Positions 1-64,000 of a stretch of 64,000 nt of DNA are shown piece by piece; within the stretch, counting starts at the first letter, position 1, and each line of letters starts with the position of its first letter. A program made the position numbers and the translations under genes. The notes beneath the pieces were generated by a model. The model searched no databases. It worked only from the letters and a program-made list of their open reading frames with translations, and was not told the DNA's origin. The stretch is from Nitrospirota bacterium (lineage in GTDB: Bacteria > Nitrospirota > UBA9217), in assembly GCA_963790205.1 (NCBI GenBank), contig CAWBNQ010000005.1, positions 32,001-96,000 on the forward strand. Direction: 5' to 3'.

Positions 1-1
1 C

Positions 2-1384
2 TTCGAAGTCTCTCCTCACGAGATATACTCCCGCGGACTTTTTATCGTCAGCTTCGTCCTGTTCGGCCTGATAATCTCCCGCGTGGTGACGAAACACAAC
101 CAGGTCGCGGAAAAGCTTAAAAAGCATTCGGCTGCCATTGAATCCTCGATGGACGGCATCGCCATTTATGATCCTGACGGGGAGTACCTCTATGTGAACC
201 AGGCCTATGCCGCAACCAACGGCTACGAGAACCCGAAGGAAATTATCGGTAAGAACTGCAAGGCTGCATACGATGAAAAGGAATATCAGCGGATAGAACA
301 GTCGATCATGCCCGTGCTTCAAAAGGGCAGACGATGGCGGGGGGAATTGATCGCGCGGAGAAAGAATGGAAGCACCTATTTCCAGGAGGCTTCGATCACG
401 CTGCTTGAAGACGGAGGGCGCGTATGCATCGTCCGCGACATAACCTGGCGCAAGCGCAGCGAGGAGCGGCTGCACCGGTCGGAGCGCTTTCTCAATACCA
501 TCTTCAACAGCATCCGCGATCCCTTCTGCATCTTCGACAGCGATTTCAGGATCATCCGGGTCAATGAAGCCTACGCTCATATGAAGAACAGGCCGGCTGG
601 TGAATTGATCGGCATGAAATGCCATGAGGTCCTGGCGGAACGGGACAGCATGTGCGACGGCTGCGTCGTGGGCAAGACGCTCGACTCGGCCGATCCCTGC
701 GCCAAGGACAAGCTCGTCACCCTGCGGGACGGGACGGAAATCTGGATGGAAATATATACCTATCCCATCCTCGATGAGGACGGCAAGGTCTCGCACGTGA
801 TCGAATATACACGCGACATCACGGAACGCAAGAAGACCGAGGACGAGAAACGGCGCCTGATCGACAAACTGGAACACCTTTCGAAGACCGACGGTCTGAC
901 CGGCATGATCAACAGAAGAGCGCTTACCGACAGCCTGGCCTACGAGGTCGACCGTGCCAGGCGCTATCACTCGGAGCTGGCCATCATCCTGTGCGATATC
1001 GATAATTTCAAGGAAATAAACGATACCTACGGCCACGACACGGGAGACCGGGCGCTGCAGACGCTTTCCTCCACGTTGAAGACCATTCTCCGGAACAGTG
1101 ACATTGCCGGCAGGTACGGCGGGGACGAATTCATGCTTATCCTGCCTGAAACCACGGTCAGGGGCGCCGAAAGCCTTGCGGAAAAGCTTCTTTTCGCTGT
1201 TCGAGAGACCGAACTGCGCCTTCCGGACGACAGGCGTATCCGTCTTTCAATGAGCATCGGCATAGCCGGCCTTGAGACGGACCATATGGACGAGAACATC
1301 GACTTCTTCGTCAAACGCGCGGATGACGCAATGTATGTTTCAAAACAAGGCGGCAAGGACCGCGTTTCCATCGTCAACGTATGA
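2..1384 (+). CDS. PAS-PAS-GGDEF diguanylate cyclase (5'-truncated by window edge)
   Basis: Frame is open from position 2 (FEVSPHEIYSRGLFIVSFVLFGLIISRV..., TM-like). Two PAS/PAC domains, intact GGDEF motif and RxxD I-site (RNSDIAGRYGGDEF). Confidence 0.9.
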   Translation, partial: FEVSPHEIYSRGLFIVSFVLFGLIISRVVTKHNQVAEKLKKHSAAIESSMDGIAIYDPDGEYLYVNQAYAATNGYENPKEIIGKNCKAAYDEKEYQRIEQSIMPVLQKGRRWRGELIARRKNGSTYFQEASITLLEDGGRVCIVRDITWRKRSEERLHRSERFLNTIFNSIRDPFCIFDSDFRIIRVNEAYAHMKNRPAGELIGMKCHEVLAERDSMCDGCVVGKTLDSADPCAKDKLVTLRDGTEIWMEIYTYPILDEDGKVSHVIEYTRDITERKKTEDEKRRLIDKLEHLSKTDGLTGMINRRALTDSLAYEVDRARRYHSELAIILCDIDNFKEINDTYGHDTGDRALQTLSSTLKTILRNSDIAGRYGGDEFMLILPETTVRGAESLAEKLLFAVRETELRLPDDRRIRLSMSIGIAGLETDHMDENIDFFVKRADDAMYVSKQGGKDRVSIVNV

Positions 1385-1480
1385 ACCACGCGCCGGGTTT
1401 CTGAGAACGTTCCTTCCCCCCCTGCCGGCAACAACCTTCTCCGCTCAGTGTCGTGCGTCATCAATCTCTTTATACCGGTG

Positions 1481-1610
1481 GTCATTTTGAGCGCGGCGAA
1501 GAACCCCGCATTTTCAGACCATTGCAAGACCCTTCACGGAGCCCGTCCTGAGCAAGATTCTTCACTTCGCTACGCTCCGTTCAGAATGACTGCGAAGGGT
1601 TCAGGCTGAC
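1481..1610. repeat. Nested REP-like palindromic element between convergent genes
   Basis: Left arm GTCATTTTGAGCGCGGCGAAGAACCC pairs with AGATTCTTCAC...TTCAGAATGAC, which is itself embedded in a second unit CCCTTCACGG...GTCCTGAGC...GAAGGGTTCAGGCTGAC. Confidence 0.6.
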
Positions 1611-1642
1611 TGATTAAGCAAAGAAGCGTTGGACGCGCCACC

Positions 1643-3472
1643 CTAGCGTCCGGCGATCTCTTTGACCTTTTTCACGATCGCGTTTTTTGAGAGCTCTTCG
1701 AACTCCATGAGTTCCTCGGGTTTGCCGCTCTTCGGCATTTTTCGGACCGCGAGGGAATAGACGGGCGCCGGATGCTCCGCGATCGCGCTTTTGACCGCAT
1801 CTCCGATCCCGCCTTCGGCAAAATGGTCCTCAACCGTTATTATCGCGCCGGTCTCGCTTGCCGCCTGTCTGAGCGTTGACGCGTCGACGGGCTTGACGCT
1901 GTAGAGATCGATCACCCGGACCATGATTCCGGAAGCCTTCAATTCCTCATAGGCCTTGAGCGCCTCGTGGACCGTGATGCCCGCGGCCACGATGGTCGCG
2001 GCGTCCTTCCTGCTCGATTTGAGCGTTTTGCTCCCGCCGATGCGGAACACCTCGTCGTTGCGGTACAGGATCGGCAGGTCCTTTCGCGTCGTGCGCAGGT
2101 ACGCGATGCCCTTGTGTTCCGCCATTGCCTCGACGAGCTTTTCCGTTGACACGGCGTCCGACGGGTAGAGCACAACGCTGTCCAAAAGGGTCCTGAACAT
2201 GGCCAGGTCCTCGAGCCCCATCTGCGACGACCCGTCTTCGCCGATGGACACGCCGGCATGGGACCCGCAGAATTTTATGTTGGCGCGGGAATACTGGCAC
2301 ATCCGTATCTGGTCAAAGGCCCGGGTCAGGAAAGCGGCAAAGGTCGATACAAAGGGGACCTTACCCCGGAGCGAGAGGCCGAGGGCGGTGCCGACCATAT
2401 TTTGTTCGGCAATGAACATTTCGAAGAATTGTTCGGGGTGCACTTCCTTGAACAGTTCAGAAAAGGTGGAGTTGCTCACCTCCGCGTCGAGCACCACCAT
2501 GTGCGGGAACCGGGGCGAGATGCGCACCAGCGCGCTCCCGTACGCATGCCTCGTGGACACCGGTCTATCACCCGTATAGGCCGGGGGACGGACCATTTGC
2601 TCCGCCCGCACTGCCGGCCGGCGCCGTTCCGGTTTGGCTATCTGTCCCCTGATCGTTTTGTCGACCGGTCCCAGCTCCTCGAGCGCGCGGGCAAGCTCAT
2701 CTTTTTTGAGCGGTTTGCCGTGCCATCCGTTCTTGTCCTCGATGAACGACACGCCTTTGCCTTTGATGGTCCTGGCGATGATCATGACGGGCTTGTTCCG
2801 GGCCTCCAGCGCCTGCTTATACGCGGTAAGGATCTGGGGAAGATGATGGCCGTCGATGACGATCGGTTCCCAGCCGAAGGCCGATACCCGGTCCTTATAC
2901 ACCGTAAGGTCATGACCGTACATGGTCTCGCCGCGCTGTCCTAAACGGTTCACATCCATGATGCCGATGAGGTTGTCGAGCTTGTAATAGGCGGCAAGCT
3001 CCATGGCCTCCCACTGCGATCCTTCGGCCATTTCGCTGTCTCCCAGAAGCACGTAGGTACGATAGGGGAGCTTGTCGAGATATTTTGCGTTCAATGCCAT
3101 GCCCGCGCCGATCGAAAGCCCCTGCCCCAGGGAACCGGTGGCGGCTTCGGTGTATTGGAAGGCGGGCGTCGGATGTCCTTCGAGAGGACTGCCAAACTTT
3201 CTGAAGCTCAGGAGTTCCTTTTCCGTGACTTTCCCGGCAGCAGCCCATATCGAGTAGAAGAGCGGCGACGCATGGCCCTTGGAGAAGATCAACCGGTCGT
3301 TGTTCGGCTGACGGGGGTCGTCGAGATCGTATTTGAACGTTCCCCCGAACAGGAGGCCCGTCATCAGGTCCGCGGCCGACAGCGACGACGTCGGGTGCCC
3401 CGAGCCCGCCTCAGTGGACATGACAAGGCTGTAGTAACGGATGAGCTTGGCGATGCTTTCAAGGTCGTTCAT
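1643..3472 (-). CDS. tkt: Transketolase
   Basis: GSGHPTSSLS, SKGHASP, GSLGQG, TPP motif GDSEMAEG...N, FIAEQNMV, EDGSSQM. Confidence 0.95.
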   Translation of the reverse strand: MNDLESIAKLIRYYSLVMSTEAGSGHPTSSLSAADLMTGLLFGGTFKYDLDDPRQPNNDRLIFSKGHASPLFYSIWAAAGKVTEKELLSFRKFGSPLEGHPTPAFQYTEAATGSLGQGLSIGAGMALNAKYLDKLPYRTYVLLGDSEMAEGSQWEAMELAAYYKLDNLIGIMDVNRLGQRGETMYGHDLTVYKDRVSAFGWEPIVIDGHHLPQILTAYKQALEARNKPVMIIARTIKGKGVSFIEDKNGWHGKPLKKDELARALEELGPVDKTIRGQIAKPERRRPAVRAEQMVRPPAYTGDRPVSTRHAYGSALVRISPRFPHMVVLDAEVSNSTFSELFKEVHPEQFFEMFIAEQNMVGTALGLSLRGKVPFVSTFAAFLTRAFDQIRMCQYSRANIKFCGSHAGVSIGEDGSSQMGLEDLAMFRTLLDSVVLYPSDAVSTEKLVEAMAEHKGIAYLRTTRKDLPILYRNDEVFRIGGSKTLKSSRKDAATIVAAGITVHEALKAYEELKASGIMVRVIDLYSVKPVDASTLRQAASETGAIITVEDHFAEGGIGDAVKSAIAEHPAPVYSLAVRKMPKSGKPEELMEFEELSKNAIVKKVKEIAGR

Positions 3473-3494
3473 AAGAACCTCCGAAATTCAATGC

Positions 3495-3556
3495 AGGTTA
3501 AGACTGAGGCTGAGGTCGAGAAGACTTAACCTGAATCTGAGCCTCAACCTCAACCT
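3495..3556. repeat. Inverted array of 6-nt tandem repeats (AGGYTG / CAACCT)
   Basis: AGGTTA AGACTG AGGCTG AGGTCG ... TAACCT GAATCT GAGCCT CAACCT CAACCT; sister copy at 24839-24889. Confidence 0.75.
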
Positions 3557-3569
3557 TTTTCTCTATCGT

Positions 3570-5003
3570 TTATATCAGACTCTGTATCGTCTTCTTGATA
3601 ATATCAATAAGCGGCCCGGGATATACCCCGAGCCAGACCAGCGAGATCGTGAGCCCCGCGAGCACTGCTTTGCCCGAGAGAGACAGCGCCGGACTTGCCG
3701 CGGTTTCCTCCTCCGGATGCGCATACACGGCTCCAACGATCCTCAGATAGTAAAACAGCCCGATGGCGCTGTTTATGACGAGGGCCATCACGAGAAGCCA
3801 GAGCGCAGACCCCATACCCGCGGCAACCACATAAAATTTCCCGATGAACCCGGCGGTAAGCGGGATGCCGGCCAGGGAAAGCAGCATGGCGGTAAAGACC
3901 CCGGCAAGCCACGGCCTGCGCCATGCAAGACCCGTGTAATCATCCATGCTGTCCGCGTCCCGGTCCTTATCCGAGAGCACGGTCACGACGCCGAAAGCGC
4001 CGAGGGTGGTCACGAAGTAAGCGGCGAGGTAGAAGGCCGCTGCGCTCACTGCCAGCGGTCCGCTTGCAAGCAGGGTCACCAGAAGATAACCGAGGTGGGA
4101 TATGGACGAGTACGCCAGGATGCGCTTTACGTTCCGCTGGAGCAGGGCGAGCAGATTGCCGGCGAACATGGAAGCGATAGCGGTGATCGTAAGGATCACG
4201 AACAGGGATTGATGGGCGTGGAGATCGACGCGGGAGAAGTAACGCAGCACGAGGGCGAACACCGCTCCCTTGGACACGGTGGCGATAAAGGCCGTGACCG
4301 GCGCGGGCGCGCCCTCATATACGTCGGGCGTCCACATGTGGAAGGGGACCACGCCGAGCTTGAAGCCGAGGCCGATGACGATCATCCCGAGGCCCGCCGT
4401 GAACGGAAGACCGTGCACGCCCGAGGCCGTTGCGCGCAGGGCGATCTGCGCGAATTCCATGCTTCCGGTCTCGGCGTAGACGAGCGCCATCCCGAACAGA
4501 ATGAAGGCGGAAGAAACAGCCGCCAGGATCAGGTACTTGACGCCCGCTTCGATGCTGCGGTCGCTGTGCCTGAGATAGGCGGCCAGCGCATAGAGCGAGA
4601 CGCTCAAGACCTCGATGCCGAGGAAGAGGGAGGCGAAGTGGTCGCTCGCAACGAGCACAGCCGTGCCGAGCGTAGCGAAGAGAAGGAGAAGGTAGAACTC
4701 TTCATGGCGGCCGATATGAATGTCCAGATACGAGTAGGCGAGGGAAGCTACAACAAAGGACGCGAAAAAGATCAAACCCATGTAATAGAGCGCGTAGTGG
4801 TCGATGATGAGAAGCCGGGTAACATTTCGCGGCGCCGCCGCGGAGATGAAGGGGAGGGAAGCCGCGGCCAAAAAAAGCCCCGCGAGCGTAAGGATGGCCG
4901 TGAGCCTGTGGTCCCGGTAAAAAGCGATCACCAGCATGATCACGATCGACGTGGCGGCAATGATGATGAGGGGAAGGAGGGCTGTCATATCCGCGGCGTT
5001 CAT
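3570..5003 (-). CDS. nuoN: NADH-quinone oxidoreductase subunit N
   Basis: EAGVKYLIL, FKLGVVPFHMWTPDVYEGAP, KRILAYSSISHLGY; last gene of the nuo operon. Confidence 0.95.
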   Translation of the reverse strand: MNAADMTALLPLIIIAATSIVIMLVIAFYRDHRLTAILTLAGLFLAAASLPFISAAAPRNVTRLLIIDHYALYYMGLIFFASFVVASLAYSYLDIHIGRHEEFYLLLLFATLGTAVLVASDHFASLFLGIEVLSVSLYALAAYLRHSDRSIEAGVKYLILAAVSSAFILFGMALVYAETGSMEFAQIALRATASGVHGLPFTAGLGMIVIGLGFKLGVVPFHMWTPDVYEGAPAPVTAFIATVSKGAVFALVLRYFSRVDLHAHQSLFVILTITAIASMFAGNLLALLQRNVKRILAYSSISHLGYLLVTLLASGPLAVSAAAFYLAAYFVTTLGAFGVVTVLSDKDRDADSMDDYTGLAWRRPWLAGVFTAMLLSLAGIPLTAGFIGKFYVVAAGMGSALWLLVMALVINSAIGLFYYLRIVGAVYAHPEEETAASPALSLSGKAVLAGLTISLVWLGVYPGPLIDIIKKTIQSLI

Positions 5004-6550
5004 TTTGCCCCTCCCTGCAGCCCCGCGCGCAGCAATGGCCCGCCCGCGGCCCCCGGCGGCGCGTTGTCATGCGATGAAAGCGCACGGTTCTGCAGCGCGC
5101 TCAGGACAGGACCGGTCGTGTTCAGTATCGGCCGCGGGTAGAGACCCAGCCAGAAAATAGCAATGATCAAGGCCGTCATGATCCCTGTCTCAAGTTTCGA
5201 GAGATCGGGTATTTTCCATATCCCGCGAGGCTCTCCGTGGAAAACGCGCTGGACCATCCAGAGAGAATAGATGGCGGCGAATACGAGCCCGGCTGCCGCG
5301 AATGCGGTCACGAACAGGTTCACCCGGTATGCGCCGAGGAGGACCATGAACTCAGCCACGAAGTTCCCGAAGCCCGGCAGCCCGAGGGAGGCCAGGGCGA
5401 AGACCAGGGCCATGCCGCTCAGGCGGGGTACTGTGGACCAGAAGCCGCCCATGCGGTCCATGTCGCGGGTATGGATCCGCTCCTGGACCATGCCGGCGAT
5501 GACGAACAAGGCGCCGGTGCTCACGCCATGGGCGAGCATTTGCATGATCGCGCCCTGCATGGCCGTCATGTTCCAGGCGAAGATGCCGAGGAGCACGAAG
5601 CCCATGTGGCTGACGCTGGTATACGCCACGAGCCGTTTGAGATCGGTCTGGGCAAAGGCGAGCACGGCGCCGTAGATAATGCCGATAACGGCCATGATCA
5701 TGACCGCCGGAGCAATGGCCATGGCCGCTTCGGGGAAAAGGGGCAGCACGAACCGCAGAAGACCGTAAGCCCCGGTCTTGAGGAGCAGCCCCGCGAGGAT
5801 GACGCTCCCGGCCGTCGGCGCCTCGGTATGCGCGTCGGGCAGCCAGGGGTGGAAGGGGACCATCGGGAGCTTCACGGCAAAGGAAATAAAGAACCCCAGC
5901 ATGAGCCAGAAGGCCGCCTTCGGCGTCAGGGAGGTCCCGAGGAGCAGGGAATAGTCAAAAGTGTATACGCCCGTGGACCTGCCGTGTATGAAATAGAGGC
6001 CGAGGATCGAGAGCAGCATGAGCAGGCCGCCGGCCTGGGTAAACAGGAAGAACTTGAGCGAGGCGTAGGCCCGGTTCTCATGCCCCCAGATACTGATGAG
6101 GAAATACATGGGCACGAGCATCAGTTCCCAGAAGAAGTAGAAGAGGAACAGGTCGAGCGACAGGAACACGCCGAGGATGCCGGCAAGGATCGCCATCAGG
6201 TTCAGGTGGAAGAAACCGGTCTTTTCACGGACCTCGGTCCAGGAACAGGCCACGGAGACGATGCCCAGGAAGAGGGTGAGCGCAACAAGCACAAGGCTCA
6301 GCCCGTCCATGGCCAGATGAATACTGATGCCGAGCTGGGGGACCCAGGGCCTGTTCAGTTCGAGCAGCCAGGTCCCGCGTCCGAGCGCGGTTTGTGCTGA
6401 AGATTCCGACCAGAACGATATCAGCAGGACGAGATCGAGCACGAGAGCCGCGAGCGAGATGAATCGCGGCGCTAAATCGCTCTTCCTGCCAAATAGCCAG
6501 GCAGCCAGTCCGCCGATGAGCGGTATGATGATCAACAATGCAAGAATCAT
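5000..6550 (-). CDS. nuoM: NADH-quinone oxidoreductase subunit M
   Basis: FFWELMLVPMY, VKLPMVPFHPWLPDAHTEAPTAGS, DLKRLVAYTSVSHMG; 4-bp overlap with nuoN. Confidence 0.95.
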   Translation of the reverse strand: MILALLIIIPLIGGLAAWLFGRKSDLAPRFISLAALVLDLVLLISFWSESSAQTALGRGTWLLELNRPWVPQLGISIHLAMDGLSLVLVALTLFLGIVSVACSWTEVREKTGFFHLNLMAILAGILGVFLSLDLFLFYFFWELMLVPMYFLISIWGHENRAYASLKFFLFTQAGGLLMLLSILGLYFIHGRSTGVYTFDYSLLLGTSLTPKAAFWLMLGFFISFAVKLPMVPFHPWLPDAHTEAPTAGSVILAGLLLKTGAYGLLRFVLPLFPEAAMAIAPAVMIMAVIGIIYGAVLAFAQTDLKRLVAYTSVSHMGFVLLGIFAWNMTAMQGAIMQMLAHGVSTGALFVIAGMVQERIHTRDMDRMGGFWSTVPRLSGMALVFALASLGLPGFGNFVAEFMVLLGAYRVNLFVTAFAAAGLVFAAIYSLWMVQRVFHGEPRGIWKIPDLSKLETGIMTALIIAIFWLGLYPRPILNTTGPVLSALQNRALSSHDNAPPGAAGGPLLRAGLQGGAK

Positions 6551-6560
6551 ATTATGTAAT

Positions 6561-6580
6561 TCCTCCCACGAGGGGAGGGG
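6561..6580. repeat. Remnant CCTCCC-N5-GGGAGG hairpin repeat
   Basis: TCCTCCCACGAGGGGAGGGG in the nuoL-nuoM gap; same hairpin type as the element inside nuoG (13025-13099). Confidence 0.45.
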
Positions 6581-6588
6581 TTAAACTT

Positions 6589-8484
6589 TCATTGAAGGAA
6601 GACAATAATTCCCAGGAACACGACAGCCCCGATCGCTATTCCCATCGCGTACCAGCGAATGCTGCCTGTCTGCGTAAAGCTTAATACATGGTGAACGGCC
6701 CGGTTGAATCTGGCGAGCTCCGTGTATCCTGAATCAATAAAGTCGTCCTTGTTCGCGCGGGCCGCCCGGATGTACGGTCTGACAAAAAGCGTATCATACA
6801 GCCGGTCAAAGCCCCAGCCCGATAACCAGAAGCGCCGCAAAGACGCGACCGCGGGAGTTTGGGCAAGCTTCTCCGCATCTTGAGGCCGCCGAAGGAAGAA
6901 CAGCCAGGCCATGAAAATTCCGGCAAGCGATATGATCGAGGCTATAATTTGCAGGGTCAATTCATCGCCTCCAGTGCTCGTTACCGGTGCTGTCCCCGGG
7001 AAAACAGGCCGCATGAAATCAGTGAACAGGGGGAGATTGCCGAGCGTTTTCGGCAGCTCAACGAAGCCCCCGATGATCGACAAAAACGCAAGGACGAGCA
7101 GCGGTACGGTCGTGAGAACGCCGGGCTTCCAGCCCACCTCCATCTTTGCCGGGCCGAAGAACGTGATGAAGACCATACGGAACGTGTAGAGCGACGTGAG
7201 CAGTGCGCCTACGAGCCCCGCGGCCCAGAGGAGGCGGCCCCCCAGGGGCGATGACCATGCCTGCCAGAGGATGAGGTCCTTGCTGTAAAATCCGGCGGTC
7301 ACGAGGGGCAGCGCGGAGAGCGAAGAGGCGCCGATAAGAAAGGTCCAGAACGTGACCGGGAGCCTGTTCCTCAAACCTCCCATCTTGAACATATCGTGTT
7401 CATCATGCTGGGCCAGGATCACCACGCCCGCAGCGAGGAACAGGAGCGCCTTGAAGAAGGCATGGGTCATGAAATGAAACATGGCCGCGGACCAGGCCCC
7501 GACCCCCAGGGCGACGAACATATAGCCGATCTGGCTGATCGTGGAATAAGCAAGGACCCGCTTGATGTCCTTTTGCGCGAGCGCGCTGAATCCCGCGATC
7601 AGCAGGGTAGCGGCCCCGATCACGGCGATTGCGAACTGCACGGGCGGCGCGAGGGCGAAGAGCACGTGCGTGCGCGCGATCAAGTAAACGCCGGCGGTCA
7701 CCATGGTCGCGGCATGGATCAGGGCGCTCACCGGGGTGGGCCCGGCCATGGCGTCCGGCAGCCAGGTCTGGAGCGGGAGCTGGGCAGACTTGCCCACGGC
7801 ACCCCCGAGCAGCAGCGCTGAGGCAAAAACGGCCGTCAACGAGCCGACGGGCCATTGTTTTGAGGCGTCCTGCATCAGCTCCTGGATGTTGAGCGTGCCC
7901 AGGTTCGTGAACAGCAGGAAAAGCCCGAGCGCCATGGCCGTATCGCCGATACGCGTAACGATGAAGGCCTTGCGCGCCGCACGGCCGTTCGCCGGGTCTT
8001 TGTACCAGAAGCCGATCAGGAGATAGCTGCAGAGGCCCACGCCTTCCCATCCGAGATAGAGAAGCAGCAGGTTATCGGCAAGCACGAGGGTCAGCATGGA
8101 GCCGACGAAGAGGTTCATGTACGCGAAGAACCGGCTGTACCCCTCTTCGTCCAGCATGTGCTCGGTGGAATAGAGGTGGATCAAAAATCCCACGACCGTG
8201 ACGACGAGCGCCATGAGCAAAGACAGCGGGTCGAGGTAAAAAGATATGGCCGAAGAATAGCCGTCAAACTGCATCCAGGTCCAGAGCGTTTGGGTGAAGG
8301 CATGGTCTTGGGGAGGCGCAGTAATGAACCGGACGCCGATAAGGACCGTAAGAACGGCTGACAGCCCCACGGAGCCGGTCCCTACCGCGGCAATGGCTGT
8401 CTTCGAAAGACGCCGGCCCGCGAGCGCCAGGACAAGGAACCCGGCAAAGGGGAGAGCGGGTATGAGGAAGAGGAGATCGTTCAT
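6589..8484 (-). CDS. nuoL: NADH-quinone oxidoreductase subunit L
   Basis: GWEGVGLCSYLLIGFW, GKSAQLPLQTWLPDAMAGPTPVSALIHAATMV. Confidence 0.95.
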   Translation of the reverse strand: MNDLLFLIPALPFAGFLVLALAGRRLSKTAIAAVGTGSVGLSAVLTVLIGVRFITAPPQDHAFTQTLWTWMQFDGYSSAISFYLDPLSLLMALVVTVVGFLIHLYSTEHMLDEEGYSRFFAYMNLFVGSMLTLVLADNLLLLYLGWEGVGLCSYLLIGFWYKDPANGRAARKAFIVTRIGDTAMALGLFLLFTNLGTLNIQELMQDASKQWPVGSLTAVFASALLLGGAVGKSAQLPLQTWLPDAMAGPTPVSALIHAATMVTAGVYLIARTHVLFALAPPVQFAIAVIGAATLLIAGFSALAQKDIKRVLAYSTISQIGYMFVALGVGAWSAAMFHFMTHAFFKALLFLAAGVVILAQHDEHDMFKMGGLRNRLPVTFWTFLIGASSLSALPLVTAGFYSKDLILWQAWSSPLGGRLLWAAGLVGALLTSLYTFRMVFITFFGPAKMEVGWKPGVLTTVPLLVLAFLSIIGGFVELPKTLGNLPLFTDFMRPVFPGTAPVTSTGGDELTLQIIASIISLAGIFMAWLFFLRRPQDAEKLAQTPAVASLRRFWLSGWGFDRLYDTLFVRPYIRAARANKDDFIDSGYTELARFNRAVHHVLSFTQTGSIRWYAMGIAIGAVVFLGIIVFLQ

Positions 8485-8505
8485 AGTTCAGAGTCCGTAG
8501 TTCGG
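8485..8505. repeat. Single arm of 7-nt tandem repeats abutting the nuoL start codon
   Basis: AGTTCAG AGTCCGT AGTTCGG; same unit as 15722-15749. Confidence 0.6.
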
Positions 8506-8525
8506 TGCGCTCACGATAAAGATAT

Positions 8526-8837
8526 TCACCCTTTCATCGTTGACGCCGAATCGGCATTCAGCGTTTTGAAACTGTGATGGAACTGGATCACGAGCGCCAG
8601 GCCGACCGAAACCTCGGCCGCGGCCATGGTGAGAATGAAAATGAACATGATCTGGCCGTCGACCTGTCCCCAGCGGGCGCCGGCAACCACGAAGGCCAGG
8701 CCCACGGCGTTCAGCATGACCTCGATGGACATGAGCATGAACACGATGTTACGGCGAGCCAATACACCGGCCAGGCCGAGCACGAAAAGTACGGCGGCAA
8801 GGATCAGGCCGTGTTCCATGGGGACGTTTGCGATCAT
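8526..8837 (-). CDS. nuoK: NADH-quinone oxidoreductase subunit K
   Basis: [37 protein letters not shown]. Confidence 0.95.
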
Positions 8838-8854
8838 GAAAGCTCCTCAAATTT

Positions 8855-9175
8855 GCCACAGAGGCACAGAGACTCAGAGAATAACTCGTTGGATCCCATC
8901 TTTTAAAACCGGCACGTTGAAATTGATCAGTAATCCCAACTTCTTTTCTGTTAGTCTTAACTATGACAGTACTTGTGCCTTAAATACAGGGTCCATTCTA
9001 TCAACTGCTTTAAATTCTACGATGACTTCACTTCAATGAGAAAGTCGAGTCTATGCTCTCCTAAGTTCGTACCCTTGTATGTACCCAATTGCACACTTGA
9101 TGGTTTTGTCGGTAATAATGTTTAACTTATCTGTAGTTATTTTTTCCATTCTTAGTGTCTCCGTGTCTCGGTGGC
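8855..9175. mobile_element. Inverted-tandem-repeat element (8-nt period) carrying a decayed GxxExxY gene
   Basis: Left arm GCCACAGAG GCACAGAG ACTCAGAG; right arm CTTAGTGT CTCCGTGT CTCGGTGGC; AT-rich interior. Confidence 0.75.
8874..9149 (-). pseudogene. GxxExxY (PD-(D/E)XK) protein pseudogene
   Basis: My translation: MEKITTDKLNIITDKTIKCAIG / YKGTNLGEHRLDFLIE / EVIVEFKAVDRMDPVFKAQVLS*LRLTEKKLGLLINFNVPVLKDGIQRVIL*. Homologous to 14037-14417 and 48607-48984, with the GxxExxY segment deleted, frameshifts and an internal TAG. Confidence 0.85.
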
Positions 9176-9183
9176 GTATAGTA

Positions 9184-9678
9184 TTAATGTTTATGCGGCC
9201 TGCCTAAATGGTAGGCCCCGATAAGCCCTGCCAGGAGCAGCAGGGAGGCCAGCTCGACGCCGAGCACGTAAGGGCCGAAAAGCGCCATGCCGACCTGCTT
9301 GGGGCCGACGAGTTCCATTGCGGAAAGTCTCGCGCGATCGACCGTGAATAGATAGATCAGCTCCGCGGCCAGAATTACGATCAGGACCGACGGTCCGATC
9401 CAGATCCCCGGGCTCATTAATTGTGATTCCTGCTTTGACGCCTGGGCGCCGATGTTCAGCATCATGATGACGAACACAAAGAGCACCATGATGGCGCCGG
9501 CGTAGATGATCACTTCGAGCGCGGCCACGAAGGGCGCGCCCAGGGAAAAGAAAATGAGCGCCACGGCCAACAGCGACACGATCAGGTACAGGAGCGCGTG
9601 CACGGCGTTCTTCCTGGTGATGACTATGAGGGTGGACACTGCCGCAACGACGGCTGATATGTAGAAAAGAAGATTCAT
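9184..9678 (-). CDS. nuoJ: NADH-quinone oxidoreductase subunit J
   Basis: NAVHALLYLI, EVIIYAGAIMVLFVFVIMMLN, ELASLLLLAGLIGA. Confidence 0.95.
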   Translation of the reverse strand: MNLLFYISAVVAAVSTLIVITRKNAVHALLYLIVSLLAVALIFFSLGAPFVAALEVIIYAGAIMVLFVFVIMMLNIGAQASKQESQLMSPGIWIGPSVLIVILAAELIYLFTVDRARLSAMELVGPKQVGMALFGPYVLGVELASLLLLAGLIGAYHLGRPHKH

Positions 9679-9692
9679 TTGAAAAACCTTTT

Positions 9693-9769
9693 GCCACAGA
9701 GGCTCAGAGACACAGAGGAATAAGTAAAGTAATTTTGAAGTCTGCTCTGTGCCACTGTGCCTCCGTGGC
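9693..9769. mobile_element. Gene-less (MITE-like) copy of the 8-nt-period GCCAC...GTGGC element
   Basis: GCCACAGAG GCTCAGAG ACACAGAG, a 27-nt AT-rich spacer, then CTCTGTGC CACTGTGC CTCCGTGGC; arms nearly identical to 8855-9175. Confidence 0.75.
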
Positions 9770-9775
9770 GGATGT

Positions 9776-10291
9776 TTACGGCATTAAGCTCTTCACGTCG
9801 ACCGGTTTTTCTTCGTTCTCCGCTTCGCCCTTGCCCTTTCCCTTGATCGAAAGTCCGGCGACCCGGTAAAAATCATAATCAGGGTACTTGCCCGGTCCGC
9901 TGATGAGCAGGTCTTCCTTTTCATACACGAGGTTTGTCCTCTTGTATTCGCTCATCTCGAAATCGGTCGTAAGCTGGATGGCGTAGGTCGGGCACGCCTC
10001 TTCGCAGTACCCGCAGAAGATGCAGCGCGAGAAGTTGATGCGGAAGAACTCCGGATACCGCCGACCGTGCTCATCCTCGGCCGCCTGGAGCGAGATGCAG
10101 GCAACGGGGCATGCGACGGCGCAAAGGTAACAGGCCACGCAGCGCTCTTTCCCGTCGGGATCGCGTGAGAGGATGATCCGTCCGCGCCACCGGGGAGGAA
10201 TGTAGGGCCTCTCCTCCGGGTACTGGATCGTCGCCCGTTTCCGGAACATGGTCACGAAGACCGTCCAGATTGTTTTGAGTATGCTGAACAT
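9776..10291 (-). CDS. nuoI: NADH-quinone oxidoreductase subunit I
   Basis: Two 4Fe-4S motifs, [12 protein letters not shown] and [12 protein letters not shown]; start taken at ATG 10291 (MFSILK). Confidence 0.95.
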
Positions 10292-10304
10292 ATAAACTTT
10301 TTTT

Positions 10305-10396
10305 GACACTAAAGAAGCGGACAAAAGCCGGGATTTTCACGGATAATAAAATCTTAATCCGCTCTTATCATGGTCTTCCCAGTGTAAATCCGTGTC
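10305..10396. mobile_element. Gene-less copy of the ~10-nt-period GACAC...GTGTC element
   Basis: Reverse complement of right arm, CCTTAGACACGGATTTACACTGGGAAGACCATGATAAGAGCGGAT, matches the left arm at 13963 (CCTTTGACACGGATTTGCACGGATTAAAATCCTGATAGAAGCGGAT). Confidence 0.75.
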
Positions 10397-11352
10397 TAAG
10401 GTTTTCTTAATAAAATAACCGCTCCTGTAACGAGCAAATTCACCAGCGACAGCGGCAAACAGATCTTCCACCCGAACGACATAAGCTGATCATACCGGGG
10501 CCGGGGAAGCGAGGCCCGGAGCAGAATGAAAAGGCTGATGAATAGAAAGGTCTTGATCAAAAACCAGACCAGCGGCGGCAGCACCGGACCCAGCCAGCCG
10601 CCGAAGAACAGAGTTGCGGTGAGCGCCGAGATGAGCGTGATGCCGAGATATTCACCCACGAAGAACATGCCGAACTTCATGCCCGAATATTCAGAATGGT
10701 ATCCCGCAACCAGTTCGCTCTCGGCTTCGGGAAGGTCAAAGGGCAGGCGGTGTGTCTCGGCGATGCCCGCGATGAAGAACACGACAAAGCCTATGAACTG
10801 CGGTACGACGAACCAGAGACCGCGCTGCGCTTCGACGATCTCGCGCAAATTGAAGGATCCGGCAAGCATCACCACCCCCATGAGAGACAGGCCCATGAAG
10901 ACCTCGTAGGAGAGCATCTGGGCCGACGCGCGCAGGCCGCCGAGGAGCGAGTACTTGCTGTCCGAGGCCCAGCCTGCCAGCGCCACGCTGTACACGCCGA
11001 GGGACGACATGGCGAGAAAGAACAAAAGACCGATGTTCAGGTCCACGACCTCAATCCCCGGCGCATAGGGGATGACGGTGAAAGACATGAGTACGACCGC
11101 GACGATCACCGCGGGCGCAATGATGAAGACGGCTTTGTCCGCAAAAGGCGGTATCCAGTCTTCCTTGGTGAAGACCTTGAGCATGTCCGCTAAGACCTGG
11201 AGGAGGCCGAAGGGGCCTACGCGGTTCGGACCGTAGCGGTCCTGCCAGAGCGCCAGGAGCCTCCGCTCGTACCAGATCAGCCCGCCTCCTATGGTCAGCA
11301 CCGCGATGAGGATGCCGAAGAGGATGAGAAGATGCCGGATGGCGTCCGTCAT
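10396..11352 (-). CDS. nuoH: NADH-quinone oxidoreductase subunit H
   Basis: [50 protein letters not shown]. Confidence 0.95.
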
Positions 11353-13955
11353 GATGAAGTGTCCTTCCGTTGTTTCAACCGGCCGGCTTCGACAACAGCC
11401 GGGGAGTATGAACTTAATTCTTCCGAGCCGAAGATGGAATATCCCGGCAACGAAGCGCCTTCAGGCTTCACGGGGCGAGGCGAGGGAATGTCTGAAAAAT
11501 ACTTCGGCCTGTCATCCCGCTTCGGCTCGATCAACCGCTTGCCCGGATCGCCGCTTTTGAGCGGGCCGCCGACCTCCTGCTGGAATTTGTTCAAGGCCTG
11601 GACGGAATTCCAGCCCGGCGACCAGTAGCGCGGGATCAACGGCGCCGGCGGCTGGCCTCCATATCCCTCCATGGAGAAAGAGAGGGGAGTGTCGGGGTCC
11701 TCCGGCGGCTTCGGCTCATGAACGGTGATGTTTGCAAGCATGGCCGTGCGTCCGCTGTAGCGATGAGGCTGGCGCGGGACTTTCTGCCCTGATATCCGGA
11801 AATCCGCGTTTGGCGCGATGTCCTGGACAGGTTTGAGTACGGGCAAAGCCGCCGCCATGGCTGCTGTGATAGTATCGAGATCTTTCCATTTAACGGCCTC
11901 GGAACGTCCTGACTGAGTAAGTATATCACGGATCCATTTCCAGCTTTCCTGGATATCGTGATCCGGCGTGAAGACCTGATAAAAGCGCTGGGCGCGGCCT
12001 TCGTTGTTCACGAGCGTACCGTTCGATTCCGCGAACGTGCCGGCAGGAAGGGTGATCTCTCCCTTTGATGAAGTGGGATTAATGAGATGGTCAAGGACAA
12101 TGACGTATTTGGTCCTGCCCAGGAATTCATTGACGGTTTGTTCGTCGGCCCTGCGATAAAGATCGTTCTCCAGGATAATGACAGTCTCGGCCCTCGTTCC
12201 CTTGGGGGCAAGAGGGGATTTAAATAATTCTTCAAGGTTCTTCCCGTTCATGAGACCCAGGCCCATCGTGTTGCACTCAGGGATTGCATAGCAGAGTTCA
12301 GCGGGCTTTCCGCTTGCGCAAAGCGCCCAGGCAATATTGGCGGCGGACTGTATGACTGCTTCACTCAGGCACCCGGCGCCGGAGACGATGAGGGGCCGTT
12401 TGGCGTTCTTGAGCGCTGCGGCGATTTCCCTGGCAAGAGCGAATGCTTTGTCCGGAATATCTGTAACTGCGGGGGCATCGGGATCGAGTTCATGCGCCAC
12501 GGCGAAACCGAGCCTTGCAATATCATCGGGCGCGGAGCAATATGTCTTTGCCGCGATGTGGTCCAGCTTTGTGCCTGCTGCCGCGGCGATATAGAGGGGG
12601 CCTTTCTCGTCCTGGACCATATGCCGGACCGCATTGTCGTCCCATGCGGGAATGCGTTTTTTTTCAACCGACTCTACGGGCTGGTTCCGCACGGAACGGC
12701 GAAGCGCCAAAGCGAGCATCGGAGCGGTATTGGTCAGGTCCTCGCCGAGCACGAGCACGGCATCCGCCATTTCAACATCGTGCAGGGACGGCGTGCGGGC
12801 CGGACCGTTCTGAAGAATGTCGATAATAAGCGAGACCAGACAACGGTCCTTTGTTGACATGCCTGAATAAAAATTGTCCGGACCAACGAGCGTGCGAAGG
12901 GCGAAATTCGATTCCAGCGATGCACGGGGCGAGCCGATGCCGATGATCTTATCAGTTTTGGAAAGAACATCGGCAATATGTTTGAGAGCGGATTCTTTTG
13001 AGACAGGTGCTAGGCCCTCTTGCCCCCCTCTCCTCATGTCCTCTCCAGCGAGGGGAGAGGATGGTGCCCCTCCCTTCAGGGGAGGGGGTGGGGAGGGTGA
13101 TTTTTCCAGCGGCTTTCTGATCCTTTTACCGCTGTTCACGAACTCATACCCGAACCGGCCGCGGTCGCAGAGGAAATAGCCGTTCACTTCGTGGTTATAG
13201 CGGTTCAGTATTCTGCGAAGCGTGCCGTACCGCTCACCGGCAATGGTGTTACAGCCGATCCCGCAGTGCACGCAGACAGACGGCGCTGTCTGGAGGTCCC
13301 ACTTGCGCGTGTAGTGCTGCTTGAACGTTTTGTCTGTGAACACACCGGTAGGACAGACCTCGACCAGGTTGCCGCTGAATTCGCTTTCAAGCACGCCTTC
13401 TTCGTGACGGCCGAAATAGACGGAGTCATGACAAGCAAAGACGTCGAAGTCCCTGCCGCCTGCGTAGTCGCGGTAAAACCTGACGCAGCGGTAGCACTGG
13501 ATGCAGCGGTTCATCTCATGGTTGATGAAGGGGCCGAGATACTGATTGCGATGCGTGCGCTTCTTAAATCTCGTCCTTCTATAATTGTGGCCGGTCATGA
13601 CGGTCATGTCCTGGAGATGGCATTCGCCGCCTTCATCACAGACCGGGCAATCGTGCGGGTGGTTCAGCATGAGCCACTCGATCACGCCCGTCCGGAAGGC
13701 CTTTGCATCGGGATCATCGATGGACAGGCGCATGCCTTCTGCCACCGGCGTCATGCAGGACATGACGATCCTGCCGCGGGTGTCTTTCTCGTCCTTGAAC
13801 AGCTTTATTGCGCATTGGCGGCATGCGCCAACGGAATGCAGGGCCGGGTGCCAGCAAAAGTAGGGCAGATCGAATCCGAGTGAAAGACAGGCCTGGAGAA
13901 GGTTCTGGCCTTCTTTTACGTGATATGGCTTATTGTCGATGAAGATCGTGATCAT
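11349..13955 (-). CDS. nuoG: NADH-quinone oxidoreductase subunit G (long, E. coli-type)
   Basis: FCWHP...[27 protein letters not shown]...VCP and CVHCGIGC...LCDRG clusters; start ATG 13955 (MITIFID); 4-bp overlap with nuoH. Confidence 0.95.
13015..13099. repeat. Double-hairpin REP-like element inserted in frame within nuoG
   Basis: CCTCTCC-AGCGAGG-GGAGAGG and CCCCTCCC-TTCAG-GGGAGGGG hairpins; translates as [29 protein letters not shown]. Confidence 0.7.
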
Positions 13956-13960
13956 AAAAC

Positions 13961-14448
13961 AACCTTTGACACGGATTTGCACGGATTAAAATCCTGATAG
14001 AAGCGGATACCGATAAATTGATTATAAAAAATGAGTTTAAAAGACACGACGAACGATTTTCAACTTTTCTCCGAAATTGAGCAGCAGCCCGACCTTTGTG
14101 CCTGTTGCCTTGAGATAATGAACCAACTGTGCTTCGTGGGCTTTTGTAAGAGCGGAAACAGCTTTTAACTCAAGGATGATTTTATTGTCAACGAATATGT
14201 CGGCAAAGTATTCGCCGACAAGCTGGTCTTCGAATCGAACGTTAATAAGGGCCTGTTGGATTGACGGGAGCTTTCTTTGAGACAATTTAATCATCATTGC
14301 ATTTTCGTAAACTTTTTCCGAAAAGCTGAAACCCAGCTTGTTGTAGACATCATATGCACAGGCTATAATTTGGTCGGTTACTTCAGCATACAACAAATGG
14401 TTGTCCGCTTTTATCATCGTTCAATCCGCCTTTTCCGTGTCTAAGGTT
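13961..14448. mobile_element. Inverted-tandem-repeat element (~10-nt period) carrying a GxxExxY gene between nuoF and nuoG
   Basis: Terminal inverted repeats AACCTTTGACACGGA / TCCGTGTCTAAGGTT, each followed inward by repeated ...CGGAT units; AT-rich interior. Confidence 0.8.
14037..14417 (-). CDS. GxxExxY family PD-(D/E)XK nuclease-like protein
   Basis: 126 aa; LGFSFSEKVYENA (motif G replaced by S), ADIFV...ELKAV, HEAQLVHYLKAT, GLLLNFG. Confidence 0.9.
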   Translation of the reverse strand: MIKADNHLLYAEVTDQIIACAYDVYNKLGFSFSEKVYENAMMIKLSQRKLPSIQQALINVRFEDQLVGEYFADIFVDNKIILELKAVSALTKAHEAQLVHYLKATGTKVGLLLNFGEKLKIVRRVF

Positions 14449-15715
14449 TTCCCCACGGGCACTTCTTCTCCCGTATGTGCCTTTCGAAATCGTCTCTGAA
14501 ATACTTTATCGCGCTCTGGAGCGGCTCGACCGCGCCGGGTGCCAGCGCGCAGTAGGTATTGCCGGGACCGAGCAGTTTACACTGCTGTGCCAGGATGTCG
14601 ATGTCCGAAAGTTCTCCCTCACCGTTCTCGATCGCATGGAGCATTTTTTCTATCCATGAGAGGCCTTCACGGCAGGGCGTGCACCACCCGCAGGATTCCC
14701 GCGCGAAGAATTTTATGAGGTTATGCACGAACCCGACCGGACAGGTCTTGTCATCGAGCACGATCATCGTGCCGGTGCCGAGACGGCTTCCCGCCTTCAT
14801 CACGGAATCGAATTCCATCTTTACGTCGAGGTGCTCCTTCACCAGAAAATCGGTCGACGCGCCGCCGGGGATCAGGCCCCGGAAGGAATAGCCGTCCTGC
14901 ATGCCGCCCGCGTGCTCCTCGAGCAGTTCACCGACTGTCACGCCCATGGGCAGTTCCCAGATGCCGGGTTTTTTGACCCTGCCGGAGACGCCGTAGAGCT
15001 TGGTGCCGGCATCCGTGCTTTTGCTCAGGCCCTTGAACCAATCGGCGCCGTTGTAAATTATAGGAGGAATGTTTGCAACAGTCTCGGCGTTGTTCACGAT
15101 GGTGGGTCTTCCGAAAAGTCCGCAGACCTGCGGAAATGGCGGTTTTGCGCGGGGCGTTGCCCGCTTCCCTTCGAGAGCGTTCAAGAGCGCCGTTTCCTCG
15201 CCGCAAATATAGCGGCCCGCGCTGCCGTGGATACGAAGTTCGAGGCTGTATCCCGACCCGAAGATGTTTTTCCCGAGATAGTTGCTCCGGTATGCCTCGT
15301 CAATCGCCTTTTGCAGCGATTTTATGGCCGGCTTGTATGCCCACCGCACAAAGATGAAGGCCTGCTCAGCCTCGATGGCGTAGGAGCAAAGAATAACGCC
15401 TTCGATGATCTGGTGAGGAGCTCCCTCCAGCAAAAGGCGGTCTTTGAACGTGCCGGGTTCCATTTCGTCCGCGTTCACGATGAAGTACTTCGGCCGGGTC
15501 TCCGGCCCCATGGGCACGAAACTCCATTTCATGCCCGTGGGAAATCCCGCGCCACCGCGGCCGCGCAGGTTCGATGCCTTGACCATGTCCTGCACCTGCT
15601 GGGGCGTCATCGCAAGCGCCTTACGCAGGGCATGATAGCCGCCTGTTCTCTCGTAATCCTTGAGAGAAAGGGGCGCCTGGCCAGGGCGAATGTTTTTTGT
15701 GAGAGGTCGTTCCAT
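14441..15715 (-). CDS. nuoF: NADH-quinone oxidoreductase subunit F
   Basis: GRGGAGFPTGMKW, NADEMEPGTFKD, YICGEETALL, ESCGWCTPCREG...C. Confidence 0.96.
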   Translation of the reverse strand: MERPLTKNIRPGQAPLSLKDYERTGGYHALRKALAMTPQQVQDMVKASNLRGRGGAGFPTGMKWSFVPMGPETRPKYFIVNADEMEPGTFKDRLLLEGAPHQIIEGVILCSYAIEAEQAFIFVRWAYKPAIKSLQKAIDEAYRSNYLGKNIFGSGYSLELRIHGSAGRYICGEETALLNALEGKRATPRAKPPFPQVCGLFGRPTIVNNAETVANIPPIIYNGADWFKGLSKSTDAGTKLYGVSGRVKKPGIWELPMGVTVGELLEEHAGGMQDGYSFRGLIPGGASTDFLVKEHLDVKMEFDSVMKAGSRLGTGTMIVLDDKTCPVGFVHNLIKFFARESCGWCTPCREGLSWIEKMLHAIENGEGELSDIDILAQQCKLLGPGNTYCALAPGAVEPLQSAIKYFRDDFERHIREKKCPWGKP

Positions 15716-15721
15716 AGAAAT

Positions 15722-15749
15722 CAGTTCAGAGTTCGGAGTTCAGAGTTCG
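15722..15749. repeat. 7-nt tandem repeat arm (AGTTCRG)x4
   Basis: AGTTCAG AGTTCGG AGTTCAG AGTTCG; complementary arm at 16287-16312 on the far side of nuoE. Confidence 0.7.
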
Positions 15750-15811
15750 TGGTAAAGGCGCATGGCAAAGTAAGTCACCCTGAATTTACTTGCGCCAATG
15801 CTGTCCAAACA

Positions 15812-16276
15812 TTACTTATATTTTAGAAGTATCTCTTCCATCATCTCCGGCGTCACGGGTCCGTACAGGTCCTCATCCACCATCATGGCCGGGGCCCGGT
15901 CGCAGGCGCCGAGGCAGGAGATCGGAAGCAGGGTGAACCGCTTGTCCTCCGTTGTGCCGCCGAAGGTGATGCGCAATCTTGTCTTGAGAATATCCAGCAG
16001 AGGATTGTATCCCATGACCCAGCAGCTTATGCTGTCGCAGACGAGGATCACGTGCCGCCCCACCGCCCTTCTGAATATGAAGCTGTAGAACGTTGCCACG
16101 GCATCAAGCTCATCTGTCGTCATATCGAGCATTGCCGCAACGTCCTTGACCGCTTCGTCGGACACCCAGCCTCGGTGACGCTGTACGATATTCAGCGCGT
16201 CGACGGACGCCGAGACCTTCGTCACGGAGTGAGTCAGCTCGGCGTTGATTTCCTGTATCTCTTCATTGGACAACAT
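15812..16276 (-). CDS. nuoE: NADH-quinone oxidoreductase subunit E
   Basis: VATFYS, CDSISC...CLGACDRAP 2Fe-2S motif. Confidence 0.95.
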   Translation of the reverse strand: MLSNEEIQEINAELTHSVTKVSASVDALNIVQRHRGWVSDEAVKDVAAMLDMTTDELDAVATFYSFIFRRAVGRHVILVCDSISCWVMGYNPLLDILKTRLRITFGGTTEDKRFTLLPISCLGACDRAPAMMVDEDLYGPVTPEMMEEILLKYK

Positions 16277-16286
16277 AAGTGCCCCT

Positions 16287-16312
16287 TACTCTACGCTCCG
16301 AACTCCGGACTG
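16287..16312. repeat. 7-nt tandem repeat arm, inverted relative to 15722-15749
   Basis: TACTCTA CGCTCCG AACTCCG GACTG in the nuoCD-nuoE gap. Confidence 0.55.
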
Positions 16313-16314
16313 TT

Positions 16315-18066
16315 TTACCTGTCCAGATCAGCCAAGATAAAATCAATGCTCCCCAGGATCGCCAACAGGTCCGCGATCATCAACCCGCGGCTCAGCTTCG
16401 GCACCATCTGCAGGTGCGGGAACGAGGGAGTGCGGATGCGCGTACGGTACGATACCGTGCTGCCGTCGCTTACCAGATAATACCCGTTGTTTCCCTTGGT
16501 CGCTTCAATACCCATGAACGCCTCTCCGGCAGGGATCACCGGTCCCCAGCTTACACCCAGAAAGTGATTGATGAGCGTCTCGATGTCGTGCATGGTGCGT
16601 TCCTTGCGGGGCGGCGTCGTAAGGGGATGATCTGACTTATACGGACCGGAGGGCATGTTGTTCACGCACTGCTCGATGATGCGAAGGCTCTGGCGCATCT
16701 CTTCAACACGCACGACGCCCCGGTCGTAGCAGTCGCCGTGAACGGCAGTGGGAATATCGAAATCAAAATTCTCATAACCCGAGTAGGGGCGTTTCTTGCG
16801 AAAGTCCCATTCAAACCCGCAGGCCCTGAGGCCCGGTCCGGTCACTCCCCAGTCGATGGCCTCGTCGAGCGTATAGGCGCCGACGCCCTTGGTCCGGCCC
16901 TTGAAAATGCTGTTCCGCATCACGATCGAGTCGTATTCCTTAAGACGCGGCGGGAGATAGGTAAGAAAATTTCTTACGAGCCCGTCCCATCCCCTGGGAA
17001 GGTCCTGCGCCACGCCGCCGATCCGGAACCATTCGGGGTGCATGCGGCCGCCGCAGACCGCCTCGATGATGTCGAAGATGCGTTCGCGGTCCGTGAACAT
17101 GTAGAAAACCGGGGAGAGGGAACCGACATCCTGCGCAAAGGTCCCGTACCAGACGAGGTGGCTCGCGATGCGGAAGAGCTCGGCCAGCATGACGCGGATG
17201 GTCTTTGCGCGGTCCGGGACCTCGATGCCGGCGAGCTTCTCCACGGCGAGGCAGTAGGCCAGGTTATTCATCACGCCGCCGAGATAGTCGACGCGGTCGG
17301 TATAGGGTATGTAGGTATGCCAGGACTGGCGCTCGGCCATTTTTTCAGCGCCGCGGTGATGGTAGCCGATGTCGAGCACGGCGTCCACGATCTCCTCGCC
17401 GTCGAGCTGAAGGATGAAGCGGATGAGGCCGTGGGTGCCGGGGTGCTGCGGTCCGAGGTTCAGGAACATGAAGTCCGTGTCCCCGGAGCGGCGTTTCATG
17501 CCCCAGTCCTCGGGCCTGAACTGGAGCGCCATTTGTTCGGACAGCTCCTTTTCACCGCCCGGCAGGTGGAAGGGCCCCATCTCGGTGGCGCGCGCGGGAT
17601 GTTCCTTGCGTAAAGGATGTCCTTGCCACGTCGGGGGCATCAATATTCTCTTTAAATGGGGATGGCCGTCGAACCCGATGCCGAACATGTCCCAGACCTC
17701 GCGCTCGTACCAGTTCGCGGATTCCCAGAGGCCGGTGACGGTGGGGAGGGAGGAGGAGTCCTCCGTGAGAGGCACTTTGATCCTGACGTCGTCATTCCGG
17801 TCATAGGACAGGAGATGGTATACCACGGTGAAATCACTTTGAGGCTGGTCAATACGGTGTGACCGCGTACGCTCGTCTATGGCCGTGAGATCGTAAAGCG
17901 TGCGATACGGGCGTTCCACTCCGCTCTTGAGATGGCGGAGAACGTCGCGCGCCTTGTCCCTGCCCACCCAGAGCGTGGGAATGTCGTCGCGGGTTGGCTG
18001 CACGGCGAGTATGCTTTCGCCGAAGATGCTTTTCAGCTCATCGATGATCGAAGGGGATGGGGTCAT
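16315..18066 (-). CDS. nuoC: NADH-quinone oxidoreductase fused subunit C/D
   Basis: [14 protein letters not shown]...GHPLRK (NuoC) fused to [28 protein letters not shown] (NuoD). Confidence 0.95.
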
Positions 18067-18083
18067 AGAAACATTTGAACTTT

Positions 18084-18220
18084 GCCACAGAGGACACAGA
18101 GGTCACAGAGAACACTGAAACTCGAAATAGTAAACAATATCGAAGGACCAAATTACGAAATCCGAAGTATTTTTGATTTTGACATTGTTGAGAGTTTAAA
18201 AATTCGTGTTTAAGATTTCC
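18084..18220. repeat. Composite: 9-nt-period GCCAC arm joined to an AT-rich inverted repeat element
   Basis: GCCACAGAG GACACAGAG GTCACAGAG AACACTGAA, then CTCGAAA...ACGAAATCCGAA and a loosely complementary arm ...AAATTCGTGTTTAAGATTT. Confidence 0.6.
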
Positions 18221-18253
18221 GCAATTCTCGTTTGTCTCCGCAGACGAATTGCG

Positions 18254-18877
18254 TTACACTTCCTCCGGCGACCGCAGCACCGTCGCCTTTTGCCGCTCTT
18301 CACGCTTCAGGTCCCGCATGCACGGCATTTCCGGCCGGACAACTCCCTGCGGACCGGCGACCCAGCTCAGGGGACGGCGCTCTTTGCCGACCTTTTCACG
18401 GAGCATGAGGAGCCCTTCCATGAACGCGTCCGGCCGGGGCGGGCAGCCCGGCACGTACACGTCGACGGGCAGGAACTTGTCCACGCCCTGGACCACGCTG
18501 TAGATGTCGTACATGCCGCCCGAGTTGGCGCAGGAGCCCATGGAGATGACCCAGCGCGGCTCCATCATCTGCTCGTACAGCCGCTTGATGACCGGCGCCA
18601 TCTTGATGAACACCGTGCCGGCGATGATCATCATGTCCGCCTCGCGCGGCGTTCCGCGGATCACCTCGGCGCCGAAGCGGGCGATGTCGTACTTGCTCGT
18701 GAGGCTCGTGGCCATCTCCACGTAGCAGCAGGAAAGCCCGAAGTTGAAAGGCCAGATGGAGTTCTTCCGCCCCCAGGCGAGCATGTCCTGCAAGCGGGCC
18801 AGGACCAGGCTCTGTCGCACGGCGTCTTCAACGGTATCGTTGACGGGGTCCCCGGGTTTGGTTAAGGAATAGTTCAT
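18254..18877 (-). CDS. nuoB: NADH-quinone oxidoreductase subunit B
   Basis: [31 protein letters not shown]; start ATG 18877. Confidence 0.95.
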
Positions 18878-18886
18878 AAGGTAAAG

Positions 18887-18978
18887 AGTACGGAGTACAC
18901 AGTACAAGGTACAGAATCAAAATACCGGGAAAACACCGCAGAGGGTTACTTTGGACCTGGTACTGTGTATTTTGCGCT
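18887..18978. repeat. Inverted array of 7-nt tandem repeats (AGTACNN / NNGTACT) overlapping the nuoA 3' end
   Basis: AGTACGG AGTACAC AGTACAA GGTACAG ... GGTTACT TTGGACC TGGTACT GTGTATT. Confidence 0.7.
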
Positions 18979-19362
18979 GTTTTTAATAAACGTTCCCCAC
19001 TCCAGGGCTCCGAGCTTCCAGAGGTAAACAAGCGCGGCAGCGAGGACCCCGATAAAGAGTAGCATCTCCAGGTAGCCCGCCCAGCCGGTCTCGCGGAGGG
19101 ATACGGCCCATACATACATGAACGCCGCCTCGAGGTCAAAGATGACGAAAAACATGGCTATGAGGTAAAATTTTATATCGAAACGCACCCGGGCCGTGCC
19201 GGTGGACACGATCCCGGATTCGTAAGGCTCGTCTGTCTGCTTTTCCCGGTGACGCTCTCCCAGAATGAAGGAGAACGCTATCATGGCCGTGACCAGGACA
19301 ACGACTGCGGCACAATAAACGGCCATGGGCCAGAGAGCGGATGATATCGCTTGCGTTTCCAT
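18946..19362 (-). CDS. nuoA: NADH-quinone oxidoreductase subunit A
   Basis: PYESGI, KFYLIAMFFVIFDLEA, GALEW; start ATG 19362. Confidence 0.95.
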   Translation of the reverse strand: METQAISSALWPMAVYCAAVVVLVTAMIAFSFILGERHREKQTDEPYESGIVSTGTARVRFDIKFYLIAMFFVIFDLEAAFMYVWAVSLRETGWAGYLEMLLFIGVLAAALVYLWKLGALEWGTFIKNSAKYTVPGPK

Positions 19363-19369
19363 AGTTAAA

Positions 19370-19397
19370 AGAATATCACAGGGGCGGAGAAAGTCAA
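19370..19397 (-). promoter_or_regulatory. Sigma70-type promoter for the nuo operon (possibly leaderless)
   Basis: TTGACT-N16-TATTCT with extended -10 TG; only 7 nt to the nuoA ATG. Confidence 0.55.
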
Positions 19398-19424
19398 GGT
19401 TTGGATTTGTTTGCGGAATTCGTA

Positions 19425-19453
19425 TTGACAAACAGCGGGAAGACTGTTAATCT
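19425..19453 (+). promoter_or_regulatory. Sigma70-type promoter for the FKBP gene
   Basis: TTGACA-N17-TAATCT with extended -10 TG; divergent from the nuo promoter. Confidence 0.55.
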
Positions 19454-19636
19454 ACCGTCACCGCAGCATGACCACGCGGCGCACTTTTGCCCGCGACGAG
19501 CAGGCATGAAGCCCGAGGCCGGCGGAAGGCTCCTCAAATCCGGGATGCGGTTGTCGAGTTCGAGTTAAAGAGAGGCAAGGAGTTTTCCTGACCTGGCCCT
19601 GTCAGTTATTTCGTAAAAATCTGAAAGGAGAAAATC

Positions 19637-20317
19637 ATGAAATTGCAGTTAGCAGCCGCGGCATGCGTTATGCTTTTGGCAAGCCATGCCATGGCAGGGG
19701 AAAAACAGGAGTTGAAAACCCAGAAGGACAAGCTCGGTTATGCCATTGGCCTCAACCTGGGAAAAAATCTGAAAAAGAACGCCGCCGATGTTGATCTGAA
19801 CGTGCTCATGCAGGGGATAAGAGACGGGTATTCCGGCGGGAAGGAACTCATGAACGATGAGCAGATCAGGGAGACCTTTGCTGCATTTCAGCAGGAACGC
19901 GTCGAAAAAACCAAAAAGGAAGGGGAGGATTTCCTTGCGGCGAACAAGAAAAAGGACGGAGTGATAACCCTGGCAAGCGGTCTCCAGTATAAGATCATCA
20001 AAAACGGCAGCGGGAAAACGCCGAAAGCGACCGAGTCGGTGACGGTAAATTATCGCGGTACGCTCATCGACGGGACCGAGTTCGACAGCTCATACAAACG
20101 CGGGCAACCGGCGACCTTCAATGTGAACGGCGTCATCCCCGGATGGACCGAGGCGCTGCAGCTCATGAAGGAAGGCTCCAAATGGCAGCTCTTTATTCCA
20201 TCGAACCTCGCCTATGGCGCACGGGGAGCGGGGGAAGTAATCGGGCCGAATGCGGTCTTGATTTTTGAAGTCGAGTTGATTTCCGTTAATAAAGGGGAAG
20301 CGCCTCAACACCCCTGA
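19637..20317 (+). CDS. FKBP-type peptidyl-prolyl isomerase (FkpA/Mip family), exported
   Basis: Signal peptide, FKBP_N region, VNYRGTLIDGTEFDSS, VIPGWTEAL, LAYG; AGGAG RBS. Confidence 0.93.
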   Translation: MKLQLAAAACVMLLASHAMAGEKQELKTQKDKLGYAIGLNLGKNLKKNAADVDLNVLMQGIRDGYSGGKELMNDEQIRETFAAFQQERVEKTKKEGEDFLAANKKKDGVITLASGLQYKIIKNGSGKTPKATESVTVNYRGTLIDGTEFDSSYKRGQPATFNVNGVIPGWTEALQLMKEGSKWQLFIPSNLAYGARGAGEVIGPNAVLIFEVELISVNKGEAPQHP

Positions 20318-20325
20318 TGCTTGAT

Positions 20326-20356
20326 GCGGCCGGCCGCCTGGCCGGCCGTTTTTTTT
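20326..20356 (+). terminator. Rho-independent terminator
   Basis: CGGCCGGCC-GCCT-GGCCGGCCG stem followed by T8. Confidence 0.8.
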
Positions 20357-20371
20357 ATATCCGCTCAGCCA

Positions 20372-21166
20372 TCAGGCGGTGGGCCCTTCAACGGACCATT
20401 CCTTCAGCTTGCCGCGGATAAATTCAATGATCGCCGCATGCTCTTCACTGCCCCGGCCCCTGATCAGCAGCGGTTTGCCGAAAGCAAAGTGCACGCGGAG
20501 GGACGGGATTATCCTCCCATAGTCTTTCAAAATGCGGCCGTTGCTCCAGGCGTCGGTCTTGAGCGCGATGGGCACCGCCGGGACCCCGGCCTTTTTTGCC
20601 AGTTTTACCCCGATCGTGTTGAACGATCCCGGATCGAAGACCGGCGTTCGCGTGGTCTGGGGGAATATGACGATCGACCTGCCCGCCTTCAGCCTCTCGG
20701 CCCCCCCTTCCAGCACGGCCTTCAGATCGTCTCGGGGATTGGACCTTCCCACGGTGATGGGGTCTCTCGAACGCATGATATGCTTGAAGACCGGATAATC
20801 GACAAGGCCCTGTTTCACCACGAAGGTGGCGTCCTTGAATTGCGATATGATCGTCGGAAGGACGAAGGTCTCGAGCGTGCTCATATGATTTGCGATGAAT
20901 ACGCAGGGGCCGTCGAGGGCGCGAAAGGAGCCCGTACCCGCGATCTCCAGGTTCACGCCCACCTGTTCCAGGGCGCGGAGCGTGGCAAGACTGCTGCCGC
21001 ACCACTCGGGGGTCTTGTACAAGCCGCGTTTCGCCAGGGAACTTGCGCGCCAGACGATCATGAACGCATGGCAGTAGAACGTGAATGAAGGCAGTGCTTT
21101 CGCCGCCAGGGAAAGGGGGCGGGAGGGGGTCCTGTACACATCATCAACATACATAAGCTCTTCCAA
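20372..21166 (-). CDS. 1-acyl-sn-glycerol-3-phosphate (lysophospholipid) acyltransferase
   Basis: NHMSTLE and IFPQTTR PlsC-type motifs; start at TTG 21166 (AGGAG RBS) or ATG 21154. Confidence 0.85.
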   Translation of the reverse strand: MEELMYVDDVYRTPSRPLSLAAKALPSFTFYCHAFMIVWRASSLAKRGLYKTPEWCGSSLATLRALEQVGVNLEIAGTGSFRALDGPCVFIANHMSTLETFVLPTIISQFKDATFVVKQGLVDYPVFKHIMRSRDPITVGRSNPRDDLKAVLEGGAERLKAGRSIVIFPQTTRTPVFDPGSFNTIGVKLAKKAGVPAVPIALKTDAWSNGRILKDYGRIIPSLRVHFAFGKPLLIRGRGSEEHAAIIEFIRGKLKEWSVEGPTA

Positions 21167-21290
21167 CGGAGCACTCCTCTTCTTGCCGGTATCGGCGTTG
21201 TTTGCGGTCCGGGCCGGGAAACGCCCGGATACTATACCATGTACGGAAAGGGGATGGAAGGGGGAAAACGGGGAGGGGGCCGCCGCTTTA

Positions 21291-23090
21291 TCAGAACAGG
21301 TCGGGCGACGGTTTTTTGATGAAATATCCCTGGGCGTAGTGTATGCCGGCGGATTCCACCTGACCGAGGATTTCCTTGGTTTCAACGAACTCCGCGATGG
21401 TCTTTATCCCGAGTTTACCGGCGAGGCCGGCGATGCTTGACACGATCGCATTTTCGACAACGCTCGTTCCGGACATGTTCCTGATGAACTCCCCGTCGAC
21501 CTTCAAAAAGTCTATGCTGAAGGCCTTGATGTACTGAAACGATGAATAACCGGCGCCGAAGTCGTCGATCGCGAACCGGAACCCTTCCCTCTTGAGCTCA
21601 TGGATGTACTTCTCGATGCTGCTCAACGCTTTCACCGTGTCCCGTTCGGTGATCTCGAAGACCAGGTTCGAAGGGTCTATGTCGTAACTCTTGAGCAGTT
21701 TTCTGACCGTCGGGATGAATTCATTCAGTATCAGCGCCTTCGGAGAAAGGTTCAGGAACAACTTTCCGCGATAGCCGCTCTCTTTGACCTTTGCGAACGC
21801 CAGCTCGATGAGCTGGTAATCGATCTTGCCGATCACTCCCATGTTCTCGGCCGTTTCGATGAACTCCACGGCGGGGACCACGCGGTCGGACGTGATGATC
21901 CGCGTAAGCACTTCGTAGGCCTCGATCTTCGAGTCTTTTATGCTCATGATCGGCTGGAAGTAAGGCACGATGCGCCGCTGCGACAGCGCCTCCAGGATCA
22001 GGATGCTCTTTTCTCCCATGCTTTTCAGGACCTCGACGTCGTCGTGCTCGCTCGGCATGCTGAGACGGTCCTTGCCGAAGGTCTTTGCCTGCAGGAGCAT
22101 GCTGTCCGCCAGGAGGTAGAGGTCTTTCGCTTCCTTCGCGTGATCGGGGAACACGGCGACGCCGATGGAAGCCGTCTGCCTGACGGTCGTCCCGTTCGGG
22201 AGCCTGACCGAGAACGACCGCAGGTTTTCAATGATGCGACGGGCAACGATGCGTGCCTGGCCCTCGTCGCACACCGGAAGGATGGCCGTAAACTCGTCGC
22301 CCGCGTACCGCGCCGCGATATCGCCGCCGCGGACCGCCGTTTTCAGGATCGAGGCGAATTCCTTCAAAAGCATGTCGCCCACGTCATGGCCGTAGGCGTC
22401 GTTGATGGCCTTGAAATTGTCGACGTCGATCTTCAGAAGGGTAAATTTGTACTGCTGCCGTTTGGAGCGCTCGGTCTCGTACTGGAGCAGGTCCCAGAAG
22501 GAAATCTGATTGTAGAGGCTCGTCAGCGGGTCACGTGTCGCAAAGCGCTCGATTTCCCGCTTGTAGCTGGTCAAGGCCTTTGCCGTCCCGACGAGGTTTA
22601 TGAGCGCGATGATGATGCTGTTGACGGCGATCGCGTCCTCGGCGCAGGTATGGTTCTTTGCAAGCCCGACCCCCACCGTGCCGCGGAGACCGAGGGCGTC
22701 GAGAGAGAAGGCCTGAGATCGTACGTCCAGCCCCCTGGAAGTAAGCTCCGGAAGAAGCGAGGCCGGGGCCGCGATCGTATGGGTCGGTGGACGGTCTTCT
22801 TCGACTTTGAAGGAGGGGTCCGCGCAGAGCGCGTCCTTGACCGCGCGGAGGGCAAGGTCGCGAGACGGCGCGGACGGCGTGCCGGTCCAGAAAAATTCCA
22901 GCTCCTGCGTGTCGTCGCCCTGCTGGAACGTGTAGAGGAAATAGACATCCATGACCGTCCGGGCGACCGCCGCGATATTTTTGAACTGGTTTTCCCTGTT
23001 CTTGAACGACCCCGGGGCGAGCGAGAGCTCTTTCAGCAGGCGCGACTGGAATTCAATGATGCTGTGGTTTTTTTCCTTTTGAAAAGGCAT
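21291..23090 (-). CDS. GGDEF-EAL diguanylate cyclase/phosphodiesterase
   Basis: RYAGDEF (AGDEF variant), EVL, EITE, IDDFGAGYSS, LKVDG. Confidence 0.9.
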   Translation of the reverse strand: MPFQKEKNHSIIEFQSRLLKELSLAPGSFKNRENQFKNIAAVARTVMDVYFLYTFQQGDDTQELEFFWTGTPSAPSRDLALRAVKDALCADPSFKVEEDRPPTHTIAAPASLLPELTSRGLDVRSQAFSLDALGLRGTVGVGLAKNHTCAEDAIAVNSIIIALINLVGTAKALTSYKREIERFATRDPLTSLYNQISFWDLLQYETERSKRQQYKFTLLKIDVDNFKAINDAYGHDVGDMLLKEFASILKTAVRGGDIAARYAGDEFTAILPVCDEGQARIVARRIIENLRSFSVRLPNGTTVRQTASIGVAVFPDHAKEAKDLYLLADSMLLQAKTFGKDRLSMPSEHDDVEVLKSMGEKSILILEALSQRRIVPYFQPIMSIKDSKIEAYEVLTRIITSDRVVPAVEFIETAENMGVIGKIDYQLIELAFAKVKESGYRGKLFLNLSPKALILNEFIPTVRKLLKSYDIDPSNLVFEITERDTVKALSSIEKYIHELKREGFRFAIDDFGAGYSSFQYIKAFSIDFLKVDGEFIRNMSGTSVVENAIVSSIAGLAGKLGIKTIAEFVETKEILGQVESAGIHYAQGYFIKKPSPDLF

Positions 23091-23235
23091 TCAGCCCCTC
23101 GATAAATCACTGTCGCAGCGGAACGGATTGCTCGGTAAAGTATATAACAGGCGATTTTCCCGGTCAACTGCTAAATGAGCGCGCGTCCGGCAAAAAAAGC
23201 TTGCAATGCCGCACGGAAAAAGCGAAAATGCCGCC

Positions 23236-24804
23236 ATGAAAAAACGGTCGCTGAAGGAAGAGGTCGCGCAGATGGTCATGCCGCGGGTCGACGGGCCGAA
23301 GCTCGATGATCCGGCCTACCGGGAACGCATGGAAGAGCTCGTCCGGCAGGGCATCGGCGGCTTCATTCTCTTCGGCGGCGATATCGATGAAACGCCCCGC
23401 CGGCTGCGTTCGCTCCAGGGCGCGGCCGAAGTCCCCCTCCTCATCGCTTCGGACGTCGAGCGGGGCCTCGGCCAGCAGCTTTCAGGCGGGACCCATTTCC
23501 CGAGCCAGCGGGCTGTCGCGTCTGCCGTCAACCGCCGGTCGAAGAAAGACATCGAACTGCTCGACCGGATGCTTGACGCGGTGCGGCAGGAGACGCGCGC
23601 AGCGGGCATTCATGCCGTCTTCTCGCCTGTTCTGGACGTGAACAACAACCCGGACAATCCCATCATCTGCACCCGGGCCTTCGGGGAGGAGCCGGAGATC
23701 GTCGAGTGGTTCGGCTCGCGCTATATCAGGGGGCTTCAGAAAACGACGAAGCGCGGGAATGAGGACCTTTTCGCCTGCGCCAAGCATTTCCCCGGCCACG
23801 GCGATACGGACCAGGACTCTCACTCGGTGCTTCCCGTGATCCGCGCGGACAAACAGAGGCTGAACCGCGTTGAGCTGCCGCCGTTCCGCGAAGCCGTGAA
23901 ACACCGCGTGGGCATGGTCATGGTGGCGCATTTGCTCGTGCCGGCGCTCGACCCCGCGGAGCCCACGACGTTCTCGAAGAAGATCGTCACCGCTTTGTTG
24001 CGGGAGGGCATGGGGTTCGAGGGCCTCATTGTGTCCGACGCGCTCGACATGGGCGCCCTTGCGGGGCGGTATTCCCGGGAAGAGATCGCCGTGCGGACCG
24101 TCGAGGCGGGAATGGACATCCTGCTCCATCCGGGGGACGCGCTGGCGACGGTGGAGGCCGTGGCCGCAGCAGTGGCACAGGGGAGGCTGACCCGGCAGCG
24201 GATTACTGAGTCCGTGGAGCGGATCATGCATGCCAAAACGAAACTCGGGCTCTTCGACAAGGACCTGCACGCTCCGGAGCCGATCGATTATGAACAGAAC
24301 CGCCAGACGGCGTCCGAACTCGGGCGCAAGGCGGTCCGGATCCTGAACGGCAACGACAAAGGCAAGGGAGTACTGCCCGTCCGGCATAACACGGGCGTAG
24401 CGTGTTTCATCGTCGATGACGACAACAACAGGGACTCGGCGCATGTTTTTATCCGCGCAATGAAGAAACAGTTCGAACACCTTTCCCTGATCACCCTTAC
24501 TCCTGACGCGGAGATGCCCGCCTGCCTGGCGTATGACGGCATCAGGGCGGCCGGGTTCGTGGTCATGGCGTTTTATTCCAGGATTTCCGCTTCAAAGGGG
24601 CGATCGGGAATCAGCGACAAGCTCAGAGGTATGGTTACGGACGTGCTTCGCCGCGCCAGGGAAGTGAATGCGAAGTCGGCCGTTATTTCCTTTGACAGCC
24701 CCTATATCCTCGATCTATTCAAGGACGCCGACGTGCGTATTGCGGCTTATGACCGGATGGAAGGGATCCAAAAAGCCGCGGCCGACCTGCTGGCGGGAGA
24801 GTAA
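23236..24804 (+). CDS. Glycoside hydrolase family 3 beta-N-acetylhexosaminidase (NagZ-like) with C-terminal domain
   Basis: KHFPGHGDTDQDSH signature, SDVERG, SDALDM. Confidence 0.9.
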   Translation: MKKRSLKEEVAQMVMPRVDGPKLDDPAYRERMEELVRQGIGGFILFGGDIDETPRRLRSLQGAAEVPLLIASDVERGLGQQLSGGTHFPSQRAVASAVNRRSKKDIELLDRMLDAVRQETRAAGIHAVFSPVLDVNNNPDNPIICTRAFGEEPEIVEWFGSRYIRGLQKTTKRGNEDLFACAKHFPGHGDTDQDSHSVLPVIRADKQRLNRVELPPFREAVKHRVGMVMVAHLLVPALDPAEPTTFSKKIVTALLREGMGFEGLIVSDALDMGALAGRYSREEIAVRTVEAGMDILLHPGDALATVEAVAAAVAQGRLTRQRITESVERIMHAKTKLGLFDKDLHAPEPIDYEQNRQTASELGRKAVRILNGNDKGKGVLPVRHNTGVACFIVDDDNNRDSAHVFIRAMKKQFEHLSLITLTPDAEMPACLAYDGIRAAGFVVMAFYSRISASKGRSGISDKLRGMVTDVLRRAREVNAKSAVISFDSPYILDLFKDADVRIAAYDRMEGIQKAAADLLAGE

Positions 24805-24838
24805 AGCGGGCGATTCCACGAATTTGCTGCGCAGCCAC

Positions 24839-24889
24839 AGGTCTTGGCTGAGGTCAGGAAGGACTTAACCTTAACCTGAGCCTCAACCT
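24839..24889. repeat. Second inverted 6-nt tandem repeat array
   Basis: AGGTCT TGGCTG AGGTCA ... GACT TAACCT TAACCT GAGCCT CAACCT; similar to 3495-3556. Confidence 0.7.
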
Positions 24890-24915
24890 TCGATCCTTCC
24901 GTATTCATCAACTCT

Positions 24916-25542
24916 ATGATCAAGACCATCATGATCTTCCTTATCTTCGCGTTCATCCACAGCATTACCGTCACCCGATGGTTCAAACACTTTTGTAAAC
25001 GAACGCTCGGTGATGCCTTCATGCGGGCCTGGTATCGCGCGTTCTATAATGCCGTCAGTTTTGTTACCATTCTTGTCGCGTTCCATTTCATTGCGCGGGT
25101 CCCGGACCACCGGCTCTGGATTGCGCCGCTCTGGCTGCAATGGTCCATGCGCGTTATCCAGCTTGCGGGCCTTGCTTTCGGAGCGCTCGCGTTCGAGTAT
25201 CTCGACGGAGCGGAGTTCATGGGATTCAAACAAGTGTGGCGGTATGTTGCACACCGCGAAGTCGCCGGCAACCTCGAGGGACTGACGCAGAAGGAACTGG
25301 TGACGAGCGGCGTTTACGGGATCGTCCGCCATCCCCTGTATCTGGCGGGGATCGTCATCTTCACCTTTAATCCGAACATCACCGTTAACAATCTCACGAT
25401 TACCGTTCTCGCGGACCTCTACTTCATCTTCGGCATGTTCATCGAGGAGCGGAGGTTTCTTCGCATTTTCGGCGACCAGTACCGGGAGTACAGGAAGCGG
25501 GTCCCGCGCCTTGTACCGGGAAGACGGAAGTCCGTTCGCTGA
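24916..25542 (+). CDS. Isoprenylcysteine carboxylmethyltransferase/NnrU-like membrane methyltransferase
   Basis: LVTSGVYGIVRHPLY, IEERR...FGDQYREYRKRVPRLVP. Confidence 0.8.
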   Translation: MIKTIMIFLIFAFIHSITVTRWFKHFCKRTLGDAFMRAWYRAFYNAVSFVTILVAFHFIARVPDHRLWIAPLWLQWSMRVIQLAGLAFGALAFEYLDGAEFMGFKQVWRYVAHREVAGNLEGLTQKELVTSGVYGIVRHPLYLAGIVIFTFNPNITVNNLTITVLADLYFIFGMFIEERRFLRIFGDQYREYRKRVPRLVPGRRKSVR

Positions 25543-25672
25543 CCGGATAGCACTCTCCCTTCATTCCTGCCTGAAACAAGCACAATTGCTTGTCTTTTCA
25601 TTCATTTGATGCTATTGTACCCGCATGTATCGTTGATGCCTGTCTACGACCGGAGTTCCGGAGGTCCGCTCA

Positions 25673-26186
25673 TTGGCTGATTTCAGTTCATGCAAGGAAG
25701 AACTCGGGGAATTGGTCTCGAAATTCGAGCAGGACAAAAACCACTACCTCCGGAAGGGCTGCCCCGAAGTCCAGGTCAGGATCGGCTCCCTCAATCCTTT
25801 CTTCGACGCCCTCGGCTGGGGCATTGAGAACAAGGCCCACAAGCCGCCCCACGAGCGCGACGTGATCGTCGAGCTTTCTCCGGAAACCTCGCTCAGGCCT
25901 GATTACAACTTTCGCATAAACGGCAATAGGAAATTTTTCATCGAGGCTTCGATTCGCATGATTGACTTCAACAATCCGAATATGCCGTCCACGATAAGCT
26001 CGTCTCGCTGGTGGACCGGATGCCCGAGCTTCATAGGAAGAAGCCGCCCTTCCTCAGTCCGAAGAACGCGAAAAGATCGAACGCGAGATCGCCGTGACGG
26101 ATGAGAAGATTGATGATATCGTTAGTGGACTATAGGGGTTGACGGATGAAGAGATACAGATCGTGATGAGTGCTGCAAAATCTTAA
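25673..26186 (+). pseudogene. Internally deleted restriction-modification (type IIG-like) gene remnant
   Basis: N-terminal nuclease fragment (EVQVR...NPFFDALGW...RPDYNF...FFIEA) joined directly to a typical C-terminal tail in other frames (HDKLVSLVDRM...EREIAVTDEKIDDIVSGL*GLTDEEIQIV); methyltransferase core absent. Confidence 0.7.
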
Positions 26187-26348
26187 GCATAAGAAATGAC
26201 AATACAAGCAAGATGCGGAGAAAAAGATATTTATAGAGAGATCCGCTGAAAACAAACGATAGAAGATATCTCCAATTCTGAACACCCTGGATGCTGTTGA
26301 ATTGCACTGAACCGCCTTTGCTTTAGACGAAACTTCGGGGGCAGTCCG

Positions 26349-28100
26349 ATGACACGTGACTTGAGAAAAAAGCGCAAGGACTGGAAGCCGTTCCTGCTGA
26401 AACTAACGCCCGCCCGGATCGCGCTGCTCTATGCCGCGGCAGGCTGTCTGTGGATCGCGTTTTCAGACACGGCGCTCACTGCGCTTGTCCATGACGTGAA
26501 CATGATCACTCTGATCGCGATGATGAAAGGCTGGTTGTACGTCGCCGCTACCGCGGTCATCCTCTACCTGCTCATCCGCCGTGCCGAGGCGACCCTGCGC
26601 GAGAGCGAAAAGAAGTTCCGCATGCTGGCGGATACGGCGGCCGCGGCCATCTTCATTTACCGGGACACGGGCTTCTGCTACGTCAATTCACAGTCGCAGC
26701 GACTCACGGGCTACACGCAGGAGGAGCTGCTCCGGATGCATTTCTGGGACGTGGTCCACCCCGATTACCGCGATATGATCCGGGTGCGCGGAACGGCCCG
26801 TCTGCAGGGCGGCGATATCCCGCCCCGGTATGAATTCAAGATCGTCACGAAAGGCGGGGAAGAGCGCTGGGTGGATTTTACCTCGGGCACGATCGAATTC
26901 GAGGGAAGACCCTCGGCCCTGGGGACCGCATACGATATAACCGGGCGCAGAAATCTCGAGGCGCAGCTCCTGCAGTCCCAGAAAATGGAGGCCATAGGAC
27001 TTCTTGCCGGCGGCGTGGCCCACGACTTCAACAATATCCTGACCGCGATCATCGGGTACGGCGATCTTGTGAAATCGAAGATCACCGCGGACGACCTCAG
27101 GTCTTACGTCGATCAAATACTGCAATCCGCCGACCGGGCCGCTCGTCTTACTCACGGACTGCTGGCGTTCAGCAGGAAGCAGGTCCTCGATCCGAAACCG
27201 GTCGATATCAACGAGATCATTGTGAACGTCGGCAAGCTGCTCGCGCGGTTGATCGGAGAGGACATCGATCTGAAGCTCGTGCTGTCTCCCGAGGGCATGA
27301 CCATTTTGGCGGACAGCGGCCAGATCGAACAGGTCCTCATGAACCTTGCGACAAACGCGCGCGACGCCATGCCTCACGGCGGGTCGCTGACCATTGCGAC
27401 GAAACGGATGAAGATCGACGCTGCGTTCATAAAACAACACGGCTACGGCAGTCCCGGCGAATACGCGGTCGTTGCCGTGGCCGACACGGGGGCCGGCATG
27501 GAACGGAAAACGCAGGATCGGATGTTCGAGCCTTTCTTCACGACCAAGGAGACGGGAAAGGGCACGGGGCTCGGCCTGTCCATCGTCTACGGGATCATCA
27601 AACAGCACGACGGGTTTATCAGCGCGGCCAGCGAGCCGGGCAAGGGTTCCTCGTTCAGCATCTTTCTCAGGCTGCTCCCCAGTTGCGAACGCGAGGACCA
27701 GGCGCAGCTCCCCGACGAGGCGGCATGGGGCGGTTCGGAAACAGTGCTGCTGGCCGAGGACGACGAGACCGTCAGAAACCTCACGAAGACGGTGCTTGCG
27801 GAAGCGGGCTATACCGTCATTACCGCAGCCGACGGGGAGGAGGCGCTCGCGAAGTTTTCCGGCGATAAAGACCGCATCAACCTGCTGCTCCTCGACGTAA
27901 TCATGCCGAGAAAAAACGGCAGGGAAGTGTACGAAGAGGCCCTGAGAATACGGCCCGGCATAAAAACGCTCTTCATAAGCGGTTATGCGGGCGACGTTTT
28001 TAACAAAGACGTCAGCCCCGACGCGGGATTGAACTTCATCTCAAAGCCGGCGCCCCCGATGGAACTGCTCAAAAAAATCAGGGAAACGCTCGATGGCTGA
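26349..28100 (+). CDS. Membrane-bound PAS hybrid histidine kinase with receiver domain
   Basis: Two TM helices, PAS, AHDFNNIL H-box, NARDAM, DTGAG, FFTTK, GTGLGL, C-terminal REC (EDD...LDVIMP...K). Confidence 0.93.
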   Translation: MTRDLRKKRKDWKPFLLKLTPARIALLYAAAGCLWIAFSDTALTALVHDVNMITLIAMMKGWLYVAATAVILYLLIRRAEATLRESEKKFRMLADTAAAAIFIYRDTGFCYVNSQSQRLTGYTQEELLRMHFWDVVHPDYRDMIRVRGTARLQGGDIPPRYEFKIVTKGGEERWVDFTSGTIEFEGRPSALGTAYDITGRRNLEAQLLQSQKMEAIGLLAGGVAHDFNNILTAIIGYGDLVKSKITADDLRSYVDQILQSADRAARLTHGLLAFSRKQVLDPKPVDINEIIVNVGKLLARLIGEDIDLKLVLSPEGMTILADSGQIEQVLMNLATNARDAMPHGGSLTIATKRMKIDAAFIKQHGYGSPGEYAVVAVADTGAGMERKTQDRMFEPFFTTKETGKGTGLGLSIVYGIIKQHDGFISAASEPGKGSSFSIFLRLLPSCEREDQAQLPDEAAWGGSETVLLAEDDETVRNLTKTVLAEAGYTVITAADGEEALAKFSGDKDRINLLLLDVIMPRKNGREVYEEALRIRPGIKTLFISGYAGDVFNKDVSPDAGLNFISKPAPPMELLKKIRETLDG

Positions 28101-28234
28101 ACACGCCGACGCCGGACGCGGGATCGCGATCGCTTCTGTCAGAACTGATGCGCTTTCGGATGGATTGAATACAGCCTTGCACCAACATTCAGTGAAAAAA
28201 CGGCGGGATGGTCTGCGAGCCTTGACGGCAAAGG

Positions 28235-28762
28235 TCATTCCGTGGTTTTGATTGTCGCTATATACGGGAGGTTTCGGTACTGTTCAGCGTGGTCCATTCC
28301 ATAGCCCACGACAAAGGTATCGGGGACCTCGAAGCCGCGGTAGGCGATGGGCACTTCCACGGTGCGCCTGCATTTCTTGTCAAGCAGGGCGACCGCTTTG
28401 AGGCTCGCCGGTCCTTTTCCCGAGAACTTCTTCATCAAACAGTCCAGCGTCCCCCCCGTGTCGACAATCGTATCAACGAGCAGGACGTGTTTCCCTTGAA
28501 TGCCGGTATTGAGGTCCTTTTTGACGGCGACGGCCCGCGAGGACAGGGTGCCGTTGCCGTAACTCGTTGCCTGGATGAATTCCGCGGTAACGGGCAGGGA
28601 AATACGGCGCATGAGGTCGGCCGCGAACATGACCGCCCCTTTCAGGATAACGATGAGAACAAGCTCCTTGCCGGCGTAATCATGGGAAATTCGCGCTGCC
28701 AGTTCGCTGACTTTCCCGGCAATGGCCTGCTCGTCGAACACTATCTCCTGGATTTCAGCCAT
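28235..28762 (-). CDS. hpt: Hypoxanthine phosphoribosyltransferase
   Basis: ILKGAVMF, VLLVDTIVDTGGTL, FVVGYGMD...YRNLPYI; AAGGAG RBS. Confidence 0.92.
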   Translation of the reverse strand: MAEIQEIVFDEQAIAGKVSELAARISHDYAGKELVLIVILKGAVMFAADLMRRISLPVTAEFIQATSYGNGTLSSRAVAVKKDLNTGIQGKHVLLVDTIVDTGGTLDCLMKKFSGKGPASLKAVALLDKKCRRTVEVPIAYRGFEVPDTFVVGYGMDHAEQYRNLPYIATIKTTE

Positions 28763-28838
28763 ACTCCTTTGTTTTTGCCCACCCTTCGCGAATGAAACGC
28801 CTCTTGTTTGCCGGGCCACCCGGACCGCAGGCCCTTAC

Positions 28839-28872
28839 TTGAAAAAGATACAGCATATTGTTACAATTGTAA
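28839..28872 (+). promoter_or_regulatory. Promoter of pncA with an overlapping palindrome
   Basis: TTGAAA-N17-TACAAT; perfect palindrome TTACAATTGTAA (28861-28872) over the -10 element. Confidence 0.55.
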
Positions 28873-28902
28873 AGAGAGACGCAAATGGAGGAGGTGATTT
28901 TC

Positions 28903-29463
28903 ATGCACAAGGAGGCCTTGCTCGTTATCGACATGTTGAACGACTTCGTGCTTCCCGGCGCTCCCCTCGAAGTGCCCGCTGCGAGGGCGATCATTCCCGT
29001 TATCCGGAACGAGATCGACAAGGCGCATGCGGTGGGAAACCCCGTGATCTACGTCTGCGATGCCCATGAGCCGAGTGACAGGGAGTTCAGGAAGTTCGGG
29101 TGGCCGGCCCACGCGGTGAAGGGGACCACGGGGGCCGAGATCATCGAAGAGCTCAAGCCGACCGGGGAAGACGTTGTTATTTACAAGAAGACCTATTCCG
29201 GTTTTTTCGGCACGATACTCGATGCGACGCTGAAACGGCTTGGCGTGGACGCTCTCAGGCTTACGGGCGATGTGACCAACATCTGCGTGCTGTTCACGGC
29301 GTCCGACGCGGTACTCAGGGACTATGAGGTCACGGTGCTGGAGAACGGCGTTGCCGGTCTTGCCCCGGAAGACCACGAGGCTGCGCTGCGGATCATGAAA
29401 AATGTGCTCGGTGTGCGGATAAGGAAGGCGGAACCGGAGAACAAGGGCCGGAAAGCGGCGTAA
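28903..29463 (+). CDS. pncA: Nicotinamidase / isochorismatase-family cysteine hydrolase
   Basis: LVIDMLNDF, CDAH, WPAH, KKTYSGF, TNICV; directly upstream of nicotinate PRTase. Confidence 0.8.
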   Translation: MHKEALLVIDMLNDFVLPGAPLEVPAARAIIPVIRNEIDKAHAVGNPVIYVCDAHEPSDREFRKFGWPAHAVKGTTGAEIIEELKPTGEDVVIYKKTYSGFFGTILDATLKRLGVDALRLTGDVTNICVLFTASDAVLRDYEVTVLENGVAGLAPEDHEAALRIMKNVLGVRIRKAEPENKGRKAA

Positions 29464-29590
29464 TTGCAGCAGCGTCATTCCGGATTTCACCCTGCACTCG
29501 CGCCAGGGCACAATACCGAGACCCATTGTCGTACCATCTCGCTGAGGATCGCGAGACGGGAATCAAGGGCCTCATAAACGCTGGGCGCGG

Positions 29591-29664
29591 GCGGAATGCG
29601 AATTGCAAATCCTTACGTTCCATTGTGCCGCTGTTCATTCCGCAATCCGCAATCGAAAATCCGA
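29591..29664. repeat. Inverted array of 7-nt tandem repeats (GCGGATT / AATCCGC)
   Basis: GCGGAAT GCGAATT GCAAATC ... ATTCCGC AATCCGC AATCGAA AATCCGA. Confidence 0.65.
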
Positions 29665-29681
29665 AGTCAAGAGGAGGCCCC

Positions 29682-30843
29682 ATGTTCCTTACCGCGGACC
29701 CAAAAGAGGTCCTTGAAGGCAGGATCACGGACGTGTATTTCGAGCGCGCGCTTGCGATCCTCAAGGCAAAGGGCATCAACCCGGTGGTCAAGGCCGAGTT
29801 CATTGCAAAGGAACTTCCGCGAGAATGGCCCTGGGCCGTTCTTACCGGCATGAGCGAAGCGATCGAGCTCATGAAACACCTGAAGATAAAGGTCAGGGCC
29901 ATGCGGGAGGGTTCGGTCTTTTACCCCTATGAACCGGTCATGGAGATCGAGGGGCGGTATCAGGACTTTTGCGTATACGAGACGGCGCTTTTGGGGCTCC
30001 TCTGCCAGGCGTCGGGCATTTCGACGCAGGCGGCGCGGATGAAGAAGCTCGCCGGGGACCGGCTCGTCATGAGCTTCGGCGCCCGCAGGATGCACCCGGT
30101 CCTGGCGCCCATGATCGAGCGGAACGCGTATCGTGGGCGGGTGCGACGGCGTGGCCGTGGTCAAGTCCGGCGAGATCATCGGTGAGGACCCCATGGGCAC
30201 CATGCCGCACTCGCTGGTCCTGTGCATGGGCTCCACGGTGGAAGCGATCAAGGCCTATGACGAGGTGCTCGATCCCAGGCTCAAGCGCGTGGCGCTCATC
30301 GATACCTTCCAGGACGAAAAATTCGAGGTCCTGAACGTGGCCCAGGCGCTGGGCGACAGGCTCTACGCCGTGCGGTTCGATACGCCCGGTTCGCGGCGCG
30401 GAAATTTTTACCGGATCCTCGAAGAGGCGCGCTGGGAGCTCGATCTCCGGGGACACGGCCACGTCAAATTTTTCGTAAGCGGCGGCATCCATGAAGCTGA
30501 CATCCCGGTCCTGAACCCCTTGGTCCACGGCTACGGCATCGGCACCTCCATCAGCAATGCGCCGGTCATTGACTTTGCCATGGACATCGTCGAGGTCGAC
30601 GGCAAGCCGCTCGCGAAACGGGGCAAATGGTCGGGCAGCAAAAGGGTGCTTGCCTGCGCGGCCTGCGGAGAGAGAACGATCGTTCCGCTGGCAGGCAAGG
30701 AGCGGCATCGGTGCTCCTGCGGCGGCGTCTTTGACGATCTGCTCATACCTCTGCTTGACAACGGGAGAGCGCTGCGGGAGCAGGAACCGGCGGCGCGCAT
30801 CAGGGAATCGGTCTTGCGGAGCGTGAAAGACCTGGAACTGTAA
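29682..30843 (+). CDS. pncB: Nicotinate phosphoribosyltransferase, +1 frameshift at ~30131 (probable sequence error)
   Basis: TDVYF, YETALLG, SFGARR in the first frame; GTMPHS, LIDTF, VRFDTP, VSGG, GIGT in the second frame. Confidence 0.85.
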
Positions 30844-30887
30844 CGCGGTTCCCACCGTGCTCGATCGATATTCGCGGTGACATGTTG

Positions 30888-31931
30888 TCACCGAAGGCAC
30901 TTCCAGTATCTTCCGTGGATCGCGACGATGTTCTTTACCACCTGTTCCGCAGCGGGTGATGAAGCGCCTCCTTGAGGGGGTGTTGGTCCCAGAAGGGTAT
31001 TGAGCACCGACCTGACTCCATCCCTCAGCCCGCGGGGGTTGTAACCGCCTTCGAGCGCAAGTAAAACCTTTCCGCCGCAGGTCCTGTCCGCTATGTCCCG
31101 TACGATCGCGGCAAGCGCTCCGAAACCTTCTCCTGATACTTTCATGCTTCCAAGCGGGTCCTCTCTATAAGGATCAAATCCGGCTGACACGAGAACGAGC
31201 TCGGGACGATATTCGAGGGCGATCGGTTTCAGGACCGTATCGTAAACCCGATAGTACTCGGCATCGCCGAAGCCCGGAGGAAAGGGCGCGTTCACCGTAA
31301 AACCCTCGCCCGGCCCGCTCCCGACCTCGTTGAAATTTCCCGAGCCCGGATAGTAGGGGTATTGATGGGAAGAGAAGTAAAGGACCCCGGGATCATCGTA
31401 AAAAGCGCGCTGCGTGCCGTTGCCGTGGTGCAGGTCCCAGTCTACGATCAGAATTCTTTGGAGCCCGTATTTTTGTTTTGCATGTTCAGCGGCAAGGGCG
31501 ATGTTGTTAAAAATGCAGAATCCCATGCCGCGGTCCGGTTCGGCATGGTGGCCGGGAGGGCGGACGAAGGCGAAGATGGATTGCGGATTGTGGATTGCGG
31601 ATTGCGGATCGAGAAGAGCATCGACGCCGTTGAGCAGGCCGCCGGCTGCGAGCCGGGCGATCTCGTAGGACCGGGCGGACAGTCCCGTGTCGGGGTCGAG
31701 TTGGGAGTGGACCTTTCCTTCGGTTTTTGCCACGGTCTGAATGTAGAAGGGGTCATGAATAAGTGCGAGCTCGGATTCTGTTGCGAGGCGCGGTGCAATG
31801 ACCGGCAGGCCGGCGAATTCTCGGCCAATGAGATCATAAATCACGCGCAGCCGGTCCGGGCTCTCGGGGTGGCCAAGGCCGGGGTTGTGCTCCCGGTAGC
31901 GGTCGTCTTTGATGATGGCGAGGGATGACAT
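30888..31931 (-). CDS. Histone deacetylase family protein (acetoin utilization/acetylpolyamine amidohydrolase-like)
   Basis: HPESPDR, RPPGHHA, GFCIFNN, DWDLHHGNGTQ, SAGFD, LEGGY. Confidence 0.92.
   Translation of the reverse strand: MSSLAIIKDDRYREHNPGLGHPESPDRLRVIYDLIGREFAGLPVIAPRLATESELALIHDPFYIQTVAKTEGKVHSQLDPDTGLSARSYEIARLAAGGLLNGVDALLDPQSAIHNPQSIFAFVRPPGHHAEPDRGMGFCIFNNIALAAEHAKQKYGLQRILIVDWDLHHGNGTQRAFYDDPGVLYFSSHQYPYYPGSGNFNEVGSGPGEGFTVNAPFPPGFGDAEYYRVYDTVLKPIALEYRPELVLVSAGFDPYREDPLGSMKVSGEGFGALAAIVRDIADRTCGGKVLLALEGGYNPRGLRDGVRSVLNTLLGPTPPQGGASSPAAEQVVKNIVAIHGRYWKCLR
31578..31610. repeat. (GGATTGC)x4.7 tandem repeat inside the HDAC reading frame
   Basis: GGATTGC GGATTGT GGATTGC GGATTGC GGATC; encodes DPQSAIHNPQS; same unit as the intergenic array at 29591-29664. 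Confidence 0.75.
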
Positions 31932-32004
31932 TATTGCAACCTGAACGGGCATAGAGGAATAAAGCTGCGGCATGGACAAGAAAATGTCCACGCTGATAAA
32001 GAAG

Positions 32005-32047
32005 GATTGAGGCGCATGAAAGATCATGATCCTTCATGCGCTCAATC
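32005..32047. terminator. Long near-perfect hairpin, possible terminator
   Basis: GATTGAGGCGCATGAAAGATCA/TGATCCTTCATGCGCTCAATC, followed by CTTCTTT on the minus strand. Confidence 0.45.
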
Positions 32048-32078
32048 AGGACAAATCAGCGGCAAGGAACTTGATTCT

Positions 32079-32615
32079 TTAGTGCCCTGCTTTCGCGATC
32101 GGCGGCGGAGCGATTTCCTTGTAATTTTTCACGCCCAGCGACTCCAGCCATCTTTGCATCGCCGGCGGGTTCGGAAGCCTGGCCGGGAGCTTTGCGTCCG
32201 GGGCGCAGACGGTTAGTACTGTTTTTACGAGGTCCATGACGCTGAATTCCAGGACCGTCTGTATCGCCTTCGGGGAGGCCTTGTCGATCAGCATGTTCTC
32301 CCGGTACCACCCCTCTGCCGTCCGCGGGGTAATAGGACCGCAATTCAGGTGGTCGGCATTTTTCGTCTTTATACCCGCCTTTAATGCATGATCGGAAACA
32401 TCGGCCCGCAGGAGCTGAAGCCCCTTGAATGCAGGATTCGAACAGATGCCCGCTTTTCCCCAGCAGATGGGGTCGAAGCGGGAAATATTGATCCCGCTGC
32501 AGAAGAGGTATGCTTGCGGCCCCTCTTCGGGCGCCTGTCGGATAATGATGTACAGGTAATCATTTTTATACTCATAGGATCGTACGGCTGGTCGATTATT
32601 CAAGGGAATTCCCAT
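32079..32615 (-). CDS. Hypothetical protein
   Basis: 178-aa ORF with GGAAAAGG upstream, co-oriented with neighbours; no motif recognised. Confidence 0.6.
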   Translation of the reverse strand: MGIPLNNRPAVRSYEYKNDYLYIIIRQAPEEGPQAYLFCSGINISRFDPICWGKAGICSNPAFKGLQLLRADVSDHALKAGIKTKNADHLNCGPITPRTAEGWYRENMLIDKASPKAIQTVLEFSVMDLVKTVLTVCAPDAKLPARLPNPPAMQRWLESLGVKNYKEIAPPPIAKAGH

Positions 32616-32687
32616 CCTTTTCCAGAAGGTTCGGTGACACGGCAGATGAGCAGGAAGGTTCCCGCTCCCGCCGTTGTCCGGACGGTA

Positions 32688-33032
32688 CTAGGTGCGTTTT
32701 TTCTTTGATGTTTTTTTGGCCTTCGAAGCTTTCTTTGCCTTCGAAGCTTTCTTTTTCGCCGCGGGTTTGGCCTTTGCCCTGGCCTCGAGCTGCTGGACCT
32801 TTTTCTTGAGGGCCTCGTTGTCCTGGTTCAGGTCCTTGACCATTTGCTCGAGCTTGGCATTGTCCTGCTTGACCATTTCGAGCTCCTGTTTCGCCGCGTT
32901 CCGCTCGGACCGCGCCTTGTTCGCAGCCACGAAGCTCCAGATCAGGAGCACCGCAACCAGGACTGCGAGGGATAAAAAAATCAGTTTTGCTTTCTGTTTA
33001 TCTTCCTTTTCGTTCCGATCCGTTCTGTCCAT
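32688..33032 (-). CDS. Membrane-anchored coiled-coil protein with Lys/Ala-rich tail
   Basis: One TM helix, heptad region, KKASKA repeats; AAGGAGG upstream. Confidence 0.7.
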   Translation of the reverse strand: MDRTDRNEKEDKQKAKLIFLSLAVLVAVLLIWSFVAANKARSERNAAKQELEMVKQDNAKLEQMVKDLNQDNEALKKKVQQLEARAKAKPAAKKKASKAKKASKAKKTSKKKRT

Positions 33033-33066
33033 CGTTTTTCTTACGACCTCCTTGGGAATAGGTATT

Positions 33067-33577
33067 TCAATGATATCGTTTCACTTCGAACCTGAAAAGC
33101 TTCACCGGCGTTCCCGGCGGTATGCCGGCTTTCTGCATGGCAATGCTGATCTGGAAATCCACGGTATCGACGCCCTCGAGGTCCGGCAGCAGCAGGCCCC
33201 GCCGCGCCCCGGACTGGACGATCACGCCGTATCGCCGGGGATCGAGCTCGCTTCGTTCCTTGACCGGCTCCGGGGGCGTGAGCACGTCGACGGTATATTC
33301 GATGACGTCCAGCTCTTCGGCGCGCACGCAGGTGAAGCGGGGGTCGCAGGTCGCCGCGCTGATGGCGTTGCGCACGGTCTCGTGCGCCATGTCGGGCTCC
33401 GCGGGCTGGAAGGTGCCGATGCACCCGCGGAGCATGCCGTCTATTTTGAGGCAGATAAAGACCCCCGCCCGTTCTCTGAATTCGGGGGGGAGTTCATCTT
33501 CCCGCACTTCGCGTATCTTGCCTTCCCGTGACGTAGAGTTCGACGGCTTCCTTTGCCAGCTGTACCAGGGGATGCAT
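33067..33577 (-). CDS. AMMECR1-domain protein (AmmeMemoRadiSam protein A), +1 frameshift at ~33529
   Basis: GVFICL...LRGCIGT, DPRF, GLLLP, KAGI. True N-terminus [16 protein letters not shown] starts at a TAATG overlap with ispB but is one base out of frame. Confidence 0.85.
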
Positions 33578-34563
33578 TACATCTCCCGCTGTACCACGTA
33601 ATCCGCAAGCGCCATGAGCGCCTGGCGCGGAGGAGAATCGGGAAAAATCGCAAGGCTTGCTTTCGCCTCGTCGGAAAAGGTTTGCGCGACCCGGAGCGCG
33701 TCATTGACGGTCCCGTACTTTTCCATCAATTCGAGCGTGTACAAGAGGTCGCTGTCAATGACGGCATCGGCCTGAAGGATGGTCCTGAGCCGGTCCTTCT
33801 CTTCCGGATTTGCTTTACGAATAAGGTAGATGAGCGGGAGCGTCACTTTGCCCTCGGCCAGGTCCTTGCCGAGCATCTTGCCGAGCTGCTTCTGGTCAGC
33901 CGCGTAATCGAGCGTGTCATCGGTGATCTGAAACGCGAAGCCCAGTTTTTTCCCGTAGGCCGTGAGCGCGTCCTCCTGGGAAAGCGGGGCCTTGCTGATG
34001 ATGGCGCCGAGCCTGCAGGATGCGGAGATAAGCACGCCGGTTTTGCACTCCACGAGCCGGTAGTAGTCGGCTTCGGTCATGTCGATGTTCTGGATCTGCA
34101 TGAGCTGAAGGACTTCTCCTTCGGACATGGTCGTGGTCGTTTCGGAGAGGACGTCCATGACGCGCTGGTTCTGGAGGCGGACGCCATGGTAGAGCGCTTT
34201 GGAGTAAAGGTAGTCGCCGACGAGGATGCTGGCCTGGTTGCCCCAGAGCGAGTTGGCCGACGATTTGCCGCGGCGGATATTCGCTTCGTCGATCACGTCG
34301 TCGTGCAGGAGCGAGGCCGTGTGGATGAATTCCACGACGCCTCCCAGCGTATATTCGGCGCTGTGGTCGCGGCATCCGCACAGCCGCGCCGAGAGGAGGT
34401 GAAGGAGGGGACGGAACCGCTTGCCGCCCGCGCCGAGGATATATTTGCTGACCTGCTGAATGAGCGGAACGTCGGTGCCGAGGCTTTCATGGATACGGTG
34501 CTCCATCCGTTCCATGTCGGACTTGAATTCTTTGAGGACGTCTTGGAGGGTGGTTATCATCAC
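33577..34563 (-). CDS. ispB: Polyprenyl (octaprenyl-type) diphosphate synthase
   Basis: GGKRFRP, LHDDVID...RRG, KT, FQITDDTLD, GKDL. Confidence 0.9.
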   Translation of the reverse strand: MMITTLQDVLKEFKSDMERMEHRIHESLGTDVPLIQQVSKYILGAGGKRFRPLLHLLSARLCGCRDHSAEYTLGGVVEFIHTASLLHDDVIDEANIRRGKSSANSLWGNQASILVGDYLYSKALYHGVRLQNQRVMDVLSETTTTMSEGEVLQLMQIQNIDMTEADYYRLVECKTGVLISASCRLGAIISKAPLSQEDALTAYGKKLGFAFQITDDTLDYAADQKQLGKMLGKDLAEGKVTLPLIYLIRKANPEEKDRLRTILQADAVIDSDLLYTLELMEKYGTVNDALRVAQTFSDEAKASLAIFPDSPPRQALMALADYVVQREM

Positions 34564-34761
34564 GATATTCTCGGGGTGCTAGAGAAATAATAGGGGAGAC
34601 GTTGCGTGTTGTCAAGGTTTTTCTGGACGGGACCGTGAAACCAGGGGTCCCGCTGCGGGAGCGCAAAAGATAACAAAAAGGAGGCGCTTCAAAACGCTAT
34701 GGTCTCGAAGATCCACCGCGTGCGAACGAAGTCGCCTTGTGGTTAAAAATTGTTTTGTAAA

Positions 34762-35751
34762 TTACAGTTTCATCGCCTCGTTTACTTCGGCGAGGGTCTT
34801 CGCTGCAATGCCGCGGGCCTTCTTCGAGCCCTCGGCGATGATCTCCGCGATCCGGTTGGGATGGGCGGCCAAGTTCCTTCCGTCGTCTCCTGCAGGGGCT
34901 TGAGATAGGCGAGCAAATGCTTTAACAGTTCCTTCTTATCATCAACGCACCCGATGCCCGCGCGGCGGCATTCCACGTTGACATGGTTGCACCATTCCTT
35001 GGGCGCGAAGATCCTGTCGAGCGTGAAGAGGGGACAGACGTCAGGATTGCCGGGGTCCTGCCGGCGCACGCGGGCGGGATCGGTGACCATCTGCATCACT
35101 TTTTTCACGAGCTCTTCAGGGCTGTCGGACAGGTAGAGGCAGTTGTTGTAGCTTTTGCTCATTTTGCGGCCGTCGGTCCCCGGGAGCTTGGGGTACTCGG
35201 TCATGAGCGGCTGGGGCTCGGGGAAGACCCCGCCGTAGAACTGGTTGAACCGGCGGCAGATCTCGCGCGTCAGCTCAAGGTGCGGGAGCTGGTCGGTGCC
35301 TACGGGCACGAAATGCGCCTTGTAGATCAGGATGTCCGCGGCCTGAAGCACGGGGTAGCCCAGGAACCCGTAGGTGTGCAGGTCCTTGTCCTGAGACCTG
35401 CTCCATCTTTTCCTTGTACGTGGGCACGCGCTCGAGCCAGGGGAGCGGCGTGGACATGGACAGGAGCACGTGGAGCACGGCATGCTCGGGCACGAGGGAC
35501 TGCTGGAAGAGCACGGACCTTTCGGGGTCGAGCCCTGCCGCGAGCCAGTCGATCACCATCTCTCTGACATAGGTCCGGATCTTTGACGTATCCGCATAAT
35601 TCGTCGTGAGCGCGTGCCAGTCGGCGATGAAGTAGAAACACTCGTACTGGTCCTGCAGCTTCCTCCAGTTGTCGAGGGCGCCCATGAGATTGCCGAGGTG
35701 CAGGAGGCCGCTCGGCTGCATGCCGCTTAAAACGCGTTTTTTTGTCATCAT
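34762..35751 (-). CDS. trpS: Tryptophanyl-tRNA synthetase, frameshifted at ~35394 and ~34880 (probable sequence errors)
   Basis: SGMQPSGLLHLGN (HIGH), YPVLQAADIL, VPVGTDQ, KMSKS; C-terminus ...KTLAEVNEAMKL* in another frame. Confidence 0.9.
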
Positions 35752-35821
35752 TGGGTCCTTCGCGCCGCACGCTGAGCTGCCAGGGGGAAAAGTTTCCCGA
35801 AAAGCGCTGCGGCTAAAGATA

Positions 35822-36493
35822 TTACATAATATCCCCGCCCAGCAGCAGCGAGAGTATCGGCCGTATGATTGGGGTGATGATCGGGCCAAGAATGCCAAAA
35901 CCAAAGAGGGCAAGAATAATGAGCAGGCCATATCGCTCAAGTCGGTAATAGGCGGCTGCCGCTTTATCAGGCAGGAGCCAATACACGACCCTGCTCCCGT
36001 CAAGCGGAGGGATGGGGATCATGTTCAATATTGCCAATACAACGTTGATCATTACGCCGTACCCGAGCATGAGCGAGAAGGGAACGACAAACCACTCCCA
36101 GGCTTGTTTCGAGGCGAACCCTTCGATCGCCGGGATGACCATGCGGAGCAGGAACGCGAACGCGAGGGCCATGACAATGTTGACCCCCGGGCCCGCGAGC
36201 GATGAGATTGCCATGCCTTTCCTGGGATTTTTGAAATTATAGGGATTGATCGGCACCGGCTTTGCGTAGCCGAAAATGGGGCTGTGCAAAACGATACACA
36301 AGACAGGCAGGATGATCGTGCCGAAGAGGTCGATGTGCGAGACGGGGTTCAGCGTGAGCCTGCCCATGTCGCGCGCCGTGTGGTCGCCCAGCTTGTCGGC
36401 CACCCATCCGTGCGCGACCTCGTGGAGCACGATGGCGAAGATGAGCGGGACGGCTATAACGGCGATTTTTTGTATCGTGTTGAGTTCTTCCAT
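35822..36493 (-). CDS. Site-2 protease family (M50) membrane metalloprotease
   Basis: HEVAH, AGPGVN, NMIPIPPLDG. Confidence 0.92.
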   Translation of the reverse strand: MEELNTIQKIAVIAVPLIFAIVLHEVAHGWVADKLGDHTARDMGRLTLNPVSHIDLFGTIILPVLCIVLHSPIFGYAKPVPINPYNFKNPRKGMAISSLAGPGVNIVMALAFAFLLRMVIPAIEGFASKQAWEWFVVPFSLMLGYGVMINVVLAILNMIPIPPLDGSRVVYWLLPDKAAAAYYRLERYGLLIILALFGFGILGPIITPIIRPILSLLLGGDIM

Positions 36494-36622
36494 TTTATCC
36501 CCGGCTGTAAGGCCGAACCGCCGGAACACAGCCGGTTTCCGCGGCCACAGTACTTGTAGTTGATGAAAAGCGATAGTAAGGGAAAATGCGGGACCTTGTC
36601 AAGAAAAATCAGGGAATAAGCG

Positions 36623-38549
36623 TTATTTTTCGCTGTTGAGGAGCGTGAATTTGCCGTCCTCCACTTTGATGAGGAAAAGTTTTTTCTGCGCTTCGCCGTT
36701 CCCCGCGAACGTGGTGGCGCCGGAGATGCCGGCGTAGTCCTTCAACGCGAGAAGGCCGTCGCGGATTGCCAAGGGCGTGTCCTTATGCTCTTTTAAAAGG
36801 GAGAAGACCATCATGGCGGCATCGTAAGCCTGGGCCGCGAGGATGTCCGGCTCTTCCTGGTAGGCCGAACGATAGGCGTCGACGACTGTTTTTGTCGCCG
36901 CGTCGATGCTCTCCGGATAGAACCCGTCAACGAAGACCGCCCCGTCGGCATAGCGGCCGGCGCGCTCGATCAGGTCTTGCGAATGCCAGTTGTCCGAGCC
37001 GAGCAGGGCCGTTCCGGTTATGTTGTAAAACGCCAGCTGCGGGATAAGCAGGCCGACCTCGTCCGCGTATCCGGGAAGATAGAGGGCGTCGAAGCTCGGC
37101 GTGTATTCGTCAAACAGCTTTTTCCGCTCGGCGTCATCGTCGGGGATCTGGATTTTCCGGGAGCGAAGGTCGATCTCGATGATCTTCTTGATATAGGGGC
37201 CGAAATCCCGGGTGTCGGGAGGGTAGGAAACGGTCGCGAGGATCTCGGCTTTCTGTTCCAGTTCCCGGGCGAACAGGCGCGACAGGTCCTTGCCGTAGGG
37301 CTCGTCAGGGTAAAAAATAACGAACTTCCTGAGCTTGAGATCGAGCGCGTACCGGGCTATTGCGCGAGCCTGGCTGTCGATGGTGAGCGCGTTCCTGAAT
37401 ATCCAGGCGCTCTTCACGGAAAATCCCGCGCGGGAAGCCGCAGGCCGGATCACCGGGACCTGGAGCTTTGTCCAACGACGGAATAATCGCTTCTTCTTCC
37501 TTCGTCGTGATCGGGCCGATGACGGCCACCACGCCTTTGGCCTTGAGCTCGCCCAAAGCGGCAACGGCTTTCTCCGGGGACCCCTCGGTGTCCTTCACGA
37601 CAAGCTCGACGCGGTTATCAGGCTCCTGGAGGTTGTACTCGTGCACCGCAAGCTGGATGCCCTTGAGGACCCGGTCGCCGAAGAAGGCGAGTTGGCCCGT
37701 CTGGGGCAGAAGCGCGCCGATCGTGTACCGCGGCGCGGTGAGCCCGGACGTGGCCTCGCTCAACAGCATCTCCCCCCGGGTCTTCTCGGGATGGGAGGGG
37801 AAACGCTTGAGAAATTCCGTGCTGATACTGACGGCGTCGCGGTATTGCCGCTGTTCGATCAGGAGCGCCGCGAGCCGGAGCAGGGCCTCGTCCGAGGGAA
37901 AAGCGGCGCCGGCGGAAAGCGTCCTGAGCTCGTCCTCGGTCAGATATTTATCCACAAGCTCGAGAACGCGATCGCGGTAGCCCGCCCGCTGTTTCTCGTT
38001 CTGCGCGTGCTCGGCAAGGTAAGCGTACTCCTTTACGGCGAGGGGGTAGTTCTTCCTGATCACATAGGCGACGGAGAGCATCTCCGCAATGCGTTGAAGC
38101 TTCACCGGATCGACGATCCTGCCGCGGTCCTCGAGATTCGCCACCGCGAGGTCGTATTCCTTGAGCTCGAAATAGCACAGTCCCAGCTTGTACTTGGCTT
38201 CCGGTATGAGCGATGAAGCGGGATATTTTTCGATGAGCTCCTTGTAGTAACTGAGCGCCTGGCCGTAGTCGCGCCTGGTCAGGCGTATCTCTCCCATGAG
38301 GGCGAGCGCCCTGTCCGCGTAACGGCTTTTCGGGTACCGGATCAGGAACGCCTCGTCTGTCTTGGCCGCCTGATCGTATTGCCTTTTGGAAAACAGCGTC
38401 TCCGCCTGTTCCACCTGGGCCCGGGCGTCCTTTTCCCATTCCGGTTCCGGCGGCAGCGCCGGGGCGCAGCCCATGGGCACGAGCGAGGCAGCAAAGGCAA
38501 GGACGAGCAGGAGGGAGATCAGGGCGGGTACGGTACGCCGGAACGGCAT
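36623..38549 (-). CDS. Lipoprotein with BamD-like TPRs and a periplasmic-binding (LpoA/LppC-like) domain, +1 frameshift at ~37468
   Basis: Lipobox-like PMGC, TPR repeats, IGALLPQTG...GIQLA, AAQAYDA; two ORFs join by removing one A. Confidence 0.8.
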
Positions 38550-38552
38550 CTG

Positions 38553-38663
38553 CTATTTACCCTTCTTGGCGACGGCCTCGGCTATGGCGGTCTTGCGCTT
38601 TGCTTTTTGCCTCTCTTCTTTGCGTTTGCGCCTGCGGTTTATCTCTGTCTGTCTTTCACGCAC
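38553..38663 (-). CDS. Small, very basic 36-aa protein (below ORF-track cutoff)
   Basis: GAAAGGAG RBS then GTG; MRERQTEINRRRKRKEERQKAKRKTAIAEAVAKKGK*; stop 3 nt before the next ATG. Confidence 0.7.
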   Translation of the reverse strand: MRERQTEINRRRKRKEERQKAKRKTAIAEAVAKKGK

Positions 38664-38851
38664 GGTATGCTTCTCCTTTCGAGGGGAATGCTGTCCTCAA
38701 GCCTGCACACTATATCCGAGATGGGTTCATTTGTCAATACGGAGAAACGGGGATGTTTCTTTCCTGGTGCCGAGACATGCTTCAATTTTTACGTTGCTGC
38801 GATTTTATGTTTGCATTTTTGCCGGTTTTAGTTTATTATCCGTAGAACTTT

Positions 38852-40330
38852 ATGACTATGATCATCTCTCGGCTTTCATATCGCACCGTTTTTATCATTC
38901 TCTTCTTAACAATCCTCACGTATGGCTGCGCCCATCACTCCGTACCTGTTACGGAGAGCGACGGCGACCCACAGTCCGGGGCTCACTCCGCGGTGAAGGA
39001 GGCTGGTACCGATGAAGGACCTGCGTCTTCTCTGCCGGGAGGCGCCGAAGCCGTTGATGCGTCGGCGGACCCTGTGCTCCCGTCTCAAACGGAAAAGAAC
39101 GCTTCAGGGGCGAAAAAAGACATTGCCGATGATGACCAGGCGCTCCTGGATACCGCCCTGGATCTTACCGAAACAGCCCAGGAGTATTGGAAAGACAACG
39201 ATATGGACCAGGCGATCGAGTCCCTGGACCAGGCCTATGCGCTTATCCTGAAGGTCCCGGGCAACAATCCGAAGCTTTCCCAGCAAAAGGATGACCTCCG
39301 CTTCATGATCTCCAAAAGGATCATGGAGCTGTACGCCTCCCGCCAAGTAGCCGTAAAAGGGAACCACAATGAGATCCCCAGGGTCGTGAACGACCATGTG
39401 CTGCGGGAGATACAGTCATTCCAGACCGTGGAACGGGATTTCTTTCTGGAGTCCTATAAACGCTCAGGCAGGTACCGTGACGAAATGGTCAAGGCCTTGA
39501 AGGAAGCCGGCCTTCCCGAGGAGCTTTCATGGCTGCCGCTCATCGAAAGCGGGTTCAAGATCAGGGCCCTTTCCCGGTCCCGTGCCTTCGGGCTTTGGCA
39601 GTTCATCCCTTCCACGGGCTACAAGTTCGGGCTTAAGAGAAATACCTGGATAGACGAACGGCTCGACCCGGAGAAATCCACAGCGGCCGCAATCGCCTAT
39701 TTTAAAGAACTTCACCAGATGTTCGGAGACTGGGCCACGGTCCTCGCGGCCTACAACTGCGGAGAAGGCTCCGTAGCGCGGGTAATCCGGGACTCGAAGG
39801 TGGATTACCTGGATAACTTCTGGGACTTCTACGAGCGGCTTCCCCGCGAAACCGCGCGCTACTTCCCGCGGTTCCTTGCCGTCCTGGCCATTCTGAAGGA
39901 CCCCGCTAAGTACGGGTTTACCCTGGACCAGCCCGACAAGCCCCTGTCCTACGAAACGTGCACCGTCGAAAGGCCGATCCATTTGAAGTCCGTTGCCGAA
40001 ACACTGGATGTCGATCCGGCCGACCTTTCCCAATTGAACCCCGAGTTGCGGCGTGAGGCCACGCCCGATGTTCCCTATGCTCTCAGAGTGCCGCCCGGGA
40101 AAAAGGAACTATTAATGGCCGAGCTGGATAAGCTGCCGAAGTGGACGCCGCCGAAGCTGGAGTACGTGCTCCACCGCGTTCGTCGCGGAGAGACGCTGTC
40201 GCTCATCGCGCTCCGGTACCGGACGAGCATCCGGAGGATCCTCGAAGCGAACAACATCCGCTCCACGAGGCTGCTCCGCGTGGGCCAGCGCCTGAAGATC
40301 CCGATGAGATATTCCTTAATAACATCGTAA
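38852..40330 (+). CDS. mltD: Membrane-bound lytic murein transglycosylase D with LysM domain
   Basis: Lipoprotein signal (TYGC), LIESGF, GLWQFIP, AAYNCG, ETARYFP, C-terminal LysM (HRVRRGETLS). Confidence 0.9.
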   Translation: MTMIISRLSYRTVFIILFLTILTYGCAHHSVPVTESDGDPQSGAHSAVKEAGTDEGPASSLPGGAEAVDASADPVLPSQTEKNASGAKKDIADDDQALLDTALDLTETAQEYWKDNDMDQAIESLDQAYALILKVPGNNPKLSQQKDDLRFMISKRIMELYASRQVAVKGNHNEIPRVVNDHVLREIQSFQTVERDFFLESYKRSGRYRDEMVKALKEAGLPEELSWLPLIESGFKIRALSRSRAFGLWQFIPSTGYKFGLKRNTWIDERLDPEKSTAAAIAYFKELHQMFGDWATVLAAYNCGEGSVARVIRDSKVDYLDNFWDFYERLPRETARYFPRFLAVLAILKDPAKYGFTLDQPDKPLSYETCTVERPIHLKSVAETLDVDPADLSQLNPELRREATPDVPYALRVPPGKKELLMAELDKLPKWTPPKLEYVLHRVRRGETLSLIALRYRTSIRRILEANNIRSTRLLRVGQRLKIPMRYSLITS

Positions 40331-40363
40331 GGCAGGGGACGGTCGCCCTGCCTTTTTCTTTTT
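40329..40363 (+). terminator. Rho-independent terminator
   Basis: AAGGCAGGG...CCCTGCCTT stem followed by a T-rich run. Confidence 0.7.
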
Positions 40364-40382
40364 GAGGCAAAAGACTTTCTTT

Positions 40383-40478
40383 GCCACGGATGGACACTGA
40401 TGGACGCGGATGTCAACGTCTCAAATCTACAACGTGTCGCTTGATTTTTATCAGTGTAAATCCGTATGTATCCGTGGC
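40383..40478. mobile_element. Gene-less copy of the 10-nt-period GCCACGGAT...ATCCGTGGC element
   Basis: GCCACGGAT GGACACTGAT GGACGCGGAT ... ATCAGTGTAA ATCCGTATGT ATCCGTGGC. Confidence 0.75.
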
Positions 40479-40494
40479 CCAATGATTTTTGCGG

Positions 40495-40764
40495 TCATTT
40501 CCGCAGTGTCACGATCGTCGCGCCCCATCCGCCGGCCCCTTCCTCCGCAGTTCTGAAAGACTCAACATAAGGAAGCTTCTCAAGAACGGATTTTACGATG
40601 TCTCGGACCGTGCCGATGCCTTTCCCGTGGATGATGCGCACCTGAAGGATCCCGCGCTCGCGGCAGGCCAGGAGATACTCGGGCACGAGGTCTTTCACGT
40701 CTCCCGGCTGGAACGTGTGGAGGTCGAGGACCCCGTCGATGGGAAATTCTACAAACTCATCCAT
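40495..40764 (-). CDS. Smr domain protein
   Basis: [23 protein letters not shown]. Confidence 0.9.
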
Positions 40765-40806
40765 TCTTTAATCCCGATGGGCACGTCAATCGCCATGTTT
40801 CACATT

Positions 40807-42198
40807 TTAAAAATCCAGCGGGCTCTTCGCCTCTTTGATAGTCCTGCCCGGAATGCAGTGAGTATAGATCATCGTGGTCCGGATGTCCGCATGTCCCAAA
40901 AGCGTCTGGATCGTGCGGAGGTCATAGCCGGCCTGCAGGAGATGCGTGGCATAGGAATGACGGAAGATGTGCGATGTGACGCGCTTGGTGAGCCTCGCCT
41001 TCCTGACCGCTATGAACAGCGCCTCCTGGACGTCTTTCTCGTGTAGATGATATCGCCGGATTTCTTTCGTGTGCGCAAGGGTTGTTAATGTTTCCTGAGG
41101 AAAGAACCACTGCCAGATGAAATCTTTCGCGGCACTCTGATATTTCTTTTCGAGCGAGTCGTCAAGAAACGCGCCGGCATATCCCATGGCAAGGTCTTTA
41201 TCATGAATCGTTTCAACCGTTTTTATCTGCGCGAGCAATTCCGGCATGACCGCTTGGGGGAGGGGAACAGTCCTGCTCTTGCCGCCTTTTCCGCGAATTG
41301 TCAGGATCCCCGCGTCGAAGTTGAAATCCAGCACCCGCAGTTTGACGCCTTCGAAGAGCCGAAGCCCGCAGCCATAAAGCAATTTGACCACCAGTGAATA
41401 ATGATGCGGCAGGTGCATCAAGATCGCATCGATTTCCTTGCGGGAGAGAACGATGGGGATATAGCGCGACCGTTTTGCCCGCGGTATGTCCGTGTGATTG
41501 CCGAAGTCTTGTTTGAGGATATGCCGGTACAGGAACAGCAGGGAGTTGAACGCCAGATTCTGCGTTGACGAGGACACCTTGCATTGAACCGCAAGATAGG
41601 TGAGGTAATCCTTCACGTCCGTTGCCGACAATTCCTTGGGCGCTTTGTCTTTTAGATAGCTCTGGAATTTCCGGCTCCAGTTTGCATAGGCGATCAGTGT
41701 CTTCCGAGAATAGTGCCTCGCCTTGATCTCCCCCTCAAGTTTTTCGACGACCTTATCCCATTCCGGAGACTTCGATTTCTCGCGAAACCGCATCTCATCG
41801 TAGCGCCGACCTGATCGCGGAGGCGTTTTCTTTTGCGTTGCCAACGATTCGGAACTTGCGCTCTTTTCCGCCTTCAAGGGGGAGACAGTGAGGGGGGTGG
41901 GTTTCGACGGTGTCGCCGGCACTTCTCCCTTTGCCGGCTTCCCTGATTGCACCTCAAAAAAGAGCGACAACGCATGCGCGGCCTGATCAAGCTGATCTTG
42001 CGACTGGTTCTTGGACCGCAGCTTTTCGATAAACAGCCGCACCTGATCGGACTTTGAATCCGGCGGCGAATATTTGACGCGGAAATCGAGGTAATATCTG
42101 AGCCATTTTCGGTAGTGAGGACGGAGAGCGGGGGGAATTGGCTTTTGTTCCATGACGGCGTCGAAGGGTTTTAAAATTTCGTTTGGGATGGGGAGCAT
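40807..42198 (-). CDS. intI: Integron integrase with an extended N-terminus
   Basis: Tyrosine recombinase residues (GLRLFE, GKGGKSR, HIFRHSYATH, LLGHAD, MIYTH) plus the integron-specific insertion (WQWFFP...RYHLH); HYSRKT SAM domain; divergent from the cassette array. Confidence 0.93.
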   Translation of the reverse strand: MLPIPNEILKPFDAVMEQKPIPPALRPHYRKWLRYYLDFRVKYSPPDSKSDQVRLFIEKLRSKNQSQDQLDQAAHALSLFFEVQSGKPAKGEVPATPSKPTPLTVSPLKAEKSASSESLATQKKTPPRSGRRYDEMRFREKSKSPEWDKVVEKLEGEIKARHYSRKTLIAYANWSRKFQSYLKDKAPKELSATDVKDYLTYLAVQCKVSSSTQNLAFNSLLFLYRHILKQDFGNHTDIPRAKRSRYIPIVLSRKEIDAILMHLPHHYSLVVKLLYGCGLRLFEGVKLRVLDFNFDAGILTIRGKGGKSRTVPLPQAVMPELLAQIKTVETIHDKDLAMGYAGAFLDDSLEKKYQSAAKDFIWQWFFPQETLTTLAHTKEIRRYHLHEKDVQEALFIAVRKARLTKRVTSHIFRHSYATHLLQAGYDLRTIQTLLGHADIRTTMIYTHCIPGRTIKEAKSPLDF

Positions 42199-42268
42199 TG
42201 GGCCTCCAATCGCATCACAAAATTTTAAATCATCTAAACCGCAATAGCGGAATAGTTGATTTTTAAAA

Positions 42269-42296
42269 AGTATAACGTTTTTTTTGGATTAGTCAA
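42269..42296 (-). promoter_or_regulatory. Pint promoter
   Basis: TTGACT-N16-TATACT on the minus strand upstream of intI. Confidence 0.6.
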
Positions 42297-42316
42297 ATTA
42301 AAATTACCCTAACTCC

Positions 42317-42345
42317 TTGACTTTACAAGAAAGCAATGATACAGT
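42317..42345 (+). promoter_or_regulatory. Pc cassette promoter
   Basis: TTGACT-N17-TACAGT with extended -10 TG, just upstream of attI. Confidence 0.6.
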
Positions 42346-42349
42346 CCCG

Positions 42350-42371
42350 TTCATATAAACATTGGTTATAC
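42350..42371 (+). other. attI site (core GTTATAC at 42365)
   Basis: TATAAAC-attg-GTTATAC; GTTAT is complementary to ATAAC in the R'' box of attC1. Confidence 0.65.
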
Positions 42372-42398
42372 ATACTCCATTTAGGCTAAGAGGATTCT

Positions 42399-43997
42399 GT
42401 GCTCAAAAACTTCAAATTAAGTTTGCCAACGAAAGATAAAGGCAACGTCGAGATCGAAACGTCCAACAGCTTATTGTTTGTCGGAGCAAACGGTTCTGGT
42501 AAAACGCGACTCGGAACCTGGATAGAGTTTCACTCGCCGGGGGCTTTGAAAGTGCATCGTATTTCTGCACAAAAATCACTTTCGATGCCCGACACAACAA
42601 CGCCGACATCAATCGATCTGGCAGAAACAGATCTTCTATTTGGCGAACCAACGCACGGAAGACAAAATAAGCAGGCGTATCGATGGGGTAATAAACCTGC
42701 GTTGTTGTTGCTGAACGATTTTCAAAAGCTAATGGTCTATCTCTTTTCTGACCATACCGAGGAAAGCGCCAAATATCTTGCTCAATCGAAGGCGACAGAT
42801 ATGAGGGTATCTCCGCCAACGACAAAGCTTGATAAAGTGAAAGAGGTATGGGAAAGGATACTTCCCCATCGAGAACTTATTATTGGTGGTTTGCGAATTC
42901 AAACAAGGGTAGCTGGCCAAACGAATATCTATAATGCATCAGAAATGAGTGATGGTGAAAGAGTTGTCTTTTACCTGATAGGCCAATGTTTGGCAGCACC
43001 GCAAGATGGGGTCATAGTAATCGACGAGCCAGAATTACATTTACATAAATCTATTCAAGGCCCACTTTGGTCAGAAATTGAAAAAATGCGGCCTGATTGT
43101 CTTTTTATTTATCTCACGCATGATGTTGATTTTGCGGCAGGGAAGGAAATTACAAAGAAGATTTGGCTAAAATCGTTTGATGGAACTAGTTGGGAGTGGG
43201 AATTAATTAATCCCGACCACGGTCTTCCAGAAGAACTTAACTTGGAAATACTTGGTAGCAGAAAACCGGTCGTTTTTGTTGAAGGCGAAAGCGGAAGTTA
43301 CGACACAGGCCTTTATTCTGCTATTCTTCCCGGTTATCTTGTCATCCCGCGTGGCAGTTACATCCAGGTAATCCAGTCCGTTAAGGCTCTAAAGGCAAAT
43401 CCTCAACTGCACCACTTGAACGTTTATGGAATTATTGATCGCGATAGACGTGTGCCGGCGGAAATATCAGCACTGGAGCAGGATTCAATTTTTGTCCTTG
43501 GTGTTGCAGAGGTTGAGAATCTATTCTGCACACGAGAGGTCCTTCAGATAGTCAGTAACCGTTTAGACCGCGATGTTAATGTTGATTTTCAAAACGTTTC
43601 TGATGCAGTGTTCACGAAAGTGCAATCTGAGCTAGACACTCAAGTATCGCTTCGAGTAGTTGGCGAAATAAAGTTTCAACTCAATATGATAGACGAGAAG
43701 GCTAAAGGAGTAGCGGCGCTGACTACCGCACTACAGTCTCTGACGAGCGGAATAGATGTAGCTCGCATCTATTCTAGCACGCTAGCCGACTTCAATAATG
43801 TGATTTCAAAGAAAGACTATGACGCACTACTGGCGCTTTATAATCGCAAATCGCTCTCAGCCCAGGTGAGCAGTGTTCTTGGTTTGGCTAATGGTGGTCT
43901 GCCTGAATTTGTAGTTCGCCTCGCTAAAGGTACTTCTCGCATAGATATTATTAACTCGATGAAGAAATATTTTGGAAATTTCGCTCCTTATATGTAA
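42399..43997 (+). CDS. Cassette 1: ABC-type ATPase fused to a TOPRIM/DUF4435-like domain (fused PARIS/OLD-like defence candidate)
   Basis: Walker A GANGSGKT, signature MSDGE, Walker B VIDEPELH, LTHD; C-terminal FVEG..D, GIIDRD, EVENL; low GC. Confidence 0.8.
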   Translation: MLKNFKLSLPTKDKGNVEIETSNSLLFVGANGSGKTRLGTWIEFHSPGALKVHRISAQKSLSMPDTTTPTSIDLAETDLLFGEPTHGRQNKQAYRWGNKPALLLLNDFQKLMVYLFSDHTEESAKYLAQSKATDMRVSPPTTKLDKVKEVWERILPHRELIIGGLRIQTRVAGQTNIYNASEMSDGERVVFYLIGQCLAAPQDGVIVIDEPELHLHKSIQGPLWSEIEKMRPDCLFIYLTHDVDFAAGKEITKKIWLKSFDGTSWEWELINPDHGLPEELNLEILGSRKPVVFVEGESGSYDTGLYSAILPGYLVIPRGSYIQVIQSVKALKANPQLHHLNVYGIIDRDRRVPAEISALEQDSIFVLGVAEVENLFCTREVLQIVSNRLDRDVNVDFQNVSDAVFTKVQSELDTQVSLRVVGEIKFQLNMIDEKAKGVAALTTALQSLTSGIDVARIYSSTLADFNNVISKKDYDALLALYNRKSLSAQVSSVLGLANGGLPEFVVRLAKGTSRIDIINSMKKYFGNFAPYM

Positions 43998-44054
43998 TAA
44001 CCAGCGGGTCGAGTCCGACGCGCAAAAGGCGCGCGTCTCACCCGCGCGTTGGTC
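43995..44054 (+). other. attC site 1 (60 bp)
   Basis: TAATAAC...GCGGGTCGAG..GACGCGC-AAAAGGC-GCGCGTC-TCACCCGC...GTTGGTC. Confidence 0.85.
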
Positions 44055-44066
44055 CATGGAGGAAAC

Positions 44067-44285
44067 ATGGAGAAAAATGAGTTGGAGAAAATGATGGTTC
44101 TATTCACTGACGGTAGCGGCTTTGGAGATCCAGAGGCCCGGCGGAATGCTGAGCTACGCCTTCAGGTCTTACTTGCTCAACAACAAGGCAAAACTGCAAG
44201 CCGACTCAACCTACTAACTTTTTTGCTGGTGATTGTTGGGTTGCTTAATGCTGTAATACTTGCAGTTCAAGTCTGGGGCAAGTGA
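44067..44285 (+). CDS. Cassette 2 ORF a: small protein with a C-terminal TM helix
   Basis: GGAGG RBS, ATG 44067, 72 aa. Confidence 0.65.
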   Translation: MEKNELEKMMVLFTDGSGFGDPEARRNAELRLQVLLAQQQGKTASRLNLLTFLLVIVGLLNAVILAVQVWGK

Positions 44286-44306
44286 TATGGCACGGGAGAA
44301 ATAAAG

Positions 44307-44753
44307 ATGGATAGCTCAATTCTTGTCGCAGTTATAACCGCATCAGGCAGTGTACTTCTAGCCGCATTGACTTTTTATCTTACCAAAAAACATCAACTCA
44401 AAGTCGAGTGGCAGAAAGAGAAGCTCAATCATTATAAAGTAATGCTATCATCACTTTCCGATCTAGCGGTTGATGGAACGGACAAGAAAGATGCGAACAT
44501 GCGTTTTTCTCTAGCTGTTAACACTATAGCGCTGGTTGCCCCGCAATACGTCATAGCTGCATTAATGGCATTTCACGACGAGGTTAAATTCACAAATCCA
44601 AATAAATCACCTGAAAAACATGACGAACTATTAAATCTACTTCTTCTCGCCATCAGAAAAGATATTGGGTTGTCAGAAAAGGATGATCCTGCATCATTTT
44701 CATTTCACCTGATAGGAGCTGTACCCACCAAACCGCTTCATCGGTCACGGTGA
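44307..44753 (+). CDS. Cassette 2 ORF b: hypothetical protein with an N-terminal TM helix
   Basis: GGAG RBS; 148 aa; low GC. Confidence 0.7.
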   Translation: MDSSILVAVITASGSVLLAALTFYLTKKHQLKVEWQKEKLNHYKVMLSSLSDLAVDGTDKKDANMRFSLAVNTIALVAPQYVIAALMAFHDEVKFTNPNKSPEKHDELLNLLLLAIRKDIGLSEKDDPASFSFHLIGAVPTKPLHRSR

Positions 44754-44802
44754 AAAATGATTCTCATTCGTAATGCAACCGCGACAGTCCAAAATGAGCG
44801 AG

Positions 44803-44862
44803 TTCCAACCTGGGGGTCCACAGCGTCGCGCCCGAAATCGGCGCGTGACCCCCGTGTTAATC
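44803..44862 (+). other. attC site 2 (60 bp)
   Basis: TTCCAAC...GGGGGTCCAC..CGCGCC..GGCGCG TGACCCCC...GTTAATC; CCAAC complements GTTGG at the cassette start. Confidence 0.85.
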
Positions 44863-44878
44863 CTGAAAAGAGGTAGTC

Positions 44879-45769
44879 GTGATTTTTACGAAGATAGCGA
44901 AATATATACTAGTCATTTTATTAATAAGCGCCTTCTATCCGATTGCCATATTTTCTGCGGAGACCAAAGTTAAAGAAGTGATATTAATTGCGGGTAAGTG
45001 GGGCAATAACGACGGCGAATTTGGTAAGGAATCGTTAGGCAAAACAGAGGTCGGATACTCGTTAGATTTTGCCCTTTACAGAGGCGAGATTTATATCTTC
45101 GACACGATGAATAATCGGATTCAAGTATTCGACTTGAACGGCAATTTTGTTAGGAAGATTCCGCTCGCTTTTGATTGGATCAAAGAAGGGATGACCTGGC
45201 GGTTCGCTATCTTAAATAAAAACTTCTTTGCATTGGTGGCTCCCGCTCCTCATTACTCTGTCCTAAATGATCAAATTTATGAAATATCTCCATCGGGCAA
45301 GATTTTAAAGAAATTTGGCATCAAACAGCTTAATTTGCAGTCAGAAGAATATTTTTCAAATATATCGAGCGATGAGGCGGACGGTTTCATTAAATGCACG
45401 ATAGCCTCCTCGGACATGGCTGCTCTTTACGACGTCAATGGTAATTTTATTAAATATGATAAGAAAACAAGTGACGATCGTTTCGCTTGGCATGACAAAG
45501 AAGGGACTCAATATAGGATCAAATCAAATAATTCTCACAAGAAATACTTTGGAATAGAAACAACTGTTCAAATCGAAAATCCAAAGAATGGCATAAAAAT
45601 AAATCATTCAATTCATGGTGATGTAAAAGTCGAGAAGAATAATAAAACGACCTTCATTAAGTATCTCGGTAATTATTATGAAAAGTTTTCGGTCGACTCA
45701 GATGGCGCTATTTATCATTTTATCGCTGTCGACGATGGCGTCATTTTGCGTCGCTTAATTTGGAAATGA
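44879..45769 (+). CDS. Cassette 3: secreted protein with an NHL/beta-propeller-like repeat
   Basis: Signal peptide; WGNNDGEFG, IYIFDTMNNRIQVFDLNGNF; AGAGG RBS. Confidence 0.7.
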   Translation: MIFTKIAKYILVILLISAFYPIAIFSAETKVKEVILIAGKWGNNDGEFGKESLGKTEVGYSLDFALYRGEIYIFDTMNNRIQVFDLNGNFVRKIPLAFDWIKEGMTWRFAILNKNFFALVAPAPHYSVLNDQIYEISPSGKILKKFGIKQLNLQSEEYFSNISSDEADGFIKCTIASSDMAALYDVNGNFIKYDKKTSDDRFAWHDKEGTQYRIKSNNSHKKYFGIETTVQIENPKNGIKINHSIHGDVKVEKNNKTTFIKYLGNYYEKFSVDSDGAIYHFIAVDDGVILRRLIWK

Positions 45770-45781
45770 TCATGAGTATAT

Positions 45782-45841
45782 TTTTAACATCGCGGTCCAC
45801 AGCGACGCGCCAAAAGGCGGCGCGTGACCGCGGCGTTAAAA
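45782..45841 (+). other. attC site 3 (60 bp)
   Basis: TTTTAAC..CGCGGTCCACAGCGACGCGCC...GGCGCGTGACCGCG..GTTAAAA; core nearly identical to attC2. Confidence 0.88.
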
Positions 45842-45859
45842 TCTAACCAATCGGAGGCT

Positions 45860-46075
45860 GTGATGATTAACCAAGCACAGCAGACCAATAAAATATATGC
45901 GAGAATGAGCTTGTTCGGTCTAATCGGATTCATAATATTCTTTTGTGGATATTGGATAGTAGCACCTACCCATATAGTAGCTAAACCCCTATGCCGGTCC
46001 TCCACAATTAATGACTTGTCTTCTTCTTGGCTGTATAGGTCTTGTACTTGGCGCATTGGCAAGTTTGGTTCGTAG
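45860..46075 (+). CDS. Cassette 4 first ORF: short, possibly decayed membrane protein
   Basis: GGAGG RBS after attC3, one TM-like segment, then low-information sequence. Confidence 0.35.
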   Translation: MMINQAQQTNKIYARMSLFGLIGFIIFFCGYWIVAPTHIVAKPLCRSSTINDLSSSWLYRSCTWRIGKFGS

Positions 46076-46130
46076 AAAGCAATAATTTATCAAGTAACTT
46101 CCTTTCCGCGTTGCCCTCGGATAATTCAAT

Positions 46131-46167
46131 TTGACAAAGCATTATTTAATATTTACAATGTAAATAT
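46131..46167 (+). promoter_or_regulatory. Toxin-antitoxin promoter with operator palindrome
   Basis: TTGACA-N17-TACAAT, 6 nt before ATG; perfect IR ATATTTACA-A-TGTAAATAT (46149-46167). Confidence 0.75.
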
Positions 46168-46450
46168 GAAATTAACCTTCGATTGGGACAAGGAAAAGAG
46201 CGCATCAAACCGAAAGAAGCATGGCATTTCTTTCGATGAGGCGCAGACGGTATTTCTTGATGAGAATGCATTGATGATACACGATCCGGACCATTCCGCA
46301 GACGAGGACCGTTTTATCATCCTGGGATTAAGCGTCAAGTTCAGAGTTTTGGTTGTTTGTCACTGCTATCGAAAAAGCAATGAGGTTATAAGAATCATAT
46401 CCGCTCGAAAAGCAACGCGTACAGAACAGAAACGATATTGGGGAAGGTGA
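46166..46450 (+). CDS. brnT: BrnT family toxin
   Basis: FDWDKEK..SNRKKHGISFDEA..VF, EDRFIILG, IRIISARKAT. Confidence 0.9.
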   Translation: MKLTFDWDKEKSASNRKKHGISFDEAQTVFLDENALMIHDPDHSADEDRFIILGLSVKFRVLVVCHCYRKSNEVIRIISARKATRTEQKRYWGR

Positions 46451-46455
46451 TCAAA

Positions 46456-46671
46456 ATGAGAAAAGAATACGATTTTTCAAAAGCACAAAAGAATCCTTAT
46501 GCACGCCGACTGAAGAGACAAGTCACCCTCCGGATGGATGAAGGCACAATAAGCTATTTCAAAACTCTGGCACAAGAGATCGGCGTTCCCTATCAAACGT
46601 TGATAAATCTTTACCTCCGAGATTGTGCAGCCTCGCACAAGAAGCTGGCGCTTCACTGGAAAACCGCATAA
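46456..46671 (+). CDS. brnA: BrnA family antitoxin
   Basis: MRKEYDFS..KNPY, VTLRMD, YQTLINLYLR (ribbon-helix-helix). Confidence 0.88.
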   Translation: MRKEYDFSKAQKNPYARRLKRQVTLRMDEGTISYFKTLAQEIGVPYQTLINLYLRDCAASHKKLALHWKTA

Positions 46672-46674
46672 AGA

Positions 46675-46726
46675 TTTTAACGAATCATTCGAGCCGCCCC
46701 GAGAGCGGCTCGATTCGTCGTTATAC
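46675..46726 (+). other. attC site 4 (52 bp, short)
   Basis: TTTTAAC GAATC..CGAGCCGC-N7-GCGGCTCG ATTC..GTTATAC; AGATTTTAAC is the exact 10-nt complement of GTTAAAATCT at the cassette start (45835). Confidence 0.8.
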
Positions 46727-46738
46727 TCAGGAGGTTCT

Positions 46739-47674
46739 ATGCATACGCGGCGACGCTTTTTCCCAGGGCTTATTGCTGCTGCCCTGTTGCTTTCCCTCTG
46801 CGCTCCCGGCTATTCCGGAGGATATTACAAATGGACGGATGAGGACGGGAACCTTCATATCTCGGACTCGCTGGGAGACGTTCCCGAGAAGTATCGGAGT
46901 CAGATCGAGCACAAAACGTATGAAAACGAATCACCTTCATCAGCCGAGCAATCTGGTGGCGCCCCTTCTTCGCGAGATCAGCGGGCCGCTGAAAAAGGGG
47001 AGGAAAAGCAGCCGCTGAGATACGTGGTCCCGTACGTGCCTTATGAGAGGTCGGCAAAGCGCGTTATTATTAAGGTCGTATTCAATGGTTCCGTGACCGC
47101 CCCGATGGCGATCGACACAGGTGCGCCGGGCACGGTCATATCCTCCTCCCTTGCAAAAAAACTCGGGCTGTTCGATGAAGGGCAGGGAAGACTGCTCATT
47201 ACGACGGGCGGGATCGGCGGTTCGGCCCCGGCGGTGCGGTCGATCATCGATACGATCCAGGCCGGAGGGGCGAAAATCGAGTTCGTCCCGGTCACGATCA
47301 TCGCCCGGATCTCCGATGCATTTGACGGGCTCCTGGGCTTGGATTTTGTTTCGAATTACTCCGTGACGATCGATTCAAAACGGAAGATGGTAGTATTTGA
47401 AGAGCTTCCCCGGGACCCGGACCATCCCGGCGGTCATGATCGGGAGTGGTGGGCCTCCCTGTTCAGGGAGTTTGCCGCCTCGCGCGCCACCTGGAAGGCC
47501 TACAGCGAGGCCCTCGATCAGAAGATCCGGGATTCCATGCGCTCCATCGAGAACGAGGACACGGCCAGGAAGGCCTTCGCCGAGGATCAATACCGGGAGT
47601 CCGAAAAACTTTTTGACAAGCTTGACCGATATGCACGGGAGAACTCCGTCCCGATGTCCTGGAAGCAGTATTGA
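46739..47674 (+). CDS. Secreted DUF4124-like + retropepsin-type aspartyl protease
   Basis: Signal peptide, YKWTDEDGNLHISD, IDTGA, GLLGLDF; AGGAGG RBS. Confidence 0.82.
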   Translation: MHTRRRFFPGLIAAALLLSLCAPGYSGGYYKWTDEDGNLHISDSLGDVPEKYRSQIEHKTYENESPSSAEQSGGAPSSRDQRAAEKGEEKQPLRYVVPYVPYERSAKRVIIKVVFNGSVTAPMAIDTGAPGTVISSSLAKKLGLFDEGQGRLLITTGGIGGSAPAVRSIIDTIQAGGAKIEFVPVTIIARISDAFDGLLGLDFVSNYSVTIDSKRKMVVFEELPRDPDHPGGHDREWWASLFREFAASRATWKAYSEALDQKIRDSMRSIENEDTARKAFAEDQYRESEKLFDKLDRYARENSVPMSWKQY

Positions 47675-47759
47675 ACATGCGTTTTGATCATGTCAAAAGA
47701 ACGGTTTGATGTTTACGCGGGTAGCCTGCCGTCAAGCAGCCGTGCCCAACCGCTTCTGT

Positions 47760-48554
47760 TCACGCCTGTTTCTTGTTCACGTGCTCATGATTGAAGATAT
47801 GCTCCATGCAGTACCCCAGTCCGCCGCAGTCGGAGCAGTAGCGGAACTCCATTTGAGGATGCGAGATGTCCGTTTTGCCGCAGGTCGCGCAGGTGTGAAA
47901 CGCTTCCCGTTTGCCCGAGAACTGCCGGGCCTGCTCCGCCATGCGCCGCTTCCCGGTCTTCATCCTCCAGGAGATGTCCTTGCCGAAGAAGAGGAGGAAG
48001 TTGCTGATCGAGGCGAGCACGAGCAGGCGCGTGCTGCCGGGGCCGAAGATAAGCTCATAAGCGTAGCCGATCCAGGTCAGGAGCGCCAGCCACTTGATCT
48101 TCACCGGGAGTATGAAGAAGATATAGAGCTGGAAATCGGGGTAGAGGAACGCGAAGGCCAGGAACACCGAGCCTCCGATAAAGAGGTTCGTCGCGGCGAT
48201 AGTAGGGGAAGAGAAACGACACGGCCACGGTGACGACATACCCGACCAGGAGGTACAGACGTTGTACCGGAACGCGCCCCAATGGCCTTCCAGGGCGCTC
48301 CCCATGAGATAGAACATGTACCACGCGAAAAGAATGAAGATCGGGCTCGTGACCGGCGGTATGAACAGGAACGTGATGAGCCGCCACCATTCGCCCGCCA
48401 GCACGAGAGCGGGAATGAGCACCACGCGGTCGAGCATGAACCTGCCCGACATCTCGAACACGAAAAAGAGCACCTGCCCCAGGATGAGATAGAGCGTGAC
48501 ATTCGGTATCGCGTAGCGGCGTAACTTTCTTTCCAGCCGGTCAAGCAGGCCCAT
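47760..48554 (-). CDS. Rhomboid/Der1-like membrane protein with a C-terminal Cys/His zinc finger; compensating frameshifts at ~48200-48260
   Basis: GEWWRLITFLF, FILPVKIKWL, CATC...CSDC..YC..H..H; the hydrophobic segment LYLLVGYVVTVAVSFLFP lies in another frame. Confidence 0.7.
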   Translation of the reverse strand: MGLLDRLERKLRRYAIPNVTLYLILGQVLFFVFEMSGRFMLDRVVLIPALVLAGEWWRLITFLFIPPVTSPIFILFAWYMFYLMGSALEGHWGAFRYNVCTSWSGMSSPWPCRFSSPTIAATNLFIGGSVFLAFAFLYPDFQLYIFFILPVKIKWLALLTWIGYAYELIFGPGSTRLLVLASISNFLLFFGKDISWRMKTGKRRMAEQARQFSGKREAFHTCATCGKTDISHPQMEFRYCSDCGGLGYCMEHIFNHEHVNKKQA

Positions 48555-48587
48555 GATTCATACTCCCTCTGATTGATATATTTCTTG

Positions 48588-49012
48588 GCCACAAAAGGCA
48601 CATAATTCACAAAATGAGCTTCTTAATTTCTATCTTTGGAGAACCAAAATTAATCAGCAGAGCATGGCGCTGATTCGACGCCCTCAGATATCCCAGAACC
48701 TGGGCCGTATGCTCTGCAGCAAGCGCTTTGCAAGCCTTGAGTTCAATGATCAGACAGCCCTCGAAAAATAAGTCGGCGTAGTAATCTCCAAGAACCGTTC
48801 CGTCTTCGTCCATCACCTTGAGAGGATGTTGTTGCTCAACACGAAATCCTGACTTTTGCAGCCTATGAGCCAGTCCATTCTCATATATTTTTTCCAGGTG
48901 CCCATGACGAAGATAGGCATGCAGGTCAAAGGCAACTTGCCTGATCTGATCGCAAAACTCTAAGATGTCTTTTTCATTTTTCAATTTTTGTGCTCTCTGT
49001 GCCTTATGTGGC
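48588..49012. mobile_element. Inverted-tandem-repeat element (9-nt period) carrying a GxxExxY gene
   Basis: GCCACAAAA GGCACATAA TTCACAAAA ... TTTTGTGCT CTCTGTGCC TTATGTGGC. Confidence 0.8.
48607..48984 (-). CDS. GxxExxY family PD-(D/E)XK nuclease-like protein
   Basis: GHLEKIY motif, ADLFF..IELKA, HTAQVLGYL, LLINFG; TTG start 1 nt inside the right arm, TGA within the left arm. Confidence 0.9.
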   Translation of the reverse strand: MKNEKDILEFCDQIRQVAFDLHAYLRHGHLEKIYENGLAHRLQKSGFRVEQQHPLKVMDEDGTVLGDYYADLFFEGCLIIELKACKALAAEHTAQVLGYLRASNQRHALLINFGSPKIEIKKLIL

Positions 49013-49019
49013 CATAATT

Positions 49020-49694
49020 TCAATCGAGCGGCAGGTCCCTGCCGTTTATCGATCGCAACACGCCATGCGGCCCGAATTCCGCGCTCATCTGCTCGGCTGA
49101 TTCCAGCACGCATTGAATGAGCGATCCCTGTTCCGTAAAGGGCAGTCCCTTCGACCGGAGATAGGAAACGACGGCGTTCCGATGGTCAAGCTCGTAGAGC
49201 GCCATCAGGTTCGTGAACTGCCGGGAAAGCCCGGCGACATCGAATCCCGGCTGTCGTTCGAGCTCCCCGCCGAAGAGCAGCAGGAACGACGCGCCGCCGT
49301 CATAGGAATCCTGATAATAGCAGCTTGCCCCGCACACCTCTGAGGCGATCAGGGAAAAGACGTGGCCGTCGGCTTTCTCGAGATCAACGGCGGGAACGGT
49401 ACATTCCGGGATGCCTGCTTTCGCTCCCCACTCTTTCATGTGCAACGATGACGTGAGCAGGTCGGAGTTGATATCCTCCTGCTCATCGGCCCATGCCCAG
49501 AGCCAGTTCAGCGTGTTGTCGGATTCCGTGCCGAGCACCTGAAAGCGGAACTCGGGCCCGTCGCTGAAATGGAGCCTGCCTGCGTCGAAATCGACGTTTA
49601 CGACCATTTGTCCCTCGATCAGACGGGCCAGCTTCTCCTGTTTCTCGAGCGAGATCAGGGCATATTTTTCGAGATATTCCGCAAGTGCGTTCAT
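49020..49694 (-). CDS. Conserved hypothetical protein (DUF6882-like)
   Basis: QVLGTES...WLWAWA motif; family assignment from memory. Confidence 0.65.
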   Translation of the reverse strand: MNALAEYLEKYALISLEKQEKLARLIEGQMVVNVDFDAGRLHFSDGPEFRFQVLGTESDNTLNWLWAWADEQEDINSDLLTSSLHMKEWGAKAGIPECTVPAVDLEKADGHVFSLIASEVCGASCYYQDSYDGGASFLLLFGGELERQPGFDVAGLSRQFTNLMALYELDHRNAVVSYLRSKGLPFTEQGSLIQCVLESAEQMSAEFGPHGVLRSINGRDLPLD

Positions 49695-49742
49695 TCTATT
49701 CCTTACCCTGTTGTGCGACAGGACGGCCAACGGCCTGCTCGA

Positions 49743-50114
49743 TCAGCCGTACACGTGGCCGGCGATGCTCCAGCCCTGGAACTGGTGTATCTCGTCAGCA
49801 GCGGATTTTGCGCGCGTCCTCACGTATTCATCGGCATCACGAAGGGCGGATTCGATAAGAGGTTTCACCGCCCCTTCGTCCAGGGCGCGAAAGCGCCGGG
49901 CAAGGTGTCCGAGGCTCATGATCGCATTGCCGCGTACTTTGTTGTGCCGGTGACGGGAAAGCGTAAGGCAGACTTCCTGTGCGGCAGTCTGGTCGGGGCA
50001 GGCCAGGGCCACCGTGACCGAGACCATCTGAAGCTCATGCGGATCGTTCCGCTCTATCGCGGCGTCAATGTCGGCCGCCGTGAAGTGTTCGAGGTCCTGA
50101 AATCTTGTTATCAC
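49743..50114 (-). CDS. HEAT-repeat-like hypothetical protein
   Basis: KVRGNAIMSLGHL, ALRDADEYVR; start placed at GTG 50114, 6 nt after TTGACG-N17-TATGAT (alternative ATG 50132). Confidence 0.65.
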   Translation of the reverse strand: MITRFQDLEHFTAADIDAAIERNDPHELQMVSVTVALACPDQTAAQEVCLTLSRHRHNKVRGNAIMSLGHLARRFRALDEGAVKPLIESALRDADEYVRTRAKSAADEIHQFQGWSIAGHVYG

Positions 50115-50189
50115 GGTCGCATCATACCTCATGCGCAGAACCGCGTCAAGAAAGTATCACCTCGCAATGAAGGCAGGTCTGTTCCGCGC

Positions 50190-50618
50190 CTATACCTTTT
50201 CCATCTCTCGAATGCGTTTCCTTATTTCGTCGGGCAGGGAGGTCTTTCTGCCTTCGCGGTAATCGTACATGACAATCACCCCTTCTCCTTCCGCGGCAAT
50301 CGCCTTATGGCGGCGACTTACGACCGCATGTCTCATGGTGAACCGGTCTTCTTCCAGCGCGACTATTTTTGCTCCCACGGAAACAATATCGGGATAGGTG
50401 AGCGGCAGCTTGTACCTGCAGCTCACGGATCCCAGGATCGGGCCGATGCCGGTCCGTTCTTTATATGCGTGCAGCCCCAGCTTCTCGGAATACACGATGC
50501 GGGCATTTTCGAAGTATCGGAAGTAGACGATGTTGTTGACGTGCTGGAACGCGTCCATCTCTCCCCAGGCAACGGGGAATTCGATGACGACCGGGTAGCT
50601 TTCTAATACATGGTCCAT
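50190..50618 (-). CDS. Acyl-CoA thioesterase (4HBT/YbgC family)
   Basis: VAWGEMDAFQHVNNIVYFRYFENAR. Confidence 0.9.
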   Translation of the reverse strand: MDHVLESYPVVIEFPVAWGEMDAFQHVNNIVYFRYFENARIVYSEKLGLHAYKERTGIGPILGSVSCRYKLPLTYPDIVSVGAKIVALEEDRFTMRHAVVSRRHKAIAAEGEGVIVMYDYREGRKTSLPDEIRKRIREMEKV

Positions 50619-50810
50619 GTCTGTCTTCTCCGGCGACACCATTGGAAAGCTCGCGGACGTAGTATGGAGTAACCGGCTCTCCTTGTCAAGAGGCGATCCT
50701 TGTCGGTCCCTGTGTCGATCTCGCTTGATTGGTCCCGGGTTCGGCAGGGCGCGGGCGGGGACGTTCCCTGAGATTGAACTCGGTGAAGCTCATTCCTCAA
50801 GAAAAGAGAA

Positions 50811-53800
50811 CTACCCCAGCGACACCGCGCCGGCGCCCAGCACGGACTCGATCTCGCTGATGAGCTGCTCAGTGGGGTTGACGCGGAGCTCCCTGCCCAC
50901 GGAGATGAGGGACTCCTTGCGCGAGGGGTTTTGGAGGCGGAGGTAGACGGGGACGGCGCCCTGATAGCGGAGAAGAATTTCCTTCACCTTGAGGAGGTCG
51001 TCCTGGGTCAGGCCGGTGGCGCTGAAACGGATGTCCATCCTGGTCGTGCCCTTCTTTTTTACCTCGGTAAGGAGATGGACGCGCACGGCCTTGATCTTGT
51101 TTCCCTGTTCGCTCTTGTCGAGCTGGCCCGCGACGATGAGCGGCGTGTCGGTCAAGAGCATGTGGTGCGCCGACTTGTACAGGTCGGGGAACACGACGAC
51201 CTCGACAGTGCCCGAGAGGTCTTCGAGGTCCAGGATCGCCATCTTTTCCTGGCTCTTTTTGGTGATTTTCAGCTTCATGCCCGCGATAATGCCGCAGATG
51301 GTCACGTCTTTGCCGTCCTGAACGCCGTCGAGGGTCTCGGTCGTCACAGTGGCGTAGCGGGCCACATCGGCCTGAAACGCGGCCAGAGGATGGCCGGAAA
51401 GGTAAAAACCCACGCTTTCTTTCTCATAGGCCAGCAGCTGGCTCTCTTTCCATTCGGGAACATCGGGAAGGACGGGCTCCTGGTGCGTGTCCAGGGAATC
51501 GAAGATGCTGAACTGGCCGATCGACTCCTGCTCCTGGTGCTTGCTCCCCTGGTCGATGAGCATATCCAGGCCGTCCAGCATCTGCGCCCTGCGGACGCCG
51601 CTGAAATCGAAGGCCCCGCACTTGATGAGCGCTTCGATCACGCGCCGGTTCACCCTGCGCTGGTCCACCTTCTTGCAGAAGTCCGTGAGGGACGTGTATG
51701 CGCCCTTTGTTTCCCGGGCTTCGATGATCGCCTCGATGGCGGAGAGGCCCACGTTCTTGACCGCTGCGAGGCCGAAGCGGATGGAGCCGATGGTGCTGCC
51801 GGGCTCCACGGTCTCCCGGTCGTGCGCCTCGACCACGGTGAAGTCCCACATGCTTTTGTTCGCATCGGGCGGCAGGATGTCGATGCCCATCTGGCGCGTT
51901 TCGTGGATGTACTTTACCACCTTGTCCGTGTCCTGGACTTCGCTCGTGAGCAGGGCGGCCATGTATTCCACGGGATAGTGGGCCTTCAGGAACGCGGTCT
52001 GGTACGAGATCAGCGCATAGGCCGCGCTGTGGGACTTGTTGAACCCGTATTCCGCGAACTTGGCCATGAGGTCGAAGATCGCCTCGGCCTTTTTCACGTT
52101 GACCCCTTGTTTCTTCGCCCCCTCGAGGAAAGGGACCTTCTCCTTGGCCATGACCTCGGGGTCCTTCTTTCCCATGGCGCGGCGCAACAGGTCGGCTCCG
52201 CCCAGGGAATAACCCGCCAGGGAGCGAGCGATCTGCATCACCTGCTCCTGGTACACGATGACGCCGTACGTGTCCTTGAGGATCGGCTCGAGCTGGGGCA
52301 GCTCGTACGATATCTTCTCCGCGCCTTTCTTGCGCTTGATGAAGACGTCGACCATGCCGCTGCCGAGCGGGCCCGGTCGGTAGAGCGCACCGAGCGCGAT
52401 CAAGTCTTCGAAGCACTGGGGCTTCATCTTGATCATGATGTCCCGCATGCCCGAGGATTCGAACTGGAACACGCCGGCCGTCTCGCCGCGGGACAGGAGC
52501 TCATAGGTCTTCACGTCGTCCAGGGGAATGCGGTTGATGAAGAACTGTTCGGCATCAACGAGCGGGGCCTTTTGCAGGCGCTGGTTGATCGTTTCAACGG
52601 CCTTGTTGATGACGGTGAGCGTGCGGAGACCGAGGAAGTCGAACTTGACGAGGCCGATCTTCTCCACGCCTTTCATGTCGAACTGGGTCGTAATTTCGTT
52701 CTTCGGGCCCTTGTAGAGCGGCAGATACTCCGTCAGCGGCTCCTGGGAGATCACGACGCCCGCCGCGTGTTTGGACGCATGCCTGACCTGGCCTTCGAGA
52801 TGGAGCGCGATATCGATGAGCTCGGCCATGCGCGGGTCTTTCATCAGCTCCTTGAACTTCGGCTCCTGTTTCATGGCCTCGTTCAGGGTGATGTTCAGCG
52901 TGTTCGGCACAAGCTTGGCGACCTTGTCCACCTCGGAGTAGGGGATATCGAGCACGCGGCCCACATCGCGGATAACGCCTTTGGCCATCATGGTCCCGTA
53001 GGTGATGATCTGGGTCACGTGGTCCTGGCCGTACTTCTCGATGACGTATTTGAAGACCTCGTCGCGGCGGTCCATGCAGAAGTCCACGTCGATATCAGGC
53101 ATGCTGATACGCTCCGGGTTCAGGAAGCGCTCGAACAGCAGGTTATAGGGCAGGGGGTCGAGGTCCGTGATCCGGAGCGAATACGCCACGAGGCTGCCGG
53201 CTGCCGAGCCGCGGCCCGGCCCCACGGGGATGCCGTGCTCTTTGGCGTAGCGGATGAAGTCCCAGACGATGAGAAAGTAACCGGCAAAGCCCATCTTGCC
53301 CAACATGTCGATCTCGAATTCGAGGCGCTGCTTGTAGACCTCCGGGTCGAAGCTCTCTTTCCCGCGCACGGCCTCGATCTCGTGGAACCGTTCCTCAAGC
53401 CCTTTGCGCGCAAGCTCGGCCATGTAGGATTCGCGGGTGTAGCCTTCGGGCACGGGGAAATGGGGCAGATGGTACGTGCCCAGGTCCATCTCCAGGTTGC
53501 AGCGCTCGGCGATGGCCACGGTGTTCGAGATGGCCTCGGGCACATGGGCGAAGGACTTCTTCATCTCTTCCGGAGTTTTTACGTAAAAGGTTTCCGACGA
53601 GAACCTCATGCGGTTCTCGTCCTTTACGATCTTGCCGGTCTGGATGCAGAGCAGGGCGTCGTGGGCCTTGTGGTCCTCCTTGTTGAGATAATGGCAATCG
53701 TTGGTCGCCACGAGCGGGATGCCCGTGTCCCGGGAGAGGCGGATCAGTTCCTTATTTGCCTGGTACTGTTCGGGGATGCCGTTGTCCTGGAGTTCGAGGT

Positions 53801-54330
53801 AGAAATTTCCATTGCCCAGGATTCGCCGATAGTCTTCGGCGACTTTTTTGGCATCGTCGTACCGGCCCTGGAGCAGGAGCGTCGGGATCTCGCCCGACAA
53901 ACAGGCGGACATGCCGATCAGCCCCTCGCTGTGCGCGGCCGAGAAGCTCTTTGTCGATCCGGGGACGGTAGTAGAAGCCTTCGAGATAGGCGGCGGTCAC
54001 GAGCTTGACGAGGTTCTTGTAGCCCGCCTTGTTCATGGCCAGGAGCAGCAGATGGTACGAGGCCTCTTCATGCCGGCCGGCCGGCTGGCTTTTGTCCATC
54101 CGGGAGCCCGGGGCGACATAGGTTTCGCAGCCGATGATCGGCTTGATGCCCGCTTTCGTGGCCTTGAGATAGAAATCGAGGGCGCCGAAGAGGTTGCCGT
54201 GGTCCGTCACCGCGATGGCAGGCATGTGAAGGTCGATGGCCTTTTTTATGAGGGCGTCGAGGGAATTAGCCCCGTCGAGCAGGCTGTATTCGGTGTGAAG
54301 GTGCAGATGGACGAAATCGGCATGATGCAT
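50811..54330 (-). CDS. dnaE: DNA polymerase III alpha subunit, +1 frameshift at ~53939 (probable sequence error)
   Basis: PHP domain HLHLHTEYSLLDG, TDHGN; GPGRGSAAGS, SMPDIDVDF, YGFNKSH; OB fold. Confidence 0.95.
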
Positions 54331-54351
54331 AGATTAAAACCAGGAAAATAA

Positions 54352-54423
54352 GAAGTTGGGAGGTTAGGAAGATGCAGGAAGGCGGGTGTTTTCAACTTCA
54401 AAACTTCCCATCTTCCAAACTTC
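54352..54423. repeat. Inverted array of 8-nt tandem repeats (GAAGTTNG / NNAACTTC)
   Basis: GAAGTTGG GAGGTTAG GAAGATGC ... TCAACTTC AAAACTTC CCATCTTC CAAACTTC. Confidence 0.7.
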
Positions 54424-54438
54424 ATGGTTTATAAATAA

Positions 54439-54514
54439 TGGAGGCGGCGATCGGATTTGAACCGATGAATGAAGGTTTTGCAGACCTCTGCCTTAGCCAC
54501 TTGGCTACGCCGCC
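54439..54514 (-). tRNA. tRNA-Cys (GCA)
   Basis: GGCGGCG acceptor stem, anticodon loop CTGCAAA, GGTTCAAATCC T-arm, encoded CCA. Confidence 0.95.
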
Positions 54515-54526
54515 CTGAAAAAACAA

Positions 54527-54581
54527 AAAAGTTAAAAGTTAAAAGAGGAAATGCTGCCGATACTTTTAACTTTTAACTTTC
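54527..54581. repeat. Inverted array of 7-nt tandem repeats (AAAAGTT / AACTTTT) between the tRNAs
   Basis: AAAAGTT AAAAGTT AAAAGAG ... TACTTTT AACTTTT AACTTTC. Confidence 0.7.
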
Positions 54582-54594
54582 CCGGGAAAAGCTA

Positions 54595-54670
54595 TGGAGC
54601 GGGTGGCGAGACTCGAACTCGTGACCCCAACCTTGGCAAGGTTGTGCTCTACCAACTGAGCTACACCCGC
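54595..54670 (-). tRNA. tRNA-Gly (GCC)
   Basis: GCGGGTG acceptor stem, anticodon loop TTGCCAA, GTTCGAGT T-loop, encoded CCA. Confidence 0.95.
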
Positions 54671-54698
54671 AGTATGTTTCTGCGTTTAAGACTTTGCA

Positions 54699-54727
54699 AA
54701 TATAACAAAGTGGCCTGTCCTTGTCAA
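54699..54727 (-). promoter_or_regulatory. Sigma70 promoter for tRNA-Gly/tRNA-Cys (and possibly dnaE)
   Basis: TTGACA-N17-TATATT with extended -10 TG. Confidence 0.6.
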
Positions 54728-54837
54728 TACAAAATTCTATGAAATGTCATGATCAGCGATGCGCTTGACGGGGGCCACGCTACTGTGGTAAGTTATCTTA
54801 TGAGGAAACAACACGTTTACGGAGGAGAATATCGCAG

Positions 54838-55692
54838 ATGAACACAGTTAAAACAGTCGGTTTAATGACCTTTATGATGGTGCTGTTCGTGGCCATCGGC
54901 GGGGCCTTGGGAGGAAGGGGCGGCATGGTCATGGCCATTATGATCGCCACGGTCATGAACGTCGGGATGTACTGGTTCAGCGACAAGCTCGTGCTCAGGA
55001 TGTATAAGGCAGAGCCCGTGACCGAGGCCCAGGCCCCGGAGCTCTATTCCATCGTGCGCACGCTCGTCCAGAAGGCCGGCATGCCCATGCCCAAGGTCTA
55101 TATCATGCCGGAAGAGACGCCGAACGCCTTTGCAACGGGCAGGAACCCGGAGCATGCGGTCGTTGCGGTGACGCAGGGCATCATGCGGATCCTGTCCCGC
55201 GAGGAGTTGACCGGCGTAATCTCCCATGAGCTGGCGCATATCAGGCACCGGGACATGCTCACCGGCACCATCGTGGCAACCATCGCGGGCGCGATCAGCA
55301 TGCTTGCCCAGATGGCCCAATGGGCCATGATCTTCGGCGGCGGCAGCAGGCGGGACAACGACGAGGGCGGCAGCCCCATTGTTGCGCTCGTCATGATGAT
55401 CGTGGCGCCCATTGCCGCCATGCTCGTCCAGATGGCCATCTCCCGCACCCGGGAGTACGAGGCCGACAAGGGCGGCGCGGCACTGTCGGGAAATCCCGCG
55501 TGGCTGGCCAATGCGCTCCTCAAGCTTGAGCGCGGCAACCAGGTCGTTCCCATGGATGACGCCAAACCGGCCACGGCCCATATGTTCATTGTGAACCCGC
55601 TTCACGGAGGCGGGATGATGAACCTTTTCAGCACCCATCCGCCGATCGCCGAGAGGGTGAAGCGGCTGAACGAGATGGCGCGGGGAAGATAA
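54838..55692 (+). CDS. htpX: Zinc metalloprotease HtpX
   Basis: [30 protein letters not shown]. Confidence 0.95.
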
Positions 55693-55763
55693 GGGAACTC
55701 GGATTGAGGAATTAATCTTCAAGGCGGATCCCGTAAACTTCTTTTCCATGATCGCACCAGCAG

Positions 55764-55795
55764 GGGCCGGGAGGAAATCCCAGGCCCTTTTTTTT
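55764..55795 (+). terminator. Rho-independent terminator
   Basis: GGGCCGGGA-GGAAA-TCCCAGGCCC followed by T8. Confidence 0.7.
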
Positions 55796-55944
55796 CGTGA
55801 AAACGAGACAGAAGACTGCTGTTCGCATGAGCAATTTCGGGGCGCCTGCAGGACCGCAACCTTCTCACGATCAGGTCTTTAAAACTCCCCACGGTCCAAT
55901 CTGCAGTGCTTGATAAAGGACCGGAGGGTGGAGAGGCTTATTCC

Positions 55945-56826
55945 ATGGCATTCCTTTTTCGCATCAAATCGCGCCGGGCTTTCTGGACCACGGTCGCTCT
56001 GTGCATGCTCACACCCGGCCTCCTGTCAGTCGCCGACATGCTCAGCGCAGAAGAACGGACAACAGTCTTTCTTCCGTCGCGCATCCAGGCGTTCCGTCCC
56101 GGAGAATCGCTGACGTACGACATCAGCTGGTCAAACATCGTAACCGCAGGGACGGCGATCATGGAGGTCAAACAGGAGATGACGCCGGACCATAAGGAGC
56201 TCCTCCGGTTTATCGTAACATCGCGCACGGCGGGTATCATGGACAAGCTCTACCCCCTGGGCGATACGATCTGGAGCGTCTTCGACCCGCAGATCATGCA
56301 AAGCCTCTCGTTCAGCCTTACAGCGAGCCGCGGCAAGAGAACGAGACGCAGCAGGCTGGTCTTCGATCATGCACGAAAAACAGCGGTCAGCACAACGAAC
56401 GACGACCCACCGGAGACCATAGCCATCCCTGACCAGGTGCAGGACACCCTGTCCGCGCTCTACTATCTCCGTACAAGAAAGGACCTCGACAGCGGCAGAC
56501 CCATTACCTTCGAAGTCTGTGACCACGGCAAGACCTGGCCCGTTGCGGTCCAGACCGTGGGCAGGGAGAAGGTGCAAACGCGCGCAGGGAAGTTCTCTAC
56601 GCTCAAAGTCAGGGCCCAGAAGGGTCTCTTTATGAGCGAGGGGGAGATATTCATCTGGTTCACTGACGACAGCAGAAAGGTCCCGGTGCTCATAAAAAGC
56701 ACGGTTTCCATCGGATCACTTGTGTTCACCCTTAGGGAGATGAAAACCGCAGAAACGGTGCATGAGCGGAGACGCGGAGACGCCGGCGCTGAGGGAGAGA
56801 CGGGAACTTTGAAACGGGACGAATAG
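55945..56826 (+). CDS. DUF3108-like exported protein
   Basis: GESLTYDISW, QDTLSALYYLR, V.T.AGKF, IWFTDD..KVPV; family from memory. Confidence 0.75.
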   Translation: MAFLFRIKSRRAFWTTVALCMLTPGLLSVADMLSAEERTTVFLPSRIQAFRPGESLTYDISWSNIVTAGTAIMEVKQEMTPDHKELLRFIVTSRTAGIMDKLYPLGDTIWSVFDPQIMQSLSFSLTASRGKRTRRSRLVFDHARKTAVSTTNDDPPETIAIPDQVQDTLSALYYLRTRKDLDSGRPITFEVCDHGKTWPVAVQTVGREKVQTRAGKFSTLKVRAQKGLFMSEGEIFIWFTDDSRKVPVLIKSTVSIGSLVFTLREMKTAETVHERRRGDAGAEGETGTLKRDE

Positions 56827-57169
56827 CGCAGAGAGGGCTATCCGGGGAAAACGCTATACTGTCGAGAAAGCTTTTCTCCATATAATAGTCCGGCCTCTCG
56901 ATCATTTTGCGCACATCATCTACCTATCTTTTTTCTGTTTGACGACGGTTCTTATCCTGTCCTGAAGTTAAACTTATGTCCGCACGCTTCCAATAATAGA
57001 GGTCTATATAAACACCTATAGACTATTTTTTGCGCTCCCGGAGCAATCACGTCAAGTGGATATCCAATCACTGTGTTATACTAAAAAACAATAAGTGATA
57101 CTATCGTCTTAAGACCGGAGCATTGCTTCGGTACGTTCTATCATGATCCAGGAAAACGGGGGGATGGCT

Positions 57170-57493
57170 ATGAAGACGAGAGCATTCCCAGTGATCGCAA
57201 CACTCTGTCTGGTGTTGTCCGCAGGTATCACCGGCGTCTTTGTCGCGGGTGGCGGAGGCATGACGTACACGCCGCCGAACGCCAAACCGGTGGTCTTTAG
57301 TCATGAAGAACACGTCAATGTAAAGGAATTATGATGCAGCGCCTGTCATAACCATACGTTCCAGATGGGCAAGGACGAGGACAAGATAGACATGAGCAAA
57401 ATGACCAAGAGCCTCTTCTGCGGGCGCTGCCACAATGGGGTGAAAAGCTTTGACGTCAAGGACAAGACGAACTGCGTGCGGTGCCACAAGTAG
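57170..57493 (+). pseudogene. c7-type triheme cytochrome interrupted by an in-frame TGA (57332-57334)
   Basis: Signal peptide, VVFSHEEH, then EL*CSACH...FCGRCH...NCVRCHK*; three CxxCH motifs continue in frame after the TGA. Confidence 0.8.
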
Positions 57494-57585
57494 CTGGTCT
57501 TCCCGACGCTTCTCATTTCCCGATCTTTTATTAACAGGCAGTTGACGCGAAAAAAATCAGATTTCCATAAACAGGGGACAAGTGC

Positions 57586-57630
57586 AACTAAAAAACCCCG
57601 CCTTTGATATAAAGGCGGGGTTTTTTAGTT
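57586..57630. terminator. Bidirectional Rho-independent terminator
   Basis: AACTAAAAAACCCCGCCTTT-GATAT-AAAGGCGGGGTTTTTTAGTT between convergent genes. Confidence 0.88.
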
Positions 57631-57668
57631 ATTGAAGATCGTCTCCCACAGCGGGAGAGGAGAAGTAT

Positions 57669-58277
57669 TTACAGCTTGCCAATCTCTTTCATCCACTTGG
57701 GATACTTTTTTCTGGCGAATTCCACGGGGACCGTGCCGTAGATCATGATCCGAAAGGTGCCGGGGTTGGCCAGGGTCCCGAGGTAGATGTGGGCCGGCAC
57801 GCCGACCACGAACAGGATAAAGGCCAGGTTATGGACCAGATGCGACACGAGCGTCAGCGTCCGGTGTCCCTGGATGAACCAGATGGAAAAACCGGATGCC
57901 GCTATCGCCAAGCCAGCAGCCAGGACCATGAGATAATAGAGCTTCTGGCCCGTATTCAGCTTTCCCATGGGCGGGGCTTTTACCGGACCTTTGGACAAAT
58001 ATCCGCCTCCCATCTTGATCCAGTTCCAGTCGTCCCTGCTCAGACTGATCGATTCTTGGAGATAGTTGAAGATCGTGGCAAAAAGGGAGGCGGTAAACAC
58101 CACGCCCGCCCAGTTATGCACGGCCCTCATGACGTTGAAACTTCCGAACAGGGCGTTCATCTGCTTGAGCTGGAACAGGAACCCGTACCCGGTGATGATC
58201 AGGAGGATGCAGCTCACGGCCAAAAGCCAGTGATTGATGATCTCTTCCGTACTTGCTTTTCTCACCATCTCGCTCAT
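57669..58277 (-). CDS. fdnI: Formate dehydrogenase gamma subunit (cytochrome b556)
   Basis: Four TM helices with heme-ligand His (NHW, VHN, VHN, AHIY), KLNTGQK. Confidence 0.9.
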   Translation of the reverse strand: MSEMVRKASTEEIINHWLLAVSCILLIITGYGFLFQLKQMNALFGSFNVMRAVHNWAGVVFTASLFATIFNYLQESISLSRDDWNWIKMGGGYLSKGPVKAPPMGKLNTGQKLYYLMVLAAGLAIAASGFSIWFIQGHRTLTLVSHLVHNLAFILFVVGVPAHIYLGTLANPGTFRIMIYGTVPVEFARKKYPKWMKEIGKL

Positions 58278-59050
58278 GATTTTTTCACCTCCTCGTCATC
58301 CGTATGGGGCCCGATGGCCACATAGTGCAACAGCGCGCCGGCAACAACGCCTCCGAGACCGATGACGGCCAGCGGCTTAAGGACATTGTGCCAGAAAATG
58401 ACGCTCTCGGGAATGTTCGGTTTGTCAGCGTAGCCGTAGAGCTTCGGAGCGTCCTTGAACGCGAAGATCGATCCCAGCCCTCCCAAATCCGCTTCTCCGT
58501 AGATCTTGCCGTAGCCGGCCTGCTTCGCCTGGGCAATAAGCTGGTCACGGTCGCCGAACTTGAGGGCGCCCGTGGGGCAGGTCTTGGTACAGGCCGGTTG
58601 CAGGCCCTCGGCGATCCGGTCGAAGCAGAGATGGCATTTAGCTATCTTTCCGTCCTTGTCGTAGCGGGGCACGTCGAAGGGGCAGCCCGCAACGCAAAGC
58701 TTGCACCCGATGCACTTGTCGCGGTCGAAGGCGACTGCGCCTTCCTTGGTCCGGTAGAGCGCTCCCGGCGCGGGACAGATCTTCATGCATCCCGCGTCGT
58801 CACAGTGCATGCACCGCCGGCTTACGAAGAGCCACCGTACGGGGTTCGTCTCCGACGGGATCTCGCTGTAGCGGATCATGTTGTAGTCGACCGGCGCGAG
58901 GTCCGGGGGGTTCTGCATGGTGCCGGTGTTTTTCGTCTTCATGCCCGGAAGCTGGTTCCAGGCCTTGCATGCTGTCTGGCAGCCACGGCACCCGATGCAG
59001 ACCTCGGGGGTAACGAGTATTGCCTTTCTTTTGATCGTCGTATTCGTCAT
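58274..59050 (-). CDS. fdnH: Formate dehydrogenase beta (4x 4Fe-4S) subunit
   Basis: CIGCRGCQTAC, CMHCDDAGCMKICP, CIGCKLCVAGCP, KCHLC..PAC...CP; C-terminal TM helix. Confidence 0.92.
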   Translation of the reverse strand: MTNTTIKRKAILVTPEVCIGCRGCQTACKAWNQLPGMKTKNTGTMQNPPDLAPVDYNMIRYSEIPSETNPVRWLFVSRRCMHCDDAGCMKICPAPGALYRTKEGAVAFDRDKCIGCKLCVAGCPFDVPRYDKDGKIAKCHLCFDRIAEGLQPACTKTCPTGALKFGDRDQLIAQAKQAGYGKIYGEADLGGLGSIFAFKDAPKLYGYADKPNIPESVIFWHNVLKPLAVIGLGGVVAGALLHYVAIGPHTDDEEVKKS

Positions 59051-59060
59051 GGTTCACCCC

Positions 59061-62000
59061 CTATGCCTTCCGGACATTGACCATAAAGGCCTTTGTCTCG
59101 GGGATCATGGTATTTGCGTCGCCCACGGTCGGCGTGAGCAGATTGGCGCTCTCGCCGCCGCTGCCGTCCTCTGGATACTGCCAGCCGAAGTGCCAGGGCA
59201 TGCCCACCTGGTGGACGGTGGAGCCGCCTATTTTAAACGGCTTCAGCCGGTTCGTTACCACGGCTACGGCCCAGAGCTCGCCGCGGCCCGACGAGACGAT
59301 GACCTTGTCGCCGTCGTTGATGCTCTTTTCCTTTGCCAGCTCCTCGCTCAGTTCCAGGAACATCTGGGGCTGCATCTCGAGCTGCCAAGGCTCGTGTCGC
59401 GTCATGACACCGGTCTGCCAGTGTTCCGAAACCCGGTACGTGGTCGCCACAAAGGGATACCGCACGTCGCAGGAGAAGTAGGCGTCTTCTTTCTCCTCGA
59501 AGAGCTTGATCGTGGGGTTGATGCGCTGCTTGGAAATGAGGTTTGCCTCGATCGGGCATTCCAGGGCCTCGTAATGCTCGGGGAAGGGGCCGTCGGCCAT
59601 GCCGGGGCCGAAGATCGCACCCACGCCCGTGGCCATCATGATGAACGGGTATTTGCCTTTTTCCGTTGCCATGGGCGGCGCGGGTCCGTCGGGCACATCG
59701 CCCACCCATACGCCGGGTTTTTTCGTGACCGGGTCCGGCTTGACCGGGTCCCACTTGATGGCCGGCCGCCTGGGGTCCCAGGGCTTGCCATGGGGATCGA
59801 CGGAAGCGCGGTTGTAGATGATCCTGCGGTTTACCGGCCATGCCCAGGACCATTCAGGGTACATGCCCAGACCCGTCGGGTCGCTCTTGCCCCTGCGCGC
59901 CATCATATTGATGACCTTGCCTTCTTTCTGCGTGTAGCTCTGGGAATAGATCCAGTTGCCGCAGGATGTGGTGCCGTCGGCCTGCAAATGGACGAAGGAA
60001 GCGCAGAGGTCGCCTTTTTTCCCGAGGAGTTTAGGAGGCGTGACGCTCTTGTCGTACACGTCTTCAAGATAGTAGCCGTTGATCTCTTTGGCCACGTTAT
60101 GGATGTTGACTTCCTTGACCTTTCCACCAGGCCCTTTTTCCCCGTAGTTCCAGGTGAGGTTCATGATGGGCGCCGGAAACTTTCCTTTCTGCTTTTGGTA
60201 AAGGTTCTTTACCCTGAAGTAGAGCTCGTTCATGATTTCCGAGTCAGGCTTGGACTGGCCGATCGGATCAATGGCCCTGTACCGCCACTGCGCCCACCGG
60301 CCCGAGTTGGAGATGCTTCCTTCCTTTTCCACGGACGATGCAGCGGGGAGCAGGAAAACCTCGGTCTGGACATCCTTCGGGTTTAAGCCTGGGCCTTTCC
60401 AGAATGAGCCGGTCTCATTGTCAAAGAGGTTGACGTTTACCATCCATTTGAGTTTAGCCAGCGCACTTCTCGTCTTGTTCGAATTGGCGCCCGAGCAGGC
60501 CGGGTTCTGGCCCCAGGCGAAAAAGCCCTCGAATTGGCCCTTGTTCATCTTGTCGAACAGCACAAGCCACGAAGCGTTCATGCCTTCATCGAGCTTCGGG
60601 AGCAAGGAGTAACCGAAATCGTTGTCCTTGTGCGCCGCGTTGCCGTAGATCGCCTTTAGGTAGCTCGTGATGTATTTCCCGCGGTTTGACCACCAGTTCA
60701 CGCTTTTGGGGTCCTTCGTCTTCGGCGTGTATATCTCGATATAAGACTTGAGATCGATAATAGGCCCTGTTGGGGTCGGAAGATATCCAGTGAGCGTGTT
60801 GAACAGGAGGCCATGATCGGTTGATCCCTGGACATTGCTTTCGCCGCGGAGCGCGTTGATGCCGCCGCCCGACATTCCCATGTTGCCGAGGAGAAGCTGG
60901 ATGATGCACATGGCCCGGATGTTCTGCGTACCGATGGTATGCTGGGTCCAGCCCATGGCGTAGAGCTCGGTGCCGACCTTGTTCGGCCTGCCGGTTGATG
61001 CGTAGAGCTTGTAGACTTCAACAAGCTTTTCCTTCGGCGTTCCGGTGATGTCCGAAACCTTATCGAGCGTGTACCGGGCATACTGCTTCTTCAGGAGCCG
61101 GAACACACAGTGCGGATTCTGGAGCGTGTGGTCCTTCTTCGGAATGCCGTTCTCGTCCATCTGGAACGACCAGGTCTTCTTGTCGTATTTCCGGGTCTTT
61201 TGGTCATAGCCGGAGAACAAGCCGTTCAAATCACCGGCAGTCTTGAAATCGGGGTTCACGAGGAACGGGGCATTGGTGTATTCGGTAACGTATTCCCTGA
61301 AGTAAAGATTGTTGTCGAGGATGTATTTGATCATCCCGCCCAAGAAGGCGATGTCCGTGCCCGAGCGCATGGGCGCGTAGAGATCGGCCTTTGCCGCCGT
61401 CCGGGTGAAGCGCGGGTCGACGACGATGAGCTTGGCCCCGCGCTTTTCCCTTGCTTCCTTCACCCATTTCATCGAGATGGGATGGTTCTCTGCCGGGTTC
61501 GACCCCATAACGAGGATAACATCTGCGTTTCTAATATCGATCCAGTGGTTCGTCATTGCACCGCGCCCGAACGACTCTCCCAGAGCCGCTACCGTAGCGG
61601 AGTGTCAGATACGCGCCTGGTGTTCTATGTATACCAGTCCCCATGACCTTAACATTTTTTGGAGCATGTAGCATTCTTCATTGTCCAGGGCCGCGCTTCC
61701 CACATGGGCAATGCCGTCGGTCCTGTTAACCACGAAGTCCTTTTCAACATCTTTTTCCGTGCCGTCAGCCGTCTTTTCCTTTACCTTGGATTTCGACGTG
61801 ATTTTGAAGGTCCTGTCGCGGGTGTCCTTCACTCTCTTGGCGATCTCGTCGAGCGCCCAGTCCCATTCAACTTCCTTGAACTCCGCTGCGCCCGGGGCAC
61901 GGTATTTCGGCTTGGTGAGCCGGAGGGGATTGTTGATGATCTGGTAGAGCGATGAGCCTTTGGAGCAGAGCGTGCCCTCATTGATGGGATGGTCGGGGTC

Positions 62001-62210
62001 TCCTTCGGTATTAACGACCTTTCCATTCTTTGTATAGACGAGGATGCCGCAGCCCACGGAACAGTAGGGACAGACCGTGCGTGTTTCTTCGGCGTCCTTG
62101 ATCCTGAGCTCTTGCGCGTACGCCTTTGCGGGATCAAGATTGATGCCGAGCGAGCCGAGCAAAACCGTGCTGCCTGAGATCTTCATAAAATCCCGTCGCG
62201 ATACCCCCAT
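59061..62210 (-). CDS. fdnG: Formate dehydrogenase alpha subunit, selenoprotein (Sec UGA at 61605-61607)
   Basis: Tat signal SRRDFMK, CPYCSVGC...C, EHQARI-U-HSATVAALGESFGRGAMTNHW; the two ORFs are in the same frame; RGESNVQG. Confidence 0.95.
61571..61589 (-). promoter_or_regulatory. Bacterial SECIS hairpin
   Basis: GCGGCTCT-GGG-AGAGTCGT stem-loop with a G-rich apical loop starting 15 nt after the UGA. Confidence 0.75.
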
Positions 62211-62371
62211 AGAATGACCTCCTTGTGATCACTGTTTTATTTTTGAGCTTGATGACAGTCATTGTTGAACGCAGATTTGAATCTGCGTGGAAGGTTTAAC
62301 TTGCATTAAAAAAGGGAGATTGATCGCTCATTAGTTACGAGCCGCTTGGAAATGTATATGACAGTTAATAT

Positions 62372-62387
62372 AGCAAATAAAATTCCA
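62372..62387 (-). promoter_or_regulatory. Sigma54 (-24/-12) promoter of the fdn operon
   Basis: TGGAATTTTATTTGCT = GG-N10-GC, about 160 nt upstream of fdnG. Confidence 0.6.
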
Positions 62388-62580
62388 TGTGTCGAGGCAT
62401 GTCGGGCGATTATTTTTTTTACGGGCAATCTTTTCCTCGTTTAGATGTTTAATGACCCCGCAACAAGTGAACAGAAGCATGCATTCTCGCTGTTTTCGGA
62501 GGACCCCTCACTCTGTTATCCGCTTGTTACGATAAAATGGTGGATGCGGCAACGGCAAAAATAGGACTTTTTCTATCCGC

Positions 62581-62609
62581 TTGACTTTCACGGGCGTCTT
62601 TGCTATGTT
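62581..62609 (+). promoter_or_regulatory. Sigma70 promoter for hsp20-lon
   Basis: TTGACT-N17-TATGTT with extended -10 TG. Confidence 0.5.
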
Positions 62610-62769
62610 CTTAACAAGTAAAAGGAATTTTATTATCCCTTTTTGTTGAAAAGACGCTACAATTAAATAAAGTGTCAGTAATGTCTGAATCCTTAATCCC
62701 GAACCGGGAGAGACCTCTCAGGGATCATTATCAGTAGATGACCAGAAGGCTGAAAGGGGGGCGGGTTGA

Positions 62770-63171
62770 TTGCGTTACAAATATATCGCCTATAAATATA
62801 CCAGGAGGGGACGTTCGGAAGTTGCCTTCCAAGGCGCCTGGGAGTCCTTCGGCGCATGGCCCCAGCCGTCGGCCATCATCTGGAGACCGCCAACCGACGT
62901 CTATGAGACACCGGATGAGCTCGTTGTCGTCATCGACCTTGCCGGCGTGTCGGAAGACGACATGGCGGTAACGCTGTTCAGCGACCTGCTCGTCGTGGAG
63001 GGAAGGCGCATGCAGCCACCCTGCGCTGAGATGAATGCGTGCCACCAGCTCGGCATCAAGTACGGCGATTTCAGGTCGGAGGTCCATGTCCCGGTCTCTG
63101 TTGACAGCGAAAAGGTCAACGCCGAGTATAAGAACGGTTTGCTCAAGGTCGTGCTCAGGAAGCTCACTTGA
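62770..63171 (+). CDS. Hsp20/alpha-crystallin family protein
   Basis: WRPPTDVYET, DLAGV, YGDFRSEV, AEYKNGLLKV. Confidence 0.88.
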   Translation: MRYKYIAYKYTRRGRSEVAFQGAWESFGAWPQPSAIIWRPPTDVYETPDELVVVIDLAGVSEDDMAVTLFSDLLVVEGRRMQPPCAEMNACHQLGIKYGDFRSEVHVPVSVDSEKVNAEYKNGLLKVVLRKLT

Positions 63172-63257
63172 GAGAGACAGGCAGGCGCAGGTAAACAACG
63201 TTGAAGATCTCGGGTCTTTTAAGCAAACTACTTAAGAAACAGGCCAGGAGCCACGCT

Positions 63258-64000
63258 ATGGAAACTGTAGAAATAGATGCTGAAAAGAAACCGGCCGTGC
63301 CGGCGGAGCTCCCTCTCCTGCCGCTTAAGGACACGGTCGTCTATCCGCTGACGGTCTATCCCCTGGTGATCGGGAAGGAAAAGTCGATCAAGCTCGTCAA
63401 CGATGTGACGGTGGGGGACAAGATCCTGGGCCTCACGGCGCAGAGAAAAGTGGATGCGGAAGTCTCCCACATGTCCGATGTTTACACCATCGGGACGATG
63501 GCGCGCATTCTTCAGATGGTCAAGGTCCCCGACGGCACGCTCCGCGTGCTCGTGCAGGGGATCGAGCGGATCAAGATCACGGAATTCCCGCAGACCGATC
63601 CCTATATCAGGGCGCGCGTCAATGCGTTGCCGGACAAGATCGAAAGCTCCGTGCAGCTTGAGGCGCTCATGCGCGGCGTGTCAGAAGTCTTTCAGAAGAT
63701 GGTCACGCTTACGCCGAACATGCCGGAAGAGCTGTCGGCCGCGGCCCAGAACATAGAAGAGCCGCTGCAGCTCGCCTACCTCATTGCAACGAACATCCGG
63801 CTGGACCTGCCGCAGCGGCAGGACATCCTCGAGACCGAGTCGGTGTACGAGAAGCTCAACAAGATCATGCAGTACCTGAACCGCGAGGTCGAGGTGCTCG
63901 AACTTGGTCGGAAGATCCAGGGACAGGCCCGGGACCAGATGCAGAAGGCCGAGCGGGAATACCTTCTCCGCCAACAGCTTTCGGCCATTCGAAAGGAGCT
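63258..64000 (+). CDS. lon: Lon protease (3'-truncated by window edge)
   Basis: AGGAG RBS; LPLLPLKDTVVYP, PDGTLRVLVQG, REYLLRQQL; open to the window end. Confidence 0.9.
   Translation, partial: METVEIDAEKKPAVPAELPLLPLKDTVVYPLTVYPLVIGKEKSIKLVNDVTVGDKILGLTAQRKVDAEVSHMSDVYTIGTMARILQMVKVPDGTLRVLVQGIERIKITEFPQTDPYIRARVNALPDKIESSVQLEALMRGVSEVFQKMVTLTPNMPEELSAAAQNIEEPLQLAYLIATNIRLDLPQRQDILETESVYEKLNKIMQYLNREVEVLELGRKIQGQARDQMQKAEREYLLRQQLSAIRKE

Follow-up and report, generated by a model that had tools for sequence, protein, structure and literature searches.

GxxExxY nuclease cassettes between inverted tandem-word arms, with gene-less hairpins, as a candidate REPIN/RAYT-like pairing in a Nitrospirota bacterium and its relatives

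GxxExxY genes in a Nitrospirota bacterium lie between two inverted arms of tandem 7-nt words, and the genome also contains hairpins built of such arms without a gene. At the genome level, how many word arrays occur, and of which class, depends on whether the gene is present and on its class. Our best reading is that cassettes and gene-less hairpins form a REPIN/RAYT-like pairing, in which a PD-(D/E)XK nuclease would be associated with its own palindromes and the cassettes may be likened in build to the ORF-bearing intervening sequences (IVS) of 23S rRNA. Given ~100 gene-less hairpins genome-wide and their near-absence in related genomes without the gene, a role of the nuclease in spreading or maintaining these repeats is likely; if true, this would be the first role for the very large GxxExxY protein family. 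In the literature searched, we found no description linking GxxExxY genes to repeat-word hairpin arms.

The window, that is, the whole stretch of DNA analyzed, comprises 64,000 nt (assembly GCA_963790205.1, contig CAWBNQ010000005.1, positions 32,001–96,000 of the forward strand), and the region under study extends from window position 8855 to 49012 (Table 1). An earlier note on this DNA had proposed a mobile element family of bracketed nuclease genes and gene-less derivatives. On re-reading, all of its coordinates for genes, arms and gene-less copies held, including those of the three gene-less hairpins and the lone arm; the computable tests that it proposed came out in favor, and its interpretation is partly supported overall.

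Table 1. Cassettes, gene-less hairpins and solo arm in the region under study (window positions)
Feature	Position	Strand	Remarks
3΄ arm, decayed cassette, nuoJ/nuoK gap	8855–8880	–	three 8-nt units; pairs with 9150–9175
Decayed GxxExxY gene	8874–9149	–	three internal stops in translation
5΄ arm, decayed cassette	9150–9175	–	three cores; array 9151–9173
Gene-less hairpin, 8-nt type, nuoI/nuoJ gap	9693–9769	–	8 bases missing at 9747 in X1 and X2
Gene-less hairpin, GACAC type, nuoH/nuoI gap	10305–10396	–	retains ATGATAAGAGCGGAT stretch
3΄ arm region, intact cassette, nuoF/nuoG gap	13961–14014	–	54-nt arm; pairs with 5΄ arm in RNA fold
Intact GxxExxY / PD-(D/E)XK nuclease gene, 126 aa	14037–14417	–	profile matches
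5΄ arm, intact nuoF/nuoG cassette	14397–14448	–	contains ATG 14415–14417
Solo arm upstream of nuoCD	18084–18119		three exact 9-nt-spaced cores plus fourth degenerate unit
Gene-less hairpin, 10-nt type	40383–40478		between convergent SLT/LysM and tyrosine-recombinase genes
3΄ arm, second intact cassette	48588–48612	–	stop codon 48607–48609 inside arm
Intact GxxExxY gene, 125 aa, TTG start 48982–48984	48607–48984	–	profile matches
5΄ arm, second intact cassette	48985–49012	–	starts one base after start codon

All seven GxxExxY homologues of the genome (7/7) have such arms, and the copies are only 26–41% identical to one another, giving no sign of recent gene transposition. As the earlier note had described, start codons lie in or next to an arm: the ATG of the nuoF/nuoG cassette is inside the stem, and the TTG of the second intact cassette abuts its arm. 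The 5΄ arm of the former also overlaps the last nuoF codons and the nuoF stop codon, and the latter gene is flanked on the same strand by a DUF6882 gene on one side and a 264-aa ORF on the other. An intact cassette orthologous to the decayed one occupies the same nuoJ/nuoK junction in another genome (L062). Between strains, whole units are gained and lost in the arms: related strain contigs revealed deletions of one whole 8-nt unit in both arm sets, at 9150 in the decayed cassette (X1, X2 and X3) and at 9747 in the nuoI/nuoJ hairpin (X1 and X2), as well as a 14-nt insertion polymorphism beside the solo arm, for which no partner arm was found. The nuoH/nuoI hairpin retains a ATGATAAGAGCGGAT stretch resembling the beginning of the ORF in the nuoF/nuoG cassette, and 22 gene-less TCTCGCAAAG hairpins were counted in this genome, some of which share loop sequence at different loci. 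The tyrosine-recombinase gene lies ~330 nt from the 10-nt-type hairpin, which we record as proximity only. An Rfam search of the whole window at gathering score returned two tRNAs and nothing else.

The arm unit consists of a 7-nt core, C-R-C-N-R-A-K (C[AG]CN[AG]A[GT]), plus 1–3 spacer bases; an arm usually contains three core copies, and exactly 3+3 cores were present in 46 of 103 elements. The 8-, 9- and 10-nt periods described earlier are present, but they are spacer variants of this one core rather than unrelated repeats. Arm ends read (A/G/T)CC(A/G)C, TCTCGC, TCACGC or GACAC. In the whole genome, there were 120 arrays of at least three cores spaced 8–11 nt, compared with 1 in a shuffled genome, and forward-then-reverse array pairs at most 700 nt apart numbered 91, compared with 6 of the opposite polarity. 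Register matching of spacer bases was seen in the family set (35 versus 13), but neither for spacers in the cross-phylum set (19 versus 16) nor for core variants (105 versus 106); exact pairing of the arms is thus weakly constrained. A sense-strand test for wobble showed no bias (G.T + T.G 117, A.C + C.A 138 among 4131 paired cells). Some hairpins are nested in or abut others (nuoJ/K and nuoI/J of locus L034, and hairpin flanks).

The two intact proteins (14040–14417 and 48610–48984, minus strand) matched the TIGR04256 GxxExxY profile with 128.6 and 116.5 bits (cut-off 35) and Pfam PF13366 PDDEXK_3 with 131.9 and 103.2 bits (cut-off 22). Residues E34, D73, E83, K85 and Q97, which make up the PD-(D/E)XK catalytic set (E, D, ExK, Q), were invariant across 54 sequences. 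A structure model of the 126-aa protein (pLDDT 93.5) has a predicted PD-(D/E)XK fold; its best fold matches were the Cas4 protein SSO0001 and a restriction-endonuclease-like protein, at a middling Z of 8.1. Pfam and NCBIfam yielded only PF13366 and TIGR04256 in the gene, and no HUH/Y1 (IS200/IS605-like) transposase.

We computed arm scores for 109 GxxExxY genes in 61 genomes of this bacterial family and compared them with those of random genome places. The arms exceeded the 99th percentile of random places for 103 of the 109 genes, and the same held for 66 of 77 loci spread over many phyla, so that the bracketing suspected from one window is general. When own arms were compared with swapped partners, 81 of 109 exceeded the swapped 95th percentile. 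On the protein tree, the arm word class changed 8 times over 89 rows (shuffled mean 41.1, minimum 34), and finer arm labels changed 13 times, compared with 56.4 when shuffled; the arm word class follows the protein clade, which was the outcome of the co-variation check that the note had suggested. Moreover, cassettes 80–90% alike occur in unrelated flanks, and the likeness stops at the arms. For example, the C6 cassette of genome G000 and that of locus L093 share 84% identity over 448 nt, which ends 0–6 nt from the arm ends, beyond which both flanks are unrelated for ~450 nt. Such alignments show the cassette, including its whole arms, to be a discrete unit. Cassettes occur one by one between housekeeping genes, the elements of the window lying between nuo genes and other protein-coding genes, and are fitted between the stop codon of one host gene and the start of the following gene on the same strand. 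The bracketed design is not peculiar to the nuclease: unrelated 23S_rRNA_IVP (PF05635) genes elsewhere in the same genome also lie between analogous 7-nt arms, which leaves room for a shared process driven by the host.

Among the 61 genomes, triple-word arrays numbered 8163, compared with 286 for a backwards control pattern. The number of arrays correlated with that of gene matches (Spearman rho 0.76), a correlation whose p-values are overstated because related genomes are not independent. The 13 genomes that lacked a gene match had a median of 5 arrays and the 48 with a match one of 147.5, and the same contrast held within three genera (g19, g12 and g3); with 1–13 genes per genome, there were about 30 arrays per gene. 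Array class behaved similarly: the median number of RGAT arrays was 15 with a gene of that class (n = 20) and 2 without (n = 4), and that of RGAG arrays was 35 (n = 25) and 8 (n = 3), the groups lacking a class gene being tiny (n 3–4). A genome with RAAG genes only (G055) had 2, 17 and 2 RGAG, RAAG and RGAT arrays, respectively; in another (G005), CGCAGAT arrays were dominant and a gene with CGCAGAT arms was present. Gene class predicted blind from the arrays was correct in both cases (G075, RGAT; G001, RAAG). However, two genomes had many arrays but no gene match, namely G015 (67 arrays, 91% complete) and G058 (206 arrays, 65% complete); MAGs often lose repeats during assembly, which bears on array counts. 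Class mismatches were also observed: 33 RGAG arrays were counted in G068, in which we found no RGAG gene, and G063 had 59 RAAG arrays and a single, broken gene of the RGAT type. In G000, CGCAGAT and ACCRCAGAG hairpins occurred without an intact gene carrying exactly those arms.

Among 15 related operons, nuo junctions were found in empty, hairpin and gene-filled states, as the earlier note had anticipated, but no empty site could be aligned base by base. The nuoF/G junction measured ~420–460 nt in 5 of 13 operons, and the genes overlapped in 2; the nuoJ/K junction measured 10–27 nt in 5 of 14, and the nuoI/J junction 13–23 nt in 5 of 14, the genes abutting in a sixth. In agreement with the note, comparison of related genomes revealed no direct repeat at the element ends, and Pfam and NCBIfam no transposase domain inside the elements; for want of a closely related empty site, this evidence against a duplication is weak.

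We propose, with about an even chance of being right, that the GxxExxY protein recognizes its own arm word and thereby copies or maintains gene-less hairpin derivatives, in a REPIN/RAYT-like manner, the enzyme being of another type. The protein would bind the 7-nt words of its own arms and would nick or cut the folded-back arms, most plausibly as single-stranded or cruciform DNA, since there is no RNA-type wobble bias. To our knowledge, PD-(D/E)XK enzymes cut DNA and do not join it. No joining activity is known for this fold, and copying would therefore be completed by host replication or repair. The stem would form in the operon transcript too, hiding the ribosome site and start codon of the cassette, and would thereby tie cassette expression to translation of the host gene upstream.

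Such a stem also lies at the center of a reading that we consider rather unlikely, in which the cassettes are RNA-level intervening sequences with a ~25–50-bp transcript stem cut by RNase III, and the gene is selfish cargo under stem-controlled translation that spread via rare recombination or transfer without involvement of the nuclease. In the RNA fold of the nuoF/nuoG cassette, the arms indeed pair and the AUG is buried (z –3.3). The cassettes lie on the host gene strand, tightly between ORFs: in 73 of 103 cassettes, the end of a same-strand ORF precedes the arm (median gap 4 nt), and in 83 of 103, the start of one follows it (median gap 13 nt). Their size and build match the Coxiella IVS as described in the available part of PMC4990558, and the IVP genes found here are bracketed in the same way. 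However, the lack of sense-strand wobble bias and the presence of gene-less hairpins between convergent genes (20/86) argue against this reading, which leaves unexplained the conservation of words across phyla, the word class that follows the protein clade and the dependence of gene-less arrays on the gene.

It is unlikely that the partnership is domesticated and neither partner now mobile, the hairpins serving the host, for example as mRNA-end stabilizers, terminators or insulators within operons, and being trimmed or maintained by the nuclease. A single clade unites the nuoF/G cassettes of six genomes from five genera, as would be expected after long vertical residence; the catalytic residues are under constraint, and hairpins are depleted between divergent genes (8/86, compared with a background of 19%). 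RAYTs themselves are called domesticated in the part of PMC5581495 available to us. Nevertheless, many related genomes have almost no arrays, nuo junction occupancy is highly variable and the gene frequently decays.

The nesting and abutting of hairpins, as with elements that target REPs, and the large number of arrays per gene would be expected if GxxExxY genes homed into the loops of pre-existing tandem-word palindromes, the arms being target halves and the gene-less copies unoccupied targets. We regard this as very unlikely: arrays are nearly gone where the gene is absent, even within genera, whereas independent targets should persist, and the arms and the protein have co-diverged deeply. 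In addition, the gene-less nuoH/I copy retains the inner arm, ATG included, of the complete nuoF/G cassette, and cassette likeness spans the whole arms. Finally, a stand-alone defence or addiction (toxin-like) nuclease with merely regulatory arms is the most improbable reading: a small PD-(D/E)XK nuclease with PADLOC matches to Cas4b and one candidate defence model would suit it, but these matches are far below significance (E 0.001–0.007) and absent for the second protein, a PHROG search gave no match, relatives number 1 in a viral collection and 595 in genomes, the arms enclose no partner gene and the gene-less arrays are unexplained.

The preferred pairing of nuclease and palindromes resembles the REPIN/RAYT system, as far as the available parts of the sources describe it, in that the gene lies between inverted copies of a palindromic repeat of its own, gene-less copies are numerous in intergenic DNA, repeat abundance is tied to gene presence and repeat type to gene clade, and repeats are depleted between divergent genes. 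However, the protein here is a ~125-aa PD-(D/E)XK nuclease, whereas RAYT (TnpA-REP) is an HUH/Y1 transposase, and the arms are tandem 7-nt words instead of a single REP with a tetranucleotide head; the GTAG or CGTC head described in the available part of PMC3733652 is not found at the arm ends. The present genes also number 1–13 per genome, in cassettes embedded between operon genes on the same strand.

From the part of PMC4990558 available to us, the Coxiella IVS is 428–444 nt long, with a 28-bp terminal stem, a small ORF and RNase III cutting. The 23S rRNA IVS of Coxiella and Leptospira (S23p/IVP) and the cassettes share a 0.3–0.5-kb unit, one ~120-aa ORF, terminal inverted repeats with a stem of ~28 bp, a position inside a host transcript and a sporadic distribution. 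In contrast, GxxExxY cassettes sit between protein genes and none in a 23S rRNA helix, their ORF encodes a PF13366 nuclease instead of a four-helix-bundle IVP (PF05635), and they have tandem-word arms and hundreds of dispersed gene-less copies.

Like IS/MITE pairs, the elements occur as full and internally deleted forms with the same ends, but no DDE or other known transposase and no target-site duplication were found. Heptamer GGGNATC repeats of Xanthomonas and Nostoc, read as quadruplex-forming by Rehm et al. (2015, PMC4692102), are likewise 6–9-nt tandem words of few units, transcribed and over-represented between same-direction genes; the available part of that paper links them to no inverted partners or bracketed gene, whereas the C-R-C-N-R-A-K words form paired inverted arms linked to a nuclease. 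Integron cassettes are similar as promoter-less, co-directional small genes with an imperfect palindrome (attC) that acts as folded single-stranded DNA. However, each ORF has one attC, which lies downstream of it and is recombined by a separate integrase, whereas two mutually complementary arms bracket the ORF in GxxExxY cassettes, which contain no integrase and are scattered singly.

The profile search found GxxExxY nuclease genes (TIGR04256/PF13366) in 48 of 61 genomes of the same family. We took flanks at the 30 loci returned and at 80 more of the best-scoring places; with the nuo loci and the genome of the window added, tblastn matches numbered 126. Of these, we kept the 109 that were free of internal stops, scored 80 bits or more and had complete flanks, and dropped 17 rows on those criteria. 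For 103 of the 109 genes, the inverted match between the upstream and downstream arms exceeded the 99th percentile found for 1000 random places in the genome with the same geometry. In 81 of 109, the gene's own arms matched better than the 95th percentile of 1000 pairings in which upstream and downstream partners were swapped, and the two arms of one element are thus more alike than arms of other elements. The median arm length was 36 nt, 84.4% of aligned positions pair, and 46 of the 103 elements have exactly three core words on each side.

The scan of other phyla covered one genome per species and used a profile of the LGPGLLES clade only, the broader profile being too diverse. At least 595 GxxExxY relatives were present among the first 602 pattern matches, from many bacterial phyla and, in two records (Methanothrix, Methanophagaceae), from archaea. 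The best 80 of these belong to Acidobacteriota, Planctomycetota, Proteobacteria, Chloroflexota, Bacteroidota, Verrucomicrobiota, Cyanobacteria, Actinomycetota, a chlamydia-like MAG and the two archaea. Flanks were complete for 77, of which 66 pass the same arm threshold, 32, as in the family set; the refuting condition of the earlier note, a lack of such arms at GxxExxY genes elsewhere, is thus contradicted. Most cross-phylum arms hold three ACCACAGAG-type words each. The proteins are 51–71% identical to the lead sequence of the profile, and a non-coding word kept across phyla at this protein identity argues for sequence-specific use and not merely for a stem. The single GxxExxY locus of a viral collection has arms too, and phages are not an obvious main carrier. 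The observation of armed GxxExxY genes is real and general.

The earlier note had described repeat periods of 8, ~10 and 9 nt that differ per element; the periods do differ, but all consist of one 7-nt core, C[AG]CN[AG]A[GT], with 1–3 spacer bases; the core is in forward orientation (5' to 3') in the upstream arm and reverse-complemented in the downstream arm. In the 4.34-Mb genome that contains the window, 120 arrays of at least three cores spaced 8–11 nt were counted, compared with one after shuffling. A core array was followed by a complement array within 700 nt in 91 pairs, compared with six in the opposite order, and 20% of arrays lay inside crude ORFs, compared with 86% for the whole genome. 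Array abundance and polarity in this genome are far beyond chance. The commonest word of its gene-less hairpins (two inverted arms without a gene) is TCTCGCAAAG, also the word of two resident genes; it occurs in 22 gene-less copies of 72–158 nt, some of which share a loop sequence at different loci. CGCAGAT and ACCRCAGAG hairpins are present as well, with no intact gene in this genome bearing exactly those arms. The flanks of its CRC-type hairpins, for example C1:541112-541225, resemble heptamer arrays. A GxxExxY gene of another genome of the family (G005 C15:1702995-1703330, locus L245) has non-CRC arms of GGAGAAATGGAGAA-like units with an arm score of 62, indicating that further word classes exist.

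The flagged elements of the window and the related cassettes elsewhere in its genome are listed in the following table. On rereading, every coordinate in the earlier note was exact to the base.

Positions of armed genes, gene-less hairpins and the solo (unpaired) arm in the window, and of 23S_rRNA_IVP genes on other contigs of the same genome
Feature	Position	Strand	Setting or score
Decayed GxxExxY gene, three internal stops	8874-9149	-	nuoJ/K gap
Gene-less hairpin	9693-9769	-	nuoI/J gap
Gene-less hairpin	10305-10396	-	nuoH/I gap
Intact GxxExxY gene	14040-14417	-	nuoF/G gap
Solo arm	18084-18119		upstream of nuoCD
Gene-less hairpin	40383-40478		SLT/LysM and tyrosine-recombinase genes converge on either side
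Second intact GxxExxY gene	48610-48984	-	DUF6882 gene and 264-aa ORF either side, same strand
Intact 23S_rRNA_IVP gene between inverted 7-nt-unit arms	C11:84451-84834		71-133 bits (range of the three intact genes)
Intact 23S_rRNA_IVP gene between inverted 7-nt-unit arms	C14:70624-70986		71-133 bits (same range)
Intact 23S_rRNA_IVP gene between inverted 7-nt-unit arms	C1:495847-496203		71-133 bits (same range)
Broken 23S_rRNA_IVP (Avd-like four-helix-bundle) copy	C3:880097-880487		

Pfam matches define a complex I operon on the minus strand of 5000-18066 (nuoCD, E, F, G, H, I, J, K, L and M), four intergenic gaps of which are occupied by flagged elements, and the proteins of both intact genes are clear members of TIGR04256/PF13366. 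None of the flagged elements matches an Rfam family at the gathering score, and at E values up to 1 only chance, hairpin-shaped matches to miRNA models appeared; two tRNA genes at 54442-54514 and 54598-54670 (-) are the window's only Rfam matches at gathering score. The tyrosine recombinase beside the hairpin outside the operon (463 aa, 40807-42198, minus strand, ~330 nt away) has a Phage_integrase domain and two SAM-like N-terminal stretches, and a terminator-like GC-rich hairpin followed by a T run (40330-40365) lies directly 3' of the SLT/LysM gene, just before this 10-nt-type hairpin. Global alignment of gene-less with full elements was scattered, and only the common, ATG-containing inner arm was usable. 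In contigs of closely related strains, exactly one 8-nt unit is absent from the arm at 9150 and from the arm at 9747. These contigs also have 14 nt more at 18117-18124, two 7-nt units inserted into a heptamer-like run that adjoins the solo 9-nt arm. Like other tandem repeats, the arrays thus gain or lose whole units. Among the strain-contig alignment rows listed, no contig joins precisely across a whole element, and low cover over 13840-14306 in X1 of the strain contigs carries no clear meaning.

We compared the cassettes (a gene with its two arms) all against all, and found some that are 79–90% identical in DNA, with the likeness stopping at the arms and ~450 nt on each side unrelated. For a cassette on contig C6 of the window's genome and its counterpart L093, the likeness stops at +3/+6 nt and +2/0 nt relative to the outer ends of the arms, and it likewise ends at the arms in the groups L128/L144, L047/L049 and L082/L083/L136/L122. 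No direct repeat was seen at cassette ends, in sites without a closely alignable empty counterpart. Across 15 related nuo operons, the nuoF/G gap measures 414–463 nt in five, 276 nt in one and 36–177 nt in five, and the two genes overlap in two; the nuoJ/K gap is 10–27 nt, just a ribosome site, in five operons and 43–349 nt in the others. One relative has a complete cassette of 472 nt in nuoI/J, and some gaps in relatives contain hairpins of other word classes or a hairpin nested within a hairpin. In the nuoJ/K and nuoI/J gaps of one such operon (L034, genome G007), 8-nt-type arms lie outside and TGCAAAA-type heptamer arms inside. The earlier note had looked to these junctions for empty, gene-less and full alleles with precise ends: their lengths do vary widely, with a cassette or hairpins in some, but the intergenic DNA could not be aligned for precise ends, even in the nearest operons, whose NuoH is 89–91% identical to that of the window. 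A second nuo operon in the same assembly (C9:1-12000, L031; NuoH 91% identical) is free of elements at nuoH/I and nuoI/J. Its nuoJ/K gap is only 43 nt long and contains a solo run of the GCGGAG type. This operon may be a paralogue or may come from a second strain in the bin, for which contamination is 3.97%.

The cassettes fit closely between host genes. An ORF of at least 90 codons on the same strand precedes 73 of 103 cassettes, with a median distance of 4 nt from its stop to the arm (quartiles –6 to 13), and a same-strand ORF follows 83 of 103, its start a median of 13 nt past the 3' arm. A cruder placement call, by which most flanks were uncallable, gave 35 versus 8 upstream and 37 versus 6 downstream. 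At the nuoF/G cassette, the last codons of nuoF and its TAG stop (14441-14448) lie inside the outer palindrome, as also in genome G010 (L040), and the inner stem contains the cassette ATG. In several relatives, the GxxExxY ORF reads through an arm. The 3' arm extends the frame of the C6 cassette (C6:63121-63564) by a C-terminal tail, and the 5' arm encodes N-terminal residues in L047 and L049, where the ATG precedes this arm.

An RNA fold of the nuoF/G cassette pairs the arms (–144.3 kcal/mol, z –3.3). Stem mismatches of the G.T plus T.G type, which wobble in the sense RNA, numbered 117, compared with 138 of the A.C plus C.A type, which do so on the other strand, and this lack of strand bias does not favor RNA over DNA. 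Among informative elements, spacer bases were in register rather than out of register in 35 versus 13 cases in the family set and in 19 versus 16 in the cross-phylum 8-nt set, and core variants show no register (105 versus 106). The wobble and register results suggest that the arms are more like inverted arrays of a recognized word than a precisely maintained helix.

We labeled arms by the last four letters of the core (RGAG, 36; RAAG, 31; RGAT, 22; others, 14) and placed the labels on a tree of the 103 GxxExxY proteins, made from 120 columns by a quick search that left many forks without resolution. The three main labels required 8 changes among 89 rows, compared with a mean of 41.1 (minimum 34) in 300 shuffles, and six finer labels required 13 changes, compared with 56.4. 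Arm word class thus co-varies with protein clade; the earlier note had suggested looking for such a link with the repeat period. Clustering alone is expected, because linked features share ancestry; what carries information is that word class is preserved along branches exceeding one change per site, a distance that would scramble neutral non-coding DNA.

Three cores with 1–3-nt spacers occurred 8163 times in the 61 genomes, compared with 286 for the pattern read backwards, and the number of arrays rose with the number of GxxExxY matches (Spearman rho 0.76 among 61 genomes). Because kin are not independent and MAGs lose repeats, P-values for this relation should be read with caution. The 13 genomes with no match had 1, 2, 2, 2, 2, 4, 5, 5, 12, 13, 15, 67 and 206 arrays, the last two being 91% and 65% complete, respectively, and the 48 genomes with a match had a median of 147.5, only one having 20 or fewer. 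This tendency was also seen within genera: in g19, five genomes without the gene had 2–5 arrays and seven with it 23–284; in g12, gene counts of 0, 0, 1, 2, 2 and 5 corresponded to 2, 2, 8, 28, 73 and 151 arrays; and in g3, arrays numbered 1, 12 and 13 in three genomes lacking the gene and 21 in one whose sole match is weak. At ~30 arrays per gene, the arrays are not merely the arms of the genes themselves.

A class-specific comparison used the 103 of ~236 matches whose gene class was known, the group without a class gene being genomes with at least 60% of their genes fetched. Median array numbers with and without a gene of the same class were 35 (n = 25) and 8 (n = 3) for RGAG (one-sided P = 0.029), 47 (n = 21) and 15 (n = 3) for RAAG (P = 0.063), and 15 (n = 20) and 2 (n = 4) for RGAT (P = 0.005). 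For test genomes, we predicted the gene class from the arrays (RGAG/RAAG/RGAT) before the genes were examined. An RGAT gene was predicted for G075 (0/0/12), and its sole gene has CGCGGAT arms; an RAAG gene was predicted for G001 (4/39/5), and its only good gene has ACCACGAAG arms; and G005 (28/78/238, mostly CGCAGAT) contains a CGCAGAT-armed gene, plus RAAG and GGACACGGAT ones. However, two genomes count against class matching: G068 (33/31/4; 89% complete) gave only an RAAG gene, and G063 (16/59/30; 74% complete) has one broken RGAT-type gene.

In the protein, E34, Y37, D73, E83, K85, Q97 and N114 are invariant in 54 sequences and include the PD-(D/E)XK set. Its Q-x3-Y motif we take to be of the RecB/Cas4 kind, the analysis having given only weak Cas4b matches (E 0.003–0.007). 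The structure model is confident (pLDDT 93.5, pTM 0.86), and its top fold matches, at Z 8.1 each, are Cas4 SSO0001 (rmsd 3.1 over 97 residues) and a restriction-endonuclease-like protein, followed by the BpuSI nuclease domain, AF1548, SwaI, BglII, NucS, Hjc and XisH. Hjc, NucS, Cas4, restriction enzymes and XisH tie within ~2 Z; the best matches, at middling scores, fix the fold as the generic PD-(D/E)XK one but no subfamily. A sequence search of solved structures gave no relative, the best match being an unrelated hypothetical protein (E 0.053), and PADLOC and PHROGs gave nothing significant. The entry for PF13366/TIGR04256 in a 2012 survey of PD-(D/E)XK proteins gives the function as "Unknown" (PMC3424549).

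The 23S_rRNA_IVP genes with 7-nt arms form a sister type of cassette beside the GxxExxY one. Because they sit in like brackets, a bracket by itself does not show the protein inside it to be the mobilizing enzyme, and they tie the design to the classic ORF-bearing 23S rRNA intervening sequences (IVSs). Every computational test run supports the idea in the earlier note that full and empty elements make up a family tied to its own nuclease, with a mechanism that we infer. A wider reading, which we offer tentatively and with more doubt than conviction, is that GxxExxY proteins may be word-reading nucleases running a second, independently evolved, pan-prokaryotic REPIN-type system, in which each clade would read its own 7-nt word, three per inverted arm, and propagate its own cassette together with hundreds of gene-less intergenic hairpins in bacteria and archaea, the 7-nt-armed IVP cassettes and rRNA IVSs being sister forms. 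PF13366/TIGR04256 is a very large family without an assigned function, and a DNA word tied to it gives a direct and cheap assay, of the protein against its own arms. The link would explain a class of so far unexplained tandem-word palindromes that fill intergenic gaps, even inside essential operons such as nuo, and clades reading different 7-nt words would be of interest as small, specificity-diverse nucleases. We found no paper linking GxxExxY/PF13366 to repeats in the part of the PubMed Central literature that was searched; the abstract of a 2015 paper describes abundant bacterial heptamer repeats as quadruplex formers and names no bracketed gene (PMC4692102).

Among known systems, REPIN/RAYT is the closest working likeness, but its defining enzyme, the HUH/Y1 transposase, is absent here. 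ORF-bearing IVSs, described as 428–444 nt long and of unknown origin, with a terminal stem of 28 bp that RNase III cuts (PMC4990558), are built like the GxxExxY cassette, whereas the latter lies outside rRNA and has a different ORF. The IS/MITE pair, to which the earlier note had likened the elements, was rejected for want of a known transposase, and the GxxExxY elements are not integron cassettes either. With the link between GxxExxY proteins and their words, genome-repeat partnerships of the REP/RAYT type would have a second enzyme class.
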